Shown here: positions 1 to 58,727 of the stretch, one piece after another
How positions within the stretch are numbered: the stretch's first letter is position 1
How the letters are laid out: each line of letters starts with the position of its first letter
Assembly (NCBI GenBank): GCA_964575955.1
Contig: CAZNTG010000008.1
Span: 1-58,727 of the forward strand
Reading direction: 5' to 3'
Length of the DNA stretch: 58,727 bases
From: an uncultured Thermoproteaceae archaeon
GTDB taxonomy: Archaea > Thermoproteota > Thermoprotei > Thermoproteales > Thermocladiaceae
Notes under the pieces: generated by a model
Database searches by the model: none
Told to the model about the DNA's origin: nothing
Seen by the model: only the letters and a program-made list of their open reading frames with translations
Translations under genes and position numbers: made by a program

Positions 1-195
1 TCTGTGGGTTTTTATTTTGGTTTTTTATTTCCTGTTGTCTGTCTTTATTTTCTGCATGTGTGTTTTTACGTTTTACCATTAGGAAAATGCAACAATTCAA
101 CTCTCCTGAAGAGAAACATTTCCACAAGAAACAAGTAATACAAAAAAGAGTAATACAAGGGTTATGTTTATTTTTTGTGTTTTGCTAGATATTTT

Positions 196-1185
196 GTGTT
201 TTTTACTTGGGATGATGTTGTTAGGTTTGTTGGTGAGTTTGCTTTGTTGGAGAAGTCTTGTTGTGTTTCTGATGAGTTGAGAGGTTGGAATTGGTCTGAT
301 CCTCCTATTCTTTGTGTTAGTTCATTTCGTATTTCTGTTAGTGATGTTGTTTCTATTTGTGATTCTGGTCGTGATATATTTTTGAAATATATTCTTAATG
401 TTCGTGGTAAGGTTGGTAGATCTATTGTTAGAGGTTTTATTATTCATTTTGCATTTAGAGAACTTGTATACTCTATCAAGCGTTCTATCTATAATCATGC
501 TGTTAAGTCTGGTTTTGAATTGTTGGAATATTTAAAATCTGAAGGTAAGAAGATATTCTTTAAAATATTTGATGAATTTGACTTATCTAACATAGATTCT
601 GATGAAGTTGAATGTTTGTTTTGGGAAGTTTGGAAGCAAGGTTCTACAATATATTCAGGTTGTCTAGATAAGTATTTTAAAGATAGAGAGTTTAAGTATC
701 TGGATTCGATAGTTAGGATGGTAGTACCTATAGATGTTGAAGTTATGTTAGATGGATCTAAGATAGGGCTTACAAATGTTAGAGTTGATGCAATACTCTA
801 CCCAGATATTCCAATTGAGATTAAGGTTGGTGAAGGTATAAAACCAGAACTTGCACTTGCAGGATATGCCCTCGTAATGGAGAGTATCTTTAGAAAACCT
901 ATAAATTTTGGAATTGTTGTTAATGTCGATATTAAAAATGACTTAACAATATCTTGGAAATATAGAATAGTACATATTGATGATAATTTAAGACTTGAAT
1001 TTATAAATGAGAGAGATAGAAGATTAGAAATTTTAGAAAATAAGATAGATCCAGGAATCAGCAGTAGATGTATATCATCATGCCCATTTTACGAATATTG
1101 TCATGGTAAGAAAGTTAAAATTGAAAAGAAAGCTCAAGAGAGACCAAGTAAGAAGTTGAAGATAAGAGTATTAGATAGAGATTAG
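196..1185 (+). CDS. csa1: CRISPR-associated Csa1/Cas4a exonuclease (type I-A adaptation)
   Basis: ELRGWNW N-terminal motif, RVDA/IEIK nuclease motifs, LAGYAL, C-terminal CxxxCPFYEYC cluster. GTG at 196 (MFFTWD) is preferred over TTG at 175. Confidence 0.88.
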   Translation: MFFTWDDVVRFVGEFALLEKSCCVSDELRGWNWSDPPILCVSSFRISVSDVVSICDSGRDIFLKYILNVRGKVGRSIVRGFIIHFAFRELVYSIKRSIYNHAVKSGFELLEYLKSEGKKIFFKIFDEFDLSNIDSDEVECLFWEVWKQGSTIYSGCLDKYFKDREFKYLDSIVRMVVPIDVEVMLDGSKIGLTNVRVDAILYPDIPIEIKVGEGIKPELALAGYALVMESIFRKPINFGIVVNVDIKNDLTISWKYRIVHIDDNLRLEFINERDRRLEILENKIDPGISSRCISSCPFYEYCHGKKVKIEKKAQERPSKKLKIRVLDRD

Positions 1186-1755
1186 ATGTATATAAGTGTT
1201 TCAGATTTAAAGAATTATGCATATTGTCCATACATAATTTTTATTAAAAAAGTACTAAATATTGGAGATATTGTAACAGAATACATGTTGTATGGTAAAG
1301 AAATTGAGAAAGATAGAATATTACTATCAATATATAGATATGTTAAAGGTGTTAAGATATTGAGATCAATAATGTTGGTAAGTAAGAGGTTTAGTATTAC
1401 TGGATGTGTTGACTGTATAATAATTGATAAGTATAGGCAATACATTCCTGTTGATATTAAATGGTGTGAAGATGATAAACCAAGAATAGATCATAAAGTT
1501 CAGATATGTGCTTATGCATTTATGATAGAGGAAAATTTCAATACTTTATGTAAATTTGGAATATTATATTACGTTAGTAGAAGTGGAGGTAGGCTACATA
1601 GAGTATATATTAGTCAAAGTCTTAGAAATTTAACAGTTAAATTTATTGAAGATGTTAAGAAAATATTAACATATTCAGAACCTCCAAAACATATTCCTAG
1701 AAGAGATAGATGTAGAACTTGTCCATACTTTCAATATTGTAATTTTAAGCTTTAA
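1186..1755 (+). CDS. cas4: CRISPR-associated exonuclease Cas4
   Basis: YAYCP, GCVD, PVDIK, QICAYA, C-terminal CRTCPYFQYC; adjacent to cas1. Confidence 0.93.
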   Translation: MYISVSDLKNYAYCPYIIFIKKVLNIGDIVTEYMLYGKEIEKDRILLSIYRYVKGVKILRSIMLVSKRFSITGCVDCIIIDKYRQYIPVDIKWCEDDKPRIDHKVQICAYAFMIEENFNTLCKFGILYYVSRSGGRLHRVYISQSLRNLTVKFIEDVKKILTYSEPPKHIPRRDRCRTCPYFQYCNFKL

Positions 1756-1758
1756 TAA

Positions 1759-2784
1759 ATGTATCGATATTTAACATATATGACAGGTAAGAAGATACTT
1801 CTAGTAGATGAGTGGGGTTCTAGACTTAGATTGAGAAGAGGTATGTTAACACTATTTATAAGACAGGAAGGTAAGATTGTTAAAAAGCTTGAAGTATCTC
1901 CTGTAGAGTTAGATTCTATAATATTTTGGGTTAGGGGGAGTTCGATATCTATCGCAGCTATATTAGAAGCTTTGAAGTATGGTGTTGATATTGTAATATT
2001 CGATAATGGTAAACCTGCGGCAAGAGTAGTACCGTCTAAATATGGTTCAATATATAGAATATGGACTAGACAACTACTAACATATTTGAGAAAGGATAAG
2101 AGATTGAAAATTGCGAAGATGTTTGTATATGGAAAAATTGAAAATCAGATGTCAAATCTTAGATATTTCTCAAAATTATTCATACATAATAAAAAGATGT
2201 ATTATGAAATTAGAAGACACATAGACAACATGTATAAGATATTACAAAAATTGTATGAATGTAATAGTGTTGATGAGGTTAGAAATGTTGAAGCAAGTGC
2301 TGCTAGACATTATTGGAAAGTTATAAAGCTAGTAGTACCTCAAAATCTAGGTTTTAAAAAGAGATTGAAAAAGTATGATATTGTTCCTGGAGTGAATGTA
2401 GATCCTGTAAATAAGGCTTTAAATATTGCTTATGGAATTCTTAAGAAAGAAGTTTGGAGATCTATATTTCTAGTAGGTTTAAATCCATACATAGGATTTC
2501 TACATAAACCTAGACCAAGCAAGTTAAGTCTCGTATTTGATCTCATGGAGGAGTTTAGACCATTTATAGATAGGTTGATAGTTATGGCTTGTAGAAAAAC
2601 TCCAAGTAAGATTAAGATACTGTCAGATCCTGATAAGGAAGGTGAAGGTGTTGTTAATGTAGTTAAGTTAGTATATGAAGGATTCAGTAAAAGTAACATA
2701 CAGGCTTGTATAAATACTCAAGCTAGAAGACTACTAAACTACATATTGAGAGAAGAACCCTACACTCCATTTAAATTAGTATAG
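1759..2784 (+). CDS. cas1: CRISPR integrase Cas1 (start may be the downstream ATG at 1780)
   Basis: EASAARHYW, DPVNKALN, GFLH and FDLMEEFRP motifs; catalytic E/H/D present. Confidence 0.95.
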   Translation: MYRYLTYMTGKKILLVDEWGSRLRLRRGMLTLFIRQEGKIVKKLEVSPVELDSIIFWVRGSSISIAAILEALKYGVDIVIFDNGKPAARVVPSKYGSIYRIWTRQLLTYLRKDKRLKIAKMFVYGKIENQMSNLRYFSKLFIHNKKMYYEIRRHIDNMYKILQKLYECNSVDEVRNVEASAARHYWKVIKLVVPQNLGFKKRLKKYDIVPGVNVDPVNKALNIAYGILKKEVWRSIFLVGLNPYIGFLHKPRPSKLSLVFDLMEEFRPFIDRLIVMACRKTPSKIKILSDPDKEGEGVVNVVKLVYEGFSKSNIQACINTQARRLLNYILREEPYTPFKLV

Positions 2785-2826
2785 TATTTTACAAGATTTA
2801 TAAGCTGGTATATATATGGTATTGTA

Positions 2827-3672
2827 GTGAGAAAGATATTTGTAGCAATTACATGTGGATTATCGCTACTTTATAATCTCCTACTAGATCAAGAGTTTGT
2901 AAATTATATTAGAAAATTTACAAATGCTGAATTTAGAAATGTTAGAGATATTGTAAATGATAGAGAATTAATGCAAAAGCTTTATAGAGACTCGTTAGTG
3001 AGTGGTGAAGTTAGTAAGTTTGTTTTATCAAAGTTACGTGAAGATCCTCTGAAGATGTCTGCTGAGTTGAATTCATTAATTAAATTATTGAGAAGTTGTG
3101 AATGTAATGATGTTGATATTTGTCGCATACTTCTATTCTCAAGTGATTCACCATCCTGTAAATTTTGTACTCAATTAATATCTAAGTTCATAGTTGAAAA
3201 CATTCAAGAATTTATTAAAAATAGAAAAATATCATGCGAAGTTAAGAGTATCGTAACCATTCCTGAGCTGTCTCCCGCAAATTTTGATGAAGTATTACAG
3301 AAGTTGTCAGATAAGTTTGTTCGTGAAGCATATAGACATATTTCTGAAGGATATGAGATGTATACTATAATTACAGGTGGTTTTAAGATTGAGATTGCAT
3401 ATATTACAGTTCTAGCATTTATGTTAAGGTCGAAAGTTGTCTACTGTCCTGATTATAGGTCAGATGTCATAATTCTACCTCCACTACCTGTAGATCTTGG
3501 TAAGGATATTGTAGATCTATATGATAGAGTTGAGAAAGGTTTAGAAGCTGATAGTTTAACATTAGACAAATTTGTAAAGCTAGGTCTTGTATCTAGTAAG
3601 AATGGTAAGATTAAGCTTGAGAATTGGGTTAAGAAGTTGATTGAGGTGAGAAGGTGGAACTATACCTCCTAG
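2827..3672 (+). CDS. APE2256/SSO1393-family CARF protein (Crn1-like ring nuclease candidate)
   Basis: TCGLSLLYN, SAELNSL, SSDS, TGGFKIE, LPPLPV; C-terminal wHTH-like tail. Confidence 0.8.
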   Translation: MRKIFVAITCGLSLLYNLLLDQEFVNYIRKFTNAEFRNVRDIVNDRELMQKLYRDSLVSGEVSKFVLSKLREDPLKMSAELNSLIKLLRSCECNDVDICRILLFSSDSPSCKFCTQLISKFIVENIQEFIKNRKISCEVKSIVTIPELSPANFDEVLQKLSDKFVREAYRHISEGYEMYTIITGGFKIEIAYITVLAFMLRSKVVYCPDYRSDVIILPPLPVDLGKDIVDLYDRVEKGLEADSLTLDKFVKLGLVSSKNGKIKLENWVKKLIEVRRWNYTS

Positions 3673-3941
3673 TTATATACGACATATCTGATGATAATTT
3701 GAGAAATCAAATAGCAACATTTCTAAAGACTAGAGGTTTGAAAAGAATTCAGAGAAGTGCATTTCTAGGACCTGTAACACCATCATTAGTTAGAGAGATT
3801 GAGGCTGGTATTAGAAGACTTGTTAGAGGGTATAGTGGTGTTAATGTTCAACTCTTCCTACTTACAAAATTTAGTTTTAATAGTAGAATTGTTATAGGTG
3901 ACTTAAGTGAGGAAGAGGAGGAGGGTATAGTATTAACATGA
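3654..3941 (+). CDS. cas2: CRISPR-associated endoribonuclease Cas2
   Basis: LVIYDISDD, RIQRSAF; 95 aa. Confidence 0.95.
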   Translation: MELYLLVIYDISDDNLRNQIATFLKTRGLKRIQRSAFLGPVTPSLVREIEAGIRRLVRGYSGVNVQLFLLTKFSFNSRIVIGDLSEEEEEGIVLT

Positions 3942-4828
3942 TGATTATAGGTAGAATATTTATAAAAATTAGATCTAGGGAAGATATACCACTACCTTCA
4001 GTATCTTCTAGAATTTCAAAACTTATCTTAATAAAAGCTTTAGAGAGTATAGAAAATGAGAAGGCTAGAAAGATAGCTGAACTTTTTAAATCTAAATCAC
4101 CACTAAATAGACTACCCGTAAAACCTGTTAGAGTTAGCTTCATATATGATGAGAAGAGAGGGAGAATGTTGTGGGAAGAATATGATAAAAGACCTATAAT
4201 GAAGAGTGGTAATGTTTACACATTTACAGTAACTATATTCGAATCTGACAATGTTAGAAGTAGATTAGAAAGTTCTCCAAGTCTAGATGTGGTTATAGAT
4301 CTTCTTGATAGATTTTCAGGTGAGTTTAAAGTCTTCAAATTTAACACTGTTGAAGTATATACTTCAGATATTGAGATTGTTAGTGAAGATATTTTTGAAG
4401 ATGATGTAGATTACGATACAGTGACTATAAATTTCTTAACACCAACATTTTTACAATATCCACATCATCCAAAGCTTAGGAACTACCCTACAAGACATGC
4501 ACTATATCCTCAACCAATGCTTGTACTTCTCTCACTTGTATATAAGTGGAATAATCTTGCAGATTCATCTGCAAGTATATCTTCAGCTCTCTATGCTCCA
4601 TATGAGATTATAGAGATTAATCACAGTATAAGACCTGTAACAATACAGTTTAGAAAAGTTAGAGAGAGAGGATTTGTTGGATGGATTAAATATGGTATTG
4701 ATTCTAAAAGTAGTAAGAGATTTAGAGAATATATTAAACTTCTAAAATTTGCAAACTACTCTGGTATTGGTAGATCAACAAATATAGGTTTAGGTGAAGT
4801 TAGAGTATGCTTTAGTAAGAGATCATGA
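3938..4828 (+). CDS. cas6: CRISPR pre-crRNA endoribonuclease Cas6
   Basis: FLTPT and C-terminal G-rich loop GIGRSTNIGLG. Confidence 0.92.
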   Translation: MMIIGRIFIKIRSREDIPLPSVSSRISKLILIKALESIENEKARKIAELFKSKSPLNRLPVKPVRVSFIYDEKRGRMLWEEYDKRPIMKSGNVYTFTVTIFESDNVRSRLESSPSLDVVIDLLDRFSGEFKVFKFNTVEVYTSDIEIVSEDIFEDDVDYDTVTINFLTPTFLQYPHHPKLRNYPTRHALYPQPMLVLLSLVYKWNNLADSSASISSALYAPYEIIEINHSIRPVTIQFRKVRERGFVGWIKYGIDSKSSKRFREYIKLLKFANYSGIGRSTNIGLGEVRVCFSKRS

Positions 4829-5898
4829 CTACTCTAAACGAGATCGTTAATACAATATTAAAAATTTCAAAAATGCTTGGAGATGTTGTTGAAGAAGATA
4901 AAGTTGATACAAGTGAAGATGTTAAAGAGGGTTGTATAAATGTTGAGTATGTCGATAATATTGTTGATAAGATTGAGAAGCCTAGAGATTTAAAGAAATT
5001 TTGGGGTCTTGATGCATCTATAAGAACTTTAAAACTTACAGGTATTGATATTATAATTGTATCAGGAGCATTAGTAGGTTCGAGACTATATATTGAACCT
5101 AAGATTATAGATACTAGGTGGATATGTATAAGACCTAGATGTAAAGCTTCAGAAGATTTAAAACAACTTCTTGAAAATTTAAGTTATAAGTTCTATACTA
5201 AGTCTAGACTTGTAGATAGAGTATTTGATGGAACATATAGTGAAGAAGTACTACAGGATGAGCTTAGAGTCAGCATGGAGAATAGTATGATTAAGCTGTG
5301 GGATAGGACAGGTATATTGATTATTGATGGGCCACTATTTCATGCACCTAGGATTATATCAAGTATTGATAATATATATGCAAAGGTCTATATTGAATTA
5401 ACAAAGGAGAGATTAAATCTTCTTAAAGGTTTTGAAGATAAGGTTGTATGTATTGTTAAGAGACTTTCACAGTGTAGATATTTAGCTAGGCTTGAATGTG
5501 TTGGAGCTACAGATGACTATGTTGCTATTATTAAGGCGAATAAGATTCTTAAGAGAAGAGAAGTTTCTTCAGTATTTATTGGAACATTAAGATTATCAAT
5601 ATCTGTACAGGATTATGAATTTGAGAAGTATATGGGTTATATAGTATCTAGAGCTGGTGATGTATTTAATGTTATTAGAATTGAGACTCTAGATTTAGAA
5701 TTCCTATATGATATTAAAGACTATATAGCACAGATATTAACTCCATCAGGAGTTCCAAAAACTATAGAACTTGCAGATAAGTTATGTAAGAAGGTTAGTT
5801 CAAGTATCTTTACAATTTTATGGAATATAGCTCCGCTAAGTCCTACATATGAGGGATTTGAAAGTCTACTACTCTCACTTAAAGATCTTCAGGAGTAG
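4825..5898 (+). CDS. nurA: NurA-family nuclease (CRISPR-linked)
   Basis: GLDAS, IIDGPL, IVKR and ADK motifs; directly upstream of herA. Confidence 0.85.
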   Translation: MTTLNEIVNTILKISKMLGDVVEEDKVDTSEDVKEGCINVEYVDNIVDKIEKPRDLKKFWGLDASIRTLKLTGIDIIIVSGALVGSRLYIEPKIIDTRWICIRPRCKASEDLKQLLENLSYKFYTKSRLVDRVFDGTYSEEVLQDELRVSMENSMIKLWDRTGILIIDGPLFHAPRIISSIDNIYAKVYIELTKERLNLLKGFEDKVVCIVKRLSQCRYLARLECVGATDDYVAIIKANKILKRREVSSVFIGTLRLSISVQDYEFEKYMGYIVSRAGDVFNVIRIETLDLEFLYDIKDYIAQILTPSGVPKTIELADKLCKKVSSSIFTILWNIAPLSPTYEGFESLLLSLKDLQE

Positions 5899-5933
5899 AG
5901 AAATGTTCAAAGAATACTATGTAGCATATATAC

Positions 5934-7859
5934 ATGGTGATGAATTTAGAAGTTGAGGAGAGATGTATTGACTGTAATGAGTATGTTGCTATTGTCAGTA
6001 GACAATTACCAACACGTGTTTCACTTGAGGAAAGTCTAGTATATGCAATAACTGACTGTCCTCTAGACTCTACAAACATTACTGTAGGTTCATATCTAGT
6101 TATTGAGTCTGATAATCGTAAATATCTTGCACGTGTTGTTGAAATAACTAACCAAGATGTGTACTCGTTAGTAAAATCTCCAATTATCTCACTTGAACAG
6201 GAACTATCTGTAGATCTAACACCACTACCTAGACTAATAACTCTCGAACTAGTTGTTGAATGTGTAGATAATAGATGTTCTGCACCTGTAACTCCAGTGA
6301 AGATACATTCTAGAATTAGAAAGCCTAGAAGTGGTGAGATTTCAGAAATGCTTGGATTACCTAAAGAGGGTATTGAGATTGGCAATATATCACTACCAAC
6401 TGGTGAAGAATTGAAAGGTGAGAGGGTCAGACTTACACAACAAGCATTAAGACATCACATACTTATAGTAGGCACTACAGGAAGTGGAAAGACAGTACTT
6501 ATAAAAAATATTATATATGAAGTTTTAAAAAACAATGTAGGTAAGGTAATTGTACTAGATGTTGTAGGACATTATCATCATGTTATTACTAGAGAAGTAG
6601 ATAAGATTGCAGTAATATTACCAATAACTTCAAGATATCTTCAAAATATAGCTAGAGATTGTGAAAAATTAATAAAAGATAAAGATATTAAAGATGTCGA
6701 GGATATTATAAGAAGAGTATTAAGTATTATCTGTAGAAGAATTGTAGAGAAGTATCTAAATGAAGTATTTCTAAGTTTTGGAATTAAATATCATGTAGAT
6801 AAGATTAGAATTAAATATACAAAGTATGTAGATAGAGAGAGAAATAGAGTTAGTATAACATTGAGAAGAATAGATGTTAAAGCAAATATCGAAGGTATAG
6901 ATACTATACTAGAATTATATCCATGGGCATTAGAGACTCAAAATGTCTTAATGATACTACCAAAACTTTCAGCTGTCTTTACAGCACAGGCTCGCCTATT
7001 TTATAGAAGAATATTATTAGAACTTATCAGAGAATATGTTAAGCATAGGCTAGGTGAGGAGAAGAGTAAGGATGTTAAATCTCAGAATTTGAAAAGTATA
7101 GTTAGGAAGTATTGTATAAATCTGGAAAAGTTATATAATTTTATGTTTAAATCTATCTCTAGTGGTAGAGGTAGAAGTGAGGTTGTTTATCAATATATTG
7201 CTAATAAGATTGGAGTTCATAAAGGTACTTTAGAAAATATTATGAGAGGATTTTTATCATTACTAGAGACCGATCTTTTTGATGTACATACTGTTCTAGA
7301 TATAGAGTTTGAAGAGTCTAAATATAGAGTTAAAATTAGTATTAGAGAGCCAGATTACGATAAGTTATTTAGTAGAAGGTATGTTATAGTTGATTTGAGA
7401 AATACTACGACATCTCAAGAGAAATTGATAGTTTATAGAGTTCTAGCTAGATTGTATAGGTATGTTGAAAATGTGTGGCAAAATTTAGAGGAGAGAAGTA
7501 GTGTTATTATTGCTATTGATGAAGCACATATATTCTTTCCACAAACTCGTGAAGAATCTGAGAAAGAACTTATAGAGAGTTACTTAACAATGCTTGCTAG
7601 ACTTGGACGTGCTAGAGGTATTGGTCTAATATTTGCTACACATAGTCCTGATGATCTTAACGATCTAGTTATTCAACTTACAAACACTAAGATCTTATTG
7701 AGAAGTGATGAGAAGATCTTAGAGAAGTTGGGAGTACCTGCAAAAGAGAGAAGAATTATAACACTTGCACCTCCCGGTCTTGCATATATTAAGACATTCA
7801 TATTTAGAACACCACTACTTGTGAAGTTGGATTCTGCAAAGACAATACATGTCGGATAA
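5934..7859 (+). CDS. herA: HerA/FtsK-family helicase-ATPase (CRISPR-linked)
   Basis: HAS-barrel-like N-terminus, HHILIVGTTGSGKT, IAIDEAH, GRARGIGLIFATHSP. Confidence 0.88.
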   Translation: MVMNLEVEERCIDCNEYVAIVSRQLPTRVSLEESLVYAITDCPLDSTNITVGSYLVIESDNRKYLARVVEITNQDVYSLVKSPIISLEQELSVDLTPLPRLITLELVVECVDNRCSAPVTPVKIHSRIRKPRSGEISEMLGLPKEGIEIGNISLPTGEELKGERVRLTQQALRHHILIVGTTGSGKTVLIKNIIYEVLKNNVGKVIVLDVVGHYHHVITREVDKIAVILPITSRYLQNIARDCEKLIKDKDIKDVEDIIRRVLSIICRRIVEKYLNEVFLSFGIKYHVDKIRIKYTKYVDRERNRVSITLRRIDVKANIEGIDTILELYPWALETQNVLMILPKLSAVFTAQARLFYRRILLELIREYVKHRLGEEKSKDVKSQNLKSIVRKYCINLEKLYNFMFKSISSGRGRSEVVYQYIANKIGVHKGTLENIMRGFLSLLETDLFDVHTVLDIEFEESKYRVKISIREPDYDKLFSRRYVIVDLRNTTTSQEKLIVYRVLARLYRYVENVWQNLEERSSVIIAIDEAHIFFPQTREESEKELIESYLTMLARLGRARGIGLIFATHSPDDLNDLVIQLTNTKILLRSDEKILEKLGVPAKERRIITLAPPGLAYIKTFIFRTPLLVKLDSAKTIHVG

Positions 7860-7885
7860 GTAATACTTATGAGAGGTGTGCTAAC

Positions 7886-8745
7886 ATGAATAATGTGAAA
7901 AAGGCAGCATTTTTAGTTACTGTAGAACTTCAATATTGAATAATGTTGAGAGAAATTTAGAATTACTAGATATAGATCCTCAAATTAAAACTGATCTGAG
8001 AGGTTCTTCTAAACTATCACCAACAGATCCTAAACAGAGGAAGTTTAGAGAGGCATATATTAATAAGGAAAATCCTCTCTATAGGTCAATATATAAAATT
8101 GTGTGTCAGAAACCTGAAGAATTCAGTGCAGAGTTAAATACAATTTTAAAATTCTTAAGAACATGGTCACCAATATCAGCCTATTTAGACGAATTGAAAA
8201 TTTATCTCTATCCAACAGATACTGATAATTGTAAATTCTGTGCTAACATAATTAGAGATTTCATAGTTAATAATAGGGAGATCTTGGTTAAGTATGGTTT
8301 AAAGCCTGAATGTGGTGTGGAGTGCGTGATTGAGGAATTGAAGGGTTTTGGAGTTAGTGTAGAATTCTTCTTCAAAGAAGGTATAGATGATCTTCTAAAC
8401 AAGTATGCTAGAGTTATAAAAGAATTGAAAGGTAGTGGCTATAGGGTAATCATAATGCCTGTAGGTGGATATAAACCTGAATGTACATATGCAACAATTG
8501 TAGGACTATTATTTGGTGCTGATAAGGTTGTGTACATTCATGAAAGTTTTAGAGAAATTGTAGAATTACCATTAATACCGATAAATATTGATAGTAAATT
8601 TGTAGATCTTATAAGAAGGATTGGAAGTAGAGAAGTTACTAAATCTGAAATTGATGAATGGGATATTGATGAACTTGTAGATCGTGGATTATTGTGTAGA
8701 AGTGGTGAATTTTACACAGTTCCTGACTGGATTATTAAGTTTTAG
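7886..8745 (+). pseudogene. Second APE2256/SSO1393-family CARF gene with an apparent 1-nt deletion near 7925
   Basis: GAGGTG then ATG at 7886. Adding one G restores ...LVTVGTSILNN in frame with the 7936 ORF (SAELN, PTDT, GGYKPE, YIHE). Could be a sequencing error. Confidence 0.75.
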
Positions 8746-9079
8746 AGAATAATCTTCTCAATATCCTATCTATTAATGGGTAGTTTCTATTTAACTCGTA
8801 TGATTCTACTATATCTCTTGGCGATATGCATGGTACTCCTAGTACATATATTGCTCTATTTGAAAATCCTGTATTTCTACATTTAAATATGTTTACTATT
8901 CCCCAATTTCTCAATAATTCTATGTCTAGTCTTTCAATATCTTCAAAGTATATTGCTATATCTAGAATAGGTTCATACACTATGTCTAGTGTATAGGCTA
9001 GGGTTAGTGGTCCTAATGTCCACTCTACTCCACTTCTATTTAATATTTCCTGTAGTTTGTATATTCCGTGTATTATCAT
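8735..9079 (-). CDS. Hypothetical protein
   Basis: ORF coupled to the AbrB-like gene by an overlap at 9076-9079. Confidence 0.6.
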   Translation of the reverse strand: MIIHGIYKLQEILNRSGVEWTLGPLTLAYTLDIVYEPILDIAIYFEDIERLDIELLRNWGIVNIFKCRNTGFSNRAIYVLGVPCISPRDIVESYELNRNYPLIDRILRRLFSKT

Positions 9080-9390
9080 GTTTCTGATTGTTGTGTTGGT
9101 CTTCTAATTTCAAGTACTTCAATCTCATCTCCTGGTCTTATTCCATATTTTTCACGTATTTCTTTTGGTATTGTAAATTGTCTAGAGTCTGTATGTCTTG
9201 TTCTTAATAGTCTAGCATTTTTTATAGTTATTATCTGGTCATTATATTTGATTACTATGTCTGCATATCTCCAACTTGATATTCCTAATGTTCTTACGAG
9301 TTTTGCAGGTATCAAAACTTGGTTATTTACATATACCCTCACTCTATATGGTAGAGTTGATATATCGTATCCTTTTGCACCACGTCTCAA
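9076..9390 (-). CDS. AbrB/MazE/SpoVT-family DNA-binding protein
   Basis: Two swapped-hairpin motifs: QVLIPAKL and QFTIPKEIREKYGIRPGDEIEV. Confidence 0.85.
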   Translation of the reverse strand: MRRGAKGYDISTLPYRVRVYVNNQVLIPAKLVRTLGISSWRYADIVIKYNDQIITIKNARLLRTRHTDSRQFTIPKEIREKYGIRPGDEIEVLEIRRPTQQSET

Positions 9391-9465
9391 TGCAGATCCC
9401 TAAACCTAATATTAGTATATATCAGCATAGTTTTTAAACTATCGTATGTAGATACTATCATAATC

Positions 9466-10233
9466 ATGAGTGAAAGTGTTGATCTTGCACCAACAGGAAT
9501 AGATGGTCTAGATGAGATACTTGGTGGTGGTCTTCCTAGAGGTAGAACGTACTTAGTAACAGGTGAGACTGGTACATGTAAAACTCTATTCTCACTAACT
9601 TTTCTCATAGGTGGTGCTGTTAAGCATGGTGAACCTGGAATATATGTATCTGTTGATGAAGATTATTCACAATTTGTTAAAGGTGCCTATGCATTTGGTT
9701 GGGATATTGAATATCTTAGAAGTGAAGGTCTACTTGAAGTATTGATACCTGAGACTGAGCTTATTGAGAAGATTAGAGAGAAAGATCCTACAGCTGTTGC
9801 ACGTTCAATAGTTATGTCTATTGCTGAATATGTAAAAACTTTGAGAGCTACTAGACTAGTCATTGATCCAATAGCACCATTAGTAACACTTGAGAAAGAT
9901 GTTCAAGTACTTAGAGAGTATATTAGAACTCTAGTTTTAGAAATTGAGAAGAAGATTGGTACAACAACAATAATAACAACAGAGATACCTTCAGGTAGTA
10001 GTTCTCTATCTAGATATGGTGTTGAAGAGTTTCTAGCATCTGGAGTATTTGTACTTGGTATTGCTAGAACGAGTAGTGGAGATTTTAAGAGATTTCTATT
10101 CATTAGAAAGATTAGGTGGAGACCTGTAGAACCAGGAATTTATGAGATTGGTGTTGAGAGAGGTAAGGGAGTGTTTATAAAGGGTAGGTTGAGAAATGTG
10201 CATGTTCCATATATAAGTACTGTGATGCTTTAA
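9466..10233 (+). CDS. KaiC/RAD55 (aRadC)-family RecA-fold ATPase
   Basis: TGIDGLDEILGGGLP, GETGTCKT, RLVIDP, IRKIRW. Confidence 0.9.
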   Translation: MSESVDLAPTGIDGLDEILGGGLPRGRTYLVTGETGTCKTLFSLTFLIGGAVKHGEPGIYVSVDEDYSQFVKGAYAFGWDIEYLRSEGLLEVLIPETELIEKIREKDPTAVARSIVMSIAEYVKTLRATRLVIDPIAPLVTLEKDVQVLREYIRTLVLEIEKKIGTTTIITTEIPSGSSSLSRYGVEEFLASGVFVLGIARTSSGDFKRFLFIRKIRWRPVEPGIYEIGVERGKGVFIKGRLRNVHVPYISTVML

Positions 10234-10307
10234 AACGATGAGACATATATGTACATTGTTACAATCATATGAGTAATACTTTATAACCATTCAATATACT
10301 ACAGTTC

Positions 10308-11702
10308 GTGACAAAAATTCGTAAAGTTCTTCTAGATGAAGATAAAATACCGAAATACTGGTACAACATACTTCCAGACCTTCCAAAACCACTACCACCA
10401 TACATAAATCCATTCACTAGAGAACCTGTAAAACCTGAAGAGATGGAAAGACTATTTCCAAAGGAGTGTGTTAGACAGGAATTTAGTCAAGATAGGTGGA
10501 TTCCAATTCCTGAAGAGGTTAGAGAGGTGTATAGAATTTGGAGACCAACACCACTATATAGAGCTGTAAGACTTGAACAATATTTGAAAACTCCAGCAAA
10601 AATATACTTTAAGTATGAGGGAGTTAGTCCACCAGGTAGTCATAAGCCAAATACAGCTGTAGCTCAAGCATACTACGCATCTAAGGAAGGTGTTGAAAGA
10701 CTTACAACAGAGACAGGTGCTGGACAGTGGGGTAGTGCATTAGCCTTTGGATGTATGTTTTTTGGTATTAAAGCTACAATATACATGGTGAGGTGTAGTT
10801 ATGAACAAAAGCCTTATCGTAGAGTACTTATGGAGCTTTGGGGTGCTGAAGTAATTCCAAGTCCAAGTAATAGAACTGAGGCAGGTAGGAAAATTTTAGA
10901 GAAAGATCCTAACCATCCTGGTAGTCTTGGAATAGCAATTAGTGAAGCTATTGAAGATGCTGTAACTCATGAAAATACTAAGTATGCACTTGGAAGTGTT
11001 CTAAATCATGTACTTCTACATCAGACAGTTATTGGTCAAGAAGCATTAGAACAATTTAAACTTATAGATGACTATCCTGACTTCATAGTTGGCTGTGTTG
11101 GTGGTGGTTCAAGTTTTTCAGGTCTATTCTGGCCATTCTACTATGAGGCATATGTACAGAAGAAAGCTCCAAAAATTCCTGAGTTGATAGCTGTAGAGCC
11201 TACAGCATGTCCAACACTTACAAAGGGTATATACACTTATGATCATGGAGATACTGCAAGACTTACACCACTGTTAAAGATGTATACTCTAGGTCATGAT
11301 TTTACACCACCACCAATACATGCTGGAGGTCTTAGATATCATGGAGATGCACCAACACTATGTCTACTAGTTAAAGAAGGTATTGTAAAAGCTAGAGCAT
11401 ATACACAGACAGAGGTTTTTGAAGCAGCAGCAATATTTGCAAAAACTGAAGGACTAGTACCAGCACCAGAGCCAGCACATGCTATAAAGGCTGTTATAGA
11501 TATAGCACTAGAATGTAAGAGAAAGAATGAACAAAAAACAATACTATTCCTACTATGTGGACATGGATTACTAGACTTAAAAGCATATGACGACTACTTA
11601 AGAGGAAAATTACCACCATACGAATATCCGAAAGAGAAGATTGAGGAATCTATTAAGAAGTTGAAAGAGTTGTACCCATGGTTAGAACAATTACCATACT
11701 GA
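10308..11702 (+). CDS. trpB2: TrpB2-type tryptophan synthase beta-like PLP enzyme
   Basis: GSHKPN PLP lysine, [18 protein letters not shown]. Confidence 0.95.
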
Positions 11703-11747
11703 AAACTTAAATCTCAAAACAATTACAGTATCTGGAAGAAAAGATTA

Positions 11748-11808
11748 GTGATGACTAAACGGTCAGCTGATTATTTTCCCCCCTAAATGATGAACACCTA
11801 AAATCTGA
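11748..11808 (+). ncRNA. Box C/D sRNA
   Basis: GTGATGA-12nt-CTGA...ATGATGA-11nt-CTGA in an intergenic gap. Confidence 0.75.
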
Positions 11809-11810
11809 TA

Positions 11811-11863
11811 TCAGTTAAGGGGGAGTTAATTCATCTCTCATATCGGGGACAGCAGTTCATCAT
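11811..11863 (-). ncRNA. Box C/D sRNA
   Basis: Minus strand ATGATGA-actgctgtcc-CCGA...GAGATGA-guide-CTGA; degenerate C'/D'. Confidence 0.6.
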
Positions 11864-11890
11864 CAAGTTAGACTATATATACACAGTTTA

Positions 11891-11940
11891 TCAGCGTAGC
11901 GAGGCTTCATCAATATTTCAGAACGTGCAAATTTCATCAC
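11891..11940 (-). ncRNA. Box C/D sRNA
   Basis: Minus strand GTGATGA-aatttgcacgtt-CTGA-aata-TTGATGA-agcctcgctacg-CTGA; canonical 12-nt guides. Confidence 0.88.
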
Positions 11941-11942
11941 TA

Positions 11943-12905
11943 CTACTCTAATGTTAGTATTTTAGCACCTCTATTATCTACATTAGTTATGTATATACAT
12001 TCTAAGTCTATCTCTTCCATAAGTCTCTTTTTAACTCTTTCACATGTCTTATATGAATCACATACACCATAGAATGTTGGACCCCAACATGACTGTGCAG
12101 CACCCACACATCCTTCCTGTAGCATAATTTCAATACCTCTCTCAACCTCACTTGAGCAGTATATTCCTTCCTGAATATAGCTCCAGTATGTTCCTGTAAT
12201 TTTATTAAACTCCGTTATAGCTTTTCCAAATTGTTCAATATCTTGCTCTTCTATTGCTGGTATAAGTTTTACAAGAACTATTCTACATAATTTACCTACC
12301 ATTTCCTCACTCATCTTTGGTAGTTTTCTCAATATTTCAACTTCTCTAGACTTAACCTCAAGTACTCTCTCAGGAATGTTTCTAGGTAATGCAACTATGA
12401 AATACCATGATTTAGGTATTTCACCTCTATATACTAGTGGTGGTACTTTTCCAAATTTATCAACTCTATAACCAGCATCTACTATAGCTCCACCATACTT
12501 AAATGAGTATACTCCAAGACCACTAACAACACCTCTACCAAATTTTGGTGCTACTTCAACAATATCAATATCTATACTACATAGTCTAGCTAATCCATAG
12601 ACTATTGACAATGTTAAACTTGTTGTTAATCCAAGTCCAACACCTCTCTTATAGCTATTCAATACTTTTATACTAAAATTCTTATTAACATTAAACATTT
12701 GTAAAAACTTGTTTAAAACATCTTTTGAAATATCTACGTAACTGCCTGATATATCTGTAGAATCTGATATACTTACCTCAACTTCAACATATGGATTTTC
12801 TAATGCAAAACCTATAGTTCCAAAAAGTCTACCATATTCACCATTTAAATCAAAATTTCCTAGATGTACGTGAGATGGTGCTCTTATTCTAATTCTACTA
12901 ACCAT
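11943..12905 (-). CDS. Beta-RFAP synthase-like GHMP-family protein
   Basis: APSHVHLG, GLGLTT, GRGVVSGLG, QSCWGPT. Confidence 0.85.
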   Translation of the reverse strand: MVSRIRIRAPSHVHLGNFDLNGEYGRLFGTIGFALENPYVEVEVSISDSTDISGSYVDISKDVLNKFLQMFNVNKNFSIKVLNSYKRGVGLGLTTSLTLSIVYGLARLCSIDIDIVEVAPKFGRGVVSGLGVYSFKYGGAIVDAGYRVDKFGKVPPLVYRGEIPKSWYFIVALPRNIPERVLEVKSREVEILRKLPKMSEEMVGKLCRIVLVKLIPAIEEQDIEQFGKAITEFNKITGTYWSYIQEGIYCSSEVERGIEIMLQEGCVGAAQSCWGPTFYGVCDSYKTCERVKKRLMEEIDLECIYITNVDNRGAKILTLE

Positions 12906-12957
12906 GCTTTATTATTCGGAAGATTTAAACGATAAATAATTTATACATTAACGTCTT

Positions 12958-15900
12958 ATGAGAGAAATTGTTAACATACTTCTAGGAGTAGTAATTGCAG
13001 CATTAGCATTTACAATCCTACTAATACTATCATCAGGACTTCTTCACATAAAAACTCCAACACTACTAATAAATAGTTCAGGTACCTCAAATAGGAATAT
13101 CAATATTAAGTCAATATCAATAACACCAATACTACATTTAAGTTTTAATAGGTTGAACCTAAATGAGTTTAATAATAGTAATAGAAATATAACACTATTC
13201 ATAGTATATTCAAGACCAGGATCTCAATATGGAGAAATATCATACTTCTTAGTATCAACATATTCAAAACTTGTTGGATATAGCTGGATTTTAGATAGAT
13301 CAGGAAGGTTTTTAAGAAAAATTGAAACTACATGTCCAACATCTAGATGTGATATGTATTGCTATACTATTAAATTATTGAAAAAATTTAACTATCTACC
13401 ACATACAGGTATTCCAAAATACATATTTATTATAGAAGGTAGTGCAAATTCAATATTATACAATCCTGATACGTATATGTTAAAACCATATAATGGAGAT
13501 GTGTGGATGTATAGAATTTGTGTATATATACCTAAGATAGATCTCTCAAAAGTATTAGATATCCCACTGTCAATGTATAGGCATATAAATATATCGAAAA
13601 CATATCTATATGTTGATAATGATTATAGAGTTATAATATTGAGATATTTTAAGAAGTATGTTGAAAATTGTAGAACATTGAAATGCTTAATATATAACAT
13701 TTTAACATTCTTTAAACATCATTATAAATATACACCATACATATCTATATCAAGTAACCTAGTTCTAAATCTATTGAATAGGAAATATATAAATTGTCTT
13801 GGTGCTAATACACTACTAGTACTTATACTTAGAAGTTTTGGTATCCCAGCAAGACTTGCAGCAGGATTTATTGGTAGTCCATACTCAACTTATCAGAAGA
13901 TAACTCTACAAAATGCTCATGCATGGACTCAAATATACGTTCCAGGTGTAGGGTGGGTAACTATAGATTCAACACCTGGAATTGTTGACATGTATTTAAG
14001 ATTGATAAACTATACACAAAAAGTTTCAAGACATATAAAGACTAGAAGATACACAATATCTAGACTATACATTGGAGAGAGATTGAACATTACTGGTAAT
14101 ATAGGTGTTGTATATGGAACATTACCAACACACTACCTGAGACTTGTAATATATGATACATATCTTAGAAATGGTACATGGTATATGACTAGTATAGTTA
14201 GAAATTGGGGTAGTATGGATATAAATGCTAAATATATAGCACAACTACCAAACATATTGAGTAGATATGTATGTTATAGAGTATCATTACTAAAGAATAT
14301 TAGATATGTACCACATGTAAAGTATGTATCATATGTAAATCATGGAGAAATTATTAAGCAGAGTGATCTTATATATAGTGAAGGTTTTAAAGATTTTAAA
14401 ATATGTTCAATATATATATCAGACATATATCTACTAGATATACTTGGAAACATTCCAATAAAAATCTATAAGAATATTAATATACCGAAAAACTATCTTG
14501 AAGTTCCATCTAGTGATCTAGAACTTTTAAAAAAGATAGCATTAGAAGTTACAAGAGGATGTTTAGATATTAAATGTATCATAAATAGATTACTATATTA
14601 TATAAATTCAAGATCTAAATATGGACATACTAGACTGTTAAATGTTAAAGATTTTGTAAAGTATATTTTCGAGAATAATATTAAGAATATTGATAGTTTA
14701 GAGGCAAATACACTATTTATACTAATGTTGAGAAGTATAGGTATACCTTCAAGACTTGTATTAGGATTCTATGTTAAAGATATTTCAAAGAGTGTACATA
14801 TTCTAAACAGTTCTAATATATATGCATGGTCTGAAATATATATTCCAGCATATGGAGGTTTATGGATTAGAATTGATGCAACACCTGGAAAGTTTAGAAA
14901 AAGCTATATTATACATTATCGTAGAGAGTTATCTTTAATTAGAGGTGGATCTTGGAATTGTACATATATAATGTTTAAATCGATTTTTGAACCTATTAGA
15001 TATATACATGTTACAGTTCCTGAAGGTTTAATATATAGATATGATATACGTAGTGTAGGTTATGGAATTTATAACATATCAATTTGCTATAAAGCTTCTA
15101 AATATGCTAAACTTGGAACATACTTATCAACTGTAGATATAGTAACCTATAATCACAATAGAGTTAGTGTATATATACATGTTAAATCTAGAACATACAT
15201 TAAGATAATTAAAATATTTCCAAAATATGTATCTCCTGGATCTGAATTTGAAATTATTGGAGAGTTACTAAATGATGAAGGTAAGTTAATTAAGATACCT
15301 AACCTCATAGTCTATGCATACATACTGACTAGTAAGAATGGTAATATAGTTACAACATGTGTAGGTAAGACAAATTCTAGTGGAATATTTAGAATTATAT
15401 GTACAATTCCTGAAAATGTTAAGATAGGTAGGTCATACTACGTAGAGCTGTACTTTCCTGGAAATGAGACTCTTGCTGAGTCAAGAATAGATCCATACAT
15501 ATACATAACTAGGAGGTGTACTCTAAATATAATATCAAACGGATTTTGTTTTAAAAACTTTCCAGGTCTAGTAGTGTGTCTATATAATTCAAGTTTTGTA
15601 AATGTTAGAATAGTTTCAGAGGTTTCAAATAATATAGAGATCAATACCATAAAATCTAGTAACATGATATCAATCATGAAAGGTAGTAATAGTATAGTAA
15701 TTTCAGGAATTTTGACTAATAATTCTATATTTAGACTGATATATGCTGGTAGTGTAGATTGTGCATATTTTGATCTTACTATACTATTGTTGAGAACTAA
15801 TATAAGTGTAGACGTTTTAAATAAAATATCTAACAATACAATTATAGTGTATAGAAATTCTACATTGAGATTACATATAAATTTAAATATACCTATCTCA

Positions 15901-17091
15901 CTTATATTAAAATACTACATATATAGCTATAGGAATGGTACGCTAATAAAGACAGGATATTTAACATATGTAAATGGTAGAAGTAATATTTTCAACATAA
16001 CTTTAAATAATGTTAAACCTGGTCTATATCGTCTAACTATAAGAATATTAGGACAGTTAATATTTAGAATAACTTCACTATCGAGGTATACATCTCCTCT
16101 AAATAAGTATAGGGATGTTATAGTTGAATCATATTTACTATCTTATCCAAATATAAATCTAGTTAGTAGTTACTTATTCTCAAAACCTGTAGAGGTTAGA
16201 TCTGTACTGTACATAAGAATTCTAGAGAAAGTTGTAGATTATTCTCACGGTATTGTTACTATTGTTGGTAAAGTTTTAGATAAATTTAGTAGAGAGCCTA
16301 TGCCTGATGTATATGTTTGTTCAAATTCTAAATGTGTATTAACTAATAAGTCAGGAATATTTTCAATATCTCTACACCTATCTCCAAACATTGTTATTAT
16401 AGCTAGATCAAGATCTCCATTTTACGATAGTGCTAGACTAGTTATTCATATATCGTTAATATACATGTATTTGATTTATATTGTTATAGGTATTATAGCT
16501 ATTATATGTCTATTTTCTACATATTTAGTAGTTAAGAAAGTTTTGAAGAAATATAGAAGAACTTCAAATATTGTTAAAGGTAGGGTTGGTAATGTTGTTG
16601 GTAGTATTGAATTTGTCAGCATTGGTAGGGGTGAACCGTTGATATGGAGTGTTAATGAGCCATTAGATATAGTTGTGAATGTTTTGAAAGATGGTGAACC
16701 TGTACCTGATAGTGAGATTAAGTTAGAGATTTCAGGAGTATATGAGGGATTTGGTAGAAGACATACTGTCGTATTTAGAAATGAGGGTATTTATAAGGTA
16801 TGTCTATACTTTAATAATTTGAAGATTTGTGAAACATCTATTAAGATTGTTGACTATAGGTTAGAGATTGGTAGAATGTTTAGAGATTTTGTAATTAAAA
16901 CCTTGGGATATTATTCAGAATATATGACACCTAGATCTATAGTTAATAAGCTTGTTGAAAGAGGATTTCCTAAAGATATTGTTGAGAATATTGTTAAAAT
17001 CCATGAAATTGTAACTTACGGTAATGAGCCTGTTGATAGAAGACTATTTTTAGAATTCGTTACACTTATAACGTCTCTAGATTATGGATAG
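12958..17091 (+). CDS. Large membrane-anchored protein with two transglutaminase-like domains
   Basis: N-terminal TM; two LRSxGIPxRL...AW...W..ID.TP repeats; C-terminal TM and a DUF4129-like tail (TPR...HEIVTYG). Confidence 0.8.
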   Translation: MREIVNILLGVVIAALAFTILLILSSGLLHIKTPTLLINSSGTSNRNINIKSISITPILHLSFNRLNLNEFNNSNRNITLFIVYSRPGSQYGEISYFLVSTYSKLVGYSWILDRSGRFLRKIETTCPTSRCDMYCYTIKLLKKFNYLPHTGIPKYIFIIEGSANSILYNPDTYMLKPYNGDVWMYRICVYIPKIDLSKVLDIPLSMYRHINISKTYLYVDNDYRVIILRYFKKYVENCRTLKCLIYNILTFFKHHYKYTPYISISSNLVLNLLNRKYINCLGANTLLVLILRSFGIPARLAAGFIGSPYSTYQKITLQNAHAWTQIYVPGVGWVTIDSTPGIVDMYLRLINYTQKVSRHIKTRRYTISRLYIGERLNITGNIGVVYGTLPTHYLRLVIYDTYLRNGTWYMTSIVRNWGSMDINAKYIAQLPNILSRYVCYRVSLLKNIRYVPHVKYVSYVNHGEIIKQSDLIYSEGFKDFKICSIYISDIYLLDILGNIPIKIYKNINIPKNYLEVPSSDLELLKKIALEVTRGCLDIKCIINRLLYYINSRSKYGHTRLLNVKDFVKYIFENNIKNIDSLEANTLFILMLRSIGIPSRLVLGFYVKDISKSVHILNSSNIYAWSEIYIPAYGGLWIRIDATPGKFRKSYIIHYRRELSLIRGGSWNCTYIMFKSIFEPIRYIHVTVPEGLIYRYDIRSVGYGIYNISICYKASKYAKLGTYLSTVDIVTYNHNRVSVYIHVKSRTYIKIIKIFPKYVSPGSEFEIIGELLNDEGKLIKIPNLIVYAYILTSKNGNIVTTCVGKTNSSGIFRIICTIPENVKIGRSYYVELYFPGNETLAESRIDPYIYITRRCTLNIISNGFCFKNFPGLVVCLYNSSFVNVRIVSEVSNNIEINTIKSSNMISIMKGSNSIVISGILTNNSIFRLIYAGSVDCAYFDLTILLLRTNISVDVLNKISNNTIIVYRNSTLRLHINLNIPISLILKYYIYSYRNGTLIKTGYLTYVNGRSNIFNITLNNVKPGLYRLTIRILGQLIFRITSLSRYTSPLNKYRDVIVESYLLSYPNINLVSSYLFSKPVEVRSVLYIRILEKVVDYSHGIVTIVGKVLDKFSREPMPDVYVCSNSKCVLTNKSGIFSISLHLSPNIVIIARSRSPFYDSARLVIHISLIYMYLIYIVIGIIAIICLFSTYLVVKKVLKKYRRTSNIVKGRVGNVVGSIEFVSIGRGEPLIWSVNEPLDIVVNVLKDGEPVPDSEIKLEISGVYEGFGRRHTVVFRNEGIYKVCLYFNNLKICETSIKIVDYRLEIGRMFRDFVIKTLGYYSEYMTPRSIVNKLVERGFPKDIVENIVKIHEIVTYGNEPVDRRLFLEFVTLITSLDYG

Positions 17092-17094
17092 ATC

Positions 17095-18510
17095 TTGCGG
17101 GTGTACCGCTTAGAGAGATCTCGAAGTTTATTGTTTAGGAGAATCTTCATAGTTGTATCAACGATATTAATCTTTATACTAGCTTATAGAATTGTTACAG
17201 TAATTTTAAGCTATCTATATCTTGAGAATGTTGTTAATACACTAGAACTTCTATATATTCCATCACTGTCAATTGTATTATGTATATGTACTGCATCGAT
17301 AATTGAAGAAATATGCATACTATACCTAGATAAGGCTAAGCTTGTCTCAATGCTTGGATACATATGTGATATACTTTACTCAATATCGTTCATAATTCCA
17401 ATATTCTTAATACCAGATAAGCTATTTTCAAAGTTAGGATTACAATCATTGAAGTTGTATATTATACCCTTAGTGTGTGGTATTGCTATATCATCTATAG
17501 TATATTCTAGAAGTGTTATTTCTAGTAGAGATGTTAAATGTGTAAAATATTTGATAGCTACAATATTGTTAGCATCTACGATACCTTTGATAGTGTATTT
17601 TGTTGATAAGATTGTAAATTTAAGTTATAGAGATGTTGTGTTTATTTCATCTTTTATATCAATTCCATGTCTATCATATTTTGGAGAGAAGTATGGTGAT
17701 CGTAGAAGAGTCATATATTCTATAGTTTTTATAGTGTTTATGCTATTACTATTGTTGATATATTTCATATATGCTAGACCATACATATATAATATCGTAA
17801 TTTCTAGATCTCATAATGTTAATGTTATGAATTTCATAGATGCAGGTCTAATATCTTTAATAGTGTTGATAAGTTTAGCTTCTATATATGCTATATCTGG
17901 CAAGATTGAAAGTCCTCTACTTGTAGAGATAGCTAATCCATATGAAGTTATTAGGAGTATCACTTTAGACTATGTTGGTGAGAAAGTTGTTAGTAGATTT
18001 CTAGATTTTGTACGTAGTGGTGATAAGAAGCATCTTATATGTAGTTTAGTAGAGCTTTTTAGTTTTGATAATTATAATGTTGAGATTTTAGAGAAGGTTG
18101 TTGATATTATAATGAAGTATGAAGATTTGAAAGTTCCAACATTAGCATCTAGGTGGCATGTTGTTGCTATTGGTTATAGAAATGTTTCTAGAAGAATAGC
18201 ACTTCTATATGCTATAGTTAACATTGTTAAAGGTAGAGAAGTTGATGTTGAGCATATTGAGGAGATTTCTAAGAAAGTATTTAGAGATATTCCAAGTATA
18301 TTTATTCCTGGATTAGTACCCTACATGTCTATGTTGTTAATACCATGTCTAGTATTGTTAGCAATTTTCTATAAGATTAGCATAGTACTCTATCTTATAC
18401 CACTACTCACAGGTCTAATGGTACTATTTTCAGATTTACCTGTACTATTGAGAAGATGTGTTGTTAGAGATTTTATAGATATGTATAAGAGCTTGAAGAT
18501 ACTTAAGTAG
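17095..18510 (+). CDS. Multi-pass membrane protein
   Basis: Many hydrophobic segments; operonic. Confidence 0.75.
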   Translation: MRVYRLERSRSLLFRRIFIVVSTILIFILAYRIVTVILSYLYLENVVNTLELLYIPSLSIVLCICTASIIEEICILYLDKAKLVSMLGYICDILYSISFIIPIFLIPDKLFSKLGLQSLKLYIIPLVCGIAISSIVYSRSVISSRDVKCVKYLIATILLASTIPLIVYFVDKIVNLSYRDVVFISSFISIPCLSYFGEKYGDRRRVIYSIVFIVFMLLLLLIYFIYARPYIYNIVISRSHNVNVMNFIDAGLISLIVLISLASIYAISGKIESPLLVEIANPYEVIRSITLDYVGEKVVSRFLDFVRSGDKKHLICSLVELFSFDNYNVEILEKVVDIIMKYEDLKVPTLASRWHVVAIGYRNVSRRIALLYAIVNIVKGREVDVEHIEEISKKVFRDIPSIFIPGLVPYMSMLLIPCLVLLAIFYKISIVLYLIPLLTGLMVLFSDLPVLLRRCVVRDFIDMYKSLKILK

Positions 18511-18513
18511 AAT

Positions 18514-19491
18514 ATGCAGTCTTCACCAGGTATTTCACAATATTTAGAACTTGTTAAGAGGATTGTATATGAGATTTGTAGATTCTTTGTTGCAAGACCT
18601 GAAATTATTGTTAAAATCCTTGCTGCAATCTTATCAAATTCTCACATATTATTTGAAGATTATCCAGGTCTTGGTAAGACATTATTAGCTAAGATAATTG
18701 CTAAAGTTCTTGGTTGTGATTTTAAGAGAGTACAATTCACACCTGACTTACTACCTGCAGATATTATAGGTACTAAGGTGTGGGTTCCAGGTAAAGGTAA
18801 GTTTAGACTTGTTAAAGGTCCAATATTTACGAATATCCTTCTTGCAGATGAAATTAATAGAGCACCTCCAAAAACTCAAGCTGCACTTCTAGAAGCTATG
18901 GAGGAGAGACAGGTAACAATTGAGGGAAGGACGTATAAACTTGATCAGCCTTTCATAGTTTTAGCAACTCAAAATCCTATAGAACTTGAAGGAACTTATC
19001 CACTTCCTGAAGCACTTCTAGATAGATTTTCCATCAAGTTAAGTATGGGATATCCACAATCTATTGATGAGGAAGTTGAAATATTGAAGAGAAGGATTGA
19101 ATGGAAGAAGGATGACCCAACTGAAGATGTTAGACAAGTTATAACTAAGGTTGATCTTGTAAAACTTCAAAAGATAGTTGAAGAGTATATATATGTTGAT
19201 AAGTGCATACTTGAATATATTGCTCAAATAGTTAGAACAATTAGAAATGATTCAAGAGTACTTGCAGGACCTAGTCCTAGAGGTACAATATTTCTAATGA
19301 AGCTTAGTAAAGCTATAGCATTTCTATCTGGTAGAACATATGTAATTCCTGATGATGTACTATTCATAGCTGTAGATGTACTATCTCATAGATTAGTTAT
19401 AAAACCTGAATATGTTGAAGAGGTAAATCCTGAAACCATAGTTAGAGAATGTATTCAGAAAGTTCCTGTACCTAAAGTTGCGAGATATTGA
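18514..19491 (+). CDS. moxR: MoxR-family AAA+ ATPase
   Basis: PGLGKT, RVQFTPDLLPADI, DEINRAPPKTQAALLEAMEE, ATQNPIE. Confidence 0.95.
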   Translation: MQSSPGISQYLELVKRIVYEICRFFVARPEIIVKILAAILSNSHILFEDYPGLGKTLLAKIIAKVLGCDFKRVQFTPDLLPADIIGTKVWVPGKGKFRLVKGPIFTNILLADEINRAPPKTQAALLEAMEERQVTIEGRTYKLDQPFIVLATQNPIELEGTYPLPEALLDRFSIKLSMGYPQSIDEEVEILKRRIEWKKDDPTEDVRQVITKVDLVKLQKIVEEYIYVDKCILEYIAQIVRTIRNDSRVLAGPSPRGTIFLMKLSKAIAFLSGRTYVIPDDVLFIAVDVLSHRLVIKPEYVEEVNPETIVRECIQKVPVPKVARY

Positions 19492-20843
19492 ATATGAGTA
19501 GTGAATTTTTGAAATATGAAGAATATGAGAAGTATATTGAAAAGATTAGATCATTAATAACAAGAGACATATCAAAATACTGTATAGTAATATTCATAGT
19601 ATTAACAATAATTGGATTATTAACATTAAATGGGTATATAGTTATAATTGGAAGCTCTACACTATGTACATTACTTACAACAATGTTAATACCATATCCT
19701 GAAGTTAATATAGATGTTGAGTTGAGTAGTGAGAAGTGTGAAGTTGGAAATATATTAGACATATATGTGAAAGTCGTATCGAGAAGAGGTTTAGGAATTA
19801 TAACTATAAAGGTTGAAGTACCTGAGGAATTTGATATTATTGATAGTAGGACAATATTTTCAATATTTAAAGGTTTTCAGGATATTGATATTAAGTATAG
19901 AATCAGGGTAAGACCAACAAAGATAGGAACTTATAAAGTCAAGATATCTAGAGTTGAACTATGGAACATATTTTCAACTAGAGGTTTGAAAATTGAAGAA
20001 CCTGAAATATTTAAGATAGTTCATGTTGTTCCAAAAATGCTTACAGGAAGAGGTAGACTTAGAGTTAGACCTAGAATCTATAGATTACCACCAGTACAGA
20101 TATCTAGATTGAAAATTGGACCAGCATCTACAGAATTTAGAGAAATTAGAAAGTATGTACCTGGTGATCCTATAAAGTATATTAATTGGAAAGCAACTGC
20201 AAGAATTGGTCTAGACTATCCGTTAGTTAATGAGTATGAGAGAGAAAGTATATCTAGAATATTCATAATACCTGACCTATCTCTTAGAACACTCTTAGAA
20301 GGTTATGAAATTAATAGTCATGATGAAATAATATCAATAGTTTTATCACTATCTAGAATATTGTTAAGAAATGGATGTCAAATAAAGATATTTGATCCAT
20401 ATACATCAAAAATATTTAAAATATATGGAGCACAGTTGAAACTATATAAAGTTATAGAACACTTCACAAGATTTAGAGAATATGTAAAAATTGGTAATGA
20501 TGTGATAAATAATAGCTATATAGTTGAGACAATATTGAAAAATTGTAAAGATGTTGATTATATAATAATGATAACATGTATAGATAATACAATCATTAGA
20601 AAACTATTAAATATCATTAAGATGATGAGAAAATATAGAAATAAGATAATTATAGTTGATATAGATTCTCAAAAGATAATTGAGAAAGTAGATTTAAAAT
20701 ATGGTATCTGCACTAGCATGTACATGTCTATTAAAGATATGTTAAGAAGTTACTTAAGTAGACATGGCGTTAGAGTTTTAAAATATAGTGCTGGTTCAGG
20801 AATTGGTAAGATTGTTAGTGAAATTATATGTCAAGTACTTTAA
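19488..20843 (+). CDS. DUF58 (VWA-like) MoxR partner
   Basis: EFREIRKYVPGDPIKYINWKATAR. Confidence 0.9.
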   Translation: MNMSSEFLKYEEYEKYIEKIRSLITRDISKYCIVIFIVLTIIGLLTLNGYIVIIGSSTLCTLLTTMLIPYPEVNIDVELSSEKCEVGNILDIYVKVVSRRGLGIITIKVEVPEEFDIIDSRTIFSIFKGFQDIDIKYRIRVRPTKIGTYKVKISRVELWNIFSTRGLKIEEPEIFKIVHVVPKMLTGRGRLRVRPRIYRLPPVQISRLKIGPASTEFREIRKYVPGDPIKYINWKATARIGLDYPLVNEYERESISRIFIIPDLSLRTLLEGYEINSHDEIISIVLSLSRILLRNGCQIKIFDPYTSKIFKIYGAQLKLYKVIEHFTRFREYVKIGNDVINNSYIVETILKNCKDVDYIIMITCIDNTIIRKLLNIIKMMRKYRNKIIIVDIDSQKIIEKVDLKYGICTSMYMSIKDMLRSYLSRHGVRVLKYSAGSGIGKIVSEIICQVL

Positions 20844-21514
20844 GAATATTCTTAGGATTAATATTTAAGTTTATAATATCTATAGCATCTTCATTAACAT
20901 TATCATATGTAATATACCTAGTACCTCTACTAAACTATTTTGCAATCTTAATTACTAGTCATATATTTGGAGTCTATATAAGTCCTATATTTTCATCATT
21001 TATATTTTTCTCAATAATATTTATAATATATACGTCAGTATCTAGAAGTTGTAGACTTGGTCCTCTAGTGAATGTTGTTCTTATAATTCTAGTTCTTATA
21101 CTAAATTCTCCAGGTATATACCTCATAGTTAACTATATGCTAAATCACTTTAGTAATGAGTTTGTTATTAACATTGCTAGGTTTATATATGATTTTCATG
21201 TTAGTACTAGTAGTATTTTAATACTTTCAATAATTGCTATTTTAAATGTTGGTTTTCTTGTGATGTCTAGAGTTTTAGAGAATTATGATGTATATGTTGA
21301 GCTTGTAGAGGTTAAGAGAATACCAACTTACGGATCTATCTCTAGTCTTCTAATACTTTCTTTAGTGTTTATAGTCTTGTCTATTATGTTGTGTATATGT
21401 ATCTTTACTATGCCTTTCGTTAAAGGTATCTATGTTCCTATTACCATGTCTATTATGGGTATTAGTGTATTTACTATAGTTATGCTGTTTATACTTGCTT
21501 TGAGAAAAAGCTAA
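20828..21514 (+). CDS. Membrane protein
   Basis: Hydrophobic ORF ending the MoxR operon. Confidence 0.7.
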   Translation: MSSTLRIFLGLIFKFIISIASSLTLSYVIYLVPLLNYFAILITSHIFGVYISPIFSSFIFFSIIFIIYTSVSRSCRLGPLVNVVLIILVLILNSPGIYLIVNYMLNHFSNEFVINIARFIYDFHVSTSSILILSIIAILNVGFLVMSRVLENYDVYVELVEVKRIPTYGSISSLLILSLVFIVLSIMLCICIFTMPFVKGIYVPITMSIMGISVFTIVMLFILALRKS

Positions 21515-21547
21515 AGTATATAAACTATCTATCACATATCTTGTAGT

Positions 21548-21976
21548 ATGTGTGCTTTTAATCCTAGAAAACTTAGAAAGATGTTGAGAAGTTTAGATTT
21601 GTCAAATTTGAGACTTGAGGAAGTTCCAAATGTTGCTAGAGTTGAATTTATTCTTAAAGATGGTTCTAGAATTGTTATAGATTCTCCTAATGTTGCTAAG
21701 GTTAGTATTGGTGGTTTAATAGTTTTTCAAATTCAAGCTCAGTCTGGATCTATTAGACAGATATCTTCTAGTGAGATTAGTATTCAAACTCAGTCTAGAC
21801 AGGAGTCTCTAATAGTTAGAGAAGAGAGTAAGAAAACTTTTACAGATGAGGATGTTGAACTTGTAGTTCAGGAGACTGGTTGTTCTCGTGAAGAGGCTAT
21901 TAAAGCACTTGAAGAGACGGGAGGTGATATTGCAGAGGCTATCATGCTTATTAAAAGTAGAAGAGGTAGTTCTTAA
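21548..21976 (+). CDS. nac: Nascent polypeptide-associated complex protein
   Basis: NPRKLRKM N-terminus; C-terminal UBA-like [32 protein letters not shown]. Confidence 0.9.
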
Positions 21977-23295
21977 GTTCCTATTGTCCAAGATTCTAGA
22001 TATTTCTTCTGCTCTTCTGTTAATTCATCAATCTCAATACCCATAGCTTCAAGTTTTAATTTTGCAACCATTATATCAAGCTCATCAGGTAGTTTGTATA
22101 CTTTTCTTTCAAGCTTTCCTCTATTCTTAGCTAAATACTCAACTGCAAGTGCCTGATTTGAAAATGACATATCCATTACCTCGCTTGGATGTCCTTCTGC
22201 ACATGCCAAGTTTACTAGTCTACCTTCAGCTAGGAGGTATATCCTCTTTCCATTCTTTAAAACGTACTCTGTAACTCCTGGTCTTATCTCTCTCTTACTT
22301 ACTGCAAGTTCCTCGATATCTGGAACCCATATCTCAACATTGAAGTGTCCTGTATTTGCTAGTATTGCTCCATCTTTCATTCTCTCTATATGTTCTTTTC
22401 TGATAACTTTCATATTTCCTGTAGCTGTTATGAAAATGTCTCCAATCTCTGCTGCTTTTATCATTGGCATAACTTCAAAACCATCCATAACTGCTTCAAG
22501 TGCTCTTACAGGATTTACTTCTGTAACTATTACACGTCTAGCTCCAAGTCCTTTTGCTCTCATAGCTACTCCACGACCAACCCATCCATATCCTGCAACT
22601 ACTACAACCTTCCCTGCTACTAGTATGTTTGTTGCTCTTATAATGCCGTCCCATGTTGATTGTCCTGTACCATACCTGTTGTCGAATAGGTATTTTGTAT
22701 ATGATTCATTTACAGCAATTACAGGATATTTTAATACTCCTTCTCTCTCCATAGCTTTTATCCTTATAACACCAGTTGTTGTTTCTTCAGTACCACCAAT
22801 AACTTTACTAATCATTTTTGAGAAATCTCTATCACCGAGTATTTCTTTTGCAAATTTTGTAGTATCATCTTCTATTCCAAGTGCAAGTTTGTGGAATGTT
22901 GATATTATATCTGCACCATCATCCATAGTTATGTCTGGTTCTATAGATATTGCATTACCAATAGCGTTATAATACTCTCTCTCATTCATACCACGCCAAG
23001 CATATACATAAACTCCCTCTTCAGCAAGAGCTGCAGCAACATCATCCTGAGTTGAGAGAGGGTTGCAAGGTGCTAATGCTATAGTTGCACCACCAGCAAG
23101 TAATGTTCTCACAAGTACTGCAGTCTCCTTAGTTACATGTAGACTAGCAGCAATTTTCAAACCTTCAAGAGGTCTTTCACGTCTAAATCTCTCACGAATC
23201 TTCATGAGAACAGGCATATGACGTTCAGCCCACTCAATTTGAAGTCTACCACGTTCAGCAAGTTTTGGATCTTTAATCTTAACTAGAGGACTCAT
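21973..23295 (-). CDS. ahcY: Adenosylhomocysteinase
   Basis: [41 protein letters not shown]. Confidence 0.97.
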
Positions 23296-23343
23296 AAACT
23301 ATCAATCCATAGCAAATGTATAAACTATAAAATATTTCCACAT

Positions 23344-24555
23344 TCAACTACTCATAACAATACACCTACCTGTCTCAAGATTACAAAGCCAGTAGTATGT
23401 TGATGGATTAATTAGTTGATTAGTACTTATCCACAAGATCTGACTATATATGTAGAATGGTTTAAAGTATTTTAAACCAAGTGGACTAAAATATGTTTGA
23501 CCATTACTTAAATATTTTGAAGCTAATTCAACCTCTCTAGGTATTTCAACAGTCAAGAATTGATACACATCACCACTAACTTTAGGATTTAGAAAGAATG
23601 CATGAAGATAATCTCCCTTCTCTTCAAGAACTTGAAGTCTAGCTGTATTATTTATGTAGACTGTAATTCTAACAATAGAGTCTCTATAATCATCTAGTGA
23701 TTCCTTAGTATTTGGATGCCATAAATCTTCTAATAATATTAACATATCAATAACAACTTCATATCTAGAATTTGCAACCTTGCTTAACGTATACACATGT
23801 TTAACACCATTAATATCGATTATTGTAAATGTCCAATCTTTAGTACCGTATGTAGGATTGATAACTACGACTACAGGACCTAAACTATATCTCTCACTCC
23901 ATGACATATCTTTTAAATCTAGTATTGAAGTACCTATTGGAAGAACTTTCAATCTCCCACTCCATCTAACACAACTGCTAGATCCAATACACCTAACGAA
24001 GTATATACTACCTGAGATGTAGAAGATTAAGCTATCCCAAGTATCGGTACCTGTATCTACATCAATAGAACCGTAAGTTTTAGAACCAGAACTTTCATCA
24101 ATAAAATATGCAATATCTAGAGTAGAAATATTTAAAAATTTTAAATTTAAAGTATAAGCTGCAAGTATGGAAGATCTAGACCCAGTTAAGACAACATAAC
24201 CAACATCTGGCATCTTACGTACACAATTAATAAGTGTTGATATTATTGGAATAGTATTAATAACTCCAGATTTTAGATATAGACCACCAGGAAATGTTTC
24301 AATACATGCAAGAGAACCATTAAGATAGTATATGAGGACAGATTTTAAGATAAAATCACGATCTGGTTCTACATACATAACAGCATATCCAGGACCAACT
24401 CTGGAACCAATAAGTGAAAATTTAACAATAGGATTATTAGAAGGTAGATTTGACGAAGATGAAGTTGAAAAATAGTAGAAGACTAGTAGACAGACACAGA
24501 CAATACAGATAATTAAAATACATGAAGTTAAGGTAGACAAACCTCTAAGAGACAA
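23344..24555 (-). CDS. Secreted/pilin-like protein with class III signal peptide
   Basis: MSLRG|LSTL followed by a hydrophobic stretch; TTG at 24555 chosen as start. Confidence 0.6.
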   Translation of the reverse strand: MSLRGLSTLTSCILIICIVCVCLLVFYYFSTSSSSNLPSNNPIVKFSLIGSRVGPGYAVMYVEPDRDFILKSVLIYYLNGSLACIETFPGGLYLKSGVINTIPIISTLINCVRKMPDVGYVVLTGSRSSILAAYTLNLKFLNISTLDIAYFIDESSGSKTYGSIDVDTGTDTWDSLIFYISGSIYFVRCIGSSSCVRWSGRLKVLPIGTSILDLKDMSWSERYSLGPVVVVINPTYGTKDWTFTIIDINGVKHVYTLSKVANSRYEVVIDMLILLEDLWHPNTKESLDDYRDSIVRITVYINNTARLQVLEEKGDYLHAFFLNPKVSGDVYQFLTVEIPREVELASKYLSNGQTYFSPLGLKYFKPFYIYSQILWISTNQLINPSTYYWLCNLETGRCIVMSS

Positions 24556-24615
24556 CACAAACAAGAAATAGATAAATTAGCTTTTAAATTTTCTTTAAGA
24601 AAGAACACTACCCGA

Positions 24616-24664
24616 ATGATGAAGGGTACCAAAACAGACAAATGAAGAATTCACGACGAGCTGA
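24616..24664 (+). ncRNA. Box C/D sRNA
   Basis: ATGATGA-12nt-CAGA-..ATGAAGA-12nt-CTGA. Confidence 0.78.
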
Positions 24665-24697
24665 AAAATAAAATTCTAAATACATCATAAATTAAAA

Positions 24698-24746
24698 ATG
24701 ATGAACAGTCCGGTAGCTGACAACTGATGAACGCTAGGTACGCTGA
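24698..24746 (+). ncRNA. Box C/D sRNA
   Basis: ATGATGA-acagtccggtag-CTGA-caa-CTGATGA-acgctaggtacg-CTGA. Confidence 0.88.
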
Positions 24747-25462
24747 ACAAACCTGCTAACAGCGATTATAGTAGGATCTATTGTCACAATGTTGAGAACT
24801 GACTAGAAAGACGCATGCACAAGACACCAGAACAATCATGACTTAGTCAAGAAGCTTGTCCTATACTATAGGCATACGGTTATCAAACTGAGTCTTTACA
24901 CATACCTTCCCATGCTTAGAAACTTCCCGATATATCTACATGAGCAAGATTGATGAGGATCTAATAATTGACTTTACGGGACACTGCGTAATAGAGAAGT
25001 TCATGAAGATGATTATCGAGAAGAAGATCTGTACGGGCTTGAGAGAAGTATACGAGAAGGTTAGACTAGGGAAAGTGAGAACTTATCACCAACATCGTCT
25101 CTCGAGTCCATACGTCTTGTTAACATGTTCATTGAGAAAAATCCTTGACCTAAAGTACAAGGTCCTGAATTACGTCTTGTGCACAAGAATAGGGTAATGA
25201 TTGGATATGTTCGCATGAGAAGATATATGATGTTCGGAGATAGACATCAATTATGAGTTTGTTCTTAGGAGATCAAGATTGTTATCCTTCTAGTCAGGTC
25301 AAGCTTCTTCTTGCAGACAGCTTCATTTTCACAGATCATTATCTTTCTCACATCTGATCCACGCATAAAGACCCTTCTAAACCTGACCCATTAACGTGGC
25401 TCGTGCTAGTCTCAACAATCACTCAAGAGCCTTTTAGTATGACTAAGGGCTGAGTCTGAAAT

Positions 25463-26237
25463 TTATGTGTTTTCGATCTTGTTAGACTCATACCCTATAG
25501 ACAAGAAGCCTTGCTCATGAAGTAGTATCAATAGCTCAAATAGTCTACTATAGTACTTGCCTATGCCCTCACTCTTGAGGTTTCTAAAGTTAGATATTCT
25601 CTGTATTAGAAACCTCAGAATATGTCGTATGGTAACGCAGAGATATGGTATTGACGATCCTGTCTTTATAAACCCTACATAATCTCTTTCTGCATCATTA
25701 CTTCCTCCTAGCTTTCTTACAACGCTCATTATCAGAAATATTCGTTTATCCTCAACATATACAAGGTGTTTCTCGAGCTCGCGTAGAATAGTCTCACTAC
25801 TCTTACGAAAACCAAAGAGACTTAAAGTGAGATCTAATACTTGTTTCAGTTTTTCTCTCTCTAGATCTATTTCCTCAAGCTCTCTTCTACCACTTTTTAC
25901 ATAACATAAGACGGCTATATCATATTCTTCCTTAACGATATCTTTTTTCAGCCCTTTTGGGGACTCTTCTAGCAATCTCTCTAAACAGTTCATTATCTGG
26001 CTCAAACAGAGCATGAACTTGGGTATTGTCTGTTCTAAGTATGCGTTCTACACATCCTCTTGGTCTATACGCTAGGATGTCTACTTCATAGGATCGTCTA
26101 TGTCTTTCATCGCCTACTCTATGGAGTACGTAGTTTGGATTTAGGAAGAACCCATTTAGTCGAAGATAGATACACGTAAGCTCTTCATACACAGACTTTG
26201 ACATACATGACTCTACTGGTAGCTTAGATAAATACAT
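25463..26237 (-). pseudogene. Frameshifted PD-(D/E)XK-like nuclease gene
   Basis: EVDILAYR in the upstream frame and LCYVKSG in the downstream frame; removing one A from the A6 run (25943-25948) joins them. Confidence 0.55.
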
Positions 26238-26310
26238 TACAGTATATTAATGATCGTTATCTCCCTATAATTCAGGAACTCTTCTATCCTCGATATCTTG
26301 AAACTATACT

Positions 26311-27210
26311 TTAGAGCGCAACTCCAATTCTCTGCAGCGTCTGCTCTATTGCTAGCTCACTGTCGTTAACTATGATCCAGAGGTTTATCTTATTCAGGAT
26401 GTATGCCACGATCTTCTTCACTATACCCTGTATGTCGTAGCTAAATGCGTAGCATTCTAGGATCCATTCGCGATCTCCAACTACCGCAACTATGTCTGGG
26501 TAGTAGTGCTCTAGCTGACCATGCTCGTTGAGTAGCTTAATGCTGCACCTAGACTCAGAATACTCGCGGCACCTTATTACTGCACCTGCACCACTAAGCT
26601 TCCTACAAGCCTTCTCAACTAGATTGTTGAGAACGAATTCAAGAACAAGAGAGTTCGTTTTTCTCTTTGAAGAATGCGCAGAAGTTATAAGTTACGAAGA
26701 ACTAGGAGTAGAACGACACATTATTTTAACCTGCCCAATGACACAAAGAGCGTTAGTACAACTCAAACAATGTAAGAGTATGCAAACATATTCGCACATA
26801 AAAATTAGATATAGCATTCGCATGTTGGGAAGACTAGGTCATCTTCTTAACGGTGTCTCTCTGCGATTTCCGTAACCTTGTTAAGGATGTCCTCAACGAG
26901 TTGTCTAGTTACTCCGCTCTGCTCTGTGATTTTCCTAGCTAAGTCGGTGACCTTAGCGTTAAGCTTCTCAAGCATTTTTCTCAACCTCTCAAGATCACTA
27001 TTAGGGTTAGTGGAGGTGGATCCGATCCTCTCAGCTATGTGTAGTAGAAGCATGTTTGTCAGCACAAGTTGACTATTCAGCAACGCAAGTCCCTAAGCCA
27101 TAGAGCCACTGAGAAGCACATTGTGAATAGTTGCAACGACATTGTACAGAGTAGATCTAATACTATCCTTAACCAGGAGATAGAGACCCCTAACACTACT
27201 CATAACATAT
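26311..27210 (-). pseudogene. Decayed TM/coiled-coil plus PD-(D/E)XK-like gene fragments
   Basis: Startless frame ~26690-26311 containing YPDIVAVVGDREWILEC; coiled-coil fragment 26847-27083; internal stops. Confidence 0.35.
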
Positions 27211-27388
27211 CAACAACAGATCACAAATTCTAAAATACTTCTCACAACCCTGAAAAATCTATTCTTAAAGCTTCGAGAATGAACATTTCTAAAACCTTAA
27301 AGAATAATTGCGTTGAGCACTCCACGTGCGACGTGTCCATTCTCTCGCTGGCTGTATCTTAACCATGTATAACCTTCAATAATTCTTT

Positions 27389-27926
27389 TCAAGATTCTGC
27401 ACTATGGTTACCTGTGTTCTTTGTTCTATATTTTAGTTCTAAGAATCCTATGAGGAGAAGCACTCTCGTTATCATGTCTATTATTAGTGCAAATCTTGCA
27501 AACTCCAACAATGATGTAATTACTGTGAGTATTGCACCAACAGTGAGTATAGTATTGCCTGATGCTTTTGCTAGTCTGTGTAGTGCAATTGCTGAAAATA
27601 TTCCGCATGTAGTACTCCTTCCCTGTTACGACTCCAAATAGCTCAAATAGGACTGTCTTTGGCATTGGGTAGAAATATACCACGAAGAACAACATGATCA
27701 GCGCGACGCCAAGTATGTAACTTACTAACATATAGTGAAACATCCTTCTATCATCATACACATCTGAGAAATATCTAAATGCAATCAGCAATATAAACCC
27801 CGCTACCAAGCTAAGACACGCCCATACCCACACGAGAGTTTCAAACTCAGAAAGTCCATACACACCATAAGCATATCTTCTTAACATCTCTGCAAAAACA
27901 AGAAGACCATACAACATAGTAATCAC
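27389..27926 (-). pseudogene. DUF996-like membrane protein, frameshifted near 27610
   Basis: LIAFRYFSDVYDD...; an alternative frame continues GIFSAIALHRLAKASGNTILTVGAILTVI...IGFLEL. Confidence 0.55.
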
Positions 27927-28267
27927 ATATACAGAGAAGCAGAGCCACCTACAGACATAAAACCACCTAGCACTATCACCTGCATTCGTAAGAAGAAACT
28001 ATAAGTATAACATCCTTATTAAACTATCTAGACCTAATATTGACACTCAGGATATACATTCATAACAGTTACTTAACGACTATCAAATCGAGAATACACA
28101 ACAACACTATTCACAAAATAAACACCTAACACACTTTCAATACTTGGATCGACCAACGCCTAGATCTCAAGGAATACGGTAAAGTAAAGCCATAACGACT
28201 GTAAATATAATAACGTTGAGAAGAAAATGAAATATAGACCCCTGTTCTACGATCTTTATAATACTTT

Positions 28268-29479
28268 ATGCTCGAAAGTTTCGTAAAGGCAGTAATTTTC
28301 GAATATCTCAGAGCAAGATCCGTGAAATCATATATACCCCACATGTTATTCATGCTTGGTATTTCATTATTCCTCTATCACATTATCTCAACAACCCTAG
28401 CCTTACCAATTATCCTCATCATCTTGTCTATAGTTATTCTCTTGCTTCATTATATCAGTAGCAAGAAATTAGCTTATTTGTTGAACGAATATTTAAAACA
28501 ACTAATCTTAGGACCCTTTAGCGAACTTGAAAATTTTATGAGACTTGTAGACGATATTGTTCAAGGCAAGAAGGACGCGTTATCAGACATTACAAATATA
28601 CTCATATCTTCTAGGAAAAAGAGAATAGTGCTACAGATAATTATACCCTGGATTGTACAGCTAATGTTAGAGATCATGATAATAATGATAGTCCTAGACA
28701 TACTTGCTCTTTTAATGCCTTCTGAACATCTTGCTAACATACCTCTGCTTTCTGTACTTGTAATAACCCTGTCATTCGCCCTAATGCCCTTCGTAAAGGA
28801 GGAAACAAAAGAAATTGAAACTGAGAAAGCCGTGCAAGGCGAGGAAGTGTTAGGGATGTTTTTGCTTAAGCGGTACTTTTATGAAAATATTAGGCACAAT
28901 ATTGTTAAATGGCTGATGAAGTTGTTACTAGTAATCGCACCTTGCATGCCAAAGCTAGATGTAGAAGTTCCAACCATAAAGTTCAGTGCGTATATATTCA
29001 ATGGAGACGGATTTAGAAAATTCATTACAGATCTCGCAAACAGTTATGATGTTAGAATCAAAGTGAATAACAACGAGATTTTGGACATCAATAAGTTGTA
29101 TGAAAAGCTTCCGAGAGGTCCTAGCGGGTTACCTAAGTGGATAGAACTCCATGTAAAGAGAACCCCGGTTGAGATGCTAAGAACACTATTGGGAGACCAA
29201 AGTGTGCTAAAGAGTATATCGAGAACGGGAAATTGCATTGTGATCGAGGTTAGAGATGGACACAACAGAGAAGTACTAGCGAGACTCGTGCTTACATTTT
29301 GGAAAGGTTGTGAGTATTGCAGAAGAATTCGCAGAGGTTGGGTCGAAACTGAAATTAAGCCTGCAGTGATTATGGCGGCATTTATTACGGGATTGCATGA
29401 TTATGTACAGATAATTGAAATAAGGCTCAGAATGTATTTCCGTACTGCAACAATAGAAAACTTGTTGTGTTCTGATTAG
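28268..29479 (+). CDS. Hypothetical membrane protein (4 TM plus soluble C-terminal domain)
   Basis: 403-aa ORF with hydrophobic N-terminal half. Confidence 0.7.
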   Translation: MLESFVKAVIFEYLRARSVKSYIPHMLFMLGISLFLYHIISTTLALPIILIILSIVILLLHYISSKKLAYLLNEYLKQLILGPFSELENFMRLVDDIVQGKKDALSDITNILISSRKKRIVLQIIIPWIVQLMLEIMIIMIVLDILALLMPSEHLANIPLLSVLVITLSFALMPFVKEETKEIETEKAVQGEEVLGMFLLKRYFYENIRHNIVKWLMKLLLVIAPCMPKLDVEVPTIKFSAYIFNGDGFRKFITDLANSYDVRIKVNNNEILDINKLYEKLPRGPSGLPKWIELHVKRTPVEMLRTLLGDQSVLKSISRTGNCIVIEVRDGHNREVLARLVLTFWKGCEYCRRIRRGWVETEIKPAVIMAAFITGLHDYVQIIEIRLRMYFRTATIENLLCSD

Positions 29480-30963
29480 ACTTAGCTCAATGCACTTATA
29501 CTAGCCTTATTAATATCTGATCAAGCGGTTAAAAATTTGATAGAGAAACAGTATCCTCGATGCTCTCTATCAGGTCAAACTCAATGGAGGGAAGATAACT
29601 ACTTTAATACGCTTCACACAAGGCAAACTACATTATGACATCACTTGACATCATTACACACAACTTCTCCTCACTAACCAGTCTAGCGTCAAGAACATGC
29701 TTTATATTTACCAACAAACTGCAATATTTGACATAGACACACTCTGTACTCTAGTTCTTCTGGCCGTCTGCTTAATCTCAAAATCTGGACCATGTTTTCG
29801 GGCTGCCTCAGAAGAAATATGGGAAGCTCGGAAAGACTGTAGCGAGTTTGAAGGCGAGGTCAGTCTCTTTTAGACAAATGACAATTGTCTCAAATGTTGT
29901 TTCTGCTGTGGTCGGAGTTTGTCTCTATATATGTCTTATGTCTCTATGTTACTAGTATGTGTCCTTTCTCAGTTACATCTGCTGAAGGGTTTCGTAATAT
30001 GTTGCGTAAGCTTTATAATTTTCTTATTAGAGTTGTGAATACACATATTCAACTTCTCGATAGGTATAGTAGACAAGCTTAGGATGCTGTATGATATAGA
30101 ATCATTTATTAATATTAGGTTTATAATAAGTATGTTTGATGATGCTAGGCTTTATGAGTGTCATGTTTAGATTTCATAATCTTACGAAGATAAGAAGCCT
30201 TACTAATAACTCTATAGCATAGGCGTCTAATAACTTCGATAGCTCTAGTTCTGAGAAACACATTCCCCAATATTGTAGACAACGCTTTAATTAAGTCATT
30301 ACTCAATTCCTCAGGTAATGTTAATAGAGATAGGTATTGATATATATTTAACCTTCTCTATTTCTTTCAGCAATTCTACACCTCTCTTAACAACTTCTTC
30401 GCATTTTCTATATAAGCTTTAACAAAGCTTGTCTTAGATTTAATCTATAGAAATGTTCGTGTAGTTTGCTAGCTATTCCTAGTGAGTTCTTGATGCGATA
30501 TTGAGATTAAGATTTTCTAATATTTTTTCAACAGCTTCCTGTATAGCACTATGTGGTCCTGGTGTTATTTATCAAAGTGCTGTTGTTACAGCTCTAGTGC
30601 ACATGTGAATGAACCCCAAGTTTTTCAGTAACTTCATCTAGAGCCCCCTCTTAGTTAGAAGATAAGCTTCGTATAATTTCTCCGGTGAAGAATGAGTATA
30701 TCTGCAATAATTATGCTTAGACATTCTCCAGTATTCATGTATACTAGGTCTAGGGGTTCTCGATATAGTGAAGCTAGTGATCATAGTTGCTAACTATCGC
30801 AGAGATACTAATACCTATGTACATTTCTTAGAAAGGGGTAGAGAGATTGAAATATATCAACTACACAAGTCCGAACGTTCAACTCTGTGTCTTATGGAGA
30901 TAACTAGTAATCTTTTAATTACCTGTCTGCCATATGTTACACAGGGGGTCTTGGTGAATATGC

Positions 30964-31308
30964 ATGTCCTGCAGAAAGTTGGAGGAGATTGCAGGGATTT
31001 TAGATGGTCTTGCTCATCCTATAAGACTTCGCATTGTTGCTCTTCTCTGGAAGTTTGGAGATATGTATCTTGCAGAAATTGCAGAACGCTTAGGTATTTC
31101 GAGAGCTTTAGCGAAAGTTCATTTGAAAAAGTTAGAATCTTCAGGTATTGTGGAGTCAAAGGTTGTTTTAGAGGAAGGGAAGGCAGTTGCAAGAAGATAT
31201 TATCGATTAAAGTGGAAGAGTACTCTAATAATTTCACCAGAAATCATATCATCTATAGTAGAGTCATGTGGTGATGATCATGGTGGAGACAGGGAAAGTA
31301 AGGTCTAA
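30964..31308 (+). CDS. ArsR-family winged-helix regulator
   Basis: LAHPIRLRI, EIAERLGISRALAKVHLKKL, RRYYRL. Confidence 0.88.
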   Translation: MSCRKLEEIAGILDGLAHPIRLRIVALLWKFGDMYLAEIAERLGISRALAKVHLKKLESSGIVESKVVLEEGKAVARRYYRLKWKSTLIISPEIISSIVESCGDDHGGDRESKV

Positions 31309-31618
31309 TCTAGAGGATATTGAGAGAAGTATTAAACGTATGGATAGTACATTGATAATAGTTTCAAGTCTAGTATTTATATGTTTAACAATTACAACAA
31401 TATATTCAATAGTGTTAATAGGAACTGCAGGTATTGTATTCATGCTCATATGTTGGATAGTTACAATAGCTACATGGACAAGAATTTTAAAAGTTTGGAT
31501 TGATGAAAGAGTAAGATTAATTAGAGAAAAATTAGAGCATAGGACAGTAAGTATTTTAGAAGAAATTTCAAAACTTAGAGAATCTATAGAAGCATTAAGA
31601 AAAAGCTTAGAATCTTAA
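31268..31618 (+). CDS. Small two-TM membrane protein
   Basis: Overlaps the ArsR gene; 2 TM plus coiled-coil. Confidence 0.7.
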   Translation: MVMIMVETGKVRSNLEDIERSIKRMDSTLIIVSSLVFICLTITTIYSIVLIGTAGIVFMLICWIVTIATWTRILKVWIDERVRLIREKLEHRTVSILEEISKLRESIEALRKSLES

Positions 31619-31620
31619 CT

Positions 31621-32349
31621 ATGTCGAAATTCTATAGAACTTTAATAATAGGCACAGTAGTAGTACTAATAACAATAGCAATACTATATACATTAACAAT
31701 AACATGGAACTCAATAATATACATATTTACTGGACCTATAGTAGAAAAATATATAACATATAACACGACAAGTATAAAGAAGATAATAATAGATCTAAAT
31801 AATGTAAATATTAAAGTAAGTAGAGGAAAACCAAAAATACATATATATGTGAGAAAGTACTGCAATGTTAATATTATGGAGATTGGAAATATGTTAATTA
31901 TAAGTAATAATATTCGAAGAAATCCATTCCTACCATTAATATGTCAAAATTCTAAGATTGAGCTATGGATTCCAATAAACTTAGAAGAACTTAAAGTAAG
32001 GGTAAGTTCATCATCAATAGTTATAGATAATATAAATGTATCTAAAGCTAGTATAATTATAAACTCAGGAAGCGCAAAGATAAGTATGAGTATTTCAAAA
32101 ATATTAAATATATTGAATAATATGGGAAGCATATTCATGAATATTAAACCAAATAGTAGAGCAATGATAAACATTCATAATAATATGGGAAGTATGTACA
32201 TAGAGTTAGAAACAGATGGAGTTACTATGAATATTGTTGAAAATAATATGGGAAGTATTAAGAATTTATGTAAGATAGGTACTGCTGTTACATTATCAAT
32301 TGTAAACAACATGGGAAGTATTTTAATAAGATGTATAGGCAAGACTTAA
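31621..32349 (+). CDS. DUF4097-like beta-strand repeat protein
   Basis: N-terminal TM; four NNMGS repeats. Confidence 0.65.
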   Translation: MSKFYRTLIIGTVVVLITIAILYTLTITWNSIIYIFTGPIVEKYITYNTTSIKKIIIDLNNVNIKVSRGKPKIHIYVRKYCNVNIMEIGNMLIISNNIRRNPFLPLICQNSKIELWIPINLEELKVRVSSSSIVIDNINVSKASIIINSGSAKISMSISKILNILNNMGSIFMNIKPNSRAMINIHNNMGSMYIELETDGVTMNIVENNMGSIKNLCKIGTAVTLSIVNNMGSILIRCIGKT

Positions 32350-32384
32350 AATAGAAACTACCTAGTAAACAATACTAATTATTT

Positions 32385-33569
32385 ATGAGAAAGTACTTCT
32401 ACAATATTAGAAATGTCTACTATTTACTACTATGCTTATGGTATTTTTCAGACTTTTCTATTGGTCCATATATTGTAAATTCGTTAAGTAATTTTAAGCT
32501 TAGTTCAGATATTATAATGTTAATATCATCAATACCTTTCATAATTCCATCGATATTAAGCTATTTTATGGGTATTCTAGGTGATAAGTATGGTAGACAT
32601 ATTATTAATTTTATATCTTTCATATCATTATCAATATGTTTAATGTTACTTGCATATTCAGGAAGTATATTAATGATAGTTTTAGCAGTAGTATTTCTAG
32701 GTTTAAGTTTTTCTTCATTTAATATAGATTCATGGTTTTATGATTGTCTAGGTGATGAAGAGTTGTTTCGTAAGTATGTATCTATAGGTCGTTCATTAGC
32801 ATATATTGTAGGTATGTTAGCTTCATACTTCATGTTATTGATGAATTTTCTCAATATCATAAGTGTTGGATTATTCATATCCAGTATATTTTCCTTAATA
32901 GGTTCTATACTAGTTGTATATATAATTCCGAAGTTTGGTAGAGGAATTAGAGGAAGTTTAGAAAATATAGAGAGATCATATACTCAACTTCTTAAGGAAG
33001 GTATTAGACATGTCTCAAGAAGACCTTTATTAGAACTTACAATTATTACAATACTATTTTACTCAGTATTTTATGTATTTGTAAATATGTGGGTTATAAT
33101 TACTCTAAGTTTTTCAAATGTATCTACTACATACAAGTTTTATGCAATCTTAATGACTACAGTATCATTAAGTTTATTAACATGTAGTAGAGTTAGATTT
33201 AAAACTTCAATATTTTTAACATTCTCAATTCTCTGGTTTATAACGTTTTTAATGTATATATTCTCAATATATGTAAAATTTATATTCTTAATCTTACTAA
33301 TATTTATATTGAATGAGATTTGTATTGGATTTAAAATTCCAATATTAATATACTTGAGAAATTTGTATTCTCCTAGTAGTGTTAGAACAGGAGTTTTAGA
33401 ATTTTCAATACAAATATCATCAATACTTGGACTAGTACTCTCATATATTTGGGGTCTACTATTTGATATATGTAGAGTACTCTCATTTACACTATTATGT
33501 ACTATATCATTTATAGAATTGATATTTACCTTAGTAGTTATCAATTATTTAAAATATAGAAATATGTGA
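32385..33569 (+). CDS. MFS transporter
   Basis: GILGDKYGR motif A; about 12 TM. Confidence 0.85.
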   Translation: MRKYFYNIRNVYYLLLCLWYFSDFSIGPYIVNSLSNFKLSSDIIMLISSIPFIIPSILSYFMGILGDKYGRHIINFISFISLSICLMLLAYSGSILMIVLAVVFLGLSFSSFNIDSWFYDCLGDEELFRKYVSIGRSLAYIVGMLASYFMLLMNFLNIISVGLFISSIFSLIGSILVVYIIPKFGRGIRGSLENIERSYTQLLKEGIRHVSRRPLLELTIITILFYSVFYVFVNMWVIITLSFSNVSTTYKFYAILMTTVSLSLLTCSRVRFKTSIFLTFSILWFITFLMYIFSIYVKFIFLILLIFILNEICIGFKIPILIYLRNLYSPSSVRTGVLEFSIQISSILGLVLSYIWGLLFDICRVLSFTLLCTISFIELIFTLVVINYLKYRNM

Positions 33570-33940
33570 GATTTTGTAAGTCGATAGAAAGTTTTTGGAT
33601 ATGTGTAGTAGATAGTGAAGATATATGCATTGAAAGATTTGCAATATTGAAAGATCCGGAAAATAGTATAACATGTATATCTACTAGGCAGATTTCTGAA
33701 AAATGTTCAGGACCTTATAAAGCATTGATATTTGAGGAGACACCAATAGACATTGTAGGATTTCTATTAAAAGTATTGAAAGTATTAGCTGAAAATGATA
33801 TACCAATAATGGCGTATAGTACATATCAGAGAGATATAATCTTAGTACCTGCAAATAAAGTTGAAAAAGCAGTACAAGCTCTCAAAAACGCAGGATTTAT
33901 AGAGGTCAGCGACAGGCTGATTCTTCACAAATCAGGATAG
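33566..33940 (+). CDS. ACT-domain protein
   Basis: VGFLLKVLKVLAENDIPIMAYSTYQRDIILV. Confidence 0.8.
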   Translation: MRFCKSIESFWICVVDSEDICIERFAILKDPENSITCISTRQISEKCSGPYKALIFEETPIDIVGFLLKVLKVLAENDIPIMAYSTYQRDIILVPANKVEKAVQALKNAGFIEVSDRLILHKSG

Positions 33941-33964
33941 GTGCATCTCATCATATGTAGGTAT

Positions 33965-34744
33965 TTAGGTATTTGTATTGTTAAGTCTTTTAAGTATGTA
34001 TAGTTGAATGCCATGTTTCTCAAATATTTCAAATATTTTAGATAGTTCTTCCAATAATTTCTCATTTCTTGATATTTTACCTTCTATTTCTCTACACATG
34101 TTCTGTGCGGGTTCAATTATGTTTGTTAGGTATTCTATTATATATTTGTGATGTATTTCTACATATCTTGATGCAGCTTCAGCGTCTCTGTAAATTCTAT
34201 ATCCTTCTCCAAATAGTTTATTGAGAATTGCTATGTATGTTCTAGTGCCGGTTGTTGGCTTTCCCTCACTATTAACGTCACTTATTAGGAAGAAGAGAAT
34301 GCAGTCTATTCCTGATTCAATACCTGCAAGTACTAGACGTATCATTGCATTCAGTATTTCGTCTTCAGGTCTGTCTGAATGTTCTTCTAAATATGTTGAG
34401 AATATTGTTCTTGTATCATTTCTAATTCTGCTAATTATGTTAGATCTAACTTTCTCATAAACGCTATTTATATCATGTCCTGAAGTATAGAGATTATAGC
34501 CATGCGCAAGCTCACTTATAAGTAATTCTTGAAGTCTATCAAGTATGTGGTGTAGAATATAGTAACATAATCCATTAGCTCCATACTTTCTAAGAATTGT
34601 GAGCGCTTCATTAGTAAAGACCGACTTATCATATCTACCTCTATCATGTCTACCCTTAACATCAATTAATGCGTCAATCTCATGATTACAAAAACCAAAA
34701 CAGATAATTTCACCAATCAGACAATGTACTTTCCAAGAAGGCAT
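33965..34744 (-). CDS. Hypothetical protein, possible metal-dependent hydrolase
   Basis: MPSWKVH...ID...HD...LHHILD His/Asp pattern; ATG at 34744. Confidence 0.55.
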   Translation of the reverse strand: MPSWKVHCLIGEIICFGFCNHEIDALIDVKGRHDRGRYDKSVFTNEALTILRKYGANGLCYYILHHILDRLQELLISELAHGYNLYTSGHDINSVYEKVRSNIISRIRNDTRTIFSTYLEEHSDRPEDEILNAMIRLVLAGIESGIDCILFFLISDVNSEGKPTTGTRTYIAILNKLFGEGYRIYRDAEAASRYVEIHHKYIIEYLTNIIEPAQNMCREIEGKISRNEKLLEELSKIFEIFEKHGIQLYILKRLNNTNT

Positions 34745-34869
34745 TATCGAAAATACGATTTCACAAATATAAACGTGGCTGTTCAATAGATAGTTGATGA
34801 ACTTCTAAAAATGTTTCTACTTCTATATGGCTAAGGTATAAAGGATGTCTATACTTAGGGTATTCCTCA

Positions 34870-35613
34870 ATGAGTTTAATGTTTTTACTATATGTTTTAG
34901 GTATTGTTGTAGTTTCATTAATAGTTTCACTTGTTATACTTAGATTTTTAGAAAGCTACTTTTTGAAGAGTTTTAAAGATCTTGATGCTAGTTTTGTTAA
35001 GAAGAACTTGAGGTCTATAAGGATGTTTATACTAATATCAATACTACTTGTAGGTATCTACTTCATTATTAGAGAATTTCCTATGCTATCTGCATATCTA
35101 ACTCATATAGATATGCTATTCTTTTCTACATGGACTATATGTTGTGGATATGTTATTTATAGAATTATAGGACTGTCATTAAGATCATTCTCATATAGAA
35201 CAAAAATTTCTAAATCTACCATAGATGTAATATACAAATTCTCTAAATGGACTATAGTCCTGATAGTAATTTTAATACTATTAAGAATATTTGGAATATT
35301 GAAAAATGTTATATACATAATAACGCTAGTAATAGGAACATTAATATTTCTAGCATTTGCAGGATGGAGCATTATAGGAAACATAACAGCAGGAATAGTA
35401 CTAATGATATGGAAACCATTCGAAATAGGAGACTACATAGAGATAATACCTGAAAACATAACAGGAAAAGTAGAAGACATAACACTAATGTTCGTAAGAA
35501 TAGTAACAGAGAAGGGAGAAGTGATAAACATACCAAACACACTACTAATACAGAGATTCATAAGAAAAGTTAGTAAAGATATACTACACAATAAGCATAT
35601 ACATCAAGCTTAA
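34870..35613 (+). CDS. mscS: Small-conductance mechanosensitive channel family
   Basis: NITAGIVL..KPFEIGDYIEI, GKVEDI, IPN. Confidence 0.85.
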   Translation: MSLMFLLYVLGIVVVSLIVSLVILRFLESYFLKSFKDLDASFVKKNLRSIRMFILISILLVGIYFIIREFPMLSAYLTHIDMLFFSTWTICCGYVIYRIIGLSLRSFSYRTKISKSTIDVIYKFSKWTIVLIVILILLRIFGILKNVIYIITLVIGTLIFLAFAGWSIIGNITAGIVLMIWKPFEIGDYIEIIPENITGKVEDITLMFVRIVTEKGEVINIPNTLLIQRFIRKVSKDILHNKHIHQA

Positions 35614-35961
35614 ACGCCTAAATGCTCACTACGTCATGCATCCTCAGATATGTACATAGCATACTGTAATTGATGTAAACACAAAGTCAGTTTAAGCAAT
35701 AGTCTTTGAGTTGTGTATAAAGGAATTGTCAATCACGTTGTCATTAGCTAGGAAGAGTTGCTGAGAGCTAACTCATGTTGATTTCCTCTCACTTGAGTTA
35801 TCATTATGGCGCCCTATTATAAACACTAGTAATAACTTAAATCTCTTATCTTAATTCTTAATTGCCGCTATATGTTGTGCTCAAGCAATATTTCTGATAG
35901 GCGCAGCACACTATGGAATTGCTGTGTCGGCTATAGTTTACTATAGATTAAAGCTGGGGTA

Positions 35962-36771
35962 TTATGAATATTTTATAAGAGTTAGAGTTTGGATAGTATG
36001 TTTAGTAGCATATGCTCTACCTGGGGGCATCTTTGCCTCAAGCTCCCGTATAACCAAGTCATCTTGAGTCATTAGGTAGTACACGTATCTTCTCAGTATT
36101 AGCTCTGGCAAGCTGCGTTGCGCTGTTACGTGGTTAACATATTGCCATGTCTTTACGAGGCTATTCACATGTTTGAGATATTTTGCAAGTGCTGTCTCGT
36201 CTCTTGTCCTAGCCTTGTTGACTATCAGGACAATGTTCTCAACTTCTCGATACTCCTTAAGTAACTGAACGTGTTTAGCGAAGTAGCTTAAGCATTCGCT
36301 AGTCTCCTCAGCCACGAATGCAATAACATCTGCAGCTGTGAGCACGGTATTTACAGGATCTACTATGCGACATGCAGGCATGTCAACGATCACATATGCT
36401 CCAAGTACCTTAGCGATCCTGCGAACCAACATACACAGCCTCTTCCAGTCAATTTTCGAAACCTCTTCAGGTCTAGCTTGACCTGCAGGTATGAGAACGA
36501 TGTTGTCCCTACCCTCAATGCCATGCAAGACGTCACGTAGCTTGCATTTGCCCAGGAGGTAGTCAAGTATACCATAGCTGTGCCTCCCTGGCCTCCTAAC
36601 AAACTCACCAATGGTCTCAAACAGTAGGTGTAGATAATCCATGTCTATGGATAGGTCAAGATAGACAACGGGATAACCATGTAAATCAGCGAATATTGTC
36701 GTCAATAGGCTGAGAGTTGTCTTGCCCGTACCACCCTTCTCACCACTGTAGATAGCTACAACCCTACCCAC
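35962..36771 (-). CDS. ParA/MinD-family ATPase
   Basis: GTG at 36771: GRVVAIYSGEKGGTGKTT, YLDL, IVDMP, IVNK. Confidence 0.85.
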   Translation of the reverse strand: MGRVVAIYSGEKGGTGKTTLSLLTTIFADLHGYPVVYLDLSIDMDYLHLLFETIGEFVRRPGRHSYGILDYLLGKCKLRDVLHGIEGRDNIVLIPAGQARPEEVSKIDWKRLCMLVRRIAKVLGAYVIVDMPACRIVDPVNTVLTAADVIAFVAEETSECLSYFAKHVQLLKEYREVENIVLIVNKARTRDETALAKYLKHVNSLVKTWQYVNHVTAQRSLPELILRRYVYYLMTQDDLVIRELEAKMPPGRAYATKHTIQTLTLIKYS

Positions 36772-36804
36772 GTAGAGACCCAACTTAAAACTCGACCCGT
36801 CCAC

Positions 36805-37263
36805 ATGACCCCCACGGGGAGGAGCATAGACCTGGAAAAGATTAGGAAAAAGTTGGAAGAAGCGAAGACGCTTGAAGAGAAGAGGCTGATCATAGAGGAG
36901 TTGCGTGACTACAGGCAGTACCTCAGAGAGAAGCTCGGTAGGAGGGAGAGTACGATTCTCGGTCTTCTCATCGCAACAATAGTTACAGTACCACTGCAAG
37001 CACTGACACTTACACCTAAAGTAGTGACAATGGTACTACCCCTCATATATGCAGCTGCACTAGTCTACGCTGGGTATCTAAAGAACATGTGTGAGACCCT
37101 GGAAGAGAAAATAAGGGGGCTGTACGACATTACTCTTGACCCACCCATGAGCGAGAAACACGAGATGAAGGATAGGACATGTGATCTAGCATTTTGGACA
37201 ATGCTTGTAATAACGATCATTTCAATAATAATCGCACTGATAAAACTGGGAGTAATACCGTGA
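36805..37263 (+). CDS. Three-TM membrane protein (start uncertain)
   Basis: Charged N-terminus, 2 TM, C-terminal TM DLAFW...KLGVIP. Confidence 0.65.
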   Translation: MTPTGRSIDLEKIRKKLEEAKTLEEKRLIIEELRDYRQYLREKLGRRESTILGLLIATIVTVPLQALTLTPKVVTMVLPLIYAAALVYAGYLKNMCETLEEKIRGLYDITLDPPMSEKHEMKDRTCDLAFWTMLVITIISIIIALIKLGVIP

Positions 37264-37379
37264 GAAGCATGTTGCCAATAGGTGAGAGATTCCTAATCAT
37301 GTTATTCATAATAGGGATGGCATTTGCAGTAGTCACCATAGTAGCATGCTTAGCAGGGCTAGGAATAGTACACATATGA
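37260..37379 (+). CDS. 39-aa single-TM micropeptide
   Basis: GTGA overlap with the upstream stop and ATGA overlap with the next ORF. Confidence 0.5.
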   Translation: MRSMLPIGERFLIMLFIIGMAFAVVTIVACLAGLGIVHI

Positions 37380-37495
37380 CAGACAGAAAGCACGACCCAG
37401 AAGACAGGACATACGACCTGGCATTCTGGACAGCACTAGCAGTAACCATAATCTCGATAATTATCGCACTAGCGAAGCTGGGCATAATACCATGA
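37376..37495 (+). CDS. 39-aa single-TM micropeptide, paralog of the 36805 ORF C-terminus
   Basis: MTDRKHDPEDRTYDLAFWTALAVTIISIIIALAKLGIIP; many synonymous differences from the upstream copy. Confidence 0.6.
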   Translation: MTDRKHDPEDRTYDLAFWTALAVTIISIIIALAKLGIIP

Positions 37496-37566
37496 GGAGC
37501 ATGTTGCTATAGTCCTCTCAAAACCTCTGTAGCCTCCCTCCCCCTCTTTTTACTTCCCCCATATTC

Positions 37567-38004
37567 ATGACCCCCACGGAGATTGAGATTATCAGGAGGT
37601 TGAGTGAGCGTGATGTTGAGCTTGCTGTAGAGTTTGCATTATCTGAGCTTGCTGCTATAGCTGAGGAGATTAGGAGTCTGAAGGTTCTGCTGCTTGGTAA
37701 TGTTATTGGCTCTGCAGGTGCTGCAGTAGTCATGAAGATTCTTGCACTTCCCCTACTAGCCAAGGCTGCTGCAGTGACGATACTCGCAGTGACGATAGTG
37801 ATAGTGTTAGTGCTGATACGTAAAGCAGTGATTAAGAGAGAGCTCATCCTGAGAACACTGCTACAGGCACTGGAGGACAGTTCTAGAAATCGAAACCAAT
37901 ATAATGACTGTGACTGTAGTTACCACATGCGTGAGCTCTTCTGGGCTTGTCTTGTAACTGCAATCGCGTGGATAATAGTTACCCTACTGATAGTACTGGG
38001 GTGA
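37567..38004 (+). CDS. Three-TM membrane protein
   Basis: Same architecture as the 36805 ORF; ends ELFW...LIVLG. Confidence 0.65.
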   Translation: MTPTEIEIIRRLSERDVELAVEFALSELAAIAEEIRSLKVLLLGNVIGSAGAAVVMKILALPLLAKAAAVTILAVTIVIVLVLIRKAVIKRELILRTLLQALEDSSRNRNQYNDCDCSYHMRELFWACLVTAIAWIIVTLLIVLG

Positions 38005-38008
38005 GACC

Positions 38009-38086
38009 ATGGACAAGTTGATACTTGCGCTACTACTTGGAATAATAGCTGCGACACTTGCATCATTGATAATAATATTCGGCTAG
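38009..38086 (+). CDS. 25-aa single-TM micropeptide
   Basis: GGGGTGA SD, then MDKLILALLLGIIAATLASLIIIFG. Confidence 0.4.
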   Translation: MDKLILALLLGIIAATLASLIIIFG

Positions 38087-38143
38087 TGTGTAGATCCTGA
38101 AAATTCGGTCCTTTCCCCCTCCTTTTCTTTTTTCTAAACCTCC

Positions 38144-38782
38144 ATGATTGTACTGTTTACTGGCCTTCCTGGGAGTGGCAAGACCACTGTCTTAGCAACT
38201 TTCCTGAAGTACCTCCTAGAAGAGACTAGGCTTAGGGTGTGTACAGTCGATCTAGACTGTGTGACAGCTAAGTTAACAAGGATTCTTACGCCAGGTGTGG
38301 AGGTCCTATGTGATCTCTATGACGTTGTTGAGGATGTTTGCAACAATGTTACACATGTTGTCTTATCTGACCGCCATGTCCATGTTCCTGTTAGATTAGG
38401 ACAGCGTAGACAGGACAGTGACATTCTAGACCTGTTACAGGAGCTGTACAGTGTCCTAGAGGTCGATCTTGTACTTGTGGACAGCGTTGAGCCTCAGTTG
38501 GCATCTATAGCAGATAGGAGAACATTCAAGATAGTACATGTTGTTAGGCCAGACATCGCGGAATATTACGACCTTGCTAGGCAGGAAGACATCATCGTGA
38601 TAAACAGCGTCGTTCCAAGCATCGAGCCTAAGCTTAAACATAGGAAGGTGCTGTACTTACATTTTGATCCTGTTCTTAAGATCTGTCTAGACCTCAAGAC
38701 TCTGCCAAGCATACTCCTGAAAGATGTAACAAGATTTTGCAAGTCACTCCTATCCCTCTTAAAATCCGAGGCAAAGACATGA
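38144..38782 (+). CDS. Divergent ParA/MinD-like P-loop NTPase
   Basis: GLPGSGKTT, TVDLD, LVLVDS, VINS, HFDP. Confidence 0.7.
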   Translation: MIVLFTGLPGSGKTTVLATFLKYLLEETRLRVCTVDLDCVTAKLTRILTPGVEVLCDLYDVVEDVCNNVTHVVLSDRHVHVPVRLGQRRQDSDILDLLQELYSVLEVDLVLVDSVEPQLASIADRRTFKIVHVVRPDIAEYYDLARQEDIIVINSVVPSIEPKLKHRKVLYLHFDPVLKICLDLKTLPSILLKDVTRFCKSLLSLLKSEAKT

Positions 38783-39132
38783 GGCTCCTCGGTAGGAAGG
38801 GCAAGGGCAAGGATAGACTAGACGCGGAGATTCTTGAGGATGTTGACCTCTCAGCAATAGTAGAACAGAAGCGTAGACAACAACAGGAGGCTCCGCAAGA
38901 AGCCAAGCAGGAGGCTAGGCAGGAAGCTGAGGAGAAGGCTGAGATTGCTGAGGCATATACTCCAGATCTTGATGATGCTCTACAGGAGAGGTTCTTTGAG
39001 TGGCTTGTAGAGCAGGCAGTTAAGAATGATAGAGACTACAAGCTTCTCCTAGAGGCTATAGATAGGGTGAGCATTAACAAGCTCAGAATGCTGTGTAGAA
39101 CACTTCTCAAAAAGCTTAGAGAGAGGTCCTAG
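38779..39132 (+). CDS. Hypothetical protein, possible ParA partner
   Basis: ATGA coupling to the NTPase stop; disordered EAxQ repeats and a helical C-terminus. Confidence 0.6.
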   Translation: MRLLGRKGKGKDRLDAEILEDVDLSAIVEQKRRQQQEAPQEAKQEARQEAEEKAEIAEAYTPDLDDALQERFFEWLVEQAVKNDRDYKLLLEAIDRVSINKLRMLCRTLLKKLRERS

Positions 39133-39782
39133 TCTGGCAGTATTGCATACTCGTCCTCAAATAGTCTAACCCTTATTGGGACTAGGTGTCCACGTGTTGA
39201 TAAGATTCCCGTTCCGACCTCCGTCTCTGGCAGTATGTGCCTAAGCAAGTTCTCAGATATGCCATAGCTCTTTCTGAGAAGCTCAATGCTGCGTGTAGAT
39301 GATACATGTGGCATAGAGCGTATGGTCGTCTTGAGGCTATGCTCCAGCAGTCCCATCCTATTCAGGAGGTCAGTCCTATCGATCGGCCTCAACACTGCTA
39401 GTACACTACTACAGTAGTCGAGTAGCCTAACGGCTGGACCAACAATGCAGTACCTTAAGTTGTTGGACTTTAAGAAGTTTAGGATGATCTCAAGGTCAAT
39501 AACATCGACATCAGCTATCTCTACTCCAGGAACTTGCTTAAGCGTGCTCTTAAGATAGTGCTGTAGTTCAGGAAGCTTCTCGACTGGTCGAGAAGCAACG
39601 AGGAGGTAGAGCCTATGCTCACCGTCTGCCTGTAGGTACGCAATGAGGAGCCTTGCCCTGCTCCTTAGAAGAGGCTCGTGTAGCCTAGCAAAGACTGCCC
39701 TAAGACTGTCCTGTACCTGTAGTGGCAGTGCACTTACCCTAACACCAGCAGCATAGTACTTGCCAATCCTCAGGACTGGCAC
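39129..39782 (-). CDS. Hypothetical protein with a VirB4/HerA-like C-terminal tail and no P-loop
   Basis: C-terminal ...GTGILSTRGHLVPIRV....EYAIL. Confidence 0.45.
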   Translation of the reverse strand: MPVLRIGKYYAAGVRVSALPLQVQDSLRAVFARLHEPLLRSRARLLIAYLQADGEHRLYLLVASRPVEKLPELQHYLKSTLKQVPGVEIADVDVIDLEIILNFLKSNNLRYCIVGPAVRLLDYCSSVLAVLRPIDRTDLLNRMGLLEHSLKTTIRSMPHVSSTRSIELLRKSYGISENLLRHILPETEVGTGILSTRGHLVPIRVRLFEDEYAILPD

Positions 39783-39814
39783 GGTGCTAGCCTCGTTATA
39801 ACTTGTAGACTAGC

Positions 39815-40153
39815 ATGAGGAGTCTCAGGAAAATGATCAGGAGACTAGTCTTGAGGACAGGAACAAGATGGGAAAAATATCGAGATAAAAGTGAGGTCTT
39901 TGCAGAGTTGAAACGTGACGCTATATACAAGGCAATACCATACGGTATTGCATGCGCTACCTGGAAAGCAGTACAGCCACAGTTGGCCAAGTACTTACCA
40001 ACAGTGGTCTACCAAGGGCTTAGCAACGGAATAAACACCTACGCAATACCTCTCGCAGGCATCGCCATAGCAATATACATTGCATGGCGTGGATGGACGG
40101 CCTACAGAGCCCTTAGAAGACTTAAGAGACTATGCCAGAGTTCAGGTACGTGA
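39815..40153 (+). CDS. Small membrane protein
   Basis: Basic N-terminus and C-terminal TM. Confidence 0.55.
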   Translation: MRSLRKMIRRLVLRTGTRWEKYRDKSEVFAELKRDAIYKAIPYGIACATWKAVQPQLAKYLPTVVYQGLSNGINTYAIPLAGIAIAIYIAWRGWTAYRALRRLKRLCQSSGT

Positions 40154-40389
40154 AGAGGCACAGCATCTGGAGACTGCCCGTACACACGCTCGGCTTCAAG
40201 AACGTCAAAGCAGCAGTAATTGGAATACCAACGGTCTTGGCAACCTTCTTCACACTACTATCAGCTACGGGGAACATCGTTTTAGCAATCGCAACAACAT
40301 TTGTCACATGGCTAGGACTAAACATTGCACTTACAAGAAGGGGGAGAACATACAGGAAAAAGATCAGGATAGAGATTGAGACTGCCTAA
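40132..40389 (+). CDS. Small two-TM protein (VirB3/PrgI-like topology)
   Basis: TM hairpin followed by a basic tail. Confidence 0.5.
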   Translation: MPEFRYVKRHSIWRLPVHTLGFKNVKAAVIGIPTVLATFFTLLSATGNIVLAIATTFVTWLGLNIALTRRGRTYRKKIRIEIETA

Positions 40390-40507
40390 CACATTAACCG
40401 TCCGTAAACGTTGCTCTAACAGCATGCATTACTAGATCTATCTTTCAATCCTCTTTTATAAATGATGATAATGATAATACTGAATAAGCTTGTTGGAAGG
40501 ATAATGT

Positions 40508-41179
40508 GTGTCTCTACCATGGCTATCATTTGACGCTGCATTAAGTCGAGCTGAAGCAATGGATCTCGGGCATAGAGGACACTCAGGATACACACAATTA
40601 CGTCAGTCTTGGTTAAGCCAAAAGTATAACAAGGCATTATGTGGGGAAGAACTTAGAGAAATTGGAAGTAGAAAGAAGTTGAAATTAAAGGTAGTTGACT
40701 TGGTAGCTATCAGAGAGGAAACAGGAGAACTTGCATTAATAGAAATAAAGTTTTGTCCTGAGAAAGGGGGCAAAGCTTCATCTCTTGGTCAAATAAGTGC
40801 AAAAGTAATAGGGACTTTAAGGAAATTACTAGAGCACCAAGAGGTTCCCAGCAAGATAGTTCTGTATGTTGTAATACCAGAGGGCTTTAAGGAACTTGTA
40901 CTTAACGAACTTTGGAGTCGGTGGAGTTTTCTAATTCGAGAAACTTTAGCTGAGGAATTAGGCGAAAGATATAAATACCGACCACTGGAGTTGCGAGCTG
41001 AACTGACATTGCTTGAATCTCAACCTCCCTACATCTATAAGGTCATTTTATACGATACCGAACGACGTGCTAAACTGAAAGTCAGAGACTTCCCCTTAAG
41101 GATTATCGTGGACGATAAGGAATTCAGGATCGTTGACATATACATAGTGGAGGTCAAACGCCATGACTCTAGTGGTTAG
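40508..41179 (+). CDS. PD-(D/E)XK-like nuclease (start may be 40559)
   Basis: VVDLVAIREETGELALIEIK. Confidence 0.6.
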   Translation: MSLPWLSFDAALSRAEAMDLGHRGHSGYTQLRQSWLSQKYNKALCGEELREIGSRKKLKLKVVDLVAIREETGELALIEIKFCPEKGGKASSLGQISAKVIGTLRKLLEHQEVPSKIVLYVVIPEGFKELVLNELWSRWSFLIRETLAEELGERYKYRPLELRAELTLLESQPPYIYKVILYDTERRAKLKVRDFPLRIIVDDKEFRIVDIYIVEVKRHDSSG

Positions 41180-42425
41180 ATTCAGAAGTCCGAGAGGCCG
41201 AGGATTGAGAATACGATCTTGGATTAGGCTTACTACTTATAGTGCATTTGCATTACTGAGATCTCTCTACGATACTTTTGGAAAGATAGAGATTGAGAAA
41301 GCGGTAATTTGGCGTGGTAGTCCAGATGCTGCTGATCTTAGACCAGATAAGTATGCTCGTAGCCTCGATGCAGATCAGGTTAGCCATATTGTGGAAAGAG
41401 CACTAACTAAAGATATGTTTAAGGGCTGCGATGAGCTTATAGTGAACAGTCTCTGGAGAGACTACAGATCTGCAACAGCTCGCACAGTAGCGGGGTTTCT
41501 GGCTGACCTATGTGTAGAGGTTAATGACATAGTTCTTGATCTGAGATTAGTAACATATCCTCTACCTGAGGTTTCTAGACTAGCATTTCGGTATATATGT
41601 AAAGCTCGAGGCATACGTGTGGCACCTCCACAGATAGTGCTTGACGTATATACGGTAGTACCAACACATGATGGGAAGGTTAAGGTAGAAAGCTTCTACG
41701 ACTTATTAGAGGTAGGACATGAAGAGCTTGTACAGCGCATCAGGATCCTAATAATGAGATACATACTCGACTACCTACTGAACACTTCAATAGAACTTAG
41801 TACAAATGTGGGACCTAGAACCTATAGACTCATAAATCTTCTAGACTATGTTGATATTGCGATAGGCCCTGGAGCGTATAGAAGTCTCATGCGCGCTATA
41901 CCTACATACCGCAGACATCTAGTCAAGGAGCTAATAATGGACTTCTACAGAGATCTTCGCGAGATCGATATTGAAGAAGCTGAAGATGAAGCTGTTGCTA
42001 AAGAGCTGAGAGATGCATTACGCATAGCTAGATCATCGGCCGTAGTGGCTGGCCTCAGAAAAATACGTAGTAATCTAGAGTCATTTATAGAGTCACTACT
42101 ACAACACTACGAAATCTACGCCATATATCCAAAATTCAGTAGTTACGAAGAAATAGATGACTCTAAACTATTTGCTAGAAAGTTACTTGAGAAAGATAAA
42201 CCTTGCCTACTTATACCACGAACATCATCATCACCAGTAGAGTCCCATAGAGAGTTCACAAGCAAGATGATGACAATATTGAAGAATATGCTACTAAGAC
42301 TACATAGTGAAGGCATAAAAATACTTCAAGAGAAGCTAAAACCAAAGACATTAGGCTGGGACACACTTACCAGCTTAATCGCCCACATTCTACACGAACT
42401 ATTCAGAGATTCATGCACTTCCTGA
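41163..42425 (+). CDS. Hypothetical protein
   Basis: 420-aa ORF overlapping the nuclease gene; GGAGG SD. Confidence 0.75.
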   Translation: MTLVVRFRSPRGRGLRIRSWIRLTTYSAFALLRSLYDTFGKIEIEKAVIWRGSPDAADLRPDKYARSLDADQVSHIVERALTKDMFKGCDELIVNSLWRDYRSATARTVAGFLADLCVEVNDIVLDLRLVTYPLPEVSRLAFRYICKARGIRVAPPQIVLDVYTVVPTHDGKVKVESFYDLLEVGHEELVQRIRILIMRYILDYLLNTSIELSTNVGPRTYRLINLLDYVDIAIGPGAYRSLMRAIPTYRRHLVKELIMDFYRDLREIDIEEAEDEAVAKELRDALRIARSSAVVAGLRKIRSNLESFIESLLQHYEIYAIYPKFSSYEEIDDSKLFARKLLEKDKPCLLIPRTSSSPVESHREFTSKMMTILKNMLLRLHSEGIKILQEKLKPKTLGWDTLTSLIAHILHELFRDSCTS

Positions 42426-42431
42426 CAACTC

Positions 42432-42944
42432 TCACCACCTATCTCTTTCAATTCTCTCCTTGAGATCTAGCCTCACCTTGATTCCACTCTTCTCCAATGT
42501 CTCACGCATCCTTTGTAGACTCTGAAATAGCTGGTGTAGACTCTTGGACCTCCTCAACAGCTGAAAAGCAAGGTAGCACATTACTTTACGTGCAACGCCT
42601 CTGAGAAGCTCGTTGAGCTCACTCTCAGTTACTAGAAGCACCTTTCTGCCAAGCTTCTCCTCTACAATCCTTTTAGGTACATGTATTACCTTAGCTGTGG
42701 GATGATTGTAGACCTGTGCCTCAACTACGAGAACCTCCCTGAGAAGCTCCATGAGTGGACCATAGTCAATGTCGAACAGTGCTGAGAGGATGTCCATAGA
42801 TATTGGAAGCTCAGAGCAGTACCTACCATAGCTCTCAAGCTTCTCAAGCCTTGAGACACTTACGAGAAATAGCTTCTCTTTACAGGTCTTGGGCACATAC
42901 ACAACATAGCATGTCTTCGACTCTCTGAGCTCTACCTCCCTCAC
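42432..42944 (-). CDS. AbrB-like hypothetical protein (paralog A)
   Basis: YVVYVPK and VIHVPK hairpin motifs; GRYCSEL. Confidence 0.6.
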   Translation of the reverse strand: MREVELRESKTCYVVYVPKTCKEKLFLVSVSRLEKLESYGRYCSELPISMDILSALFDIDYGPLMELLREVLVVEAQVYNHPTAKVIHVPKRIVEEKLGRKVLLVTESELNELLRGVARKVMCYLAFQLLRRSKSLHQLFQSLQRMRETLEKSGIKVRLDLKERIERDRW

Positions 42945-42953
42945 ACGTTACCG

Positions 42954-42987
42954 TAAACAAACCTTCTTTATAAACAAGGTTTGTTTA
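42954..42987. promoter_or_regulatory. 12-bp perfect inverted repeat flanking a TTTATAAA box
   Basis: TAAACAAACCTT-ctttataaac-AAGGTTTGTTTA just upstream of the 42944 start. Confidence 0.7.
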
Positions 42988-43016
42988 TGATCCATGATGT
43001 TTCGAGTGGACTTTCT

Positions 43017-43532
43017 CTACGATGGACTCAACGTGTCTCTCGACCTCTGTTCTGCTTGACAGGTCGTCATTATCTTGTGACGAATATTGAGGCAGTGATT
43101 GCTTCTCAGTCTCTCCAATGTCTTTACTAGGATCTTCGTGACTTCCTCCGCTGTGCAGAATATGTAGCACACAATTCCCTGAGCAATATGACGAACATGT
43201 TCTTCAAACTCGTCGGAGCTCAGGATTACGACTTCGCCATTCTCATCGACGTCGTCACTACTGAGTGATATGCGTTTCGTAGAGTAGCCGGAGACGTGCT
43301 TCTTTTTGAAGAACAGCTTTACGAGACCTATAATGCGGTTATACTGTAGTGATATCAGCATATTTACGATCGGCGAGTTTATGCGTAGTGTGAGTTCGCT
43401 ACAGTACTTGCCTAGGCTCTTCAACTCCTCGAAGAGACTACGTGGAATAACGTATGCCTCTGAGAACCTGTAAGTTGCAGGAAGAGACGCGTATAGAGCC
43501 TTGCCATACTTGCTGACCTTCCGCACATACAT
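43017..43532 (-). CDS. AbrB-like hypothetical protein (paralog B)
   Basis: RKVSKYGKALYASLP; GKYCSEL. Confidence 0.65.
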   Translation of the reverse strand: MYVRKVSKYGKALYASLPATYRFSEAYVIPRSLFEELKSLGKYCSELTLRINSPIVNMLISLQYNRIIGLVKLFFKKKHVSGYSTKRISLSSDDVDENGEVVILSSDEFEEHVRHIAQGIVCYIFCTAEEVTKILVKTLERLRSNHCLNIRHKIMTTCQAEQRSRDTLSPS

Positions 43533-43570
43533 GATCTACCTAATCTGAAGTTAGATTAATCGAACTTGGA

Positions 43571-44143
43571 CTAGATTTTCTTGACAATCCACCTGCTGTA
43601 CTTCCCGTTTTCCAGCTTTTCCACACACAGTCCAAATGGTGCCAACACATCGTTCAAGGCAGTCTGTACTTCATCTGCGTATCTGTTCAGTGCTGACGGC
43701 CTGTAGTTCTCATCGTCTAGAACTATCTGTAGCTTCCTGATAAATGCCTGTAGATCTCTTGCCTCTCTGAGGTAGCACTCTATGACTTCACTACACTTGT
43801 GGCCTACGTTAGACACATCATGCCCCAGTAGGCGAGGTACGTTGCGTGGTGGAGCTTTCTCACAGAGTATGGCTGCTATTCTCCTTGCAGCATGTACGAA
43901 CTGCAGGGTCTGGAATAGTTCAGCTACTCGCTTGAGCGTGTGGGTAGACCTAGGATCAGCCTCTAGCAAGTCAACTACTACGTCATCTCCAACTAGACTA
44001 CGCACACCCTGTATCAGCACTAGGCCAAGTCTTATTATGTCCGCATACGTGAGTTCCTTCTTCGCAGACTTGCTCAGCTCATGACGTATCTTGCTGAGAA
44101 TTTCATGTAACTCATCCGGCATCTTCACCGTGGTTACCATCAC
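43571..44143 (-). CDS. RHH-like N-terminus plus helical C-terminal domain
   Basis: TTVKMPDELHEIL...TYADIIR. Confidence 0.6.
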   Translation of the reverse strand: MMVTTVKMPDELHEILSKIRHELSKSAKKELTYADIIRLGLVLIQGVRSLVGDDVVVDLLEADPRSTHTLKRVAELFQTLQFVHAARRIAAILCEKAPPRNVPRLLGHDVSNVGHKCSEVIECYLREARDLQAFIRKLQIVLDDENYRPSALNRYADEVQTALNDVLAPFGLCVEKLENGKYSRWIVKKI

Positions 44144-44243
44144 AATATGCTGTGCCTAGCTCTTCTTTAAATGCCAACCCTGTAGTCGATTAAGAGCGGA
44201 AGGCTTTATAAGTGGGTATACTAACAGTATCCATGGACGGAAT

Positions 44244-44984
44244 ATGGGCAAGTCATGTATTCAAGTCCTAAGGGAGTTGTATAGTATTCTCGTAAAGCTG
44301 AGAGATAAGGATCTTGTAACGCGTGAGGATCTTCAGAGAGTTAGGAAGCTGCTGGAAGAGACTGCCAAGAGCACGTACATCACAATCTCGCTGAGCCGTT
44401 ACCGTGAGCTATGTGATGTCTGTCCTAGCCCTGAGGAGCTCAGCAGATGTCTCAAATTCGTGAAAGAGCTTCTGGAGGAAATCGAGACTGAGGTCCCAGT
44501 CCCTGGATATGCGTTGGTGAAGTACATTCGCAGGGTGGAGCAGTATCTGACCGAGGTTGAGCGTAGGAGAACCGTAGTGTCTCGCCGCCTCTATGAGGAG
44601 GTCGCTAAAGAGCGTGATGAGCTCAAGAGGCGTGTTGTCGAGCTTGAGCGTGAGGTTGAGCTTCTCAGGAGGCTCGAGGACACGTATGTTAGGCAGGTTG
44701 TTGAGCTTCTAGACGAGAGGGAGAGGCTTCTACACGAGCTTGAGCAGGCGAGGATGCTCATGTCCAAGTACAGGACACTGTACGAGACCTACCTCAGCCT
44801 ATGCATGTGCCTCGCATGTGCAGCATCTAGACTCTTGGAGGAGAATGCTAGACTGTGCGAGGAGGCTCACCACCTCAGGACTGAGGTTGAGATGCTTAGA
44901 GAGGTGCTGAACGTGGTGAGGGAGACAGTGTCTGACAGGGCTAGGAGGAGGATCCTAGAGAAGGTGAGGAAGACCCTACAGTGA
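44244..44984 (+). CDS. Coiled-coil protein
   Basis: Long heptad-rich E/R/L sequence. Confidence 0.75.
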   Translation: MGKSCIQVLRELYSILVKLRDKDLVTREDLQRVRKLLEETAKSTYITISLSRYRELCDVCPSPEELSRCLKFVKELLEEIETEVPVPGYALVKYIRRVEQYLTEVERRRTVVSRRLYEEVAKERDELKRRVVELEREVELLRRLEDTYVRQVVELLDERERLLHELEQARMLMSKYRTLYETYLSLCMCLACAASRLLEENARLCEEAHHLRTEVEMLREVLNVVRETVSDRARRRILEKVRKTLQ

Positions 44985-44988
44985 GGCC

Positions 44989-45225
44989 ATGAGGCTAGTC
45001 GAGAAGATTGTCAAGGAGACACGTGCCAGAGCAATGATGAGCATCTTGACCAAGCTCATCGACCTGCTAAATGGCTTAGCAGCACTTACGCTGCTCGACA
45101 AGGATGTTGATACCACACTGAGGATCCTGGACATGCAGCATAGCCTAATCAAGATGCTGCAAGACAAGTGGACTCTCCTGCAAGAACTTGAGGACATGGA
45201 AGAGGACGAACAACCCCCATCCTGA
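44989..45225 (+). CDS. Small helical hypothetical protein
   Basis: Follows the coiled-coil gene closely. Confidence 0.55.
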   Translation: MRLVEKIVKETRARAMMSILTKLIDLLNGLAALTLLDKDVDTTLRILDMQHSLIKMLQDKWTLLQELEDMEEDEQPPS

Positions 45226-45348
45226 ACATCCATTCTTAAAGCTTTGAGAACGTCCATTCTTAACGTCTTAAGAATGGGGCTTGAGAAAGCCCACGGCCGT
45301 GTAGGACCATTCTTAAGGCTTTGAGAATGGAGGTTCAGGATGGGGGTT
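45212..45348. repeat. 39-bp inverted repeat enclosing three CCATTCTTAA-N4-TTRAGAA palindromes
   Basis: Arms 45212-45250 and 45310-45348 (4 mismatches); units at 45230, 45254 and 45307. Confidence 0.9.
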
Positions 45349-45379
45349 TGAGAAAGAGGGACGTGTTTTGAACCTGGGG

Positions 45380-45643
45380 CTAGACGTGTGGCACTGTTAG
45401 GAAGAAGGCCAGCATGAGCCAGAGGAGGCTAAGTATAAACAGTATTAGCAGTATCAGCCTGCCCTTGCTCACCTTAGCCTCTTCTCGATTCACTGAGCTT
45501 CTCGTAATTATCCTCCAGTAGGCTGCTGAGGGAACACCATCTTCCTCCTCTTCGCGCTTCTTCCTCTTTCTACGCTCCTCCTCTTCCTCTTCCATCATCT
45601 GTAGCATTATTTCGTAATCTATCTCCTCTCTCCATCTTCTCAT
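45380..45643 (-). CDS. Small charged protein with C-terminal TM
   Basis: Poly-E/K/R tract and hydrophobic tail. Confidence 0.55.
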   Translation of the reverse strand: MRRWREEIDYEIMLQMMEEEEEERRKRKKREEEEDGVPSAAYWRIITRSSVNREEAKVSKGRLILLILFILSLLWLMLAFFLTVPHV

Positions 45644-45649
45644 GCTATT

Positions 45650-47080
45650 CTACTTCTCTGGTGCTTCCTCTAGTCTCTTTCTCTCTAATCTCTGCTGTAC
45701 CTGCTGCACAATTTCTCTCTTCCTGGAGTAATATTCTGCTGCTGTGAATCTTATTCCTGCTTCAGCAGCTATTACTAGGTCCAGGAAGTTGAGTGGTGTG
45801 AATTTCTTCCACATTACTACTGCCACTGTTACTAGTGGTGTTATTGATCCTAGTGCTGCGAGTATTAGGAGGGTTGGTGCCTGTATTAGGAGTGCATTCA
45901 GTCCCTGTATGGCATCTAGTGCAATTTTCTGTGCTAGTGCACTATAGTTCACGTGGCAGTGGAATAGCCATCCAAAGATGTTGCACTTGACGTACTCTGC
46001 GGCTAGGCTTGCAGCGGCGGCTGCTGCATGTAGGAGAGTCTTGACTCCCCATGCAGCAACCTCACCTGCATGTACATACATTCCACCTATCAGCTGTGTT
46101 ACCACTGCACCTAGGAGGGTGCCAACTAGCAGTCCCCAGAACGTGCCTTCTATCGCAATGCCGAGACTGCGTAATGCGCGTATACGTACCTCCTGAAGTG
46201 CGATGCCTATCGGTAGGCAGATCTGCATTATCAGTGCAATGAGCAGTTTCAGATAGAGCATGAGTGCTACAAATCCTGTAGTTATGATGTGTAGCTGCAA
46301 TATCGATCCTGGAATCTTGCTCACGGCTGGGATGATGATGCCTGCAAGCGGCACCAAGAGTGGCAGTACTGTCAGCACGGTCATGATTCCCCACGCGACA
46401 AATCCTGCATAGAAGACATTCCAGTTCGTGACTGTGAACACAAGCTGGTTCCAGACGGATATTATGCTTGGCAGCAGGACTAGGAGGATGCCCGCAACAC
46501 AGCACTTTATCAAGAGTCCTCCCGATCTTCTAAACGCCTCGGCTGGGTCTCTCCCACTCGTGATCTCTCCAACAATGCTCCACAGGGAGACTGCTGCTAG
46601 GAACGCTATGACGCTTGCATTTACGAGGGTCACAGCTCCACGTGGCCCTAGCCAGCTGCTGGGCGCGAAGCACCTCAACTCTGGGACTCCAACAAAGATC
46701 TGCTGAATGATGTCTGGACAGACTCCTGTACCCGTGGGCACGGGTAGGAACGTGACGTTTGTAGCATTACCTGTAATAGATGTGTTTAGAATGTTTATGA
46801 ATGTTGAGACTGTGCCTGCGGTAGATGCAATACTCTTAACGCTCTTCACAATGAGCGTGTTCGTTCTGTCAAGCTTCTTCGATATGTTCATTAGAAGCCT
46901 ATTCTCCTCCTCTAACAGCTTAACAATCTTGTCTAGACGCTGCAGTATTGGCTTAACGTTAACCTCACACTTACAGTGACATACACACACGACCTTGGTC
47001 ACATTGCTACTATGGGCAATCCCCGACATGACTAGCAGAGCTAGGACAGCTAGGACAGATATCAGAGCCAGCCCACGCAT
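45650..47080 (-). CDS. Polytopic membrane protein, VirB6/TrbL-like topology
   Basis: ATG at 47080; signal peptide, coiled-coil, then many TMs including ..QICLPIGIAL. Confidence 0.55.
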   Translation of the reverse strand: MRGLALISVLAVLALLVMSGIAHSSNVTKVVCVCHCKCEVNVKPILQRLDKIVKLLEEENRLLMNISKKLDRTNTLIVKSVKSIASTAGTVSTFINILNTSITGNATNVTFLPVPTGTGVCPDIIQQIFVGVPELRCFAPSSWLGPRGAVTLVNASVIAFLAAVSLWSIVGEITSGRDPAEAFRRSGGLLIKCCVAGILLVLLPSIISVWNQLVFTVTNWNVFYAGFVAWGIMTVLTVLPLLVPLAGIIIPAVSKIPGSILQLHIITTGFVALMLYLKLLIALIMQICLPIGIALQEVRIRALRSLGIAIEGTFWGLLVGTLLGAVVTQLIGGMYVHAGEVAAWGVKTLLHAAAAAASLAAEYVKCNIFGWLFHCHVNYSALAQKIALDAIQGLNALLIQAPTLLILAALGSITPLVTVAVVMWKKFTPLNFLDLVIAAEAGIRFTAAEYYSRKREIVQQVQQRLERKRLEEAPEK

Positions 47081-47099
47081 AGGAGTGGAGAAAAGAAAA

Positions 47100-47252
47100 G
47101 GCGGGGAGAATGCCCCCCTTCTCCTCATCTCGATGATCCTCTTCATTTTTACATCCGTCCTGTCGGGATGAGCCCCATTATCGGGCTTCACCTATCTGTG
47201 TCCCGGGGGGCTGGGCCGCCTCGGTTCATTGGAGACCTCCCCGAGGCGGTCT
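47100..47252 (-). ncRNA. GC-rich structured leader/RNA upstream of the VirB6-like gene
   Basis: CTTAAAA box ~30 nt upstream of hairpin CCGCCTCGG/CCGAGGCGG; parts are repeated at 55855 and 58101. Confidence 0.45.
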
Positions 47253-47370
47253 ACAGAGAGCTCTCGAAGCTATCTTTTAAGTCCTTTTCTTAGTTGTCTC
47301 GGCTTATAGGTGTATTATGCCGAGTGCAGCTTGGGTGGATCGAGTAGTATATCGTCTATCTGTCTTAAAG

Positions 47371-47811
47371 TCATGGCAGCGCTAGGACTGCGTACTCGTT
47401 GTCAATCATCACAAAGTTTAGTTCACGTAGTGTTTTGCCTAGTAGCTTCTTCTCGGTCTCGTCTGTGCGTACGGTGTGTAGGTACACTGTCCTGACGTTG
47501 TAGTGTATCTTGAGGTCATCAAGAACGTACTTGAGTAGCTTAACGTATAGCTCAGCTATGTCACACCAGTAGTCTAGTATCAGCGCTGTCTCAGGTTGTG
47601 GGTAGCCGTACGTCCAGACCTTTGCCTCGCCAATAATGTTGCCATTAACAAACCTGTAGTGCAGCTCAGTTACACTATGCAAGTCACGTGGCAGTACGCT
47701 ACTATGCAGCTCAAGGTCCAGCTGCGTAACCTTGTGTATACGCTTCCTGAGGTACACCATGACACCATCAACAGCTGCTATCGGTACAGCCCGAGCTCCG
47801 TGGGGAGCCAT
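47371..47811 (-). CDS. Hypothetical protein, weakly GNAT-like (start may be 47760)
   Basis: Plausible globular ORF; ...LRELNF C-terminus. Confidence 0.55.
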   Translation of the reverse strand: MAPHGARAVPIAAVDGVMVYLRKRIHKVTQLDLELHSSVLPRDLHSVTELHYRFVNGNIIGEAKVWTYGYPQPETALILDYWCDIAELYVKLLKYVLDDLKIHYNVRTVYLHTVRTDETEKKLLGKTLRELNFVMIDNEYAVLALP

Positions 47812-47872
47812 GCTGAACCGCAAGTTTTAAGGACAGGGACAGAGCTTAATAACGACCTTCAATCCTATAAGA

Positions 47873-47920
47873 CCATTCTTAAAGTTTTGAGAAGACCATT
47901 CTTAAAGACGTTAAGAGTGG
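47873..47920. repeat. Two tandem CCATTCTTAA palindromic units
   Basis: CCATTCTTAAagttTTGAGAA and CCATTCTTAAagacgTTAAGAGTGG. Confidence 0.85.
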
Positions 47921-47954
47921 TGGGGTATTTAACCTGTCTAGACCTATCAACAAG

Positions 47955-48095
47955 ATGAGGATCAGGTTGGAGAGAGTGAATGATAGGGTAGTAACGATAT
48001 GCGAACTTGAGAATTTTGACCAAGACATCGTGCAGCTGGTCGAGCTGCTAAAAGCGAGGAGATATCGCAAACACATCAAAATAATCATAGAGTGA
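47955..48095 (+). CDS. 46-aa hypothetical protein
   Basis: MRIRLERVNDRVVTICE...; TATTTAA box upstream. Confidence 0.35.
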   Translation: MRIRLERVNDRVVTICELENFDQDIVQLVELLKARRYRKHIKIIIE

Positions 48096-48140
48096 GAAAA
48101 AGGAACACAAGAAAGAGCGGAGATCTTTAAGTTGTGTAGG

Positions 48141-48353
48141 CTAGTCCCAGGGTCTACATGTGTCGAAGAGCACTATTTTGCCCCTGTCCTTGACGCACAT
48201 TGCGATATCTCTCGCATATATGCTGACTTCGAGGTAGCTTCTCCTCGATATTATCGATCCTACACTTGTGTACTTGTCGTCCTTTGCCAGGCGTATCTTG
48301 ACCATGCTGAGTGGTGCGGTAAGTATCTTCTGACCCTCTACCAGCAGCATCAC
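48141..48353 (-). CDS. Small hypothetical protein
   Basis: ORF downstream of the KaiC-like gene; GAGGTG before ATG. Confidence 0.4.
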   Translation of the reverse strand: MMLLVEGQKILTAPLSMVKIRLAKDDKYTSVGSIISRRSYLEVSIYARDIAMCVKDRGKIVLFDTCRPWD

Positions 48354-48431
48354 CTCATCGCCGTAGTAGCGTAGTACGAGGTTAGCACCTACACGCTTGT
48401 CAGTTTTTGAGCCTAGGCCCGGGGAAGGGGG

Positions 48432-49448
48432 TCACTGTACTGGCTCTAGTATGAGCTTGCTCATGTCGCCTTCCTTAGCGAAGTCTATCCTGAACAGGTA
48501 GTGCTTGATCGCTGTCATCCTTGCCTTCTTTATTGCGAGGTAGCGCTCTAGCTTTTTGCTTGTCTTGACGTCGCTCATCCACGTCTCCATTACGACGTCT
48601 GCAATGTGCTCGGCTCCGAAGCCGAAGAGGCCCTTGGTCGTGGCTGCGTATTGGCAGGTCAGTAACGCCGTGATGTTATTCCTGTGGTAGGTAAGCTTCA
48701 GCTGGTAGCTGTATTTGCGTGCCATTGCTGGCTTATCAACCCAGAAAGTTGACATTGAGTCTATGATTAGGCGTATATGTTGACCCCTCTCAACCTCAAG
48801 AACCTCATAAGCCTTGTCTAGCGCATATATCAGCGTGTCAATACTCCATGGAGCGTAGATCTTCCTGCTCGTCTTCTTTGTCCTGCTCTCCTTTTCCTCC
48901 CTCTCCTCCTGCATGGCAAGCTTAGCTACGCGACTCAGACCGAAGAGGTCTATAACAACGATGTCAGGTGTCTTACTAGGCTTCTCAAAAGTCCACTCCT
49001 TGTCTTTGCGATCCCACTGTACGACCTCTGCAAGGTTCAGGATCTTGAACTGCATGAAGTCTATCCCGAACTGTCTTGCCTGTGTAACAATGTCATAGAA
49101 CTCCTGCTCAGTAGTGACGTAGATGACCTTGTCATCCCCCGCTATGAGACCAGCAGCTGCGAAGTGAATCGCTAGGATACTCTTACCAGTACCCGGCTCA
49201 CCACCAATAACAACCCAACTACCCTTAGGAACACCACCCTCAAGAGCATCATCAAGCCTCTCTATCCCAAAGCTCACTCTGGTGACCTTGACCTTCCCCT
49301 CCCCTATCTCTTCCCTACCCTTCTTGACCTTCCTGCGCTTGGTCTTCTTCTCGGTACCCTCCTCCTCGACCTCTTCCACAACTATGCCCTTCTCCTCAGC
49401 AACATCGAGCCCCGTCTTGAACTCGATTTTCTCGGACCTCTCCGTCAC
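48432..49448 (-). CDS. KaiC-domain ATPase, PAE1156-like subfamily, with acidic/basic N-terminal extension
   Basis: GGEPGTGKS, IDSMSTFWVDKPAMARKYSY, EHIAD, KKARMT; GTG at 49448 chosen because the upstream sequence is hairpin-rich. Confidence 0.85.
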   Translation of the reverse strand: MTERSEKIEFKTGLDVAEEKGIVVEEVEEEGTEKKTKRRKVKKGREEIGEGKVKVTRVSFGIERLDDALEGGVPKGSWVVIGGEPGTGKSILAIHFAAAGLIAGDDKVIYVTTEQEFYDIVTQARQFGIDFMQFKILNLAEVVQWDRKDKEWTFEKPSKTPDIVVIDLFGLSRVAKLAMQEEREEKESRTKKTSRKIYAPWSIDTLIYALDKAYEVLEVERGQHIRLIIDSMSTFWVDKPAMARKYSYQLKLTYHRNNITALLTCQYAATTKGLFGFGAEHIADVVMETWMSDVKTSKKLERYLAIKKARMTAIKHYLFRIDFAKEGDMSKLILEPVQ

Positions 49449-49610
49449 CTCTCCCCGGGCTGGAAGGCCCGGGGTTTCTTTCATCCTCTGTGCGGGCTCT
49501 CTCACCTTTTTGAGACCCGCATGATCAGGCATCATCTGTCAGTCCCCGGGGTGTGGGGTACCCCCAGACTCGGGCAATGCCCTCATCGTCTGGGGAGACA
49601 GACACCTCGC
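49449..49610 (-). ncRNA. Structured 5' leader with kink-turn
   Basis: ccccagac-GAT-GA-gggc-att-gccc-GA-gtctgggg plus two further GC hairpins; CTTAAAAA box upstream. Confidence 0.6.
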
Positions 49611-49707
49611 ATTTACCACAGGCTGAAGGATTTTTAAGACCATGTGACAATGCTCCTAATAGTGAACTTCTCAAGATCGAGACGCCGTTTTAACTCGTGT
49701 ATAGCTG

Positions 49708-49753
49708 GTCCCCGGAGGGGTGTGTCTCCGTGGGGGTTCCCGATGAGGGGGGT
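49708..49753 (+). ncRNA. Candidate small GC-rich RNA
   Basis: TTTTAA box at 49688; hairpin; contains TCTCCGTGGGGGT. Confidence 0.35.
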
Positions 49754-50002
49754 CTACTCCTCTGCTGGTATTATGATTACCCTAAACCTGTCATAGTTCT
49801 CGAGGTGTTTCGGTACTTGGACTATGATTAGCTTGGCTTTCTGTCTCCCACCCTTGGACACGCGTAGATATGTCTTGCAGCTTGGCCACATCACTGCTGG
49901 TCCTCTAACAACTAGTCCTCTAGATCTTTCGAAGACGTACGCTTCCTCAAGCTCGATGTACTTCCTGTTTGGTGCCTCTCTCGTCTTCACTTTCAACACC
50001 AT
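49754..50002 (-). CDS. Small beta-rich hypothetical protein
   Basis: 82-aa ORF divergent from parB. Confidence 0.55.
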   Translation of the reverse strand: MVLKVKTREAPNRKYIELEEAYVFERSRGLVVRGPAVMWPSCKTYLRVSKGGRQKAKLIIVQVPKHLENYDRFRVIIIPAEE

Positions 50003-50123
50003 GTCTCGGTCTAGGAGTTATAAGGCTCGCATCTCCAGGACGTGCACGTGTACGATACGTGTCAATGGACATAGAGTCCACGTCGCGACTTGACACAGCC
50101 CCCTTTTAATTGGCCTATAAGTC

Positions 50124-51545
50124 ATGTTCTTAACACACCTCAGTCCCAGGGAGGTCCTAGAGAAACTCAAGCCTCCACGTGAGGCAGTTTCCGACCCTAC
50201 GCCTGACGAGGACCTTGTCGAGTCTATCAGGAACGTTGGTGTCAAGGTTCCAATTATTGTAGATAGGAATTACGTTATCATTGATGGTGTTAGGAGGTTC
50301 AACGCCATTAGGAAACTGCTACAGGAGGGGGTCGAGCTTCCCCTAATACCTGTCCTAATCTTGAACGATGTTGACTATGAGGCAAGTCCAGAAGAGGCGC
50401 TGCTATGTGCGTTCTTAGTTAACAGGTACAGGAGGGGTGGACGTGATGATCACTTCAACACGGACCTAATCGCGGATCTGCTGCTAAAGCTTGCACTCAG
50501 GATAGCTAAGCCAGTAGAGAGGCAGGACCTTAGGAGAGGGACAATACCTGAGAGGGTACGTAGAGAGCTTGCAAAGCTTACAGGTCTATCACGTACACAT
50601 GTCTACGAGCTTCTTCAGAAGGCTCTTGCTAGGAGGAGGCTTGGTGTAAAGTCACCATGTACTACTGCTCAGGTTTGTCAGAGTTGCAGAGTTGAAAGTT
50701 CCACAGCACATCCTGAAGATGTTTCAACTCTGCAGACACATTCTATTCCTCGTCATGTCTCTGTGCAGAGTCTGCGCGTTGGTGAACATGGCTGTGGTGT
50801 AATACATGGTCGGTGTACAATTGGTACGCGACCATCAGGAAGGGGTGAGCATCAGGAAGGTGAGGACCTTAGTAGAGTCGTAGATGCTGTCTGTACTGCA
50901 GCTGAGAGACTTGGCAGTGGCTTTCTTAGAAAGGTTGCGCTAGGCGAGCTACCTACCAGGGTAGCTGAGGAGGCTGGAAGGATCTTGAATAGGAGCACAC
51001 GCACAGTCTTCGAGTACTGGTACAGACACCGTGATGCTATTGTTGAGGAGGCTAGGAGGAGGTACCTTGCCGACCTCAAGGTTCCCAAATCCAAGGCTGA
51101 GCTATTTCTGAGACTACCTGAAGATTTCATCAGATGGCTCAGACAGCTGTCGCCTTGGCTCTTGAAGAGGGTCGTAGAGCACGTTGATCCTGACGTTGTT
51201 GAGCAGGCAGCTAGGCTATTTCAGCATGGTCGTGAACGTGATTCTCTCCGCATTCTCGTAGAGGCTGCACGTGGCAGAGACATCTCCAGGGTAGACCTTC
51301 CCGACCATGTCATGGACATGGTTATCGAGCTTGGGACCTATGTCGATCTAGATCTTGCTCTTAGAGCCATAGTTGAGGTTGGTGCTGCATTTCTACGACT
51401 ACTACAGCACAAGGCAAGGTCCGTACCTGATCCAAGAACATTCTGCGAGTCAGCCATCAGGCAGGTCCTGTCACTATCCTCGATCAAGGATGTTCAGGAC
51501 CTGTGGCATGAGGTGAGGGATATCCTCGACATGGTGAAGCCATGA
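50124..51545 (+). CDS. ParB/Srx N-terminal domain plus HTH protein
   Basis: LVESIRNVGVKVPIIV...IIDGVRRFNA; ELAKLTGLSRTHV. Confidence 0.85.
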   Translation: MFLTHLSPREVLEKLKPPREAVSDPTPDEDLVESIRNVGVKVPIIVDRNYVIIDGVRRFNAIRKLLQEGVELPLIPVLILNDVDYEASPEEALLCAFLVNRYRRGGRDDHFNTDLIADLLLKLALRIAKPVERQDLRRGTIPERVRRELAKLTGLSRTHVYELLQKALARRRLGVKSPCTTAQVCQSCRVESSTAHPEDVSTLQTHSIPRHVSVQSLRVGEHGCGVIHGRCTIGTRPSGRGEHQEGEDLSRVVDAVCTAAERLGSGFLRKVALGELPTRVAEEAGRILNRSTRTVFEYWYRHRDAIVEEARRRYLADLKVPKSKAELFLRLPEDFIRWLRQLSPWLLKRVVEHVDPDVVEQAARLFQHGRERDSLRILVEAARGRDISRVDLPDHVMDMVIELGTYVDLDLALRAIVEVGAAFLRLLQHKARSVPDPRTFCESAIRQVLSLSSIKDVQDLWHEVRDILDMVKP

Positions 51546-53734
51546 CCTGGCACATATTTGATGCAAAGACGCTCGAGCCTGTGAAGCCGAGGACAGCGGA
51601 TGGGAGGTCACAGGCAGATATTGCACATGAGCTTGCTGAGCTGCTGGACAGCTACGACGTCGTCATCCTAGAGGCATCGCCTGGAAGTGGCAAGACCCTG
51701 ATAGTGCTGTCGGCATGCTTCGAGCACTGTCCAGATGGGAAGATAGTCTACAACACGGGGCCCTACAGGGCAAGACAGGTACAGGTAGCTAGAGACTTCA
51801 CCGAGAGGTTCCTCGTTGGTGATGGTGAGAAGTTCTGGACCTTTGGCATAGTTTGGGGTCGCGATAACTTTAGATGTCCAAGAACTGGACTGTGCTGCAG
51901 TGAGGCACCGTGTAGAGACAGATCTAGAAGACACGAGTATCCCTGCTATGCACCCCCCGTCCGTGGCAGATCTAGGGTAGGTGAACGTAACATAATTGCA
52001 GAGTGGGTCGGCATAGATGGCTCTACCTGGTGTCTACCAGAGACTGACTGTCCATACTACAGGCAGTTCACTGCCTACCAGGACAGTGATGTCGTCGTCA
52101 TGAACAGCTTCATGTGGCTATGCGAGACTCTGCTTGGGAGGAAGGTGCGTGCAGACGTGGAGGTGATCGACGAGTTCGATGCTGTTCTACAGGAGGTCAC
52201 GCCTAGGATAGTCATCTGTGAGAGCCATCTCAAAATGCTGAGAAGTCTCATAGATGCACTGCCAGACAGGGCAAGACGCGAGCTTGAGCAGGAGCTCAGA
52301 AGGCTCAGGAGGGCCCTACTGCACAGCTACAGGACTGAGGACGTTGTCGAGCTCGTATATGCATATCAGAGAGTTGTGCTTGACCTAGCTACACTCTTCC
52401 CCGACGAGTTTGCCGATGATGAGGAGCTGAGGCAGTGCCTAGAGACTGCACGTAAGCTACGTGCAGTACAGCTCAGCGTTGACAGTTACATACCTGTCAG
52501 AAGAGGCACATGTCTAGTCCTCACATGTGTAGACTCTGAGAAACATGTCAGGAACATACTGTCAATGTGTGGGAGAAAGAAGATCCTCATCTCAGCAACC
52601 CCACCACCTGAGCCAGTTCTCGAACATGTCTATGGGTTGAGAGACTACGCGTACATACGTGCTGGACGTGGACTCAGGGGGCTAGTCTACCTAGGAGGCA
52701 CATTTGAGATATATGTGTACGGTAGGCTACTCAGAGCTGGCAGACGTGACCACGTTGAGTCCTACAGGAGGGCTCTGAGAGACACGATTAGGCTAGCGAG
52801 GATGGATGGCTACGAGCCTAGGCTAATAGTTGCAACATCTAGACTACACCTAGACTACCTGTACATTGACCTCAGCATCCCCATCGATTGGAATGGGAGG
52901 AAGCTACAGGAGTTCATAGATGGCAAGCTTACGGAAGTTGCAACTACGAGAGCATACAGGGCAATTGACCTGCCAGGCGACAAGTGTCGCAGCATTATAA
53001 TAACGAAGTGTCCATGGCCTGACCTTGAGGATCCGTGGTGGGTAGCCGCGTCTAAGAAGCTTGAGAAGGTTGGGTACAGTAGAGACCTCATTGAGCACCT
53101 GTACAGAGAATTGACAAAGCACAACCTGCTCCAGATAATTGGACGTGCACTTAGGAGTGAGGACGACTGGGTCTGGCTATACAGCCCCGACAAATTTGTA
53201 CTTGAGCTGCTGATAGAGCTCGAGCGTGAGGGCAAGGTAAGGATAGTCAGAGATGTCGTACCAGAGACGCGCAGAATAATTCAGGAGGTCCTGAACAAGA
53301 TCGAGAAGGGAGACATAGCAAGCATTGAGATACCTGACCAACAGCTTAGGGCAAAGGTCAGACACATCCTCGAGACGTACTTCTACTGCACAGTACATGA
53401 AGTCGAGAACTACCTCATAGCAGTACACAAGTCGAGACAGAGCGACCTTGAGCAAGAACTCAGGAAACTCATACAAGACCTCGAGAGTCAAGTAGACGAA
53501 AGTCCCAATCACCAACACCGTCACAACAACCTAGATAATAGTAATCTAGTAAATAATAGTAGTAATGAAAATAATAGTAATCGAGGCACAGCGAGGCTAA
53601 TTGGCCCTGACGATCTCGTGATCGTGTTCTTCAGGTCTGACTGTGGCGTGTATAGGCGTGGCGATGTTGCTGCTGTGCCTAGGGACCTGCTAGAGAATTG
53701 TCCTGATGTTGATGTTCTGGATCTTGGGTCTTAA
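51542..53734 (+). CDS. XPD/Rad3/DinG-family SF2 helicase
   Basis: SPGSGKT, Fe-S-type Cys (NFRCP, CPYY), IDEFD, ISAT, QIIGRALRSEDD. Confidence 0.88.
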   Translation: MTWHIFDAKTLEPVKPRTADGRSQADIAHELAELLDSYDVVILEASPGSGKTLIVLSACFEHCPDGKIVYNTGPYRARQVQVARDFTERFLVGDGEKFWTFGIVWGRDNFRCPRTGLCCSEAPCRDRSRRHEYPCYAPPVRGRSRVGERNIIAEWVGIDGSTWCLPETDCPYYRQFTAYQDSDVVVMNSFMWLCETLLGRKVRADVEVIDEFDAVLQEVTPRIVICESHLKMLRSLIDALPDRARRELEQELRRLRRALLHSYRTEDVVELVYAYQRVVLDLATLFPDEFADDEELRQCLETARKLRAVQLSVDSYIPVRRGTCLVLTCVDSEKHVRNILSMCGRKKILISATPPPEPVLEHVYGLRDYAYIRAGRGLRGLVYLGGTFEIYVYGRLLRAGRRDHVESYRRALRDTIRLARMDGYEPRLIVATSRLHLDYLYIDLSIPIDWNGRKLQEFIDGKLTEVATTRAYRAIDLPGDKCRSIIITKCPWPDLEDPWWVAASKKLEKVGYSRDLIEHLYRELTKHNLLQIIGRALRSEDDWVWLYSPDKFVLELLIELEREGKVRIVRDVVPETRRIIQEVLNKIEKGDIASIEIPDQQLRAKVRHILETYFYCTVHEVENYLIAVHKSRQSDLEQELRKLIQDLESQVDESPNHQHRHNNLDNSNLVNNSSNENNSNRGTARLIGPDDLVIVFFRSDCGVYRRGDVAAVPRDLLENCPDVDVLDLGS

Positions 53735-53749
53735 AACTGGCTAAGGAAC

Positions 53750-54511
53750 ATGACCCCCACGGAGAGGAGACTGCCACTGTTACATGAGGTTGTTGATCTT
53801 GATGAGACTAAGCGCAGCATAGATAGGCTGTCTAGGAGAGAGGTCCTGCAGATTCTTGGTGATGACTTTGTGCAGCATGATGGTCATGTGTTTCATATCG
53901 TGCATATCAGGGATAGGGTGCCCGTTACCGTGCTGTCAGCAGTAGCTGAATGTCCATGGACAACGGTTGTTGCTAGGCTACTCGCAGAGAGGTATGGTGC
54001 GGAGGAGAATACGCTATACGTGCCTGTTAACCCGCACGCACTACTGTATGGCCGCCTCATACATGAGAAGTACCTGACATTTCTCGAAGAGGAGCTTAAC
54101 ATACCTGTCGAGGTTGAGCTTGAGGCTGAGGCTCAGATCAATGGTAGGTCTGTAAAGATTGTCGGTAGGGTAGACGCATTAATGCCAGGCAGTGGACGCA
54201 TAGTTGTCCTAGAGGTCAAGACTGGCAGCAAGATATCTCTAAGACACATGGTGCAGGTGTGGACCTATGTCCACATGTTGAACATGTACGTAGAGGACAA
54301 GATTGCTAAACCACTCTTCCTAACGCCCAGAGGCTTTGAGAAAGTCGACAAGTACTACGCCTGGAGAGACATCCTACAGCTAATCTCTCTCGTACTATAC
54401 ATCATCGATAAGGATGGAGACGTCACATGGGACAGAAAGAGAAACTGCCCCAGAACAAGATGCCCATACTATCCATGGTGCCCAAAGGCAGTTAAACTAG
54501 ACCTGGCGTAA
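53750..54511 (+). CDS. Stand-alone Cas4-like exonuclease (start uncertain)
   Basis: ECP, GRLIH, GRVDAL, LEVKTG, QVWTY, CPRTRCPYYPWC. Confidence 0.85.
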   Translation: MTPTERRLPLLHEVVDLDETKRSIDRLSRREVLQILGDDFVQHDGHVFHIVHIRDRVPVTVLSAVAECPWTTVVARLLAERYGAEENTLYVPVNPHALLYGRLIHEKYLTFLEEELNIPVEVELEAEAQINGRSVKIVGRVDALMPGSGRIVVLEVKTGSKISLRHMVQVWTYVHMLNMYVEDKIAKPLFLTPRGFEKVDKYYAWRDILQLISLVLYIIDKDGDVTWDRKRNCPRTRCPYYPWCPKAVKLDLA

Positions 54512-54677
54512 TCCTAAACAAATCCAGCCTCCTTTTTCTTCATCTCCCTATGCATAATCTAGTCGGTCTAGTCCTACCTACAGCTGCGCTAGGACTACTA
54601 AGCGTAGCATACGTGTGTTTATATAAACGCATCTCCGGGTTGCAAGGGATATATAGTGTGTAGACACTGCTTACTTA

Positions 54678-55895
54678 ATGCGCATAAAATCGGCTGTTGA
54701 AGTTCTGTCTCTCGAGCTTGAATCCTCACCTGAACTATATGATATATTTAGGAGGATTGTGGAAGCTAAGGTACGTGTTATATACTCAACAAAGATGTAC
54801 AATGTACCTACACTAGTCCACATGTACAAAAGTGGTGAACTATACGTTGATCCTGATCTCAAGCGTGAGTATACCTGGTCCATTGTCAAGGCTTCACGTT
54901 TCATCGAAAGTCTAATACTTGGACTTCCAATACCACCAATATTTGTCATCTACCTACATGATAGGGGGCTTGTCGTAGATGGTTTTCACAGACTTGAAAC
55001 TTTGAGGCTATTCTACAGTAATGAGCTTAAACTAAGGGGCATAGTACTGCGAGAGCTTGAGGATAAGGTCTACACAGAGCTGGATGAGAATCTTCGCAAT
55101 AGGCTAGATCGTACAGCTATTCCAGTAGTTGAAGTCCATGTAGAACCTCCAGATCCCTCTACCACAATGTTCGTGGTCTATGAAATATTCAGGAGGTTGA
55201 ACCTCGGCGCCAAGCCCTTAACCACCTTACAAGTAATTTTCTGTGGCCTACCTACACCTGCAGTGCGTGCAGTAAAGGAGCTTCTACAGGATGAGAATAT
55301 GCAGACACTGCTCAATCCGAGACTCTCAGAGACACGTAACATGATGGACAGGTATCTGGTTCTAATGCTCATGGTCTGCATATACTGGAACAGGCTGATG
55401 AACTTGACATCTGGGGGAAAGGTAGCACATGCTAGAGCAATAGCTAGATTCCTAAGAGCTTCCGAAGAAGAGGTCGCCAAGGTGAAGGAACGAGTTAAGG
55501 AACTTGCAGAACTTGCACTGAGGATAGGCCTGTCTCGTCGATACTTCCTCTTGACGACATACGGCCTCTCCCGCAGATATACAATCATATCGTCTACACT
55601 TTTCTTAGTGATAATGTATCTCATTCATGAACTTGAGTTACATCTAGGCAAGGATGTCCTCATCGAGCACAGGAGCACAGTACTACACTCAATAGAGAGA
55701 TTCTTCCGTGAGACAACTAGAAAGTTCGTGATAGATGATAGGGAGGTTGACCTAAAGACCTTAATTGCATACATTAGTCGGCAAGGTGGAGACAAGCTAC
55801 TCCACGTGCTCTACAACACATTTAAGCAACATGTGCTACACTCACTCAGCAGCGAAGAAAAGGACTTAAAAGATAGCTTCAAGAACTCTCTATAG
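54678..55895 (+). CDS. DUF262 (GmrSD-N/ParB-like) domain protein
   Basis: REYTW, FIESLILGLPIPPIF, VVDGFHRL, IFRRLNLGAKPL. Confidence 0.85.
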   Translation: MRIKSAVEVLSLELESSPELYDIFRRIVEAKVRVIYSTKMYNVPTLVHMYKSGELYVDPDLKREYTWSIVKASRFIESLILGLPIPPIFVIYLHDRGLVVDGFHRLETLRLFYSNELKLRGIVLRELEDKVYTELDENLRNRLDRTAIPVVEVHVEPPDPSTTMFVVYEIFRRLNLGAKPLTTLQVIFCGLPTPAVRAVKELLQDENMQTLLNPRLSETRNMMDRYLVLMLMVCIYWNRLMNLTSGGKVAHARAIARFLRASEEEVAKVKERVKELAELALRIGLSRRYFLLTTYGLSRRYTIISSTLFLVIMYLIHELELHLGKDVLIEHRSTVLHSIERFFRETTRKFVIDDREVDLKTLIAYISRQGGDKLLHVLYNTFKQHVLHSLSSEEKDLKDSFKNSL

Positions 55896-55911
55896 ACCGC
55901 CGATAATGGGG
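55855..55911 (+). repeat. Internally deleted inverted copy of the 47173-47291 promoter/leader
   Basis: 47 bp with 3 mismatches to revcomp of 47245-47291, followed by CCGATAATGGGG matching revcomp of 47173-47184. Confidence 0.85.
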
Positions 55912-55955
55912 GTTCCAGTAGGAGTAATTACTAAAGAGGTTTATGCATACTACTC

Positions 55956-56333
55956 TTGGATAATATGTCAAGCAGCGGTGTTAGGAAGATAGAGGATGAC
56001 ATTAGTAAGAAGCTTGAGGAGATTTACAAATTAATAAAGGACGTGCTTGAGCTTGTACAGTACACAATTGCTAAGTGGATGGAGATACAGTCAAAGTATG
56101 GTGAGGTTATCGATGTGTTGACAAGCCCCGACGAGTTTAGGAACTTTGTCAATAAACTGGACGATGCGTCAGCGGGGAAGCTTCTCAGGATGATAATGCA
56201 GATCTACATGATCGTACAGAAGATGACGAGGCTAAGCGATCTTAGTGAAGAGGAGCTTAAGAACTTGAAAAAAGATGTTGCCGAGCTATTAGAGAGAGTA
56301 CGGGAAGAACTTAAGACAAGGACAAGCTCGTAG
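55956..56333 (+). CDS. Helical hypothetical protein
   Basis: Amphipathic helical ORF. Confidence 0.65.
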   Translation: MDNMSSSGVRKIEDDISKKLEEIYKLIKDVLELVQYTIAKWMEIQSKYGEVIDVLTSPDEFRNFVNKLDDASAGKLLRMIMQIYMIVQKMTRLSDLSEEELKNLKKDVAELLERVREELKTRTSS

Positions 56334-56353
56334 AATGTTATGTCTCTCCAACA

Positions 56354-57094
56354 CTACACATGTGTCGAACCTAGCCTCTCCCTCTCAAGTACTTTCCAGC
56401 ACTTACAAAATATCTTGTGTACTATGTCGATTGTTCCCTCAATAATGTAAGATACTAGTGCTATTCTTGGTCTGCTAGCTGAAAGTGCTAGCTCATACAC
56501 CAACCTTCTCACTCTCCGTACATGCTTTATGACCCACTTGATACGTTTCTCGATGTCTCTCTTTGGTCGATCCTGTTCATAGTAGTAGTCATGTAGCTCT
56601 TCACCAATTCTATACATGAGTCCGATCCACCCAATCTTCTCATCCTTCTTCAAGATTCCCCTCTTCCTTAAACTACGCAGATGTTCTAATACTCTGTCCA
56701 CGACAATTCTTGTCACTCTATGTCCAGTCGGTACGATGCCCCACAGTAGTGTTGAGAGAGCTTTCACACTATCAAGCACTGCTCTCCAAGCTTCTTCACA
56801 AGCTTCGTCGAGCATACCCTCCTGCAACAGCTTTACCGCCTTTTCAATAGTTGAGCAAGCCCTCTCTGCATACCTCACGGCGGGTAGTGAGGAACGCTCA
56901 ACATCACCTCTACGTCGAAGCTCCACAGGAGGAGCCGTGTAGATTGGCCTGACAGCTGAGATAACACGTGGAAAGGCTAGTTGACGACAGAGAAGCTCGC
57001 TAAGCACAACACCTGGAAACTCTGCAACAACCCTAGCATCAGACACAAGCACACTAGCCCCTCCACGAGTCTCCACACTGGAGGACACACCCAT
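56354..57094 (-). CDS. PaREP1/HEPN-superfamily protein
   Basis: ACEEAWRAV..VKAL, H, ELHDYYYE. Confidence 0.75.
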   Translation of the reverse strand: MGVSSSVETRGGASVLVSDARVVAEFPGVVLSELLCRQLAFPRVISAVRPIYTAPPVELRRRGDVERSSLPAVRYAERACSTIEKAVKLLQEGMLDEACEEAWRAVLDSVKALSTLLWGIVPTGHRVTRIVVDRVLEHLRSLRKRGILKKDEKIGWIGLMYRIGEELHDYYYEQDRPKRDIEKRIKWVIKHVRRVRRLVYELALSASRPRIALVSYIIEGTIDIVHKIFCKCWKVLERERLGSTHV

Positions 57095-57182
57095 ACTCCA
57101 CGTGTGACACAGCTAATAATACATGTCGATCCCCGCACATACACACGTGACCCCCTCCCCATCCCGAAACATCTTGAAAAAA

Positions 57183-57272
57183 ACCCCGCGGCGGGACCCC
57201 CCGGGGCGGCCCAACGAGAACCCACTCACTGCTCCGTGATGAAGGACTTTGTGGCTGATCCCGCCGCGGGGC
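57183..57272 (-). ncRNA. Candidate ~90-nt stable RNA closed by a 13-14 bp GC stem
   Basis: CCCCGCGGCGGGA/TCCCGCCGCGGGG; on the minus strand ATATTAAC lies ~30 nt upstream and a T7 run lies immediately downstream. Confidence 0.6.
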
Positions 57273-57360
57273 TGTGAAAAATCTTCACATACATGTTAAT
57301 ATGTGCCTAGGCTGGTAGACATGGCACATCTATCAGTATCCTGAACCTTGCCACCCCACT

Positions 57361-58074
57361 CTACGAGACACTCCACCTCCCCCTTCCCAGTGGCTCCTCT
57401 CTTCTAATACCTAGCCTACGAACATCTTCCTGGATCTTTCTGACCTCGCTGTACAGCTCATCTCCAAGTACATCCCTAAGAGCATCTTCGTAGGACATCT
57501 CAGGGTATAGACCGAGAAGTTTCAAGACGTCTCTCAGAGACATGTCGAGCAGAAGAACCTTCTTATCATCATCTAGGTTAAGCAGATCGTATACCAGGTC
57601 CCTAATTTCTAGACCGTAGATCTTGGCTAGGTTATGTAGCCTACGAACGTAGTCTTCACATACCTCGGAGATGCCATACTCATCACATAGAGCAACAATC
57701 TTCTTCACAATGTCCGACCTAGAGAACCGGTCGTGTTCTAGTCTTAGCGTGACAACATCCTCATCACATGCATGTACTTTCACGTCCGTGATATCTCTAA
57801 GATGACGTGATATATCGTGGTCATACGGTCCATACTTGTATATCTTGAAGTTGAATAGCTCAACCATCGGACTAATCTCAAGCTTTGAACCATCTCTCGT
57901 CAACGTGGCAGCACACAGAAGCTTCTGTATGGAAGTCTCATTGACAGTCTTCAGAAGCAGGATAGCAAGCTCAGTAAACAACCTACGCAGCCTAGCCTTA
58001 ACATCCTCAGGCAAACCCCTAACACGCCCAAACAAGACAACCTCCACCACACACCGAGCTAATAAACATACCAT
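57361..58074 (-). CDS. Panacea/SocA (DUF4065)-like antitoxin-domain protein
   Basis: IQKLL...FKIYKYGPYDHDI. Confidence 0.55.
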   Translation of the reverse strand: MVCLLARCVVEVVLFGRVRGLPEDVKARLRRLFTELAILLLKTVNETSIQKLLCAATLTRDGSKLEISPMVELFNFKIYKYGPYDHDISRHLRDITDVKVHACDEDVVTLRLEHDRFSRSDIVKKIVALCDEYGISEVCEDYVRRLHNLAKIYGLEIRDLVYDLLNLDDDKKVLLLDMSLRDVLKLLGLYPEMSYEDALRDVLGDELYSEVRKIQEDVRRLGIRREEPLGRGRWSVS

Positions 58075-58100
58075 TCACCTAAAAAGCCTGACCCCCGTGA

Positions 58101-58133
58101 CCCCCTTCTCCTCATCTCGATGACCCTCCTCAT
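58101..58133. repeat. 33-bp direct repeat of 47114-47146
   Basis: CCCCCTTCTCCTCATCTCGATGAyCCTCyTCAT, 2 mismatches. Confidence 0.85.
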
Positions 58134-58147
58134 CTTGGATATTCCCC

Positions 58148-58175
58148 GAACGTCCATTCTTAACGTCTTTAAGAG
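58148..58175. repeat. Sixth CCATTCTTAA palindromic unit
   Basis: GAACGTCCATTCTTAACGTCTT is identical to 45248-45269. Confidence 0.85.
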
Positions 58176-58236
58176 TTAGTTGTAATTTCTGGGGTTCGTG
58201 TTTTATTTATATTTTCCTCCTTTTCTTGCCTTTTCT

Positions 58237-58488
58237 GTGAGTTGGAGGTTAGTTGTGAAGAGGTCATTTATTAGAGATTTAAAAGGGCTTGACCCAAATG
58301 TTAGGGATAGGATAATTGAGGCTATTGATGAGATTGTGAGAAATCCATACGTGGGAAAGAAGCTTGACAATTTTTACAGTTGGAGAGTTGGTGATTACCG
58401 TATCATCTATACCATAGATGAGGAGAGGCGTACAGTTGTGCTACTGTGGGTTGGTCATAGAAGATCCATCTACAGGAGATTGAGATAG
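58237..58488 (+). CDS. relE: RelE/ParE-family toxin
   Basis: GKKL..YSWRVGDYRIIY.ID...VGHRRSIY; GTG at 58237. Confidence 0.92.
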   Translation: MSWRLVVKRSFIRDLKGLDPNVRDRIIEAIDEIVRNPYVGKKLDNFYSWRVGDYRIIYTIDEERRTVVLLWVGHRRSIYRRLR

Positions 58489-58680
58489 CTAGTAGTCCTC
58501 CTCCACAAGCTTCTTGAGATCTCTCACACTTTCTATAGACACCTCCTCTTCCCGCAACCTCCTCTCCAACTCAGGCCTAAGCAACTCAACCTCCAGCCTA
58601 TCAATGAGATCTATAATCTCCTCAGCATTCCTCAATATCCTATTCACAATACTGTAAATCGCATCAACATCCAGAGACAT
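58489..58680 (-). CDS. Small acidic protein, possible RelB-like antitoxin
   Basis: 63 aa, acidic C-terminus EEEVSIESVRDLKKLVEE; convergent with relE. Confidence 0.45.
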   Translation of the reverse strand: MSLDVDAIYSIVNRILRNAEEIIDLIDRLEVELLRPELERRLREEEVSIESVRDLKKLVEEDY

Positions 58681-58727
58681 CAAGAACAATAATAACACCA
58701 AGACCATAATAGGCATTACGCCCAAGA

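Follow-up and report, generated by a model that had tools for sequence, protein, structure and literature searches.

Gene content and organization

The window analyzed here, a stretch of 58,727 nucleotides, is an entire contig (C8) of a 15-contig, 1.52-Mb metagenome bin from an uncultured Thermoprotei archaeon with an AT-rich genome (33% GC). Host-like genes on the left were followed by a GC-rich block, hereafter the element, which runs up to the contig end and carries 28 ORFs (Table 1). GC content rose from 32% to 47% at approximately 36,013 and remained high: in 1-kb windows it was 0.26–0.41 left of 36 kb and 0.42–0.53 from there to the contig end, and by segment it was 0.319 (1–35568), 0.342 (35569–36013), and 0.473 (36014–58727). 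GC3 was 0.186 for host ORFs (n = 24) versus 0.505 for element ORFs (n = 28). A 4-mer Markov model of the window gave a log-ratio that turned neutral at 35.6 kb and a change point at 36,013, and the final ~16 codons of the ParA-like ORF consisted of AT-rich sequence. Positions 36000–58000 alone exceeded 42% GC over several kb; elsewhere in the assembly only three isolated 2-kb windows did, all on contig C6. These values bore out the composition shift claimed in the initial annotation and its junction near 36020 at the ParA C-terminus.

Table 1. Features of the junction and the element in window coordinates.
Feature	Position	Strand	Evidence or remark
Junction zone	35569..36013	.	445 bp non-coding, intermediate composition, last host-like base to change point
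MinD/ParA-like P-loop ATPase	35962..36999	-	Pfam CbiA 26.7 bits; NCBIfam archaeal MinD 4.6e-11
152-aa membrane protein	36805..37263	+	No family; no PDB sequence match
145-aa membrane protein, three hydrophobic segments	37567..38004	+	ATGACCCCCACGG start; no family
212-aa small P-loop NTPase	38144..38782	+	Walker-A-region matches only: APS_kinase, AAA_22, weak MinD
131-aa orphan	38737..39132	+	tblastx 42% to L034 (G002:C80)
Internally deleted HerA/VirB4-superfamily ATPase gene, 217 aa	39129..39782	-	Alignment to host DUF87 ATPase and P0007
Two small overlapping ORFs, 112 and 85 aa	39815..40389	+	Hydrophobic by sequence; no family
Two orphans, 223 and 420 aa	40508..42425	+	No family (Pfam, PHROGs, NCBIfam, PADLOC)
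Three small proteins, 170, 171, and 190 aa	42432..44143	-	No family
246-aa E/R/L-rich orphan	44244..44984	+	Weak LmuB-like match only, 17.8 bits
Imperfect palindrome, 137 nt	45212..45348	.	Four CCATTCTTAA motifs; convergent intergenic gap
87-aa protein, C-terminal membrane anchor	45380..45643	-	Sequence, hydropathy
Signature membrane protein, 513 aa as listed	45650..47191	-	Alignment, hydropathy
52-nt inverted repeat, left copy	47245..47296	.	Partner 55850–55901, 90% complementary
150-aa ORF	47371-47823	-	Downstream of second CCATTCTTAA cluster
Second CCATTCTTAA cluster	47862..47920	.	Upstream of the 150-aa ORF
KaiC-type (RadA-paralogue-like) ATPase	48432..49535	-	KaiC_arch_4 263.6 bits
473-aa ParB_N protein	50124..51545	+	Pfam ParB_N 23.0 bits, below cut-off; PHROG 4715 1.4e-10
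XPD/DinG-type superfamily-2 helicase, 730 aa	51542..53734	+	Helicase_C_2 39.5 bits; PHROG 2488 2e-23
Cas4-like PD-(D/E)xK nuclease	53750..54511	+	PDDEXK_1 34.9 bits; Cas_Cas4 28.7 bits
DUF262 (GmrSD_N) protein	54678..55895	+	GmrSD_N 55.2 bits; PADLOC NsnA 1.6e-43
HEPN/PaREP1-family protein	56354..57094	-	PaREP1 26.4 bits; HEPN 22.9 bits
237-aa orphan	57361..58074	-	Leader upstream copies membrane-protein gene leader
Third CCATTCTTAA site	58143..58174	.	Divergent promoter gap
RelE/ParE-family toxin gene	58198..58488	+	ParE_toxin 47.1 bits; PHROG RelE-like 5e-19

The genes were mostly orphans, as the initial annotation had stated: 16 of the 28 ORFs had no Pfam family at E ≤ 0.01 and 8 passed the curated cut-off, while PHROGs and NCBIfam each named 7. 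The partition and helicase/Cas4 genes that it had named were detected as ParA/CbiA, ParB_N, Helicase_C_2/DEAD, and Cas4/PDDEXK. Its "transfer-like" genes corresponded to an internally deleted HerA/VirB4-type gene and family-less membrane proteins, with no intact VirB4, VirD4, or TraG in the window and no demonstrable T4SS homology of the membrane proteins; of its "TA modules", the RelE/ParE toxin domain (47 bits) was present, but no antitoxin gene was found upstream by ORF and sequence inspection. A replication initiator was not recognized in the element. Comparison of the element with its own genome gave only five paralogue hits, of ParA, KaiC, ParB_N, and HerA type.

In the left-hand part, the MinD/ParA-like ATPase probably starts near 36770, giving ~268 aa, and showed 33–35% identity with chromosomal homologues of congeners and at G000:C15, all of which start with MSAK(I/V)VAFYSGEKGG. 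The host's own ParA homologue adjoins a type-IV-pilus-like locus. The 152-aa membrane protein, whose N-terminal ~45 residues are the most widely common piece of the element family, had tblastx matches of 43–60% to short contigs of four congeners (G001, G002, G003, and G006). Hydropathy scanning found one segment in the 112-aa ORF; the 85-aa ORF fell outside the non-overlapping set of the scan. The 420-aa orphan had no match in any of five congeners, and the 223-aa orphan gave an AF2 model with pLDDT 55 and no PDB fold match; Atlas features pointed weakly to Cas8/CsaX-like clusters (0.91), which we treat as a lead only. Judged from their sequences, the 170- and 171-aa proteins look like paralogues and, with the 190-aa protein, are possible DNA-binding regulators, and the 246-aa orphan looks like a coiled coil.

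The 513-aa signature membrane protein probably starts at M38. A hydrophobic segment lies at its N-terminus, NxS/T sequons are abundant in its N-terminal half, about 7 hydrophobic segments are spread across its C-terminal two thirds, and it carries a CxCxCHC motif. It had 4 relatives among 1.84 billion representatives, and among 120 genomes of the class its profile occurred in only two, both of this genus. Searches of plasmids, phages, IMG/VR, and PDB gave no match; the AF2 model (pLDDT 51) was too poor for fold comparison.

In the right-hand part, the KaiC-type ATPase is xenologous to a core gene of the host: it showed 76% amino acid and 78% nucleotide identity with the host copy (C3:91714-92778), had a GC content of 51% versus 41%, and was placed within a 100/100 clade of genus g1 (+g3) copies. 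The ParB_N protein consists of an N-terminal ParB_N domain and a C-terminal part of ~330 aa without a known family, and its residues 6–149 showed 37–39% identity with 176–217-aa open frames in five of five congeners. The helicase had one relative (45%) among 5.8 billion proteins, and the Cas4-like nuclease showed 65% amino acid identity with G003:C453. The helicase match to PADLOC typeIV_DinG (70 bits), with the Cas4-like gene following, resembles type IV CRISPR-Cas (Csf4/DinG), but this match spans the generic C-terminal helicase domain only, and neither Csf1–3 and Csf5 genes nor a CRISPR array were found in the element. NsnA, matched by the DUF262 protein, is a candidate defence protein. The RelE/ParE toxin gene probably starts with GTG at 58256.

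The private repeats named earlier were confirmed. The element had 7 copies of CCATTCTTAA, spread over three intergenic clusters, compared with 0 in the remaining 36 kb of the window and 20 across the other 1.46 Mb of the assembly. The ATG starts of three listed ORFs lie within ATGACCCCCACGG, for which the counts were 3 in the element against 0. The 137-nt palindrome has 39-nt arms that are 90% complementary, and its predicted DNA fold of -47.9 kcal/mol compared with -17.4 ± 2.9 in 200 shuffles (z = -10.4); it is a candidate origin, centromere, or operator. The 52-nt inverted-repeat pair flanks an 8.6-kb KaiC–ParB–helicase–Cas4–DUF262 block, and a 39-nt direct repeat (47111–47149 and 58098–58136) is common to the leaders of the signature membrane-protein gene and the 237-aa orphan.

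The deleted ATPase and known systems

The 217-aa ORF retained the N-terminal domain and C-terminal tail of a HerA/VirB4-type ATPase, and the ~400-aa Walker A/B core was absent. Its residues 1–190 aligned with residues 1–187 of a 634-aa DUF87 ATPase of the host (C9:37649-39553; 26%, 2e-12), and residues 162–217 showed 80% identity with the final 56 aa of P0007 (G002:C80), a congener's protein with P-loop_TraG, AAA_10, and DUF87 domains that is encoded on the same contig as the homologue of the 131-aa orphan. The best plasmid matches of P0007 were conjugative-plasmid ATPases of Sulfolobales, aligned over 81–86% of its length (S. shibatae B12 plasmid, 1e-16; 630-aa DUF87 protein of pNOB8, 3e-4), and bacterial TraC/VirB4/TrbE came next. 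Through this ATPase of a relative there is a distant kinship to conjugative plasmids. Fragments of the same ATPase were also present in a 4.5-kb raised-GC patch within the 621-kb contig C6.

We compared the element with Sulfolobales conjugative plasmids (pNOB8, the pKEF9/pARN/pHVE-type S. islandicus plasmids, and the S. shibatae B12 plasmid). It shares with pNOB8-type plasmids a crenarchaeal host, possible integration, many orphans, several small membrane proteins, and ParA/ParB-type genes. However, their common marker, the ~630-aa HerA/VirB4-type (DUF87) ATPase, was matched only in the relative and at only 21–25% identity, the window copy being without the core; no TraG/VirD4-type gene or tyrosine integrase was found in the element, its helicase and membrane protein matched no plasmid record, and the host belongs to another order. 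Gene order differed as well. The layout was not pNOB8-like, as previously noted. Integrative and conjugative elements (ICEs) of Nitrososphaeria are likewise integrated blocks in archaeal chromosomes with a conjugation-type ATPase ancestry, but they have an intact VirB4 and an integrase, and the assembled part of the element has neither.

According to Beltran et al. 2023 (PMC9905601), Ted and Ced are DNA-import systems of Thermoproteales and Sulfolobales, and Ted loci encode a VirB2-like pilin, a 7-TM VirB6-like protein, a VirB4-like ATPase, a MinD/ParA (VirC1-like) ATPase, and HerA. The element resembles Ted, as described there, in its MinD/ParA-like ATPase, small membrane proteins, polytopic ~7–8-TM protein, and HerA/VirB4-type remnant, whereas Ted is chromosomal and conserved and the element is foreign and patchy. 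Neither the small nor the large membrane proteins of the element had a sequence match to PDB chains, a set presumed to include the pilin structures of the Ted paper.

Distribution in relatives

A DNA search with 20 kb against 40 relatives found nothing beyond the KaiC gene and short pieces; the region is not syntenic core. Element-specific genes occurred in four of six congeneric MAGs (G001, G002, G003, and G006), all on short contigs. We regard it as unlikely that the region is a non-mobile genomic island, made up mostly of defence and DNA-repair genes and recombined in from a GC-richer congener without a plasmid or conjugative life cycle. The DUF262/NsnA-like, HEPN, RelE/ParE, and DinG–Cas4 genes are typical island cargo, the ParA-like, KaiC, and ParB_N genes are variants of genes that the genus carries on its chromosomes, genes like the ORF at 36805 adjoin fibrillarin and Trm1 in G006, and no integrase or replication gene was found; against this stand the mosaic, patchy distribution on small separate contigs, the lack of synteny with any relative's chromosome, the partition-like gene pair with iterated sites and a large palindrome, and the conjugative-plasmid ATPases as best plasmid matches of the relative's ATPase.

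Junction with host DNA

On the host side, a 98%-identical strain (run X2) diverged past 35568, and the alignment with MscS homologues of congeners ended at residue 232 (base 35565). In the junction zone there was neither an Rfam match nor a notable repeat, and direct repeats did not exceed 12 nt. In run X1, the probable source run, an independent Logan assembly by a different assembler contained a 25,931-nt contig that covered positions 30001–36839 with 0 differences and extended ~830 nt beyond the compositional break. Its depth was 18.7x versus 17.6–26.1 for the seven listed element pieces (22 for the 9.5-kb piece); these depths are similar. A further collection recorded identical versions of three proteins, MscS on the host side, the helicase, and the product of the last ORF, each on a contig of 202,211 nt, which is longer than C8. 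The join looks physical, although the same reads may underlie every assembly joining host and element. A second X1 contig, whose left flank was different, joined at 36810, and at 36839–36846 the Logan contig broke off, indicating that related elements coexist; the sequence right of 36.85 kb could be a sibling of the chromosome-joined copy. Run X2, from another study, contained both the host strain that is 98% alike and pieces resembling the element, at comparable depth; the junction was not seen in it.

Searches for an integrase gave 0 PF00589 matches across the whole assembly. The single PF16795 match fell within a hydrogenase gene. Serine recombinases were found at C3 and C6 only. The tRNA searches found none, and the repeat searches found no att repeat. 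The right end lies off the contig and no other contig in the bin had matching high-GC sequence, so the join is documented on the left side only. The earlier claim of an integrated element is supported by assembly continuity and depth, but not by an integrase, tRNA, att repeat, or right end. None of 102 host CRISPR spacers matched the element, which is neutral.

An assembly chimera, in which a free plasmid or DNA of a GC-richer co-occurring relative was misjoined to the host contig with nothing integrated, is less probable again. The genome is a metagenome bin, the GC3 values lie 32 points apart with no amelioration at all, the element terminates its contig with the remainder absent, no integration marker was found, congeners' loci reach 45–48% GC, and variants coexist in X1, where 14 of 42 contigs were only 90–95% alike and the alternative flank occurred. 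Opposed to these points are the contig that crosses the break with 0 differences, the lack of any repeated sequence there that could give a false join, depths within 20% of one another, host and element proteins each on a contig of the same size, and the second family remnant on C6. An integrated or mis-joined archaeal virus genome is very improbable: most genes are orphan, and Cas4-like nucleases, helicases, and large sequon-rich membrane proteins are common in crenarchaeal viruses, and row 8 of the Atlas structure matches of the 513-aa protein is a mostly viral cluster (TM 0.21, not meaningful), but 0 of 28 ORFs matched PHROG structural or packaging categories, tblastn of the helicase, the membrane protein, and the archaeal relatives of P0007 found no match in 50,697 phage and virus records, IMG/VR contained no relative of the element proteins searched, and the ParA/ParB-type genes and VirB4-type remnant point to a plasmid.

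Discussion

The best reading is that the sequence from about 35.57–36.01 kb to the contig end is foreign, horizontally acquired plasmid-type DNA covalently joined to the chromosome. We judge the chance somewhat better than even that it belongs to a new conjugative-plasmid-like family, as an integrated and probably non-autonomous member. The 32-point GC3 excess suggests that it arrived recently from a GC-richer host, possibly a congener. The term ICE would require functional transfer machinery, and the one transfer-type ATPase gene of the window has lost its ATPase core; an integrated remnant derived from a plasmid of a new family is the better description. In line with the proposal of an undescribed family, neither of the two signature proteins searched, helicase and membrane protein, matched a described plasmid or virus.

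In a free plasmid form, the MinD/ParA-like ATPase, the ParB_N protein, the CCATTCTTAA sites, and the palindrome may have served as a maintenance and partition apparatus. The DinG-type helicase, the Cas4 nuclease, and the captured KaiC/RadA-like ATPase might act on DNA ends during recombination-dependent replication or in the production of transfer DNA; archaeal conjugative plasmids are not known to have a relaxase. The polytopic 513-aa protein, together with the small membrane proteins, could be the remains of a mating pore once powered by the HerA/VirB4-type ATPase, and the RelE/ParE toxin, the HEPN protein, and the DUF262/NsnA-like protein may act in element stabilization or defence. The element looks like a partly decayed plasmid of an undescribed family circulating in the genus; it is probably no longer self-transmissible and, once integrated, would be copied passively along with the chromosome.

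Composition of the Block and its Host Contig

The assembly (G000) consisted of 15 contigs totaling 1.52 Mb, with 94.7% completeness and 0.5% contamination, and the window was its entire contig C8 (58,727 bp). The probable source sequencing run, X1, was labelled as a hydrothermal vent metagenome. The first 40 bases were identical in C8 and C2, and end sequences were also common to C1/C6, C7/C12, and C11/C14, indicating that contigs of this assembly end in repeats. The left 35.6 kb of the window was ordinary host DNA, with type I-A-style cas genes (Csa1, Cas4, Cas1, and Cas6), NurA/HerA, KaiC, a PLP-dependent enzyme (PALP), S-adenosylhomocysteine hydrolase, NAC, MoxR, an MFS transporter, and a MscS channel.

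At 36 kb the GC content stepped from 0.26–0.41 to 0.42–0.53, and the higher values continued to the contig end; this block was the only multi-kb stretch above 42% GC in the assembly. GC3 was 0.505 in the element ORFs (n = 28) versus 0.186 in the host ORFs (n = 24), and the coding density of the block was 86%. In a 4-mer Markov analysis, with the other 14 contigs and window 38.0–58.7 kb as the two training sets, the composition changed at 36,013; the 100-bp bins at 35.6–35.9 kb were neutral. GC, GC3, and the 4-mer change point all confirmed the composition shift reported in the initial annotation, whose junction near 36020 was right as a compositional statement.

Within the host part, approximately 6 kb had an atypical composition (GC up to 0.41, neutral 4-mer log-ratio) and sparse coding. 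The five ORFs tested in it all lacked a Pfam family, and a piece was 78% identical to contig C391 of the congeneric genome G003; the segment may be an older foreign insert. It lay directly to the right of two C/D-box sRNA-like sequences, which matched Rfam sR5/sR3 below the gathering threshold (26.9 and 23.7 bits) and showed 85–92% nucleotide conservation in congeners and a sister genus.

Locations of features in the window and of related loci (window coordinates unless a contig is named)
Feature	Location	Strand	Remark
Host DNA	1–35568		mean GC 0.319
C/D-box sRNA-like pair	24613–24665, 24694–24748	+	
Segment of atypical composition	24800–30700		
Interval between breakpoints	35569–36013		mean GC 0.342
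Block	36014–58727		mean GC 0.473
ORF36805	36805–37263	+	152-aa membrane protein
HerA/VirB4-type remnant	39129–39782	−	217 aa
420-aa orphan	41163–42425	+	
Palindrome	45212–45348		137 nt
513-aa membrane protein	45650–47191	−	
39-nt direct repeat	47111–47149, 58098–58136		90% identical
52-nt inverted repeat	47245–47296, 55850–55901		90% complementary
Raised-GC patch (L054)	G000:C6:406500–411000		4.5 kb
Frameshifted ATPase pieces	G000:C6:407034–407469		
HD-CE and DUF6084 genes (L034)	G002:C80:1358–3180		

Genes and Repeats of the Block

A Pfam family at E ≤ 0.01 was lacking for 16 of the 28 block ORFs, in agreement with the description of the genes as mostly orphans, and eight ORFs scored above the curated cut-off; PHROGs and NCBIfam each named families for seven. 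The nearest relatives of the MinD/ParA-like ATPase were chromosomal genes of the genus (33–35%). These start with MSAK(I/V)VAFYSGEKGG, so the 77-residue N-terminal extension listed for the block ORF is probably not real. The host's own ParA-like copy adjoined a type-IV-pilus-like ATPase and pilin-like genes. The block also encoded a 473-aa ParB_N protein; the ParA/MinD-like and ParB_N domains were 13 kb apart, and repeated candidate sites existed. For the helicase/Cas4 module noted initially, an XPD/DinG-type helicase and a Cas4-like nuclease were identified, together with a KaiC-type ATPase, a DUF262 protein (PADLOC NsnA match, 1.6e-43), a HEPN/PaREP1 protein, two membrane proteins of ~150 aa, a small P-loop NTPase, two more small hydrophobic ORFs, and several orphans. 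As to the proposed toxin–antitoxin modules, a RelE/ParE toxin domain was clear (PF05016, 47.1 bits versus a cut-off of 23), but no adjacent co-oriented antitoxin gene accompanied it: there was no same-strand upstream ORF of at least 25 aa, and the sole neighbor was a convergent ORF of 63–78 aa.

The 513-aa membrane protein was hydrophobic at its N-terminus (one segment) and again in its C-terminal part (about seven segments), and contained a CxCxCHC motif and numerous NxS/T sequons. Its AF2 model, from a five-row alignment, reached a pLDDT of 51, and a weak Atlas row paired it with a TrbL-bearing cluster (TM 0.25/0.53). For a 223-aa orphan (AF2 pLDDT 55), Foldseek against PDB returned nothing at E ≤ 0.001, giving no support to a PD-(D/E)xK motif that had been read in it. 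The 420-aa orphan was nearest in ESM-Atlas features to Cas8, CsaX, and Csa4-type large-subunit clusters (0.90–0.91; 171–176 features in common), a lead only, as no more than four of the ten best matches agreed on a family.

The private repeats of the initial annotation were real. The intergenic motif CCATTCTTAA occurred seven times in the block, in three clusters, versus none in the rest of the window, with 20 copies in the remaining 1.46 Mb. The sequence ATGACCCCCACGG includes the start ATG of three listed ORFs and occurred three times versus none. The palindrome had a folding energy of −47.9 kcal/mol versus −17.4 ± 2.9 for shuffled sequences. The 52-nt inverted repeat flanked the KaiC–ParB–helicase–Cas4–DUF262 genes, enclosing 8.6 kb from a 150-aa ORF through DUF262, its right copy being the 3'-terminal part of the DUF262 gene. 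This repeat showed no target-site duplication and could be an inversion relic or a cassette boundary. The 39-nt direct repeat lay in the leaders of two minus-strand genes; both copies encode K-M-[KR]-R-[IV]-I-E-M-R-R-R-G upstream of the probable real start, and it may be a common leader or regulatory element.

A Transfer ATPase Remnant and Comparison with Known Systems

The 217-aa ORF kept only the N-terminal ~190 and the C-terminal 56 residues of a HerA/VirB4-type ATPase. Its first 190 residues aligned with the first 187 of a host 634-aa DUF87 ATPase (26%, 2e-12), and its last 56 were 80% identical to the end of P0007, a 444-aa ORF with P-loop_TraG, AAA_10, and DUF87 domains on contig C80 of the congener G002. 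The frame of P0007 begins 80 nt from the end of that contig, and P0007 aligned with residues 262–631 of the same host ATPase. These alignments to both ends indicated that the window gene is a HerA/VirB4-superfamily ATPase minus ~400 central residues and both Walker motifs, still in frame. As to the transfer-like module proposed initially, this gene is of HerA/VirB4-type ancestry, but its ATPase core is lost, and the window held no intact TrbE/VirB4-like ATPase.

The best plasmid matches of P0007 were Sulfolobales conjugative plasmids, over 81–86% of its length, including the S. shibatae B12 plasmid (25%, 1e-16), S. islandicus plasmids, and the 630-aa DUF87 protein of pNOB8 (21.5%, 3e-4), followed by bacterial TraC/VirB4/TrbE. 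These similarities link the family, distantly, to crenarchaeal conjugative plasmids by way of a VirB4/HerA-type ATPase lost from the window copy. Frameshifted pieces of the element-family ATPase also occurred in the raised-GC patch on C6 (0.37–0.45), in the middle of a 621-kb contig and ~4 kb from a CRISPR array, so that the host chromosome has a second, older remnant of the family. That patch also contained a 580-aa AAA_15/AAA_21 (OLD-like) ATPase and a weak HNH-like ORF scoring just under the cut-off (21.1 versus 21.4 bits). On G002:C80, HD-CE and DUF6084 proteins, which may be defense cargo, were encoded between a homologue of a 131-aa ORF of the block and the VirB4-type ATPase.

Plasmids of the pNOB8 type have an intact TrbE/VirB4-like ATPase (DUF87, ~630 aa), whereas the window has only the core-less gene, and they showed no sequence match to the block helicase or membrane protein. 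Their TraG/VirD4-like coupling ATPase was absent from the 28 block ORFs by Pfam and NCBIfam, although the missing part of the element could hold one. In the Ted system of Thermoproteales, a pilin and a 7-TM protein are combined with two ATPases, one VirB4-like and one ParA-like (PMC9905601). The block module at 36–47 kb resembled this gene set in make-up, but the block membrane proteins queried had no sequence match in the PDB, and the AF2 model of the 513-aa protein was poor. The introduction of that paper records archaeal conjugative plasmids and ICEs from Sulfolobales and Nitrososphaeria (PMC9905601), and a limited literature search, over partial texts, returned no description of either for Thermoproteales-type archaea.

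The designation as an ICE overstated what was found, as the assembled part contained no integrase, no intact VirB4, and no VirD4/TraG. PF00589 (tyrosine recombinase) had no match in the whole of G000 at its 94.7% completeness, not even of the XerA type, and all 14 control genomes were positive. PF00239 (serine recombinase) matched only at C3 and C6, and an SSV-type integrase hint (PF16795) at C6:592–726 was spurious, lying within a [NiFe]-hydrogenase gene. The suggested search for an integrase, a tRNA, and an att repeat thus yielded none: no integrase of any kind was found in or near the assembled block, no tRNA gene in the window, and no second copy of the junction sequence in G000, the right junction being off the contig. 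No replication initiator was recognizable in the block. Among 102 host CRISPR spacers from six arrays, none matched the block over more than 19 nt, and a 39-nt match in another genome (G029) was not in an array. The lack of an integrase or replication gene would also fit a non-mobile island of acquired DNA, but we regard this reading as unlikely, the best plasmid matches of P0007 being conjugative-plasmid ATPases. The block is foreign DNA of plasmid-like character and, on present evidence, is physically continuous with the chromosome.

Probable Join to the Host Chromosome

Window 30001–50000 was compared with independently assembled (Logan) contigs of X1 and of X2, a run from another study. 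X1 is the probable source of the assembly and hence not independent data, but a different assembler was used. An X1 contig of 25,931 nt matched window 30001–36839 with 0 differences, passing the compositional break by ~830 nt. Its depth was 18.7, and depths were 17.6–26.1 for the seven element pieces listed, with 22 for the 9.5-kb one. The sequence at the break had no copy elsewhere in G000, so that repeats would not be expected to have caused a false join. In a large protein collection, proteins identical to MscS (host side), the helicase, and the last ORF all had records giving a 202,211-nt encoding contig; this common figure suggests that one contig of a further assembly carries the host gene and the element together. 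An assembly chimera, in which host and element were falsely joined, is therefore improbable, even though all the assemblies joining them may use the same reads.

The X1 contig placed host DNA on the left side of the block, whose right side lies beyond the contig; strictly, only the ParA-like gene was proven contiguous with host DNA by this contig. It broke at 36839–36846, within the stretch most conserved among related elements, and another X1 contig entered at 36810 with a different left flank absent from G000, indicating that sibling elements coexist. Possible rearrangements at a joint 47146>45248 and at loose ends 47114/47873 were rejected, since they are most simply explained by the 58.1-kb repeat region being placed on its paralogues; a joint 36859>47368 was seen in one contig only, at a depth of 2.7.

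X2 contained a host-like strain, whose MscS region differed at 10 of 545 nt, and, at similar depth, pieces resembling the element, with 1 difference in 441 nt (36933–37373) and 93–94% identity elsewhere. The X2 MscS contig diverged from the window after 35568. The MscS proteins of congeners end ~5 residues past residue 232 (base 35565), and that of G000 continues for 15, 11 more than congeners. These two observations marked a sequence breakpoint at 35568/35569, separate from the compositional change at 36013. The intervening 445 bp matched no RNA family and had no notable repeat. From the sequence comparison, the foreign DNA most likely begins at 35569, which would place the insertion in the 3' end of mscS. 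The 30 letters after the X2 divergence, a putative empty site, were absent from G000 at up to 3 mismatches. The MscS homologue of G001 and G004 (~50% aa identity, BLASTP) lay in a gene block syntenic to G000 contig C9, not C8, and contig C16 of G006 had no usable synteny with the window. Regarding the right end, no matching high-GC DNA was found at any other contig end or interior of G000; the record of the last ORF as a complete protein of 63 aa does not bear on extension beyond the contig.

Relatives and Possible Origin of the Element

Element-specific genes were found in four of six congeneric genomes, on short contigs (1–7 kb). They comprised the counterpart of the 513-aa membrane protein beside an ORF36805-like gene (G002:C172), a helicase end with Cas4 (G003:C453, 65% aa identity), the 131-aa ORF with the ATPase (G002:C80), and ORF36805-like genes in G001:C31 and G006:C109, the latter adjoining fibrillarin and Trm1. 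Gene order and combination differed between these loci and the window, indicating that the family is mosaic. The GC content of the congener loci was 36 to 48%, which makes a GC-richer congener a plausible donor. The block KaiC shared 76% protein and 78% DNA identity with the host copy on C3, had a GC content of 51% versus 41%, and had different neighbors. In a tree of 19 sequences it fell inside a 100/100 clade of genus g1 and g3 copies, without exact placement.

The 513-aa membrane-protein profile matched in 2 of 120 genomes of the class, the protein itself had four relatives among 1.84 billion representatives, and the block helicase had one relative among 5.8 billion proteins; a scan of genome contigs for relatives found only G002:C172. 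No relatives were found in IMG/VR or JGI metagenome contigs. The helicase and membrane protein had no tblastn match in 72,556 plasmid and 50,697 phage/virus records, in accordance with the initial view of the family as undescribed; no member occurs among described plasmids or viruses, and all those known so far are from this genus. A provirus is very unlikely, as no capsid or packaging genes and no likeness to known viruses were found with PHROGs on the block ORFs, virus records, or IMG/VR.

We consider it somewhat probable that the block is an integrated remnant of a new conjugative-plasmid-like family. A more elaborate reading, which we offer as speculation with the odds well against it as a whole, is that a family of conjugative plasmids native to a vent-dwelling Thermoproteales relative is glimpsed here for the first time. 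Such an element would integrate in the 3' end of a protein-coding gene, mscS, using no tyrosine recombinase, would carry out integration and transfer-DNA processing with its own ParB_N-nuclease/DinG-helicase/Cas4/KaiC-recombinase block bounded by the 52-nt inverted repeats, and would have moved very recently between congeners more than 10 GC points apart. The case comes from a metagenome-assembled genome with one end of the element missing, and the mechanism is a proposal. If the reading is true, conjugative-plasmid-like elements would extend to another crenarchaeal lineage from hydrothermal vents, and the block and its relatives would supply signature proteins with almost no relatives among billions of database sequences. 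As an example of fresh transfer between species the block is unusually clean, with a GC3 of 0.51 in a genome of 0.19 and a captured paralogue of a host-type recombinase, and the in-frame loss of its transfer ATPase core shows the decay of such elements after integration.

What the first reader, a model, noticed from the sequence alone, without database searches (positions are those of the whole stretch)
48432..49640. Element-borne KaiC-family ATPase under a kink-turn leader
Seen: ~160 nt of stacked GC hairpins between a TATA-like box and the gene, including a consensus K-turn (3-nt bulge, tandem GA/GA; 49562-49595) and a hairpin just before the start codon. Known: K-turns bind archaeal L7Ae, and PAE1156-like KaiC proteins are usually chromosomal. 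Inference: a captured signalling/repair ATPase under host-L7Ae or riboswitch-like translational control.
Basis: partly seen in the sequence, partly recalled or inferred. Interest (0 to 1): 0.72.

Follow-up and report, generated by a model that had tools for sequence, protein, structure and literature searches.

The report
Orphan TnpB guide-RNA module before KaiC
The hairpin-rich stretch in front of this KaiC-type ATPase gene is a leftover end of a jumping gene, a TnpB guide-RNA-like module that carries a conserved kink-turn, and probably not a switch built for the ATPase.

Summary
A TATA-like box (49630-49638, minus strand) is followed by about 160 nt of GC hairpins. The first hairpin (49561-49596) is a textbook K-turn: 9-bp stem, GAU bulge, tandem G.A/A.G, 4-bp stem. 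The gene is a KaiC_arch_4 ATPase on a 45-51% GC foreign segment in a roughly 33% GC genome.

The interpretation changes. The stretch 49443-49600 is one copy of a conserved structured-RNA family (41 matches in 18 of 120 genomes of the class). In related genomes the family forms the outward-reading end of TnpB-only IS200/IS605-type insertion sequences. One copy lies directly 3' of tnpB. Eight lie divergent from tnpB, and where two copies could be compared the RNA's 3' end coincides with the IS boundary.

Covariation supports the fold (90.6% of cells paired against about 53% when slid). K-turn or K-loop motifs recur in hairpin 1 in 20 of 28 full-length members. None of 47 loci holding KaiC relatives carries the module, and the host's own chromosomal KaiC has a plain AT-rich leader.

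Best reading: an orphan omega-RNA-like IS remnant, with its own promoter, fused to the 5' end of KaiC. The K-turn belongs to the RNA family. Control of KaiC by L7Ae is possible but unshown. The true start codon is unresolved.

The parts
49630..49638 (-). TATA-like box CTTAAAAAT, about 30-37 nt upstream of hairpin 1. It is the putative promoter of the RNA module.
   Evidence: Sequence. Similar boxes (CTTTAAAACTCC, GTTTAAAACTCT) precede the copies in G002:C141 and G002:C162. Promoter function is inferred, not shown.
49443..49600 (-). Structured-RNA module: a TnpB-associated, omega-RNA-like right-end scaffold. The copy is orphan, with no tnpB beside it.
   Evidence: It is 81% identical to G002:C141:1869-2023, which starts at the stop codon of a 426-aa TnpB-like ORF. 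CM R1 scores it 188 bits and R2 156 bits. Covariation is shown.
49561..49596 (-). Hairpin 1 with the K-turn: 9-bp C stem, GAU bulge, tandem G.A/A.G, 4-bp NC stem, AUU loop.
   Evidence: Compensatory C-G to U-A changes occur in the C stem in the G002 and G003 copies while GAUGA..GA stays invariant. Tandem-GA motifs occur in 20 of 28 full-length family members.
49544..49558 (-). Hairpin 2 (CCCC-ACACCCC-GGGG).
   Evidence: Helix 3 is 95% paired, and 4 of its 4 pairs show changes on both sides.
49528..49542 (-). Conserved CUGA-CAG-AUGAUGCC motif, resembling a box D'/C' K-loop. It contains the ORF's first two ATGs (49535, 49532).
   Evidence: CUGA-N3-5-UGAUG occurs in 19 of 31 family rows. The K-loop reading rests on recalled box C'/D' consensus and is not tested.
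49491..49521 (-). Hairpin 5 (GCGGG...CCCGC).
   Evidence: helix 5 is 85.5% paired.
49476..49485 (-). Conserved single-stranded GAUGAAAGAA motif. It contains the in-frame ATG 49484.
   Evidence: Identical in the G002:C141 copy and near-identical in the L066 copy.
49453..49474 (-). Terminal hairpin CCCCGGG-loop-CCCGGGG. It is the equivalent of the IS right-end subterminal hairpin.
   Evidence: Helix 6 is 94% paired. In the G013-type IS copies a matching hairpin (CGCCCYTTNAGGGCGGGGAG) stands at both IS ends in direct orientation.
49443..49452 (-). 3' tail ..AGAGGUGAC(G), where family homology ends. It contains the in-frame GTG 49448. The flank from 49443 downward would be the 'guide' position.
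   Evidence: Flanks of 8 copies diverge right after GTGAC/GTCAC/CGTCA. The 20-mer flank matches only itself in the genome.
49601..49700 (-). Patchy similarity to the 3' coding end of the G002 tnpB gene, a possible tnpB remnant.
   Evidence: Alignment A2. Not detected by tblastn, so this is weak.
48432..49535 (-). Maximal ORF (367 aa) of the KaiC_arch_4 ATPase. The KaiC domain starts at about residue 86 (about 49280). The start codon is unresolved (49535, 49484, 49448 or further down).
   Evidence: Walker A GEPGTGKS is invariant in alignment A1.
47108..47253 (-). Possible second, diverged copy of the module, just upstream of or overlapping the 5' end of the 513-aa membrane-protein ORF.
   Evidence: R1 gives 15.3 bits, E 2.6e-4 with filters off. 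R2 gives 25.5 bits. Weak.

Best explanation
The 'leader' (49443-49600, minus strand) is an orphan copy of a mobile structured-RNA module.

In related Thermoproteota genomes this module is the outward-reading end of TnpB-only IS200/IS605-type insertion sequences. That makes it the position and anatomy expected of a TnpB guide RNA (omega-RNA): its own TATA promoter, a conserved multi-hairpin scaffold, a last hairpin that doubles as the IS right-end hairpin, and a 3' end that abuts the IS boundary so the transcript runs into flanking DNA.

Here tnpB is missing, and the module abuts the 5' region of an element-borne KaiC_arch_4 gene.

The K-turn is an ancestral feature of the RNA family, not an adaptation to KaiC. 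It most likely recruits host L7Ae as an architectural subunit of the RNA or RNP (inferred).

No AT-rich box and no T-run lie between the module and the KaiC domain. KaiC is therefore probably transcribed from the module's promoter, or from further upstream, with the module as its 5' leader (inferred). Any effect of L7Ae on KaiC would then be a by-product or a later exaptation.

ATG 49535 and ATG 49484 are nucleotides of conserved RNA motifs, so the long ORF through the hairpins is probably fortuitous.
For: (1) Homology outside KaiC. Window 49603-49444 is 81% identical to G002:C141:1869-2023. That stretch begins at the stop codon of a 426-aa ORF carrying the Cas12f1-like TNB domain (PF07282, 33.6 bits against cut-off 26.3). 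The ORF also gives weak, below-cut-off hits to NF040570 guided_TnpB.

(2) A family exists. CM R1 found 7 matches in 6 of 101 relatives. CM R2 found 41 matches in 18 of 120 genomes of the class, 13 of 30 in the host's family.

(3) Association with tnpB. Of 30 loci, tblastn finds tnpB within 1.5 kb upstream of the RNA in 10, plus 1 weak. One is tandem on the same strand, 8 are divergent with the tnpB stop 1.26-1.31 kb upstream, and 1 overlaps. None is downstream. Many loci are cut by contig ends, so this is a lower bound.

(4) The IS boundary coincides with the RNA 3' end. Two G013 copies align over 1491 nt at 73%, and the alignment ends within 1 nt of the CM match end. The flanks of 8 copies diverge right after the scaffold. 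LE-like and RE-like hairpins stand in direct orientation.

(5) Structure. In 8 sequences 95% of cells pair, against 55% when slid, and 26 of 37 pairs change on both sides. In 31 sequences 90.6% pair, against 52.8% and 52.6% slid, 32 of 37 pairs change on both sides, and 0 of 500 shuffles reach this.

(6) K-turn conservation. Hairpin 1 has a 5'-bulge K-turn in 3 members, GA..GA on the basal stem (reverse K-turn or K-loop) in 14, and CUGA-N-UGAUG in 3. Eight have none and 3 are truncated.

(7) Not linked to KaiC. None of 47 loci with KaiC relatives holds the module. The upstream DNA of 3 of 3 close relatives and of the host copy is AT-rich without hairpins.

(8) Not coding. The window and G002 copies differ by single-base indels. 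In G002 the ATGATG frame stops after 10 codons (read). A variant contig that spans the module/KaiC junction carries -1, -1 and +1 indels inside or at the edge of the ORF part.
Against: No transcript data: no RNA run holds the stretch. The promoter, the RNA ends and read-through into KaiC are therefore all inferred.

Only 1 of the 4 closest copies (window, G002:C141, G003:C354, G002:C162) sits beside tnpB.

Most tnpB-linked copies have the RNA divergent from tnpB, which is not the published omega-RNA layout (3' of tnpB, same strand). No guide function, TAM or cleavage was tested.

The G002 ORF scores below the NCBIfam TnpB cut-offs.

The CM alignments are fitted to the model, which inflates pair counts.

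The module/KaiC junction seems to be kept in a variant from another sample. That would fit a retained function as a leader. The evidence is one 151-nt contig at depth 2.

The ORF is open through the module, and a gene caller used ATG 49535 (P0001, 367 aa).

G000 (94.7% complete) holds only a distant TnpB (29% identity), so nothing close enough to use the RNA is seen in this genome.
Confidence: 0.7

Rival explanations
1. The module is a dedicated 5' leader through which host L7Ae, or a ligand, controls translation of the element's KaiC.
For: The K-turn is canonical, and its GAU bulge is the same as in the S. acidocaldarius l7ae leader (passages of PMC5539422). The host has L7Ae. The module lies on the KaiC strand with no terminator-like T-run in between. 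A variant contig from another sample keeps the module/KaiC junction. A possible second copy also sits just upstream of a gene on the same strand.
Against: The module is mobile and linked to tnpB elsewhere. None of 47 KaiC-relative loci has it. The K-turn lies at the 5' end of the leader, far from every candidate start and SD, whereas the known l7ae switch places the K-turn at the SD. Rfam gives no riboswitch match: 4 matches at E<=10, all far below gathering.
Confidence: 0.15
2. The hairpin region is simply the coding N-terminus of KaiC (start at ATG 49535), and the hairpins are incidental.
For: The frame is open from 49535. Close relatives do have 60-90-aa N-terminal extensions. A 99% identical 367-aa protein was called in another assembly.
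Against: The relatives' extensions are acidic and unrelated to residues 1-30. The same DNA occurs elsewhere with frame-breaking indels and compensatory base-pair changes. Both ATGs sit inside conserved RNA motifs. The variant contig carries indels that shift this frame.
Confidence: 0.1
3. The hairpins act only at the DNA level, as IS200/IS605 end hairpins bound by a TnpA transposase on single-stranded DNA or as a partition or replication site of the element. They do not act as RNA.
For: The last hairpin matches the subterminal hairpins found at both IS ends. A ParB-like gene lies 600 bp away.
Against: Six helices over 160 nt, a long-range helix, G-U pairs (for example GU:9 at one pair, UG:8 at another) and strand-specific K-turn motifs fit RNA better than DNA. 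A TATA box precedes several copies. No tnpA was looked for.
Confidence: 0.05

Closest known systems
TnpB omega-RNA / reRNA of IS200/IS605 elements (e.g. ISDra2; PMC8612924, search listing and abstract only) and the archaeal 'sense overlapping transcripts' of IS1341-type tnpB genes (PMC4615843, abstract only; PMC12817955 and PMC12558985, passages)
   Same: A structured non-coding RNA that is part of a tnpB-bearing IS. The scaffold ends at the IS right end and the transcript runs into flanking DNA. The terminal hairpin is shared with the IS end. One copy (G002:C141) has the classic layout directly 3' of tnpB.
   Different: In 8 loci the RNA gene is divergent from tnpB, behind a shared AT-rich box, and is not a 3' overlap. 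Hairpin 1 carries K-turn or K-loop motifs. The window's copy has no tnpB. Rfam has no match. Guide function is untested.
L7Ae autoregulatory K-turn in the l7ae 5' UTR (Daume et al. 2017, PMC5539422; abstract and passages read)
   Same: A simple K-turn with a GAU bulge and two G.A pairs in an archaeal mRNA leader. It works by L7Ae binding.
   Different: There the K-turn adjoins and masks the SD. Here it is at the far 5' end of a 160-nt mobile module, at least 26 nt from the first ATG and about 110 nt from GTG 49448. The paper states that Thermoproteales lack the l7ae 5' UTR.
RAGATH-18-derived reRNA of IS607 TnpB (PMC11061315; passage read)
   Same: A TnpB guide RNA in which conserved nucleotides were proposed to form a kink-turn.
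   Different: It is bacterial, about 73 nt, and lies downstream of IS607 tnpB. No sequence relation was found here (Rfam scan).
Archaeal box C/D sRNA K-turn and C'/D' K-loop (recalled consensus RUGAUGA / CUGA; from no call)
   Same: GAUGA..GA in hairpin 1 and CUGA-N3-5-UGAUG further on resemble C/D and D'/C' pairs, the classic L7Ae sites.
   Different: The spacings do not allow 12-nt guides. There is no terminal C/D pair. The RNA is three times longer and sits in an IS.
KaiC_arch_4 (TIGR03881) single-domain KaiC/RecA-like ATPases of Thermoproteota
   Same: 263.6 bits against a cut-off of 247.8. Walker A is conserved. It is 69-78% identical to N-extended relatives, including the host's own chromosomal copy.
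   Different: It lies on a foreign 45-51% GC segment. It has its own long branch (0.23) and is not sister to the host copy. The acidic N-extension is shortened and preceded by the IS module.

Membership tests
K-turn (simple, Kt-7 / box C/D type) | Watson-Crick C stem, 3-nt bulge, tandem sheared G.A and A.G, then an NC stem | tested here: met
   49596-49561 shows a 9-bp C stem, GAU, G49584.A49570, A49583.G49571 and the GGGC/GCCC stem. The 3b.3n position is G-C.
K-turn (simple, Kt-7 / box C/D type) | Conservation of the G.A core while the flanking stems covary | tested here: met
   The core is invariant in the 3 closest copies, with C-G to U-A and GAC/GUC to GAU/AUC swaps. Tandem-GA motifs occur in 20 of 28 full-length members, in 3 different layouts.
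K-turn (simple, Kt-7 / box C/D type) | Kinked fold and binding of L7Ae | not testable with these tools
   An L7Ae gene is present in the host (PF01248, E 1.1e-30).
TnpB omega-RNA (IS200/IS605 right-end guide RNA) | Encoded within a tnpB-bearing IS, next to tnpB | tested here: inconclusive
   Met in relatives: tnpB lies within 1.5 kb in 10 of 30 loci, and the RNA lies inside the repeated unit. Not met in the window: no tnpB, only a patchy 3' remnant.
TnpB omega-RNA (IS200/IS605 right-end guide RNA) | The scaffold's 3' end coincides with the IS end and is followed by variable flank (the guide) | tested here: met
TnpB omega-RNA (IS200/IS605 right-end guide RNA) | Lies at or overlaps the 3' end of tnpB on the same strand | tested here: inconclusive
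   True for G002:C141. Not true for 8 divergent loci.
TnpB omega-RNA (IS200/IS605 right-end guide RNA) | Binds TnpB and guides TAM-dependent DNA cleavage | not testable with these tools
   No assay is available. The TAM was not determined (a TCAC-like motif beside 3 of 4 left ends is only a hint).
L7Ae-controlled mRNA leader (l7ae type) | K-turn overlaps or adjoins the SD or start so that L7Ae blocks initiation | tested here: not met
   The K-turn ends at 49561. Candidate starts are at 49535, 49484 and 49448. The SD-like GAGGUGA lies at 49451-49445.
L7Ae-controlled mRNA leader (l7ae type) | The leader is conserved with the regulated gene in relatives | tested here: not met
   0 of 47 KaiC-relative loci.
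KaiC_arch_4 (TIGR03881) | Score above the curated cut-off, with an intact P-loop | tested here: met
   263.6 against 247.8 bits. GEPGTGKS is invariant.
Integrated mobile element (the 'element-borne' claim) | Foreign composition plus element-type genes and defined ends (att sites, integrase) | tested here: inconclusive
   GC jumps from about 0.30 to 0.45-0.51 near 35.9-36.0 kb. This is the only such segment in the genome. ParA-like, ParB-like, helicase and Cas4-like genes are present. No integrase or tRNA was found. The segment runs off the contig end, and the junction was not verified independently.

The most novel reading that the evidence does not exclude
This RNA family is the guide RNA of a crenarchaeal TnpB lineage that needs a host protein. 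K-turn and K-loop motifs, kept in three different layouts, would recruit L7Ae into a three-part TnpB-RNA-L7Ae particle. The RNA gene is an independent transcription unit that can sit divergent from tnpB. Orphan copies, such as the one before KaiC and perhaps those at 47108-47253 and near 58100, have been exapted as portable promoter-plus-leader cassettes that place neighbouring genes under L7Ae-sensitive control.
Probability: 0.3. Interest if true: 0.8.

Novelty: new variant of a known kind. Interest (0 to 1): 0.55.

Why it matters
TnpB and its omega-RNA are the ancestors of Cas12 and are used as compact genome editors. Known omega-RNAs are described as two-part systems read from the 3' end of tnpB.

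A thermophilic archaeal lineage with the following features would be a new architecture and a testable case of host-factor dependence:
- the RNA carries conserved L7Ae-type K-turns;
- it has its own promoter;
- it is often divergent from tnpB.

For the KaiC gene, the result warns that the apparent 'regulatory leader' and the annotated N-terminus derive from an IS. Function should not be inferred from them without transcript data.

I found no description of natural K-turns in archaeal omega-RNAs in these searches:
- TnpB + L7Ae: 5 papers.
- TnpB + archaea + kink-turn: 3 papers.
- TnpB + k-turn: 4 papers.
- PMC12558985 holds neither term.

I read only listings and passages, and subscription journals are not covered.

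Tried and rejected
- Rfam scan of 48000-50500 at E<=10 gave 4 matches (mir-4654, ClpQY_promoter, a toxic sRNA, WT1-AS_7), all far below gathering and all taken as chance.
- A viral-contig scan with the KaiC protein gave no relative.
- Of 25 element ORFs run by tblastn against 9 loci with KaiC relatives, only KaiC matched, so there is no synteny.
- PHROGs added only ParB-like, helicase, Cas4-like and two unknown families, and no virion genes.
- No tRNA lies in the window.
- A bare K-turn pattern search is too permissive to be evidence. One such hit upstream of the host l7ae gene lies upstream of its TATA box and was dismissed as chance.
- No RNA holder was listed for the stretch.
- Read laying used contigs only. 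It gave no empty-site form lacking the module.
- The 82-aa upstream ORF (49754-50002) is not related to G002's 77-aa ORF (no BLASTP alignment). It is also not related to the small ORF upstream of tnpB in G013-type IS (hhalign probability 0.5%). The DNA upstream of the two elements does not align meaningfully.
- The 20-nt 'guide-position' flank has no second target in the genome at up to 3 mismatches.
- Earlier-findings look-ups returned nothing.
- Complex prediction, structure prediction and fold search were not used, because none of them addresses an RNA.
- The IS left end and the TAM were not resolved.

Full report
**What is there.**
- The window is the whole contig C8 of a 1.52-Mb, 15-contig genome of about 33% GC.
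- Bases 1 to about 35,900 are host-like (about 30% GC; Csa1, Cas1, SAH hydrolase and others).
- From about 36,000 to the contig end the GC content is 45-51%. This is the only such segment in the genome.
- It encodes ParA-like, ParB-like, XPD-like helicase, Cas4-like, GmrSD and HEPN/PaREP1 proteins and many ORFans.
- No integrase or tRNA was found. The segment runs off the contig, so 'element-borne' is plausible but its ends are undefined.

**The gene.**
- The gene at 48432-49535 (minus strand) is a KaiC-family ATPase: PF06745 at E 3.7e-33, and TIGR03881 KaiC_arch_4 at 263.6 bits against a cut-off of 247.8.
- The KaiC domain begins near residue 86.
- Its closest relatives (69-78% identity) carry a 60-90-aa acidic N-terminal extension. 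One of them is the host's own chromosomal copy (G000:C3, 354 aa, among housekeeping genes).
- In a maximum-likelihood tree the element copy and a 99% twin form their own long branch inside this clade. They are not sister to the host copy.

**The observation.**
- On the minus strand a CTTAAAAAT box (49638-49630) is followed by hairpins at 49596-49561, 49558-49544, 49521-49491 and 49474-49453.
- The fold is more stable than shuffles (z -3.2; 1 of 200), and the first hairpin survives at 85 C in silico.
- A K-turn pattern alone is weak evidence: 26% of shuffles of the segment give a loose hit.

**What changed the reading.**
- A DNA search of 61 related genomes matched the KaiC body to chromosomal KaiC genes. 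It matched the leader separately (49603-49444, 81%) to a different contig of a same-genus genome, G002:C141:1869-2023.
- There the stretch starts at the stop codon of a 426-aa ORF with the TnpB/Cas12f TNB domain.
- Homology between the two copies ends sharply after ..GGTGAC.
- The two copies differ by compensatory changes in the K-turn C stem and in hairpin 2, and by single-base indels.

**The family.**
- A covariance model from the two copies, then from eight, found 41 matches in 18 of 120 genomes of the class, concentrated in the host's family.
- Pair counts on 31 aligned members: 90.6% of cells paired against about 53% when partners are slid by one column. 32 of 37 pairs change on both sides, and 0 of 500 shuffles reach this (8-member set).
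- These alignments are fitted to the model, which flatters the numbers. The slid controls and the variety of pair types still argue for a real structure.

**Link to tnpB.**
- In 30 loci (1.5 kb each side where the contig allows), tnpB lies upstream of the RNA in 10, plus one weak hit, and never downstream.
- One copy is tandem (G002:C141). Eight are divergent, with a shared AT-rich box between the two genes and the tnpB stop 1.26-1.31 kb away. One overlaps.
- Two copies in one complete genome align over 1491 nt. The alignment stops within one base of the RNA's 3' end on one side and 13 nt beyond the tnpB stop on the other.
- Both ends carry the same hairpin (CGCCCYTTNAGGGCGGGGAG) in direct orientation. 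By my knowledge of the family, that is the signature of IS200/IS605 ends rather than of inverted-repeat IS.
- So the RNA is the outward-reading right end of a TnpB-only IS, the place and anatomy of an omega-RNA. Its frequent divergent orientation is not the published layout.

**The K-turn in the family.**
- It carries GA..GA on the basal stem (a K-turn of reverse polarity with a 3-4-bp apical stem, or a K-loop) in 14.
- It carries a CUGA-N-UGAUG loop in 3. Eight have no such motif and 3 are truncated.
- A second motif, CUGA-N3-5-UGAUG(CC), is present in 19 of 31 rows.
- The motif is thus maintained while its layout changes, which points to selection for an L7Ae-type site. Binding itself is untested. 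The host has L7Ae.

**Consequences for KaiC.**
- The module is absent from 47 loci holding KaiC relatives. It is also absent from the upstream DNA of the three closest relatives and of the host copy.
- ATG 49535 and 49532 lie in the conserved AUGAUG of the second motif, and ATG 49484 lies in a conserved GAUGAAAGAA. In G002 the same ATGATG frame stops after 10 codons.
- A 151-nt variant contig from another sample spans the module/KaiC junction. It carries -1 (49470), -1 (49488) and +1 (behind 49535) indels (depth 2, so weak).
- That would leave only GTG 49448 or a later start in frame.
- I see no AT-rich box or T-run between 49443 and the KaiC domain. KaiC is therefore probably transcribed through the module. 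That step is inference.

**What stays open.**
- There are no RNA data, so there is no TSS.
- There is no TnpB-RNA or L7Ae-RNA test, and no TAM.
- The left end of the remnant is undefined. Only patchy similarity to the tnpB 3' end reaches about 49700, and it is not seen by tblastn.
- The foreign segment's identity is unknown.
- G000 holds only a distant TnpB (29% identity).

**Literature.**
- L7Ae autoregulation through a 5'-UTR K-turn is established (PMC5539422; abstract and passages).
- A possible K-turn was noted in the bacterial RAGATH-18 reRNA (PMC11061315; passage).
- Archaeal omega-RNAs at tnpB 3' ends are described (PMC12817955 and PMC12558985, passages; PMC4615843, abstract only).
- My searches did not turn up natural K-turns in archaeal omega-RNAs or a divergent RNA gene. 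That is a statement about these searches only.

**Verdict.** The 'kink-turn leader' is best read as an orphan TnpB guide-RNA-like IS remnant fused to KaiC (confidence about 0.7). Dedicated L7Ae control of KaiC is a minority reading (about 0.15).

Noticed in passing
window 36803-36824, 37565-37586, 53748-53769 (+) and 49726-49737 (-): The motif ACATGACCCCCACGGRGAGGAG sits at the annotated starts of three element ORFs. Its core ACCCCCACGGAG recurs just after the stop of the 82-aa ORF upstream of the module. There are 4 matches against 0.04 expected. It could be a shared N-terminus (MTPTE) or a small hairpin plus SD leader.
   Followed up: partly
window 45219-45327, 47862-47907, 58143-58174: A repeated roughly 16-32-nt motif (..GACCATTCTTAAAG..TTTGAGAA) occurs in 5-6 copies in intergenic regions of the foreign segment. 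It may be an operator or promoter element of the element.
   Followed up: no
window 47111-47149 and 58098-58136: A 39-nt repeat is 90% identical between the 5' regions of two minus-strand genes (45650-47191 and 57361-58074). The first overlaps the weak second copy of the RNA module, and the end ..GAUGAGGAGAAGGGGGUCA resembles the 3' part of the G002:C162 copy. Whether these are module remnants or paralogous N-termini is open.
   Followed up: partly
L067/L104/L068/L112 (G014, G026, G013), about 55-200 nt upstream of the RNA on the opposite strand: A conserved roughly 49-aa ORF (..RISSHGGGRFIIYIPK..) lies between the shared AT-rich box and tnpB in 4 of 4 G013-type IS copies. To my eye it resembles an AbrB/SpoVT-type swapped-hairpin protein. 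No family search was run.
   Followed up: partly
window ~35,900-36,000: An abrupt GC step from about 0.30 to about 0.45 lies between a mechanosensitive-channel gene (34870-35613) and a ParA-like gene (35962-36999, minus). No tRNA, integrase or direct repeat was identified. Integration versus assembly chimera was not tested.
   Followed up: partly
window 9466-10233 (+); G000:C6:203273-203971, C6:508198-508893, C3:91939-92724, C9:98955-99647: The host has several further KaiC-family genes. One lies in the host part of this same window (PF06745, E 6e-64).
   Followed up: no
L122 (G017:C16), RNA match 1501-1639: Here the RNA match overlaps a tnpB reading frame on the opposite strand (tblastn residues 169-366). 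This may be a nested insertion of one element into another.
   Followed up: no
window 175-2784 (+): Type I-A style CRISPR adaptation genes (Csa1, Cas1) lie at the start of the contig. No array was looked for.
   Followed up: no

Follow-up and report, generated by a model that had tools for sequence, protein, structure and literature searches.

A ParB-like, XPD/DinG-type helicase and Cas4-family nuclease gene triad on a foreign island of a Thermoproteales-lineage archaeon

Dna2 and AddAB couple an Fe-S RecB/Cas4-like nuclease to a DNA helicase in end resection. Such enzymes are cited as comparators in PMC5704561 and in excerpts of PMC13650095, and the latter describe the DinG protein of Finegoldia magna (FmaDinG, or EndoDinG) as a fused PD-(D/E)XK-DinG protein, a coordinated nuclease-helicase with 5'-3' unwinding, and CasDinG as having a degenerate module without Fe-S coordination. 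According to excerpts of PMC5704561, archaeal viruses and plasmids commonly carry Cas4 genes, whose role there is not known. Cas4-like nucleases are linked in that paper to UvrD-like and YprA-like helicases, and the words XPD, Rad3, DinG and COG1199 are absent from its main text.

Here, we describe a ParB-like, a helicase and a Cas4-like gene that follow one another near the end of the window, by which we mean the whole 58,727-nucleotide stretch analysed. At a probability of about 0.45, we favour the reading that this triad is a backbone operon of rare integrative elements in Thermoproteales-lineage archaea, providing a DNA-processing module for recombination, replication or maintenance.

The three genes and their products

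Positions 50124-54511 hold three intact genes in the same orientation (+), with exact ORF coordinates, and the locus reads as follows.

49754..50002, minus strand: candidate small divergent ORF, 82 aa, 5' of the ParB-like gene (weak evidence)
50124..51545, plus strand: ParB-like protein, 473 aa (Pfam, PHROG, PDB sequence match, AF2 and Foldseek)
51542..53734, plus strand: XPD/DinG-family SF2 helicase, 730 aa (Pfam, family profile, alignment, AF2 and Foldseek)
53750..54511, plus strand: Cas4-family PD-(D/E)XK nuclease, predicted Fe-S, 253 aa, solo/MGE type (Pfam, invariant residues)
54525..54545, plus strand: T-rich stretch 3' of the Cas4-like stop
54678..55895, plus strand: GmrSD_N/NsnA-like gene, 3' of the operon (Pfam and PADLOC)

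The ParB-like stop overlaps the helicase start by 4 nt (ATGA), and 15 nt separate the helicase from the Cas4-like gene. The T-rich stretch is possibly the end of the transcription unit, and a TATA-like TTTATATAAA lies at about 54619, ahead of the next gene, both being read from sequence only. The small divergent ORF has a counterpart of matching position and orientation in three related loci, at an identity of only 19-21%. The sequence-only reading had described three co-oriented, tightly spaced genes with intact motifs, and the ORFs, the overlap and gap and the invariant residues bear this description out.

The ParB-like protein starts with a ParB/Srx domain and an HTH (~residues 1-175), followed in its AF2 model by a disordered linker (179-244) and a helical domain (245-385). 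The ParB/Srx domain is present despite a Pfam ParB_N score below the cut-off (E 8.6e-5, 23 bits against 26.3): the protein matches the PHROG ParB-like partition protein (1.4e-10), the closest of the solved sequences is 5k5d, a pNOB8-like ParB-N domain (E 1.6e-5), and Foldseek matches the model to ParB, KorB, Noc and sulfiredoxin (E 6e-4, prob 1.0). Its sequence has putative nucleotide-binding motifs, a box II-like G55-V-R-R-F-N-A61 and a box III-like N-R-Y-R, whose names we apply on the assumption that box II (GxxRxxA) and box III (ENxxR-like) have this role in ParB; all five family members with an N-terminus retain the G..[RK]R and N..R positions.

The helicase exceeds the cut-off of Pfam Helicase_C_2 (39.5 bits against 25.3), and its family profile matches XPD 3crv (9.6e-29) and DinG 6fwr (2.1e-19). 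The AF2 model (pLDDT 84.2, pTM 0.78) predicts the four-domain XPD/Rad3/DinG fold, Arch domain included, and is matched by Foldseek to DinG (2e-21), CasDinG (1e-19) and XPD (1.8e-19), and also to FmaDinG structure 9kqh (~590-700 columns); it further shows an Arch-like helical insert, an additional C-terminal domain (~570-653) and a disordered tail. Motifs I (GxGKS/T), II (DExx; here DEFD) and VI (QxxGRxxR) are all intact, with G48, G50, K51, D210, E211, D213, Q531, R535 and R538 invariant or near-invariant across 14 helicase sequences. Motor domain 1 is predicted to carry a four-cysteine Fe-S insert. Across the 14 sequences, C112 and C170 never vary and C124 is retained in at least 90%; among the six closest, C119 does not vary either. 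C112 and C170 align with the GRGRYVCP and ECPFF positions of E. coli DinG, which we take to be its first and last Fe-S ligands. A 5'-3' polarity would be expected only from knowledge of the XPD/DinG family.

The nuclease exceeds the Pfam cut-offs for Cas_Cas4 (28.7 bits, cut-off 22.7) and PDDEXK_1 (34.9, cut-off 22) and falls below that of the NCBIfam equivalog TIGR00372 (43.6 bits, under 65), and it therefore belongs to the Cas4 family in the broad sense and is not an equivalog of CRISPR Cas4. The RecB-type D...ExK active site with its QxxxY motif (D142, E155, K157, Q169, Y173) is invariant in all five family members, as are an N-terminal cysteine, C68, and three C-terminal ones, C233, C238 and C244, together a predicted Fe-S cluster set. 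In PADLOC it matched only Cas4 models. Because Pfam and PADLOC scans found no cas gene on the island and a BLASTP comparison with the host CRISPR Cas4 showed no similarity (E 2.9), we assign it to the solo/MGE type. Sulfolobales Mexican rudivirus 1 provides the nearest viral match, a Cas4-like gene that is 32.5% identical across 46% of the query (E 4e-5).

A foreign island and its relatives

The operon region is foreign DNA. Against a background of ~33% GC in this archaeal MAG, GC is 45-51% from about 35.9 kb to the end of the contig, in an island with these further features.

35900..58727, no strand: high-GC (0.45-0.51) foreign island bearing the operon, cut by the contig end
35962..36999, minus strand: ParA/MinD-like ATPase, left edge of the island (Pfam CbiA 5.7e-6; PHROG ParA-like 1.6e-4)
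45225..45330, no strand: cluster of the island-specific motif CCATTCTTAA, four of seven copies

A KaiC-like gene on the island is 78% identical to a host gene on contig C3. At 40442-40457, 16 nt of the island copy the host CRISPR repeat in its 5' part. CCATTCTTAA has seven matches against 0.21 expected, the copies outside the cluster lying at 47873, 47896 and 58154; within the cluster, which is a candidate protein-binding site, 45254-45277 form a perfect palindrome with a 4-nt spacer. No link connects this palindromic motif to the ParB-like protein, and a tie between the two is only an idea.

It is very improbable that the island is a chimera, joined to this genome from a higher-GC relative during assembly or binning. 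The abrupt GC jump, an island that ends the contig, a MAG with no other high-GC region and a KaiC-like gene that looks as if it came from a related organism would all agree with a chimera, but a 25,931-base Logan contig (run X1) is continuous over the junction, from 30000 to 36839, and depth in that run is alike on either side (18.7 vs about 22). As X1 may be the source sample, its contig is not independent support. The junction itself falls in non-conserved intergenic DNA.

Scans of 27 island ORFs with Pfam and PHROG recognised no primase, polymerase, Rep or cas1, an absence that is valid for the assembled part only because the island runs off the contig; it agrees with the earlier statement that no primase, polymerase or cas1 stands beside the operon. 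The same two collections gave no VirB4 or VirD4 gene on the island, and no hallmark gene of a plasmid, ICE or virus was found on the element. The host adaptation genes csa1-cas4-cas1 lie at 175-2784, as distant from the operon as had been claimed, and the host has six CRISPR arrays.

A search for the triad elsewhere, set beforehand as the refuting test, found the order ParB-like, helicase, Cas4-like in a genome of another genus (G008; 37/44/42% identity) and partial copies on three further short contigs. The arrangement is thus more than chance. Upstream of the triad in G008, at a distance of 3.3 kb, is a tyrosine integrase, and the helicase and Cas4-like gene there are 293 nt apart. These two genes are adjacent in a genome of the same genus as the MAG of the window (G003), and the ParB-like gene and helicase are adjacent at two further loci (L011, L012). 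The islands of the window and G008 also have further small ORFs in common, at about 30% identity. The GC content of the module tracks that of its element (0.50 here, 0.35-0.38 in G008), which argues for long residence and not for recent cargo. In all, there are only ~5 independent instances, from a single archaeal lineage. No similar triad was found in phage, plasmid and IMG/VR collections; PADLOC-DB 2.0 contains no system of such composition, with no model matching the ParB-like protein. The sequence-only reading had left room for a match to a described viral module, and no viral or defence module matching the triad emerged from the collections and literature searched.

The tightest link in the triad is that between the ParB-like gene and the helicase. 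The gap is -4, 2, 6 and 2 nt in the four loci that show both, and this junction of <=6 nt persists across identities down to about 25%, which argues against two unrelated functions that happen to be co-transcribed, namely a partition or KorB-like ParB, perhaps acting with the ParA-like gene at 35962-36999, and a separate helicase-Cas4 repair or recombination unit. The ParB-N and HTH architecture does resemble partition ParB and KorB, the island does have a ParA-like gene, and the palindromic motif is scattered across it as operator or centromere sites are; yet that gene lies 13 kb from the ParB-like gene, and none of the four loci with a ParB-like gene has a ParA gene next to it. Distant relatives of the helicase also count in favour of separate functions: a distant clade of this family is represented by 41 metagenome loci, and in 6 of them a different Fe-S PDDEXK_1 nuclease lies directly upstream, with no ParB. 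This is an independent second case of helicase-nuclease linkage. On balance, we consider mere co-transcription rather doubtful.

Possible roles of the operon

On the backbone reading, helicase and Cas4-type nuclease would form a two-subunit nuclease-helicase akin to EndoDinG, Dna2 and AddAB, in which the helicase, whose 5'-3' polarity would be expected from its family, would start unwinding at a nick or end and pass a strand to the nuclease. The ParB-type protein, translationally coupled to the helicase, may act as an NTP-dependent HTH clamp on the element's DNA that positions or regulates this machine, and the resulting resected or unwound DNA would serve the element in its recombination-dependent replication, its repair or its maintenance. 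The conserved order, the integrase in G008, the element-matched GC, the intact catalytic and Fe-S residues, the FmaDinG precedent, the second linkage (6/41), the pNOB8/ParB/KorB/Noc architecture and the lack of Rep, primase or polymerase among the 27 ORFs all speak for it. Speaking against it are the defence-type genes after the operon, a neighbourhood expected for a defence gene, the 293-nt gap in G008, the few instances in one lineage and the sub-threshold ParB_N score; furthermore, the truncated island may continue, past the end of the contig, into a replication module of the conventional type.

Those neighbours bring in the main rival, which we regard as unlikely: an element-borne defence or exclusion system in which foreign or aberrant DNA would be recognised by the ParB-like protein or by the helicase and then broken down by the helicase-nuclease. 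We presume its logic to be akin to that of the helicase-nuclease systems Hachiman, DdmD and CasDinG. Downstream of the operon are NsnA-like/GmrSD_N (NsnA-like 1.6e-43), HEPN/PaREP1 and RelE/ParE-like toxin genes; the G008 element bears an AAA_15/AAA_21 ATPase and a second Cas4-like gene; the only PADLOC model matched by the helicase is typeIV_DinG (3.4e-20), with Hna and DdmD among its weaker Foldseek matches; and ParB/Srx domains recur in conflict systems according to excerpts of PMC5512222. The adjoining defence genes, however, are not conserved alongside the triad, and the GmrSD_N/NsnA-like gene lies outside the conserved module because it is absent 3' of the triad in G008. The composition is also unlike any system known to PADLOC. 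Conservation between the two elements, which otherwise diverge strongly, is highest in the triad, whose base composition fits each of them, and the triad is therefore better explained as backbone genes than as swapped cargo.

Interference with host spacer acquisition, which the sequence-only reading had raised, found no support: the island Cas4 has no BLASTP similarity to that of the host, and its partner is always a helicase, never cas1/cas2. The host adaptation module and arrays, the 16-nt repeat copy and the anti-defence roles proposed for MGE Cas4 in excerpts of PMC5704561 leave a perturbation of host CRISPR adaptation by the element's Cas4, aided by the helicase, as pure speculation to which we give hardly any weight, the conserved partners being the helicase and the ParB-like protein instead of Cas1 or Cas2. 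Most likely, the operon serves the element as a machine for processing DNA ends and does not belong to CRISPR. The other earlier proposal, a new replication or recombination module, stands in part: the role fits helicase-nuclease logic, while its novelty is tempered by the EndoDinG fusions already characterised in excerpts of PMC13650095.

Two conserved partners for one MGE Cas4 thus provide a testable hypothesis, that it serves an XPD-type helicase-nuclease as the nuclease subunit. As a long shot, the ParB-type clamp might load at the palindromic sites and recruit helicase and Cas4, so that site-directed resection starts replication of a mobile element devoid of Rep, primase and polymerase. 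If true, this would be a new mode of MGE replication initiation and the first defined job for the long-unexplained MGE-borne Cas4 proteins.

Comparison with known systems

The ParB-like protein finds its best sequence and fold matches in pNOB8-type ParB and bacterial clamps, and we assume that pNOB8-type ParB is of similar total length. Like pNOB8-type ParB (PDB 5k5a/5k5d) and bacterial ParB, KorB and Noc, it has a ParB/Srx domain followed by an HTH and is borne on a mobile element; unlike them, it has no adjacent parA and no identifiable AspA-like adaptor, a helicase gene comes next, and its C-terminal half is unrelated so far as visible. At L011, a TFIIB-zinc-ribbon protein is encoded just upstream of the ParB-like gene, as in the thaumarchaeal ICE TFIIB-ParB pairs in excerpts of PMC6563490, whereas no TFIIB gene adjoins the window and G008 copies.

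CasDinG of type IV CRISPR shares the XPD/DinG family with the helicase and provides its best PADLOC match and strong fold matches, but here the cysteines are conserved and no csf genes or array lie alongside. Like the MGE-Cas4 or solo-Cas4 of archaeal viruses and plasmids (PMC5704561), the nuclease is a Cas4-family gene on a mobile element outside CRISPR loci; that survey describes no conserved partnership with XPD-type and ParB-type proteins. Dna2 and AddAB differ in having an SF1 helicase, where the present one is SF2 of the XPD type, and in being cellular repair enzymes.

Closest is EndoDinG (PDB 9kqh), which likewise joins an XPD/DinG-family helicase with an Fe-S domain to a Cas4/Dna2/AddA-like PD-(D/E)XK nuclease. 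It is, however, a single bacterial polypeptide with the nuclease N-terminal and no ParB partner, whereas the operon lies on an archaeal mobile element and has separate genes, with the nuclease after the helicase and bearing its own predicted four-cysteine cluster. The operon is thus at most EndoDinG-like in its working and not a member, the nuclease being a separate downstream gene, and its helicase and nuclease resemble a fused nuclease-helicase (EndoDinG, Dna2, AddAB) divided into two genes. A nuclease-DinG combination recently characterised as a bacterial fusion therefore occurs in archaea as a split operon, and the partnership with a helicase is one more of the increasingly numerous roles of the ParB fold outside partition.

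Triad genes and their products

Three co-oriented, closely spaced genes, as the sequence-only reading had described, occupy the forward strand of the high-GC island carried by the window, which is one entire contig (C8) of the archaeal metagenome-assembled genome (MAG) G000 (15 contigs, 1.52 Mb, 94.7% complete).

Genes of the triad
50124-51545, + strand, ParB-like P0001 gene (473 aa)
51542-53734, + strand, XPD/DinG-family helicase P0002 gene (730 aa)
53750-54511, + strand, Cas4-family nuclease P0003 gene (253 aa)

The first two ORFs overlap by 4 nt and the second and third are 15 nt apart. This tight spacing, together with a T-rich stretch 3' of the Cas4 stop and a TATA-like box ahead of the next gene, both found by reading the sequence, makes the three genes look like a single transcription unit. 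A + strand ORF at 49824-50093 was considered as an AspA-like adaptor and rejected, its translation being of low complexity and unconserved. Near-identical stretches of 22 nt (ACATGACCCCCACGG...) open three island genes (36803-36824, 37565-37586 and, for the Cas4 gene, 53748-53769), whose encoded N-termini read MTPT(E/G); a Cas4 relative, P0155, begins MTPTER.

P0001 reaches 23 bits against Pfam ParB_N, sub-threshold for a cut-off of 26.3, but matches the PHROG entry 'ParB-like partition protein' at 1.4e-10, and among solved structures it comes closest to the pNOB8-like ParB-N domain (5k5d, 1.6e-5). An AF2 model built on a 6-row alignment (mean pLDDT 66.8) is confident for the N-domain with HTH (1-175) and for a helical domain (245-385), which a disordered linker (179-244) connects; its best Foldseek match is pNOB8 ParB-N (E 6e-4, prob 1.0), with bacterial ParB, KorB and Noc next. 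The sequence retains GxRRxxA and NxxR motifs, which we take to be ParB boxes II and III. The same ParB-N and HTH core (PIIVDR..IIDGVKRY) occurs in a 174-aa protein of the host chromosome (G000:C6:524289-524675; L089:1369-1893, minus strand), encoded at native GC between aIF1A-like and TldD-like genes, and two short paralogs in G008, a related genome, resemble it. P0001 may derive from this chromosomal family.

The motifs described as intact in the initial reading proved invariant among relatives of both enzymes. A 14-sequence profile of the P0002 family matches Sulfolobus acidocaldarius XPD (9.6e-29) and Escherichia coli DinG (2.1e-19), and that alignment shows no variation in helicase motifs I, II (DEFD) and VI or in cysteines C112 and C170; for C119 and C124, conservation holds in the closer sequence sets. 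On the DinG ligand numbering that we assume, the first and last Fe-S positions of DinG are aligned to C112 and C170. Both the 14-row helicase alignment and the ParB alignment proved too divergent to serve in pattern scans. The AF2 model (pLDDT 84.2, pTM 0.78) matches DinG, CasDinG, XPD and FmaDinG (EndoDinG, from Finegoldia magna) over about 600-700 columns; beyond the core come a further folded domain (about 570-653) and a tail that is disordered and rich in Asn, Ser and His. A type IV CRISPR reading was rejected because csf genes and an array are absent and the Fe-S cysteines are kept. P0003 exceeds the cut-offs of Cas_Cas4 (28.7 bits versus 22.7) and PDDEXK_1 (34.9 versus 22) and stays below that of the NCBIfam Cas4 equivalog (43.6 versus 65); its closest structures are SSO0001 (4ic1, 1.9e-5) and a Cas4-family exonuclease, 4r5q. 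All five relatives keep residues D142, E155, K157, Q169 and Y173, along with four cysteines. A complex prediction for helicase and Cas4, run without controls, scored 0.00 and speaks neither for nor against binding.

The island and its host

GC climbs from about 0.29 to 0.45-0.51 near 35.9 kb and stays high through the contig end, which cuts the island off; all other 3-kb windows of the MAG have a GC of at most 0.42. The junction is bridged by a 25,931-base Logan contig of sequencing run X1 (30000-36839), at a depth of 18.7 versus about 22 across the sides, a support that is non-independent since X1 may be the source sample. Run X2, from a different study, holds host-side and island-side parts on short contigs only and was left out of the evidence for the junction. 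X1 contigs branch at 35323, 35561 and 36810-37039, just before or just within the boundary, and a 63-base X1 piece (36813-36875) is about 2.5 times as deeply covered; these signs point to strain variants and may reflect an empty site or a repeat.

Other features of host part and island
175-8745, host csa1-cas4-cas1-csx1-cas6 and NurA-HerA genes
Island's left edge, ParA-like ATPase
Island, several small membrane proteins and a 513-aa polytopic membrane protein
Island, two P-loop ATPases, one of them KaiC_arch_4
48432-49535, - strand, the KaiC_arch_4 ATPase, divergent from the triad, 78% protein identity to host gene C3 91936-92772
54678-55895, after the triad, stand-alone NsnA-like/GmrSD_N (DUF262) gene (PADLOC NsnA 1.6e-43)
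Island, after the triad, HEPN/PaREP1 protein and RelE/ParE-like toxin

The host csa1-cas4-cas1 genes are indeed remote from the triad, and the reported lack of a primase or polymerase beside it extends to all 27 scanned island ORFs, among which we found no polymerase, primase, Rep, integrase or capsid-like protein. No tRNA or Rfam match was obtained in the window. The KaiC_arch_4 gene, so similar to its host counterpart despite differing from it in GC, looks like a capture from a related, higher-GC archaeon. No other component of an NsnA system is recognisable adjoining 54678-55895. The immediate neighbours of the triad are defence-type genes, which would fit a triad that is itself cargo defence.

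The 10-mer CCATTCTTAA occurs seven times in the window versus 0.21 expected, always on the island and in intergenic DNA (45225-45330, 47873-47905 and 58154-58163); one copy forms a perfect inverted repeat, CCATTCTTAA-N4-TTAAGAATGG, with a 4-nt spacer, and no copy turned up in the G008 element. A 39-nt stretch is repeated at 90% identity at 47111-47149, the 5' end of the 513-aa membrane-protein gene, and at 58098-58136, upstream of the gene at 57361-58074, where it adjoins the 10-mer; the pair may be a duplicated promoter or leader. Compared with the island, host CRISPR arrays gave repeat-derived matches only, with no spacer match at E ≤1 except one of 13 nt at chance level. The first 16 nt of the 24-nt host repeat (consensus of the C6 and C12 arrays) appear once on the island, at 40442-40457 in AT-rich intergenic DNA just ahead of the gene at 40508 (roughly 1e-4 expected, by estimate), beyond which the match gives way to a TATA-like TTTATAAA; it may represent a decoy, a solitary remnant of a repeat or a chance match. 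On the host side, 24000-30500 has a GC of 0.36-0.40, ORFs without Pfam match and one degenerate member of the island repeat family (27254-27300), and may be a second, older foreign insert.

Recurrence among relatives

The triad recurs, as the sequence-only reading had proposed to look for in other archaeal genomes. Helicase matches at E ≤1e-3 were found in 5 of 61 related genomes, G000 included, and in G008, of another genus in the same family, the triad is present at native GC with its gene order kept, at identities of 37% (ParB-like), 44% (helicase) and 42% (Cas4). A tyrosine integrase and a TnpB gene lie 3.3 kb upstream of this second triad, and no att-like direct repeats of at least 18 nt were found in the 35 kb around it. 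The G008 element also has an AAA_15/AAA_21 ATPase and a second Cas4-like gene, which is shorter (213 aa, Cas_Cas4 8.2e-5; L008:18-659, on G008:C1 at about 275 kb) and lies downstream of the triad at a distance of about 2 kb. In G003, from the window's genus, a 1-kb contig carries the helicase C-terminus and then a Cas4, 54% identical. Helicase-Cas4 linkage is thus seen in three instances: G000, G008 and G003.

Among 41 metagenome helicase loci, found with a 6-row alignment, a ParB-like gene lies directly upstream of the helicase in three: L010 (the G008 organism), L011 and L012, the contigs of the latter two ending ahead of any possible Cas4 position. P0154 (ParB-like, 48% identical) and P0004 (helicase, 45%) are listed on one 4,640-base contig, from which we infer that they are likely an adjacent pair. 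Across 401 sampled genomes of the phylum, only G000 and G008 match each triad protein strongly, and G012 adds a helicase fragment. The helicase family is small, with 282 members at E ≤1e-3 and 26 at E ≤1e-30 among 1.84 billion representatives. A single-sequence helicase query found no locus in genome, metagenome or viral contig collections, helicase tblastn found nothing among 50,697 phage and 72,556 plasmid records, and IMG/VR, scanned with helicase and Cas4 alignments, held no relative; no viral counterpart to the triad emerged from these searches.

In 6 of the 41 loci, from other metagenomes, helicases of a distant clade of the P0002 family have a PDDEXK_1 nuclease directly upstream (one N-terminal Cys plus CxxCx5C; Pfam E about 1e-32 to 1e-35), a link also drawn from a profile search of all ORFs. 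These nucleases were considered as kin of the P0003 family, to which hmmsearch detects no relation (E up to 1). In a quick maximum-likelihood tree (47 rows: the window, locus helicase ORFs of at least 480 aa, shorter ones being left out, and 11 representatives; fusions >900 aa trimmed to the last 700 residues; the L033 label assigned from identity to L034), ParB-linked helicases form one clade and PDDEXK-linked helicases another, each with SH-aLRT 100. Housekeeping genes (Dus, PheRS and CoA ligase, for example) surround most remaining relatives, and in L014 the helicase is preceded by a PolB fragment and an ERCC4 nuclease.

A candidate backbone module and its known counterparts

Helicases of the XPD/DinG type translocate 5'-3'. 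Cas4 is described as a 5'-3' Fe-S exonuclease (PMC3466216). The bacterial DinG protein FmaDinG, to which a Cas4/Dna2-like nuclease is fused, was shown to work as a coordinated nuclease-helicase (PMC13650095). P0002 and P0003 are most simply read as a split form of such a machine, a reading strengthened by the recurring helicase-nuclease link in the distant clade. The junction between ParB-like and helicase genes is at most 6 nt in four of four instances, making the ParB-like protein the tightest partner of the helicase; given this link and its DNA-clamping ParB/KorB architecture, we propose that it places or controls the helicase-nuclease machine on element DNA.

The triad could be a backbone module of its element, serving recombination-dependent replication, repair or maintenance. 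Other small ORFs common to the window and G008 islands are about 30% identical and differ in order, and module GC, between 0.28 and 0.50 depending on the instance, tracks the carrier element. Because the triad is conserved better than any other block of these two very divergent elements and matches the composition of each, we favour the backbone role over cargo defence by a narrow margin. Counting against this role are the truncated island, the few instances from a single lineage, the defence-type neighbours and the putative nature of the binding.

PADLOC has no system of this composition, and a full-text literature search for the ParB/Cas4/XPD/DinG combination found no description of the triad. 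Cas4 phylogenomics reports helicase links of UvrD and YprA type, and the words XPD, Rad3 and DinG are absent from its main text (PMC5704561); helicases come up only twice in the main text of a survey of the ParB-CTPase fold, and no ParB-helicase pairing is described in 12 of its passages (PMC12704722). Thaumarchaeal ICEs pair TFIIB with ParB (PMC6563490, section 12) and the ParB-like gene of L011 similarly follows a TFIIB-zinc-ribbon gene, which hints that the element backbone may be plasmid- or ICE-like. FmaDinG fuses nuclease and DinG in one protein, whereas the window encodes nuclease and helicase as separate genes. The combination of a nuclease with a DinG/XPD helicase is already known, and we class as new its split, ParB-coupled form borne on a mobile genetic element.

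Follow-up and report, generated by a model that had tools for sequence, protein, structure and literature searches.

A probable box C/D sRNA-like gene enclosed by a G+C clamp on acquired DNA of an uncultured Thermoproteaceae archaeon

What kind of product, if any, is encoded by an 88-nt element that is closed by a G+C-rich stem, carries box C/D motifs in its loop and lies between two minus-strand protein genes of an uncultured Thermoproteaceae archaeon? Box C/D guides are usually seen as short host RNAs with a housekeeping role and no clamp, in which the guides are the most conserved part. The element is found in a window (the whole stretch of DNA analysed here, 58,727 nt in length) and, within it, in a G+C-richer, horizontally acquired segment beside toxin-antitoxin and defence genes. 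An earlier note, made from the letters alone, had described at this place a stand-alone, stem-closed RNA with a C/D-box unit, and had proposed a methylation guide encoded by the element, an antisense decoy of a host C/D sRNA, or an RNA antitoxin for the flanking genes. Judging from sequence comparisons, we consider that the element is probably a box C/D sRNA-like gene of the plus strand with a “clamped” build. The features of the locus, some of them placed with the help of a homolog in a sister genome (G002), are the following:

56354–57094, minus strand: PaREP1/HEPN-family gene, downstream of the element on that strand (Pfam PaREP1 26.4 bits, HEPN 22.9 bits, both just above the cut-offs)
57177–57183, minus strand: T7 (seven A on the plus strand) following the stem without a gap, a candidate oligo-T terminator of archaeal type, by sequence
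57184–57196, plus strand: 5' arm of the 13-bp G+C clamp, CCCCGCGGCGGGA
57197–57212, plus strand: G+C-rich insert of 16 nt from the 5' arm to the C box, by sequence
57212–57219, plus strand: C-box remnant CAACGAGA, from the alignments to G002 and the Rfam sR9 alignment
57218–57229, plus strand: D' guide segment, assigned from the homologous 12-nt D' guide in G002, with which it has ACCCAC in common
57229–57235, plus strand: degenerate D' box (CUGC/UGCU) and spacer of 2–3 nt, from the sR9 and G002 alignments
57236–57242, plus strand: C' box GUGAUGA, of perfect consensus and constant in the alleles
57243–57254, plus strand: D guide AGGACUUUGUGG, 12 nt, an orphan, by sequence
57255–57258, plus strand: D box CUGA abutting the 3' arm, the same in G002 and constant in the alleles
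57259–57271, plus strand: 3' arm of the clamp, TCCCGCCGCGGGG
57361–58074, minus strand: 237-aa gene (“gene A”), 63% identical to its G002 counterpart

The terminal stem is as perfect and G+C-rich as had been described: all 13 pairs are formed between 57184–57196 and 57259–57271, enclosing 62 nt, and 92% of the clamp is G+C. In a scan of the 1.52-Mb genome for perfect inverted repeats of at least 13 nt with gaps of 3–120 nt (43 overlapping seeds at about 20 places), it was the sole repeat above 62% G+C. The predicted folds of the element were better than all of 200 shuffles on either strand (200/200; z of −3.43 for the plus strand and −3.68 for the minus strand), and folding at 75–85 °C left the terminal stem as the only stable part. 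Part of the insert (57199–57209) repeats the 5' arm at 10 of 11 positions, and is a possible alternative partner of the 3' arm; 19 of the 22 cells of this alternative inner helix are paired in the window and G002 copies together, vs 48–69% in slid controls. Internal helices are without covariation support, the RNAalifold proposals on both strands resting on two sequences, and the five allele substitutions described below showed no compensation in any fold tried.

On the plus strand, the GTGATGA-12 nt-CTGA unit reported in the earlier note is present as given there (57236–57258), and was reproduced by 1 of 200,000 shuffles of the 62-nt window loop, both strands being counted. With respect to the plan of archaeal box C/D sRNAs, the element has a D box CUGA at its 3' end, a D' and a C' box farther inside, and guides some 12 nt long. 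Its D' box is degenerate; degenerate internal boxes are common among archaeal box C/D sRNAs. What the window copy lacks is a C box RUGAUGA near the 5' end, its CAACGAGA being 3 nt short of the region that reads as the canonical AUGAUGA in G002. Given this shortened C box and the degenerate D' box, a standard terminal K-turn is doubtful in the window copy.

A covariance model made solely from the sequence of the element and its stem, and searched against 120 genomes of the class, gave one strong match (G002:C107:2468-2558; 48.5 bits, E 4e-5), which reads on the same strand AUGAUGA-12 nt-CGAU-CC-GUGAGGA-12 nt-CUGA and continues directly into the 3' arm. Since a canonical C box is missing from the query, the model cannot have imposed the AUGAUGA of G002, and when the G002 loop was shuffled 200,000 times, the complete C/D layout never appeared. 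All of the 12 aligned stem pairs are retained between the two copies, one of them by a two-sided change (G-C to A-U), and the flanks of the G002 loop are perfectly complementary over 15 nt, of which the model pairs 12. Homology to G002 extends into the right flank (57272–57341), whose global alignment scores 45, whereas 500 shuffles average 21.3 and never exceed 39; the similarity of the left flanks is not significant, 190 of 500 shuffles reaching its score. The stem-closed RNA with a C/D unit claimed by the earlier note is in this way supported and extended by G002, with the amendment that the unit seen there is the C'/D half of a two-guide layout, whose C and D' boxes are degenerate in the window. 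The host genome (G000) and G002 have one copy each, in metagenome assemblies that may collapse repeats, and the family as found comprises these two genomes together with two environmental alleles of low depth (2.6 and 4.6).

These alleles, which come from contigs of two DNA runs (X1 and X2), suggest which parts of the molecule are held constant. Their five substitutions are all situated inside the two 12-nt guide segments, two in the D' guide (57223 and 57226) and three in the D guide (57246, 57252 and 57253), with none in the boxes, insert, spacer or stem; the chance of all five falling in guides is (24/88)^5 = 0.0015, or (24/62)^5 = 0.009 if the loop only is counted. The stem itself varies in length: the X2 allele has one extra G in the 5' arm and, to match it, an extra C in the 3' arm, the X1 allele has a C inserted behind 57259, and a loose end from X2 has the same longer arm. 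The A run beside the stem is 6 nt long in the environmental allele vs 7 in the window. The scaffold (boxes, clamp and insert) is, as far as these sequences indicate, conserved while the guides drift, which is the reverse of the usual C/D pattern.

Further copies were sought in several collections. BLAST of the element found only itself in the host genome and 40 relatives, and it was unmatched in plasmid and phage collections. The exact C'-guide-D pattern occurred 0 times in genome contigs and 0 times in viral contigs, and the other exact patterns were likewise at 0 in viral contigs. A pattern of box and arm matched metagenome contigs once, within a bacterial outer-membrane protein gene. The insert 20-mer matched at two sites in planctomycete assemblies, and at none of these three places does the model R2 fit. 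A consensus pattern of window and G002 retrieved one record from genome contigs (L044); the match has the position of the G002 copy, on a contig of equal length, and therefore adds no new copy.

Other identities were set aside. ARAGORN predicted 0 tRNA genes in the window, and no Rfam family, 5S rRNA included, was matched at its gathering score, in agreement with the earlier statement that the element does not look like a tRNA or 5S rRNA. The window/G002 alignment contains indels of 1, 3 and 1 nt, and the element is therefore not coding. On inspection, it has no ACA motif, and its D box abuts the stem and so leaves no possible 3' guide pocket, as opposed to an H/ACA-like RNA; a split-tRNA leader or a bulge-helix-bulge processing site was discarded, also on inspection, as the stem is perfect and without bulges.

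The earlier note had named a match to a known Rfam family as a refutation. No such match is obtained at gathering score, as stated, and this test cannot decide the matter, since the sub-threshold scores of the element equal those of canonical sRNAs of the host. The plus strand of the window copy matches Rfam C/D families end to end with 23.1 bits vs a gathering score of 36, and the G002 copy matches 8 Rfam C/D families, with 24.1 bits, below their gathering scores; the canonical host sRNAs reach 20–27 bits, likewise under the gathering scores, and none of them is reported at threshold. The host has at least 36 canonical, unclamped C/D sRNAs, four of them in the window, and the genes for Nop5, fibrillarin and two L7Ae-family proteins are present. 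The element resembles canonical archaeal box C/D sRNAs in that its boxes follow one another on a single strand in the same succession and at the same distances (C, 12 nt, D', 2–3 nt, C', 12 nt, D), and in its sub-threshold matches to sR1, sR5, sR9 and others. It differs in that its core sits, together with an insert of 16 nt, inside a G+C stem of 13 bp, whereas the flank complementarity of 36 host sRNAs amounts to no more than 4–9 nt; in that its guides are its least conserved part, without an rRNA or tRNA match; in the defective C box of the window copy; and in its location on acquired DNA of other G+C content. A profile HMM from the 36 host sRNAs recovered the C'-D half only (E 4.2); the same HMM misses the G002 copy and the control from G043.

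This control, from another member of the family, is a stem-enclosed C/D guide in two copies (L035 1501–1589, and L033). It is similar to the element in having a C/D core atop a long G+C stem and GGGCGG just before the C box; on the other hand, all four of its boxes are near consensus, and its stem is longer and interrupted. Its copies match the model weakly (27.5 and 24.1 bits), and they are only possible homologs of the window element. The D' guide of the G043 RNA is complementary to SSU rRNA over 11 contiguous nt and therefore looks like a working cellular guide, which indicates that a clamp need not keep a guide from working.

The guides of the window element behave differently. As the host's own rRNA is missing from the assembly, the rRNAs of four relatives were searched together with the 46 tRNAs of the host; the best runs were 7 contiguous nt for the D guide and 8 for the D' guide, both at the level of shuffles, and the guides of G002 likewise reached 7–8 contiguous nt, again at shuffle level. 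With the same approach, 21 of 65 host guides reach at least 9 nt, vs 8 of 65 when shuffled. The pairing with these rRNAs or tRNAs that is expected of a methylation guide, whose target nucleotide forms the fifth pair counted from the box, was not found, and no targets beyond chance appeared elsewhere in the genome or in the window. The 12-mer of the D guide occurs once in the genome, as itself, with 6 further one-mismatch matches vs 3.8 expected at up to one mismatch. Of the roles put forward in the earlier note, the element-encoded methylation guide fits best in form, and is weakened by the lack of a target (runs of 7–8 nt) and by the defective C box; for the antisense decoy of a host C/D sRNA, no partner of the unique 12-mer appeared in the genome.

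The neighbouring genes are relevant to the third of these roles. The PaREP1/HEPN assignment of one flanking gene holds by Pfam, and the Panacea name of the other is a protein-atlas lead only: the 237-aa gene is possibly SocA/Panacea-like (lead of 0.92), with no Pfam family at E up to 0.01 and no PDB match at E up to 0.001 for its predicted fold. It is the only protein gene common to the window and the RNA-bearing contig of G002, and the RNA is linked to it in both genomes, yet on different sides. A search at E up to 1e-5 through 61 other genomes of the order left the PaREP1-like protein without a homolog, searches for related loci with either flanking protein gave nothing useful, and the PaREP1 table rows of PMC3388794 contain nothing on such an RNA. 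An RNA antitoxin for the PaREP1 and Panacea genes received no direct support.

A distinct possibility is that the product belongs to the other strand. Putative transcription signals are better on the minus strand than on the plus strand, and those listed by the earlier note were recovered: a TATA-like ATATTAA (57302 down to 57296) lies 25–31 nt ahead of the stem base, and T7 (57183 down to 57177) follows right behind the stem. A stem-closed minus-strand RNA of about 95 nt, running from TATA-like box to T7, would contain a loop that is the exact antisense of the C/D core, and could therefore mask or titrate the plus-strand RNA or a related guide, or it might act elsewhere. G002 keeps ATATACTAA at the same offset as the TATA-like box, together with the 70-nt flank of that side, the other flank not being homologous; the predicted fold of the minus strand is slightly better (−52.0 vs −48.2 kcal/mol); and antisense reads account for 39% in the inverted-repeat-flanked sRNA elements of Pyrobaculum calidifontis, according to the description in PMC6009581. 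Nonetheless, it is the C/D layout, meaningful on the plus strand only, that both is conserved and would hardly arise by chance. The T7 run is not kept in G002, which has merely a T-rich tract there and its first T4 about 40 nt further on; no host sRNA contains a complementary guide; and a G-U pair of the inner helix in G002 would become a C-A mismatch on the minus strand. We consider the minus-strand RNA rather unlikely as the functional product; both strands may well be transcribed.

The closest known elements are those of P. calidifontis, described as MITE-like, with inverted repeats around C/D boxes, some degenerate boxes, orphan or poorly conserved guides, and unstable or variable regions (Lui et al., 2018, NAR; PMC6009581). 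By this description, the window element shares with them the flanking inverted repeats, the degenerate boxes, the orphan guides and the variable region, and the antisense transcription reported there would be plausible here as well; the difference is that P. calidifontis has 15 copies with imperfect repeats, as against single copies and a perfect repeat in our case. The element might be a C/D sRNA-derived module that is, or once was, mobile and that is now decaying in this genome without a function, a reading that we find rather doubtful. It agrees with the architecture, the C and D boxes lying between inverted repeats (13 bp and perfect in the window copy), with the loss of 3 nt from the window C box, and with the opposite placement relative to the 237-aa gene. 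Many copies in one genome are not seen, G000 and G002 having a single one each, although assemblies may collapse repeats, and a search of the sister family f2 (29 genomes, among which P. calidifontis is not confirmed) gave 4 single weak matches of 24–25 bits and no multi-copy match. No target-site duplications are adjacent to the element, the only flanking direct repeat (D5) being 71% alike and 58 nt from the left arm. Finally, the substitutions spare the boxes, insert and stem, unlike neutral decay.

The hairpin and T7 could also constitute a mere minus-strand transcription terminator or insulator between the 237-aa and PaREP1/HEPN genes, and their position between two same-strand genes, with T7 after the stem, would suit this. 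So would the PaREP1/HEPN gene having a TATA-like box of its own (57120 down to 57113, minus strand) and an upstream region resembling that of the 237-aa gene (repeat families D3 and D4). Such an interpretation is nevertheless very unlikely: it must accommodate a 62-nt loop with conserved C/D boxes, a T5 run that already precedes the stem on the minus strand (57281 down to 57277), and a G002 homolog that does not follow the 237-aa gene, and a terminator scan with loops of 3–8 nt gave 0 sites in 56000–58727. Archaeal termination, moreover, requires no hairpin.

Stem-closed dual-guide RNAs are also known from TIGR-Tas systems of viruses and mobile DNA, whose stem-loop units are described as combining dual spacers with box C/D-like motifs and as having an evolutionary link to box C/D RNAs (Faure et al., 2025; PMC12045711). 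The element could accordingly be pictured as a single-unit relative of such guides, served by a nearby solo Nop-domain (Tas-like) protein, and an ORF at 55956–56333 does show a weak Pfam Nop match (E 0.029; 14.3 bits, cut-off 25.4). This idea is already close to refuted, and we attach hardly any probability to it. The element is a single unit, with neither array nor adjacent Nop-domain protein; a six-frame Nop search of the genome returned the host Nop5 only; the predicted folds of the 125-aa ORF and the 237-aa gene were without a PDB match at E up to 0.001, with no Nop5 or Tas chain among the matches listed; and the boxes are classical K-turn RUGAUGA and CUGA with 12-nt guides, unlike the motifs and guide lengths of TIGR.

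For the clamped C/D gene of the plus strand, the stem, the box layout, the G002 homolog, the compensatory changes, the location of the substitutions and the host machinery are directly observed; we infer its transcription, protein binding and any methylation. The transcript would present a core of about 47 nt, consisting of the C remnant, the D' guide, the degenerate D' box, the spacer, the perfect C' box, the 12-nt D guide and the perfect D box. At high temperature, the clamp or the alternative inner helix may keep the transcript shut, the inner helix setting a stem beside both boxes, and host L7Ae, Nop5 and fibrillarin would presumably bind the RNA as they do with an ordinary sRNA. The two guides would be orphans without a conserved cellular target, changing faster than the rest of the molecule. 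A more specific role is highly speculative: the acquired element might carry a clamped guide RNA that borrows the L7Ae-Nop5-fibrillarin machinery of the host, its fast guides directing 2'-O-methylation of an RNA involved in conflict, such as the site cut by the neighbouring HEPN/PaREP1 RNase or by some other toxin whose partner is the linked, antitoxin-like 237-aa gene, while antisense from the convergent minus-strand promoter switches the guide RNA off. A 2'-O-methyl group blocks metal-independent RNA cleavage, and the guide RNA would in that case be an RNA-guided immunity or antitoxin factor.

From a broader point of view, Rfam gathering thresholds overlook all the C/D sRNAs of this lineage, including the four canonical ones in the window, and the gene described here is carried on acquired DNA in the company of toxin-antitoxin and defence genes. 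Should its RNA be expressed and bind L7Ae, this would be an uncommon instance of a C/D RNA borne by a mobile element outside the one Pyrobaculum genome with inverted-repeat-flanked sRNA elements, and would provide a handle on the origin and spread of new guide RNAs in hyperthermophiles.

The stem-closed RNA gene at 57184-57271 (88 nt, with a 62-nt loop) carries the features that the earlier note had read from it: a perfect 13-bp, G+C-rich terminal stem, a TATA-like box and a run of seven T on the minus strand, and a box unit with a 12-nt spacing on the plus strand.

Features of the element, read from the sequence
57184-57196 / 57259-57271: perfect 13-bp terminal stem
57236-57258, plus strand: GTGATGA-12 nt-CTGA
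minus strand: ATATTAA 25-31 nt ahead of the stem, and seven T directly past it

Perfect inverted repeats of at least 13 nt, with a gap of 3-120 nt, are found at about 20 places in the whole genome, and this stem, at 92%, is the sole case above 62% G+C. Folding of both strands beats 200 of 200 shuffles; at 75-85 C the terminal stem alone is predicted with confidence. Shuffling the loop 200,000 times produced the C-12-D unit once. As the earlier note had supposed, the element is not a tRNA (ARAGORN reports none in the window). The comparison with Rfam that it had proposed does not discriminate: no family matches the element at gathering score, a threshold that none of the canonical C/D sRNAs of the host (at least 36 genome-wide by strict pattern) reaches either.

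Host C/D sRNAs in the A+T-rich part of the window (three by pattern and one by Rfam)
11891-11940, minus strand: C/D sRNA
24613-24665, plus strand: C/D sRNA
24694-24748 (also delimited as 24698-24746), plus strand: C/D sRNA
33906-33954, minus strand: C/D sRNA

The two plus-strand sRNAs, taken as a control, score 20-27 bits, below every gathering score, so that the silence of Rfam at this threshold says nothing in this lineage. Under permissive thresholds, the best match of the element is the C/D family sR9 (plus strand, 23.1 bits, end to end), with a good C'/D half and a poor C/D' half.

DNA-level relatives were found neither by BLAST (host genome, 40 relatives, plasmid and phage collections) nor by exact patterns in three public collections. 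A covariance model built from the single window sequence and its stem gave one convincing match among 120 genomes of the class, in a sister species of the same genus (G002, C107:2468-2558; 48.5 bits, E 4e-5, full-length alignment). The 4144-nt contig bearing this homolog also holds a 63%-identical homolog of gene A, the 237-aa gene to the right of the element, which is the only other thing common to that contig and the host genome (BLASTN, TBLASTX). A second model, combining both sequences, added no strong member when run on 31 genomes of the family and 29 of the sister family. The G002 copy runs 5' arm, G+C insert, AUGAUGA, 12 nt, CGAU, CC, GUGAGGA, 12 nt, CUGA and 3' arm. This is a complete archaeal box C/D sRNA layout in which the guides have the canonical 12-nt spacing; just as in the window copy, there is no gap between D box and 3' arm. 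Its canonical C box was not imposed by the model, since the query is without it, and the full layout arose in 0 of 200,000 shuffles of its loop. Eight C/D families of Rfam match its plus strand end to end (best sR1, 24.1 bits). A coding reading of the element is ruled out by the indels of 1, 3 and 1 nt separating both copies. Compared with G002, the C-box region of the window copy is shortened by 3 nt and departs from the consensus (CAACGAGA), and the D' box is degenerate; the C' (57236-57242) and D (57255-57258) boxes are perfect. We consider it reasonably probable that the element is a clamped box C/D sRNA-like gene carried on acquired DNA.

The scaffold and the guides differ in what they tolerate. 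Between the window and G002 copies, pairing is preserved at all 12 aligned base pairs of the stem, once by a two-sided change (G-C to A-U). Diverged alleles were also recovered on contigs from two environmental DNA runs of different studies (X1 and X2). The X2 allele has an additional G in the 5' arm, whereas an additional C in the 3' arm is found in an X2 loose end and in the X1 allele; we read these as a compensating lengthening of the stem by one pair. The five substitutions within the element (57223, 57226, 57246, 57252 and 57253, four of them present in both runs) all fall inside the two guide segments defined by homology with G002 (D guide, 57243-57254; D' guide, 57218-57229), and none in boxes, spacer, insert or arms, a placement with a chance of 0.0015 by our arithmetic, or 0.009 counting the loop alone. 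Allele depths are low (2.6 and 4.6, where single contigs below 5 call for caution), a concern eased by the agreement of the two runs. The conserved pairs and the confinement of substitutions to the guides argue that boxes and clamp are constrained and guides are not. This reverses the situation described for ordinary sRNA families, whose guides are presented as their most conserved part (PMC6009581). Complementarity of the flanks also reaches 13 nt in the window copy and 15 nt in the G002 copy, vs. at most 9 nt in host sRNAs. Positions 57199-57209 of the insert repeat the 5' arm at 10 of 11 nt, and the 3' arm could pair with this copy instead, setting the stem beside both terminal boxes as in ordinary sRNAs. 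This inner helix pairs in 19 of 22 cells across the window and G002 (including one G-U in G002), vs. 48-69% in slid controls; in such G+C-rich sequence, we treat it as no more than a possibility.

The plus strand is favoured by the box layout, the minus strand by the transcription signals. The window and G002 resemble each other over the TATA-like box and its surrounding 70 nt (score 45, reached by 0 of 500 shuffles), and likeness of the plus-strand upstream flanks is not significant (190 of 500 shuffles). In a permissive local alignment, an AATAA-rich stretch further upstream also pairs, which in G002 forms a good TATA-like box about 40 nt ahead of the stem. The T7 run is absent from the G002 copy. 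Transcripts may arise from both strands; antisense reads are reported to make up 39% in the case of the inverted-repeat-flanked sRNA elements of P. calidifontis (PMC6009581).

No SSU or LSU rRNA genes were found in the 94.7%-complete host assembly, and guide targets were consequently sought among 46 host tRNAs and in the SSU and LSU rRNAs taken from four family members whose genomes are complete or nearly so. With these, 21 of 65 host guides form at least nine contiguous pairs including the fifth position, vs. 8 of 65 shuffled guides. The guides of the element reach only 7 (window D), 8 (window D'), and 8 and 7 pairs (G002). The earlier note had proposed a search for complements in host sRNAs and in rRNA, tRNA or mRNA; the D guide 12-mer complement occurs nowhere else in the genome. 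It has six further matches with one mismatch (3.8 expected by chance at one mismatch at most), and the acquired segment holds no match to either guide with fewer than two mismatches. Within the reach of these comparisons, the guides are orphans.

G043, which belongs to a different genus within the family, gave two weak model matches. Both are copies of a single repeat, which holds a C/D sRNA whose boxes are close to consensus, atop a long interrupted G+C stem. The repeat measures about 240 nt and lies on two contigs (L035 1440-1640; L033), with TTAATAAAC motifs on both sides. In its D' guide, 11 contiguous nt match SSU rRNA. It looks like a functional clamped guide, whether or not it is homologous to the window element, and indicates that guide function is compatible with a long closing stem in the family.

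The window is the entire contig C8 of the host assembly (1.52 Mb, 15 contigs). Genomic G+C is 32-35%, and in the window it rises at about 36 kb to 42-52%, up to the contig end. The step at 35900-36100 is sharp (about 31% to 42-52% over 36000-58727), with no tRNA gene found there; the second boundary of the richer part falls outside the window. The segment encodes ParA-like, KaiC-like and ParB_N proteins, a DinG-type helicase, a Cas4-like nuclease, a DUF262/NsnA-like protein, and ParE-like and PaREP1/HEPN proteins. Judged by its G+C jump and gene content, the stretch from about 36 kb to the end is read as acquired accessory or defence DNA, and resembles an integrated plasmid-like or defence segment.

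Palindromic clusters built on CCATTCTTAA ... TTAAGAATGG are observed at 45212-45348, 47873-47920, 58154-58180 and 27259, intergenic in the acquired segment; one lies in the divergent promoter region separating the 237-aa and ParE-like genes, and the motif recurs on the G002 contig with the RNA homolog (L040 2864-2920). The motif probably serves an element-encoded regulator as its operator. An X1 loose end at 58148 bears the 45218-type version, which suggests a different arrangement in a co-occurring strain. A 9.5-kb X1 contig (depth 22) connects 55901 with 58133 on opposite strands, and a weak 25-nt inverted repeat (55840-55864 / 58218-58242) is 76% complementary; part of the population may carry an inverted or rearranged version of the 2.2-kb block between, which comprises a 125-aa ORF, the HEPN gene, the RNA and the 237-aa gene.

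The element occupies a 266-nt gap separating two minus-strand genes, gene A (57361-58074) and the PaREP1/HEPN gene (56354-57094). Their upstream regions (58042-58113 and 57096-57163) share two direct repeat families, 71-78% alike and about 948 nt apart, suggesting duplicated promoter/leader modules. A 24-nt direct repeat (71% alike) brackets the element (57103-57126 and 57273-57296), the right copy beginning immediately after the 3' arm and the left one stopping 58 nt short of the 5' arm; such weak likeness and uneven spacing do not justify calling it a target-site duplication. Gene A has a single further relative in a set of 5.8 billion clustered proteins. Gene A itself matches no Pfam family (E up to 0.01), and its predicted fold matches nothing in the PDB (model pLDDT 69; best E 0.69). 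Its position in a protein atlas, near clusters with SocA/Panacea-like names (0.92; structure TM about 0.5), is a lead rather than a test. In G002 and G026, another genome, a zinc-ribbon protein gene directly follows the gene A homolog, overlapping it by a few bases (L016 2-1512; L017 1465-2779). In the window, this place is taken by the RNA and then the HEPN gene, to which the zinc-ribbon partners are unrelated; in G002, gene A has the RNA on its opposite side, where an unrelated 246-aa ORF precedes it. Such partner swapping fits gene A as an antitoxin-like gene with changing toxins. A weak Nop match of the ORF at 55956-56333, a predicted helical bundle with no specific structural match, was dismissed as noise (a six-frame search finds the host Nop5 only).

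Our limited literature search found no report of C/D sRNAs on archaeal viruses, plasmids or integrated elements. TIGR-Tas systems (PMC12045711) are a more distant analogy, excluded by the single unit and by the lack of an adjacent Nop-domain protein. The closest published description found is that of the P. calidifontis "MITE-like elements resembling sRNAs", C/D-like cores that have degenerate internal boxes and orphan guides and are enclosed by conserved inverted repeats, in unstable regions and with one locus very highly expressed (PMC6009581). Their architecture is common to the window element, which is single-copy, has perfect repeats, lies in an acquired segment and showed no sequence likeness to anything in the sister family. 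From the alignments and alleles, we infer a conserved scaffold, orphan and fast-changing guides and a damaged C box in the window copy.
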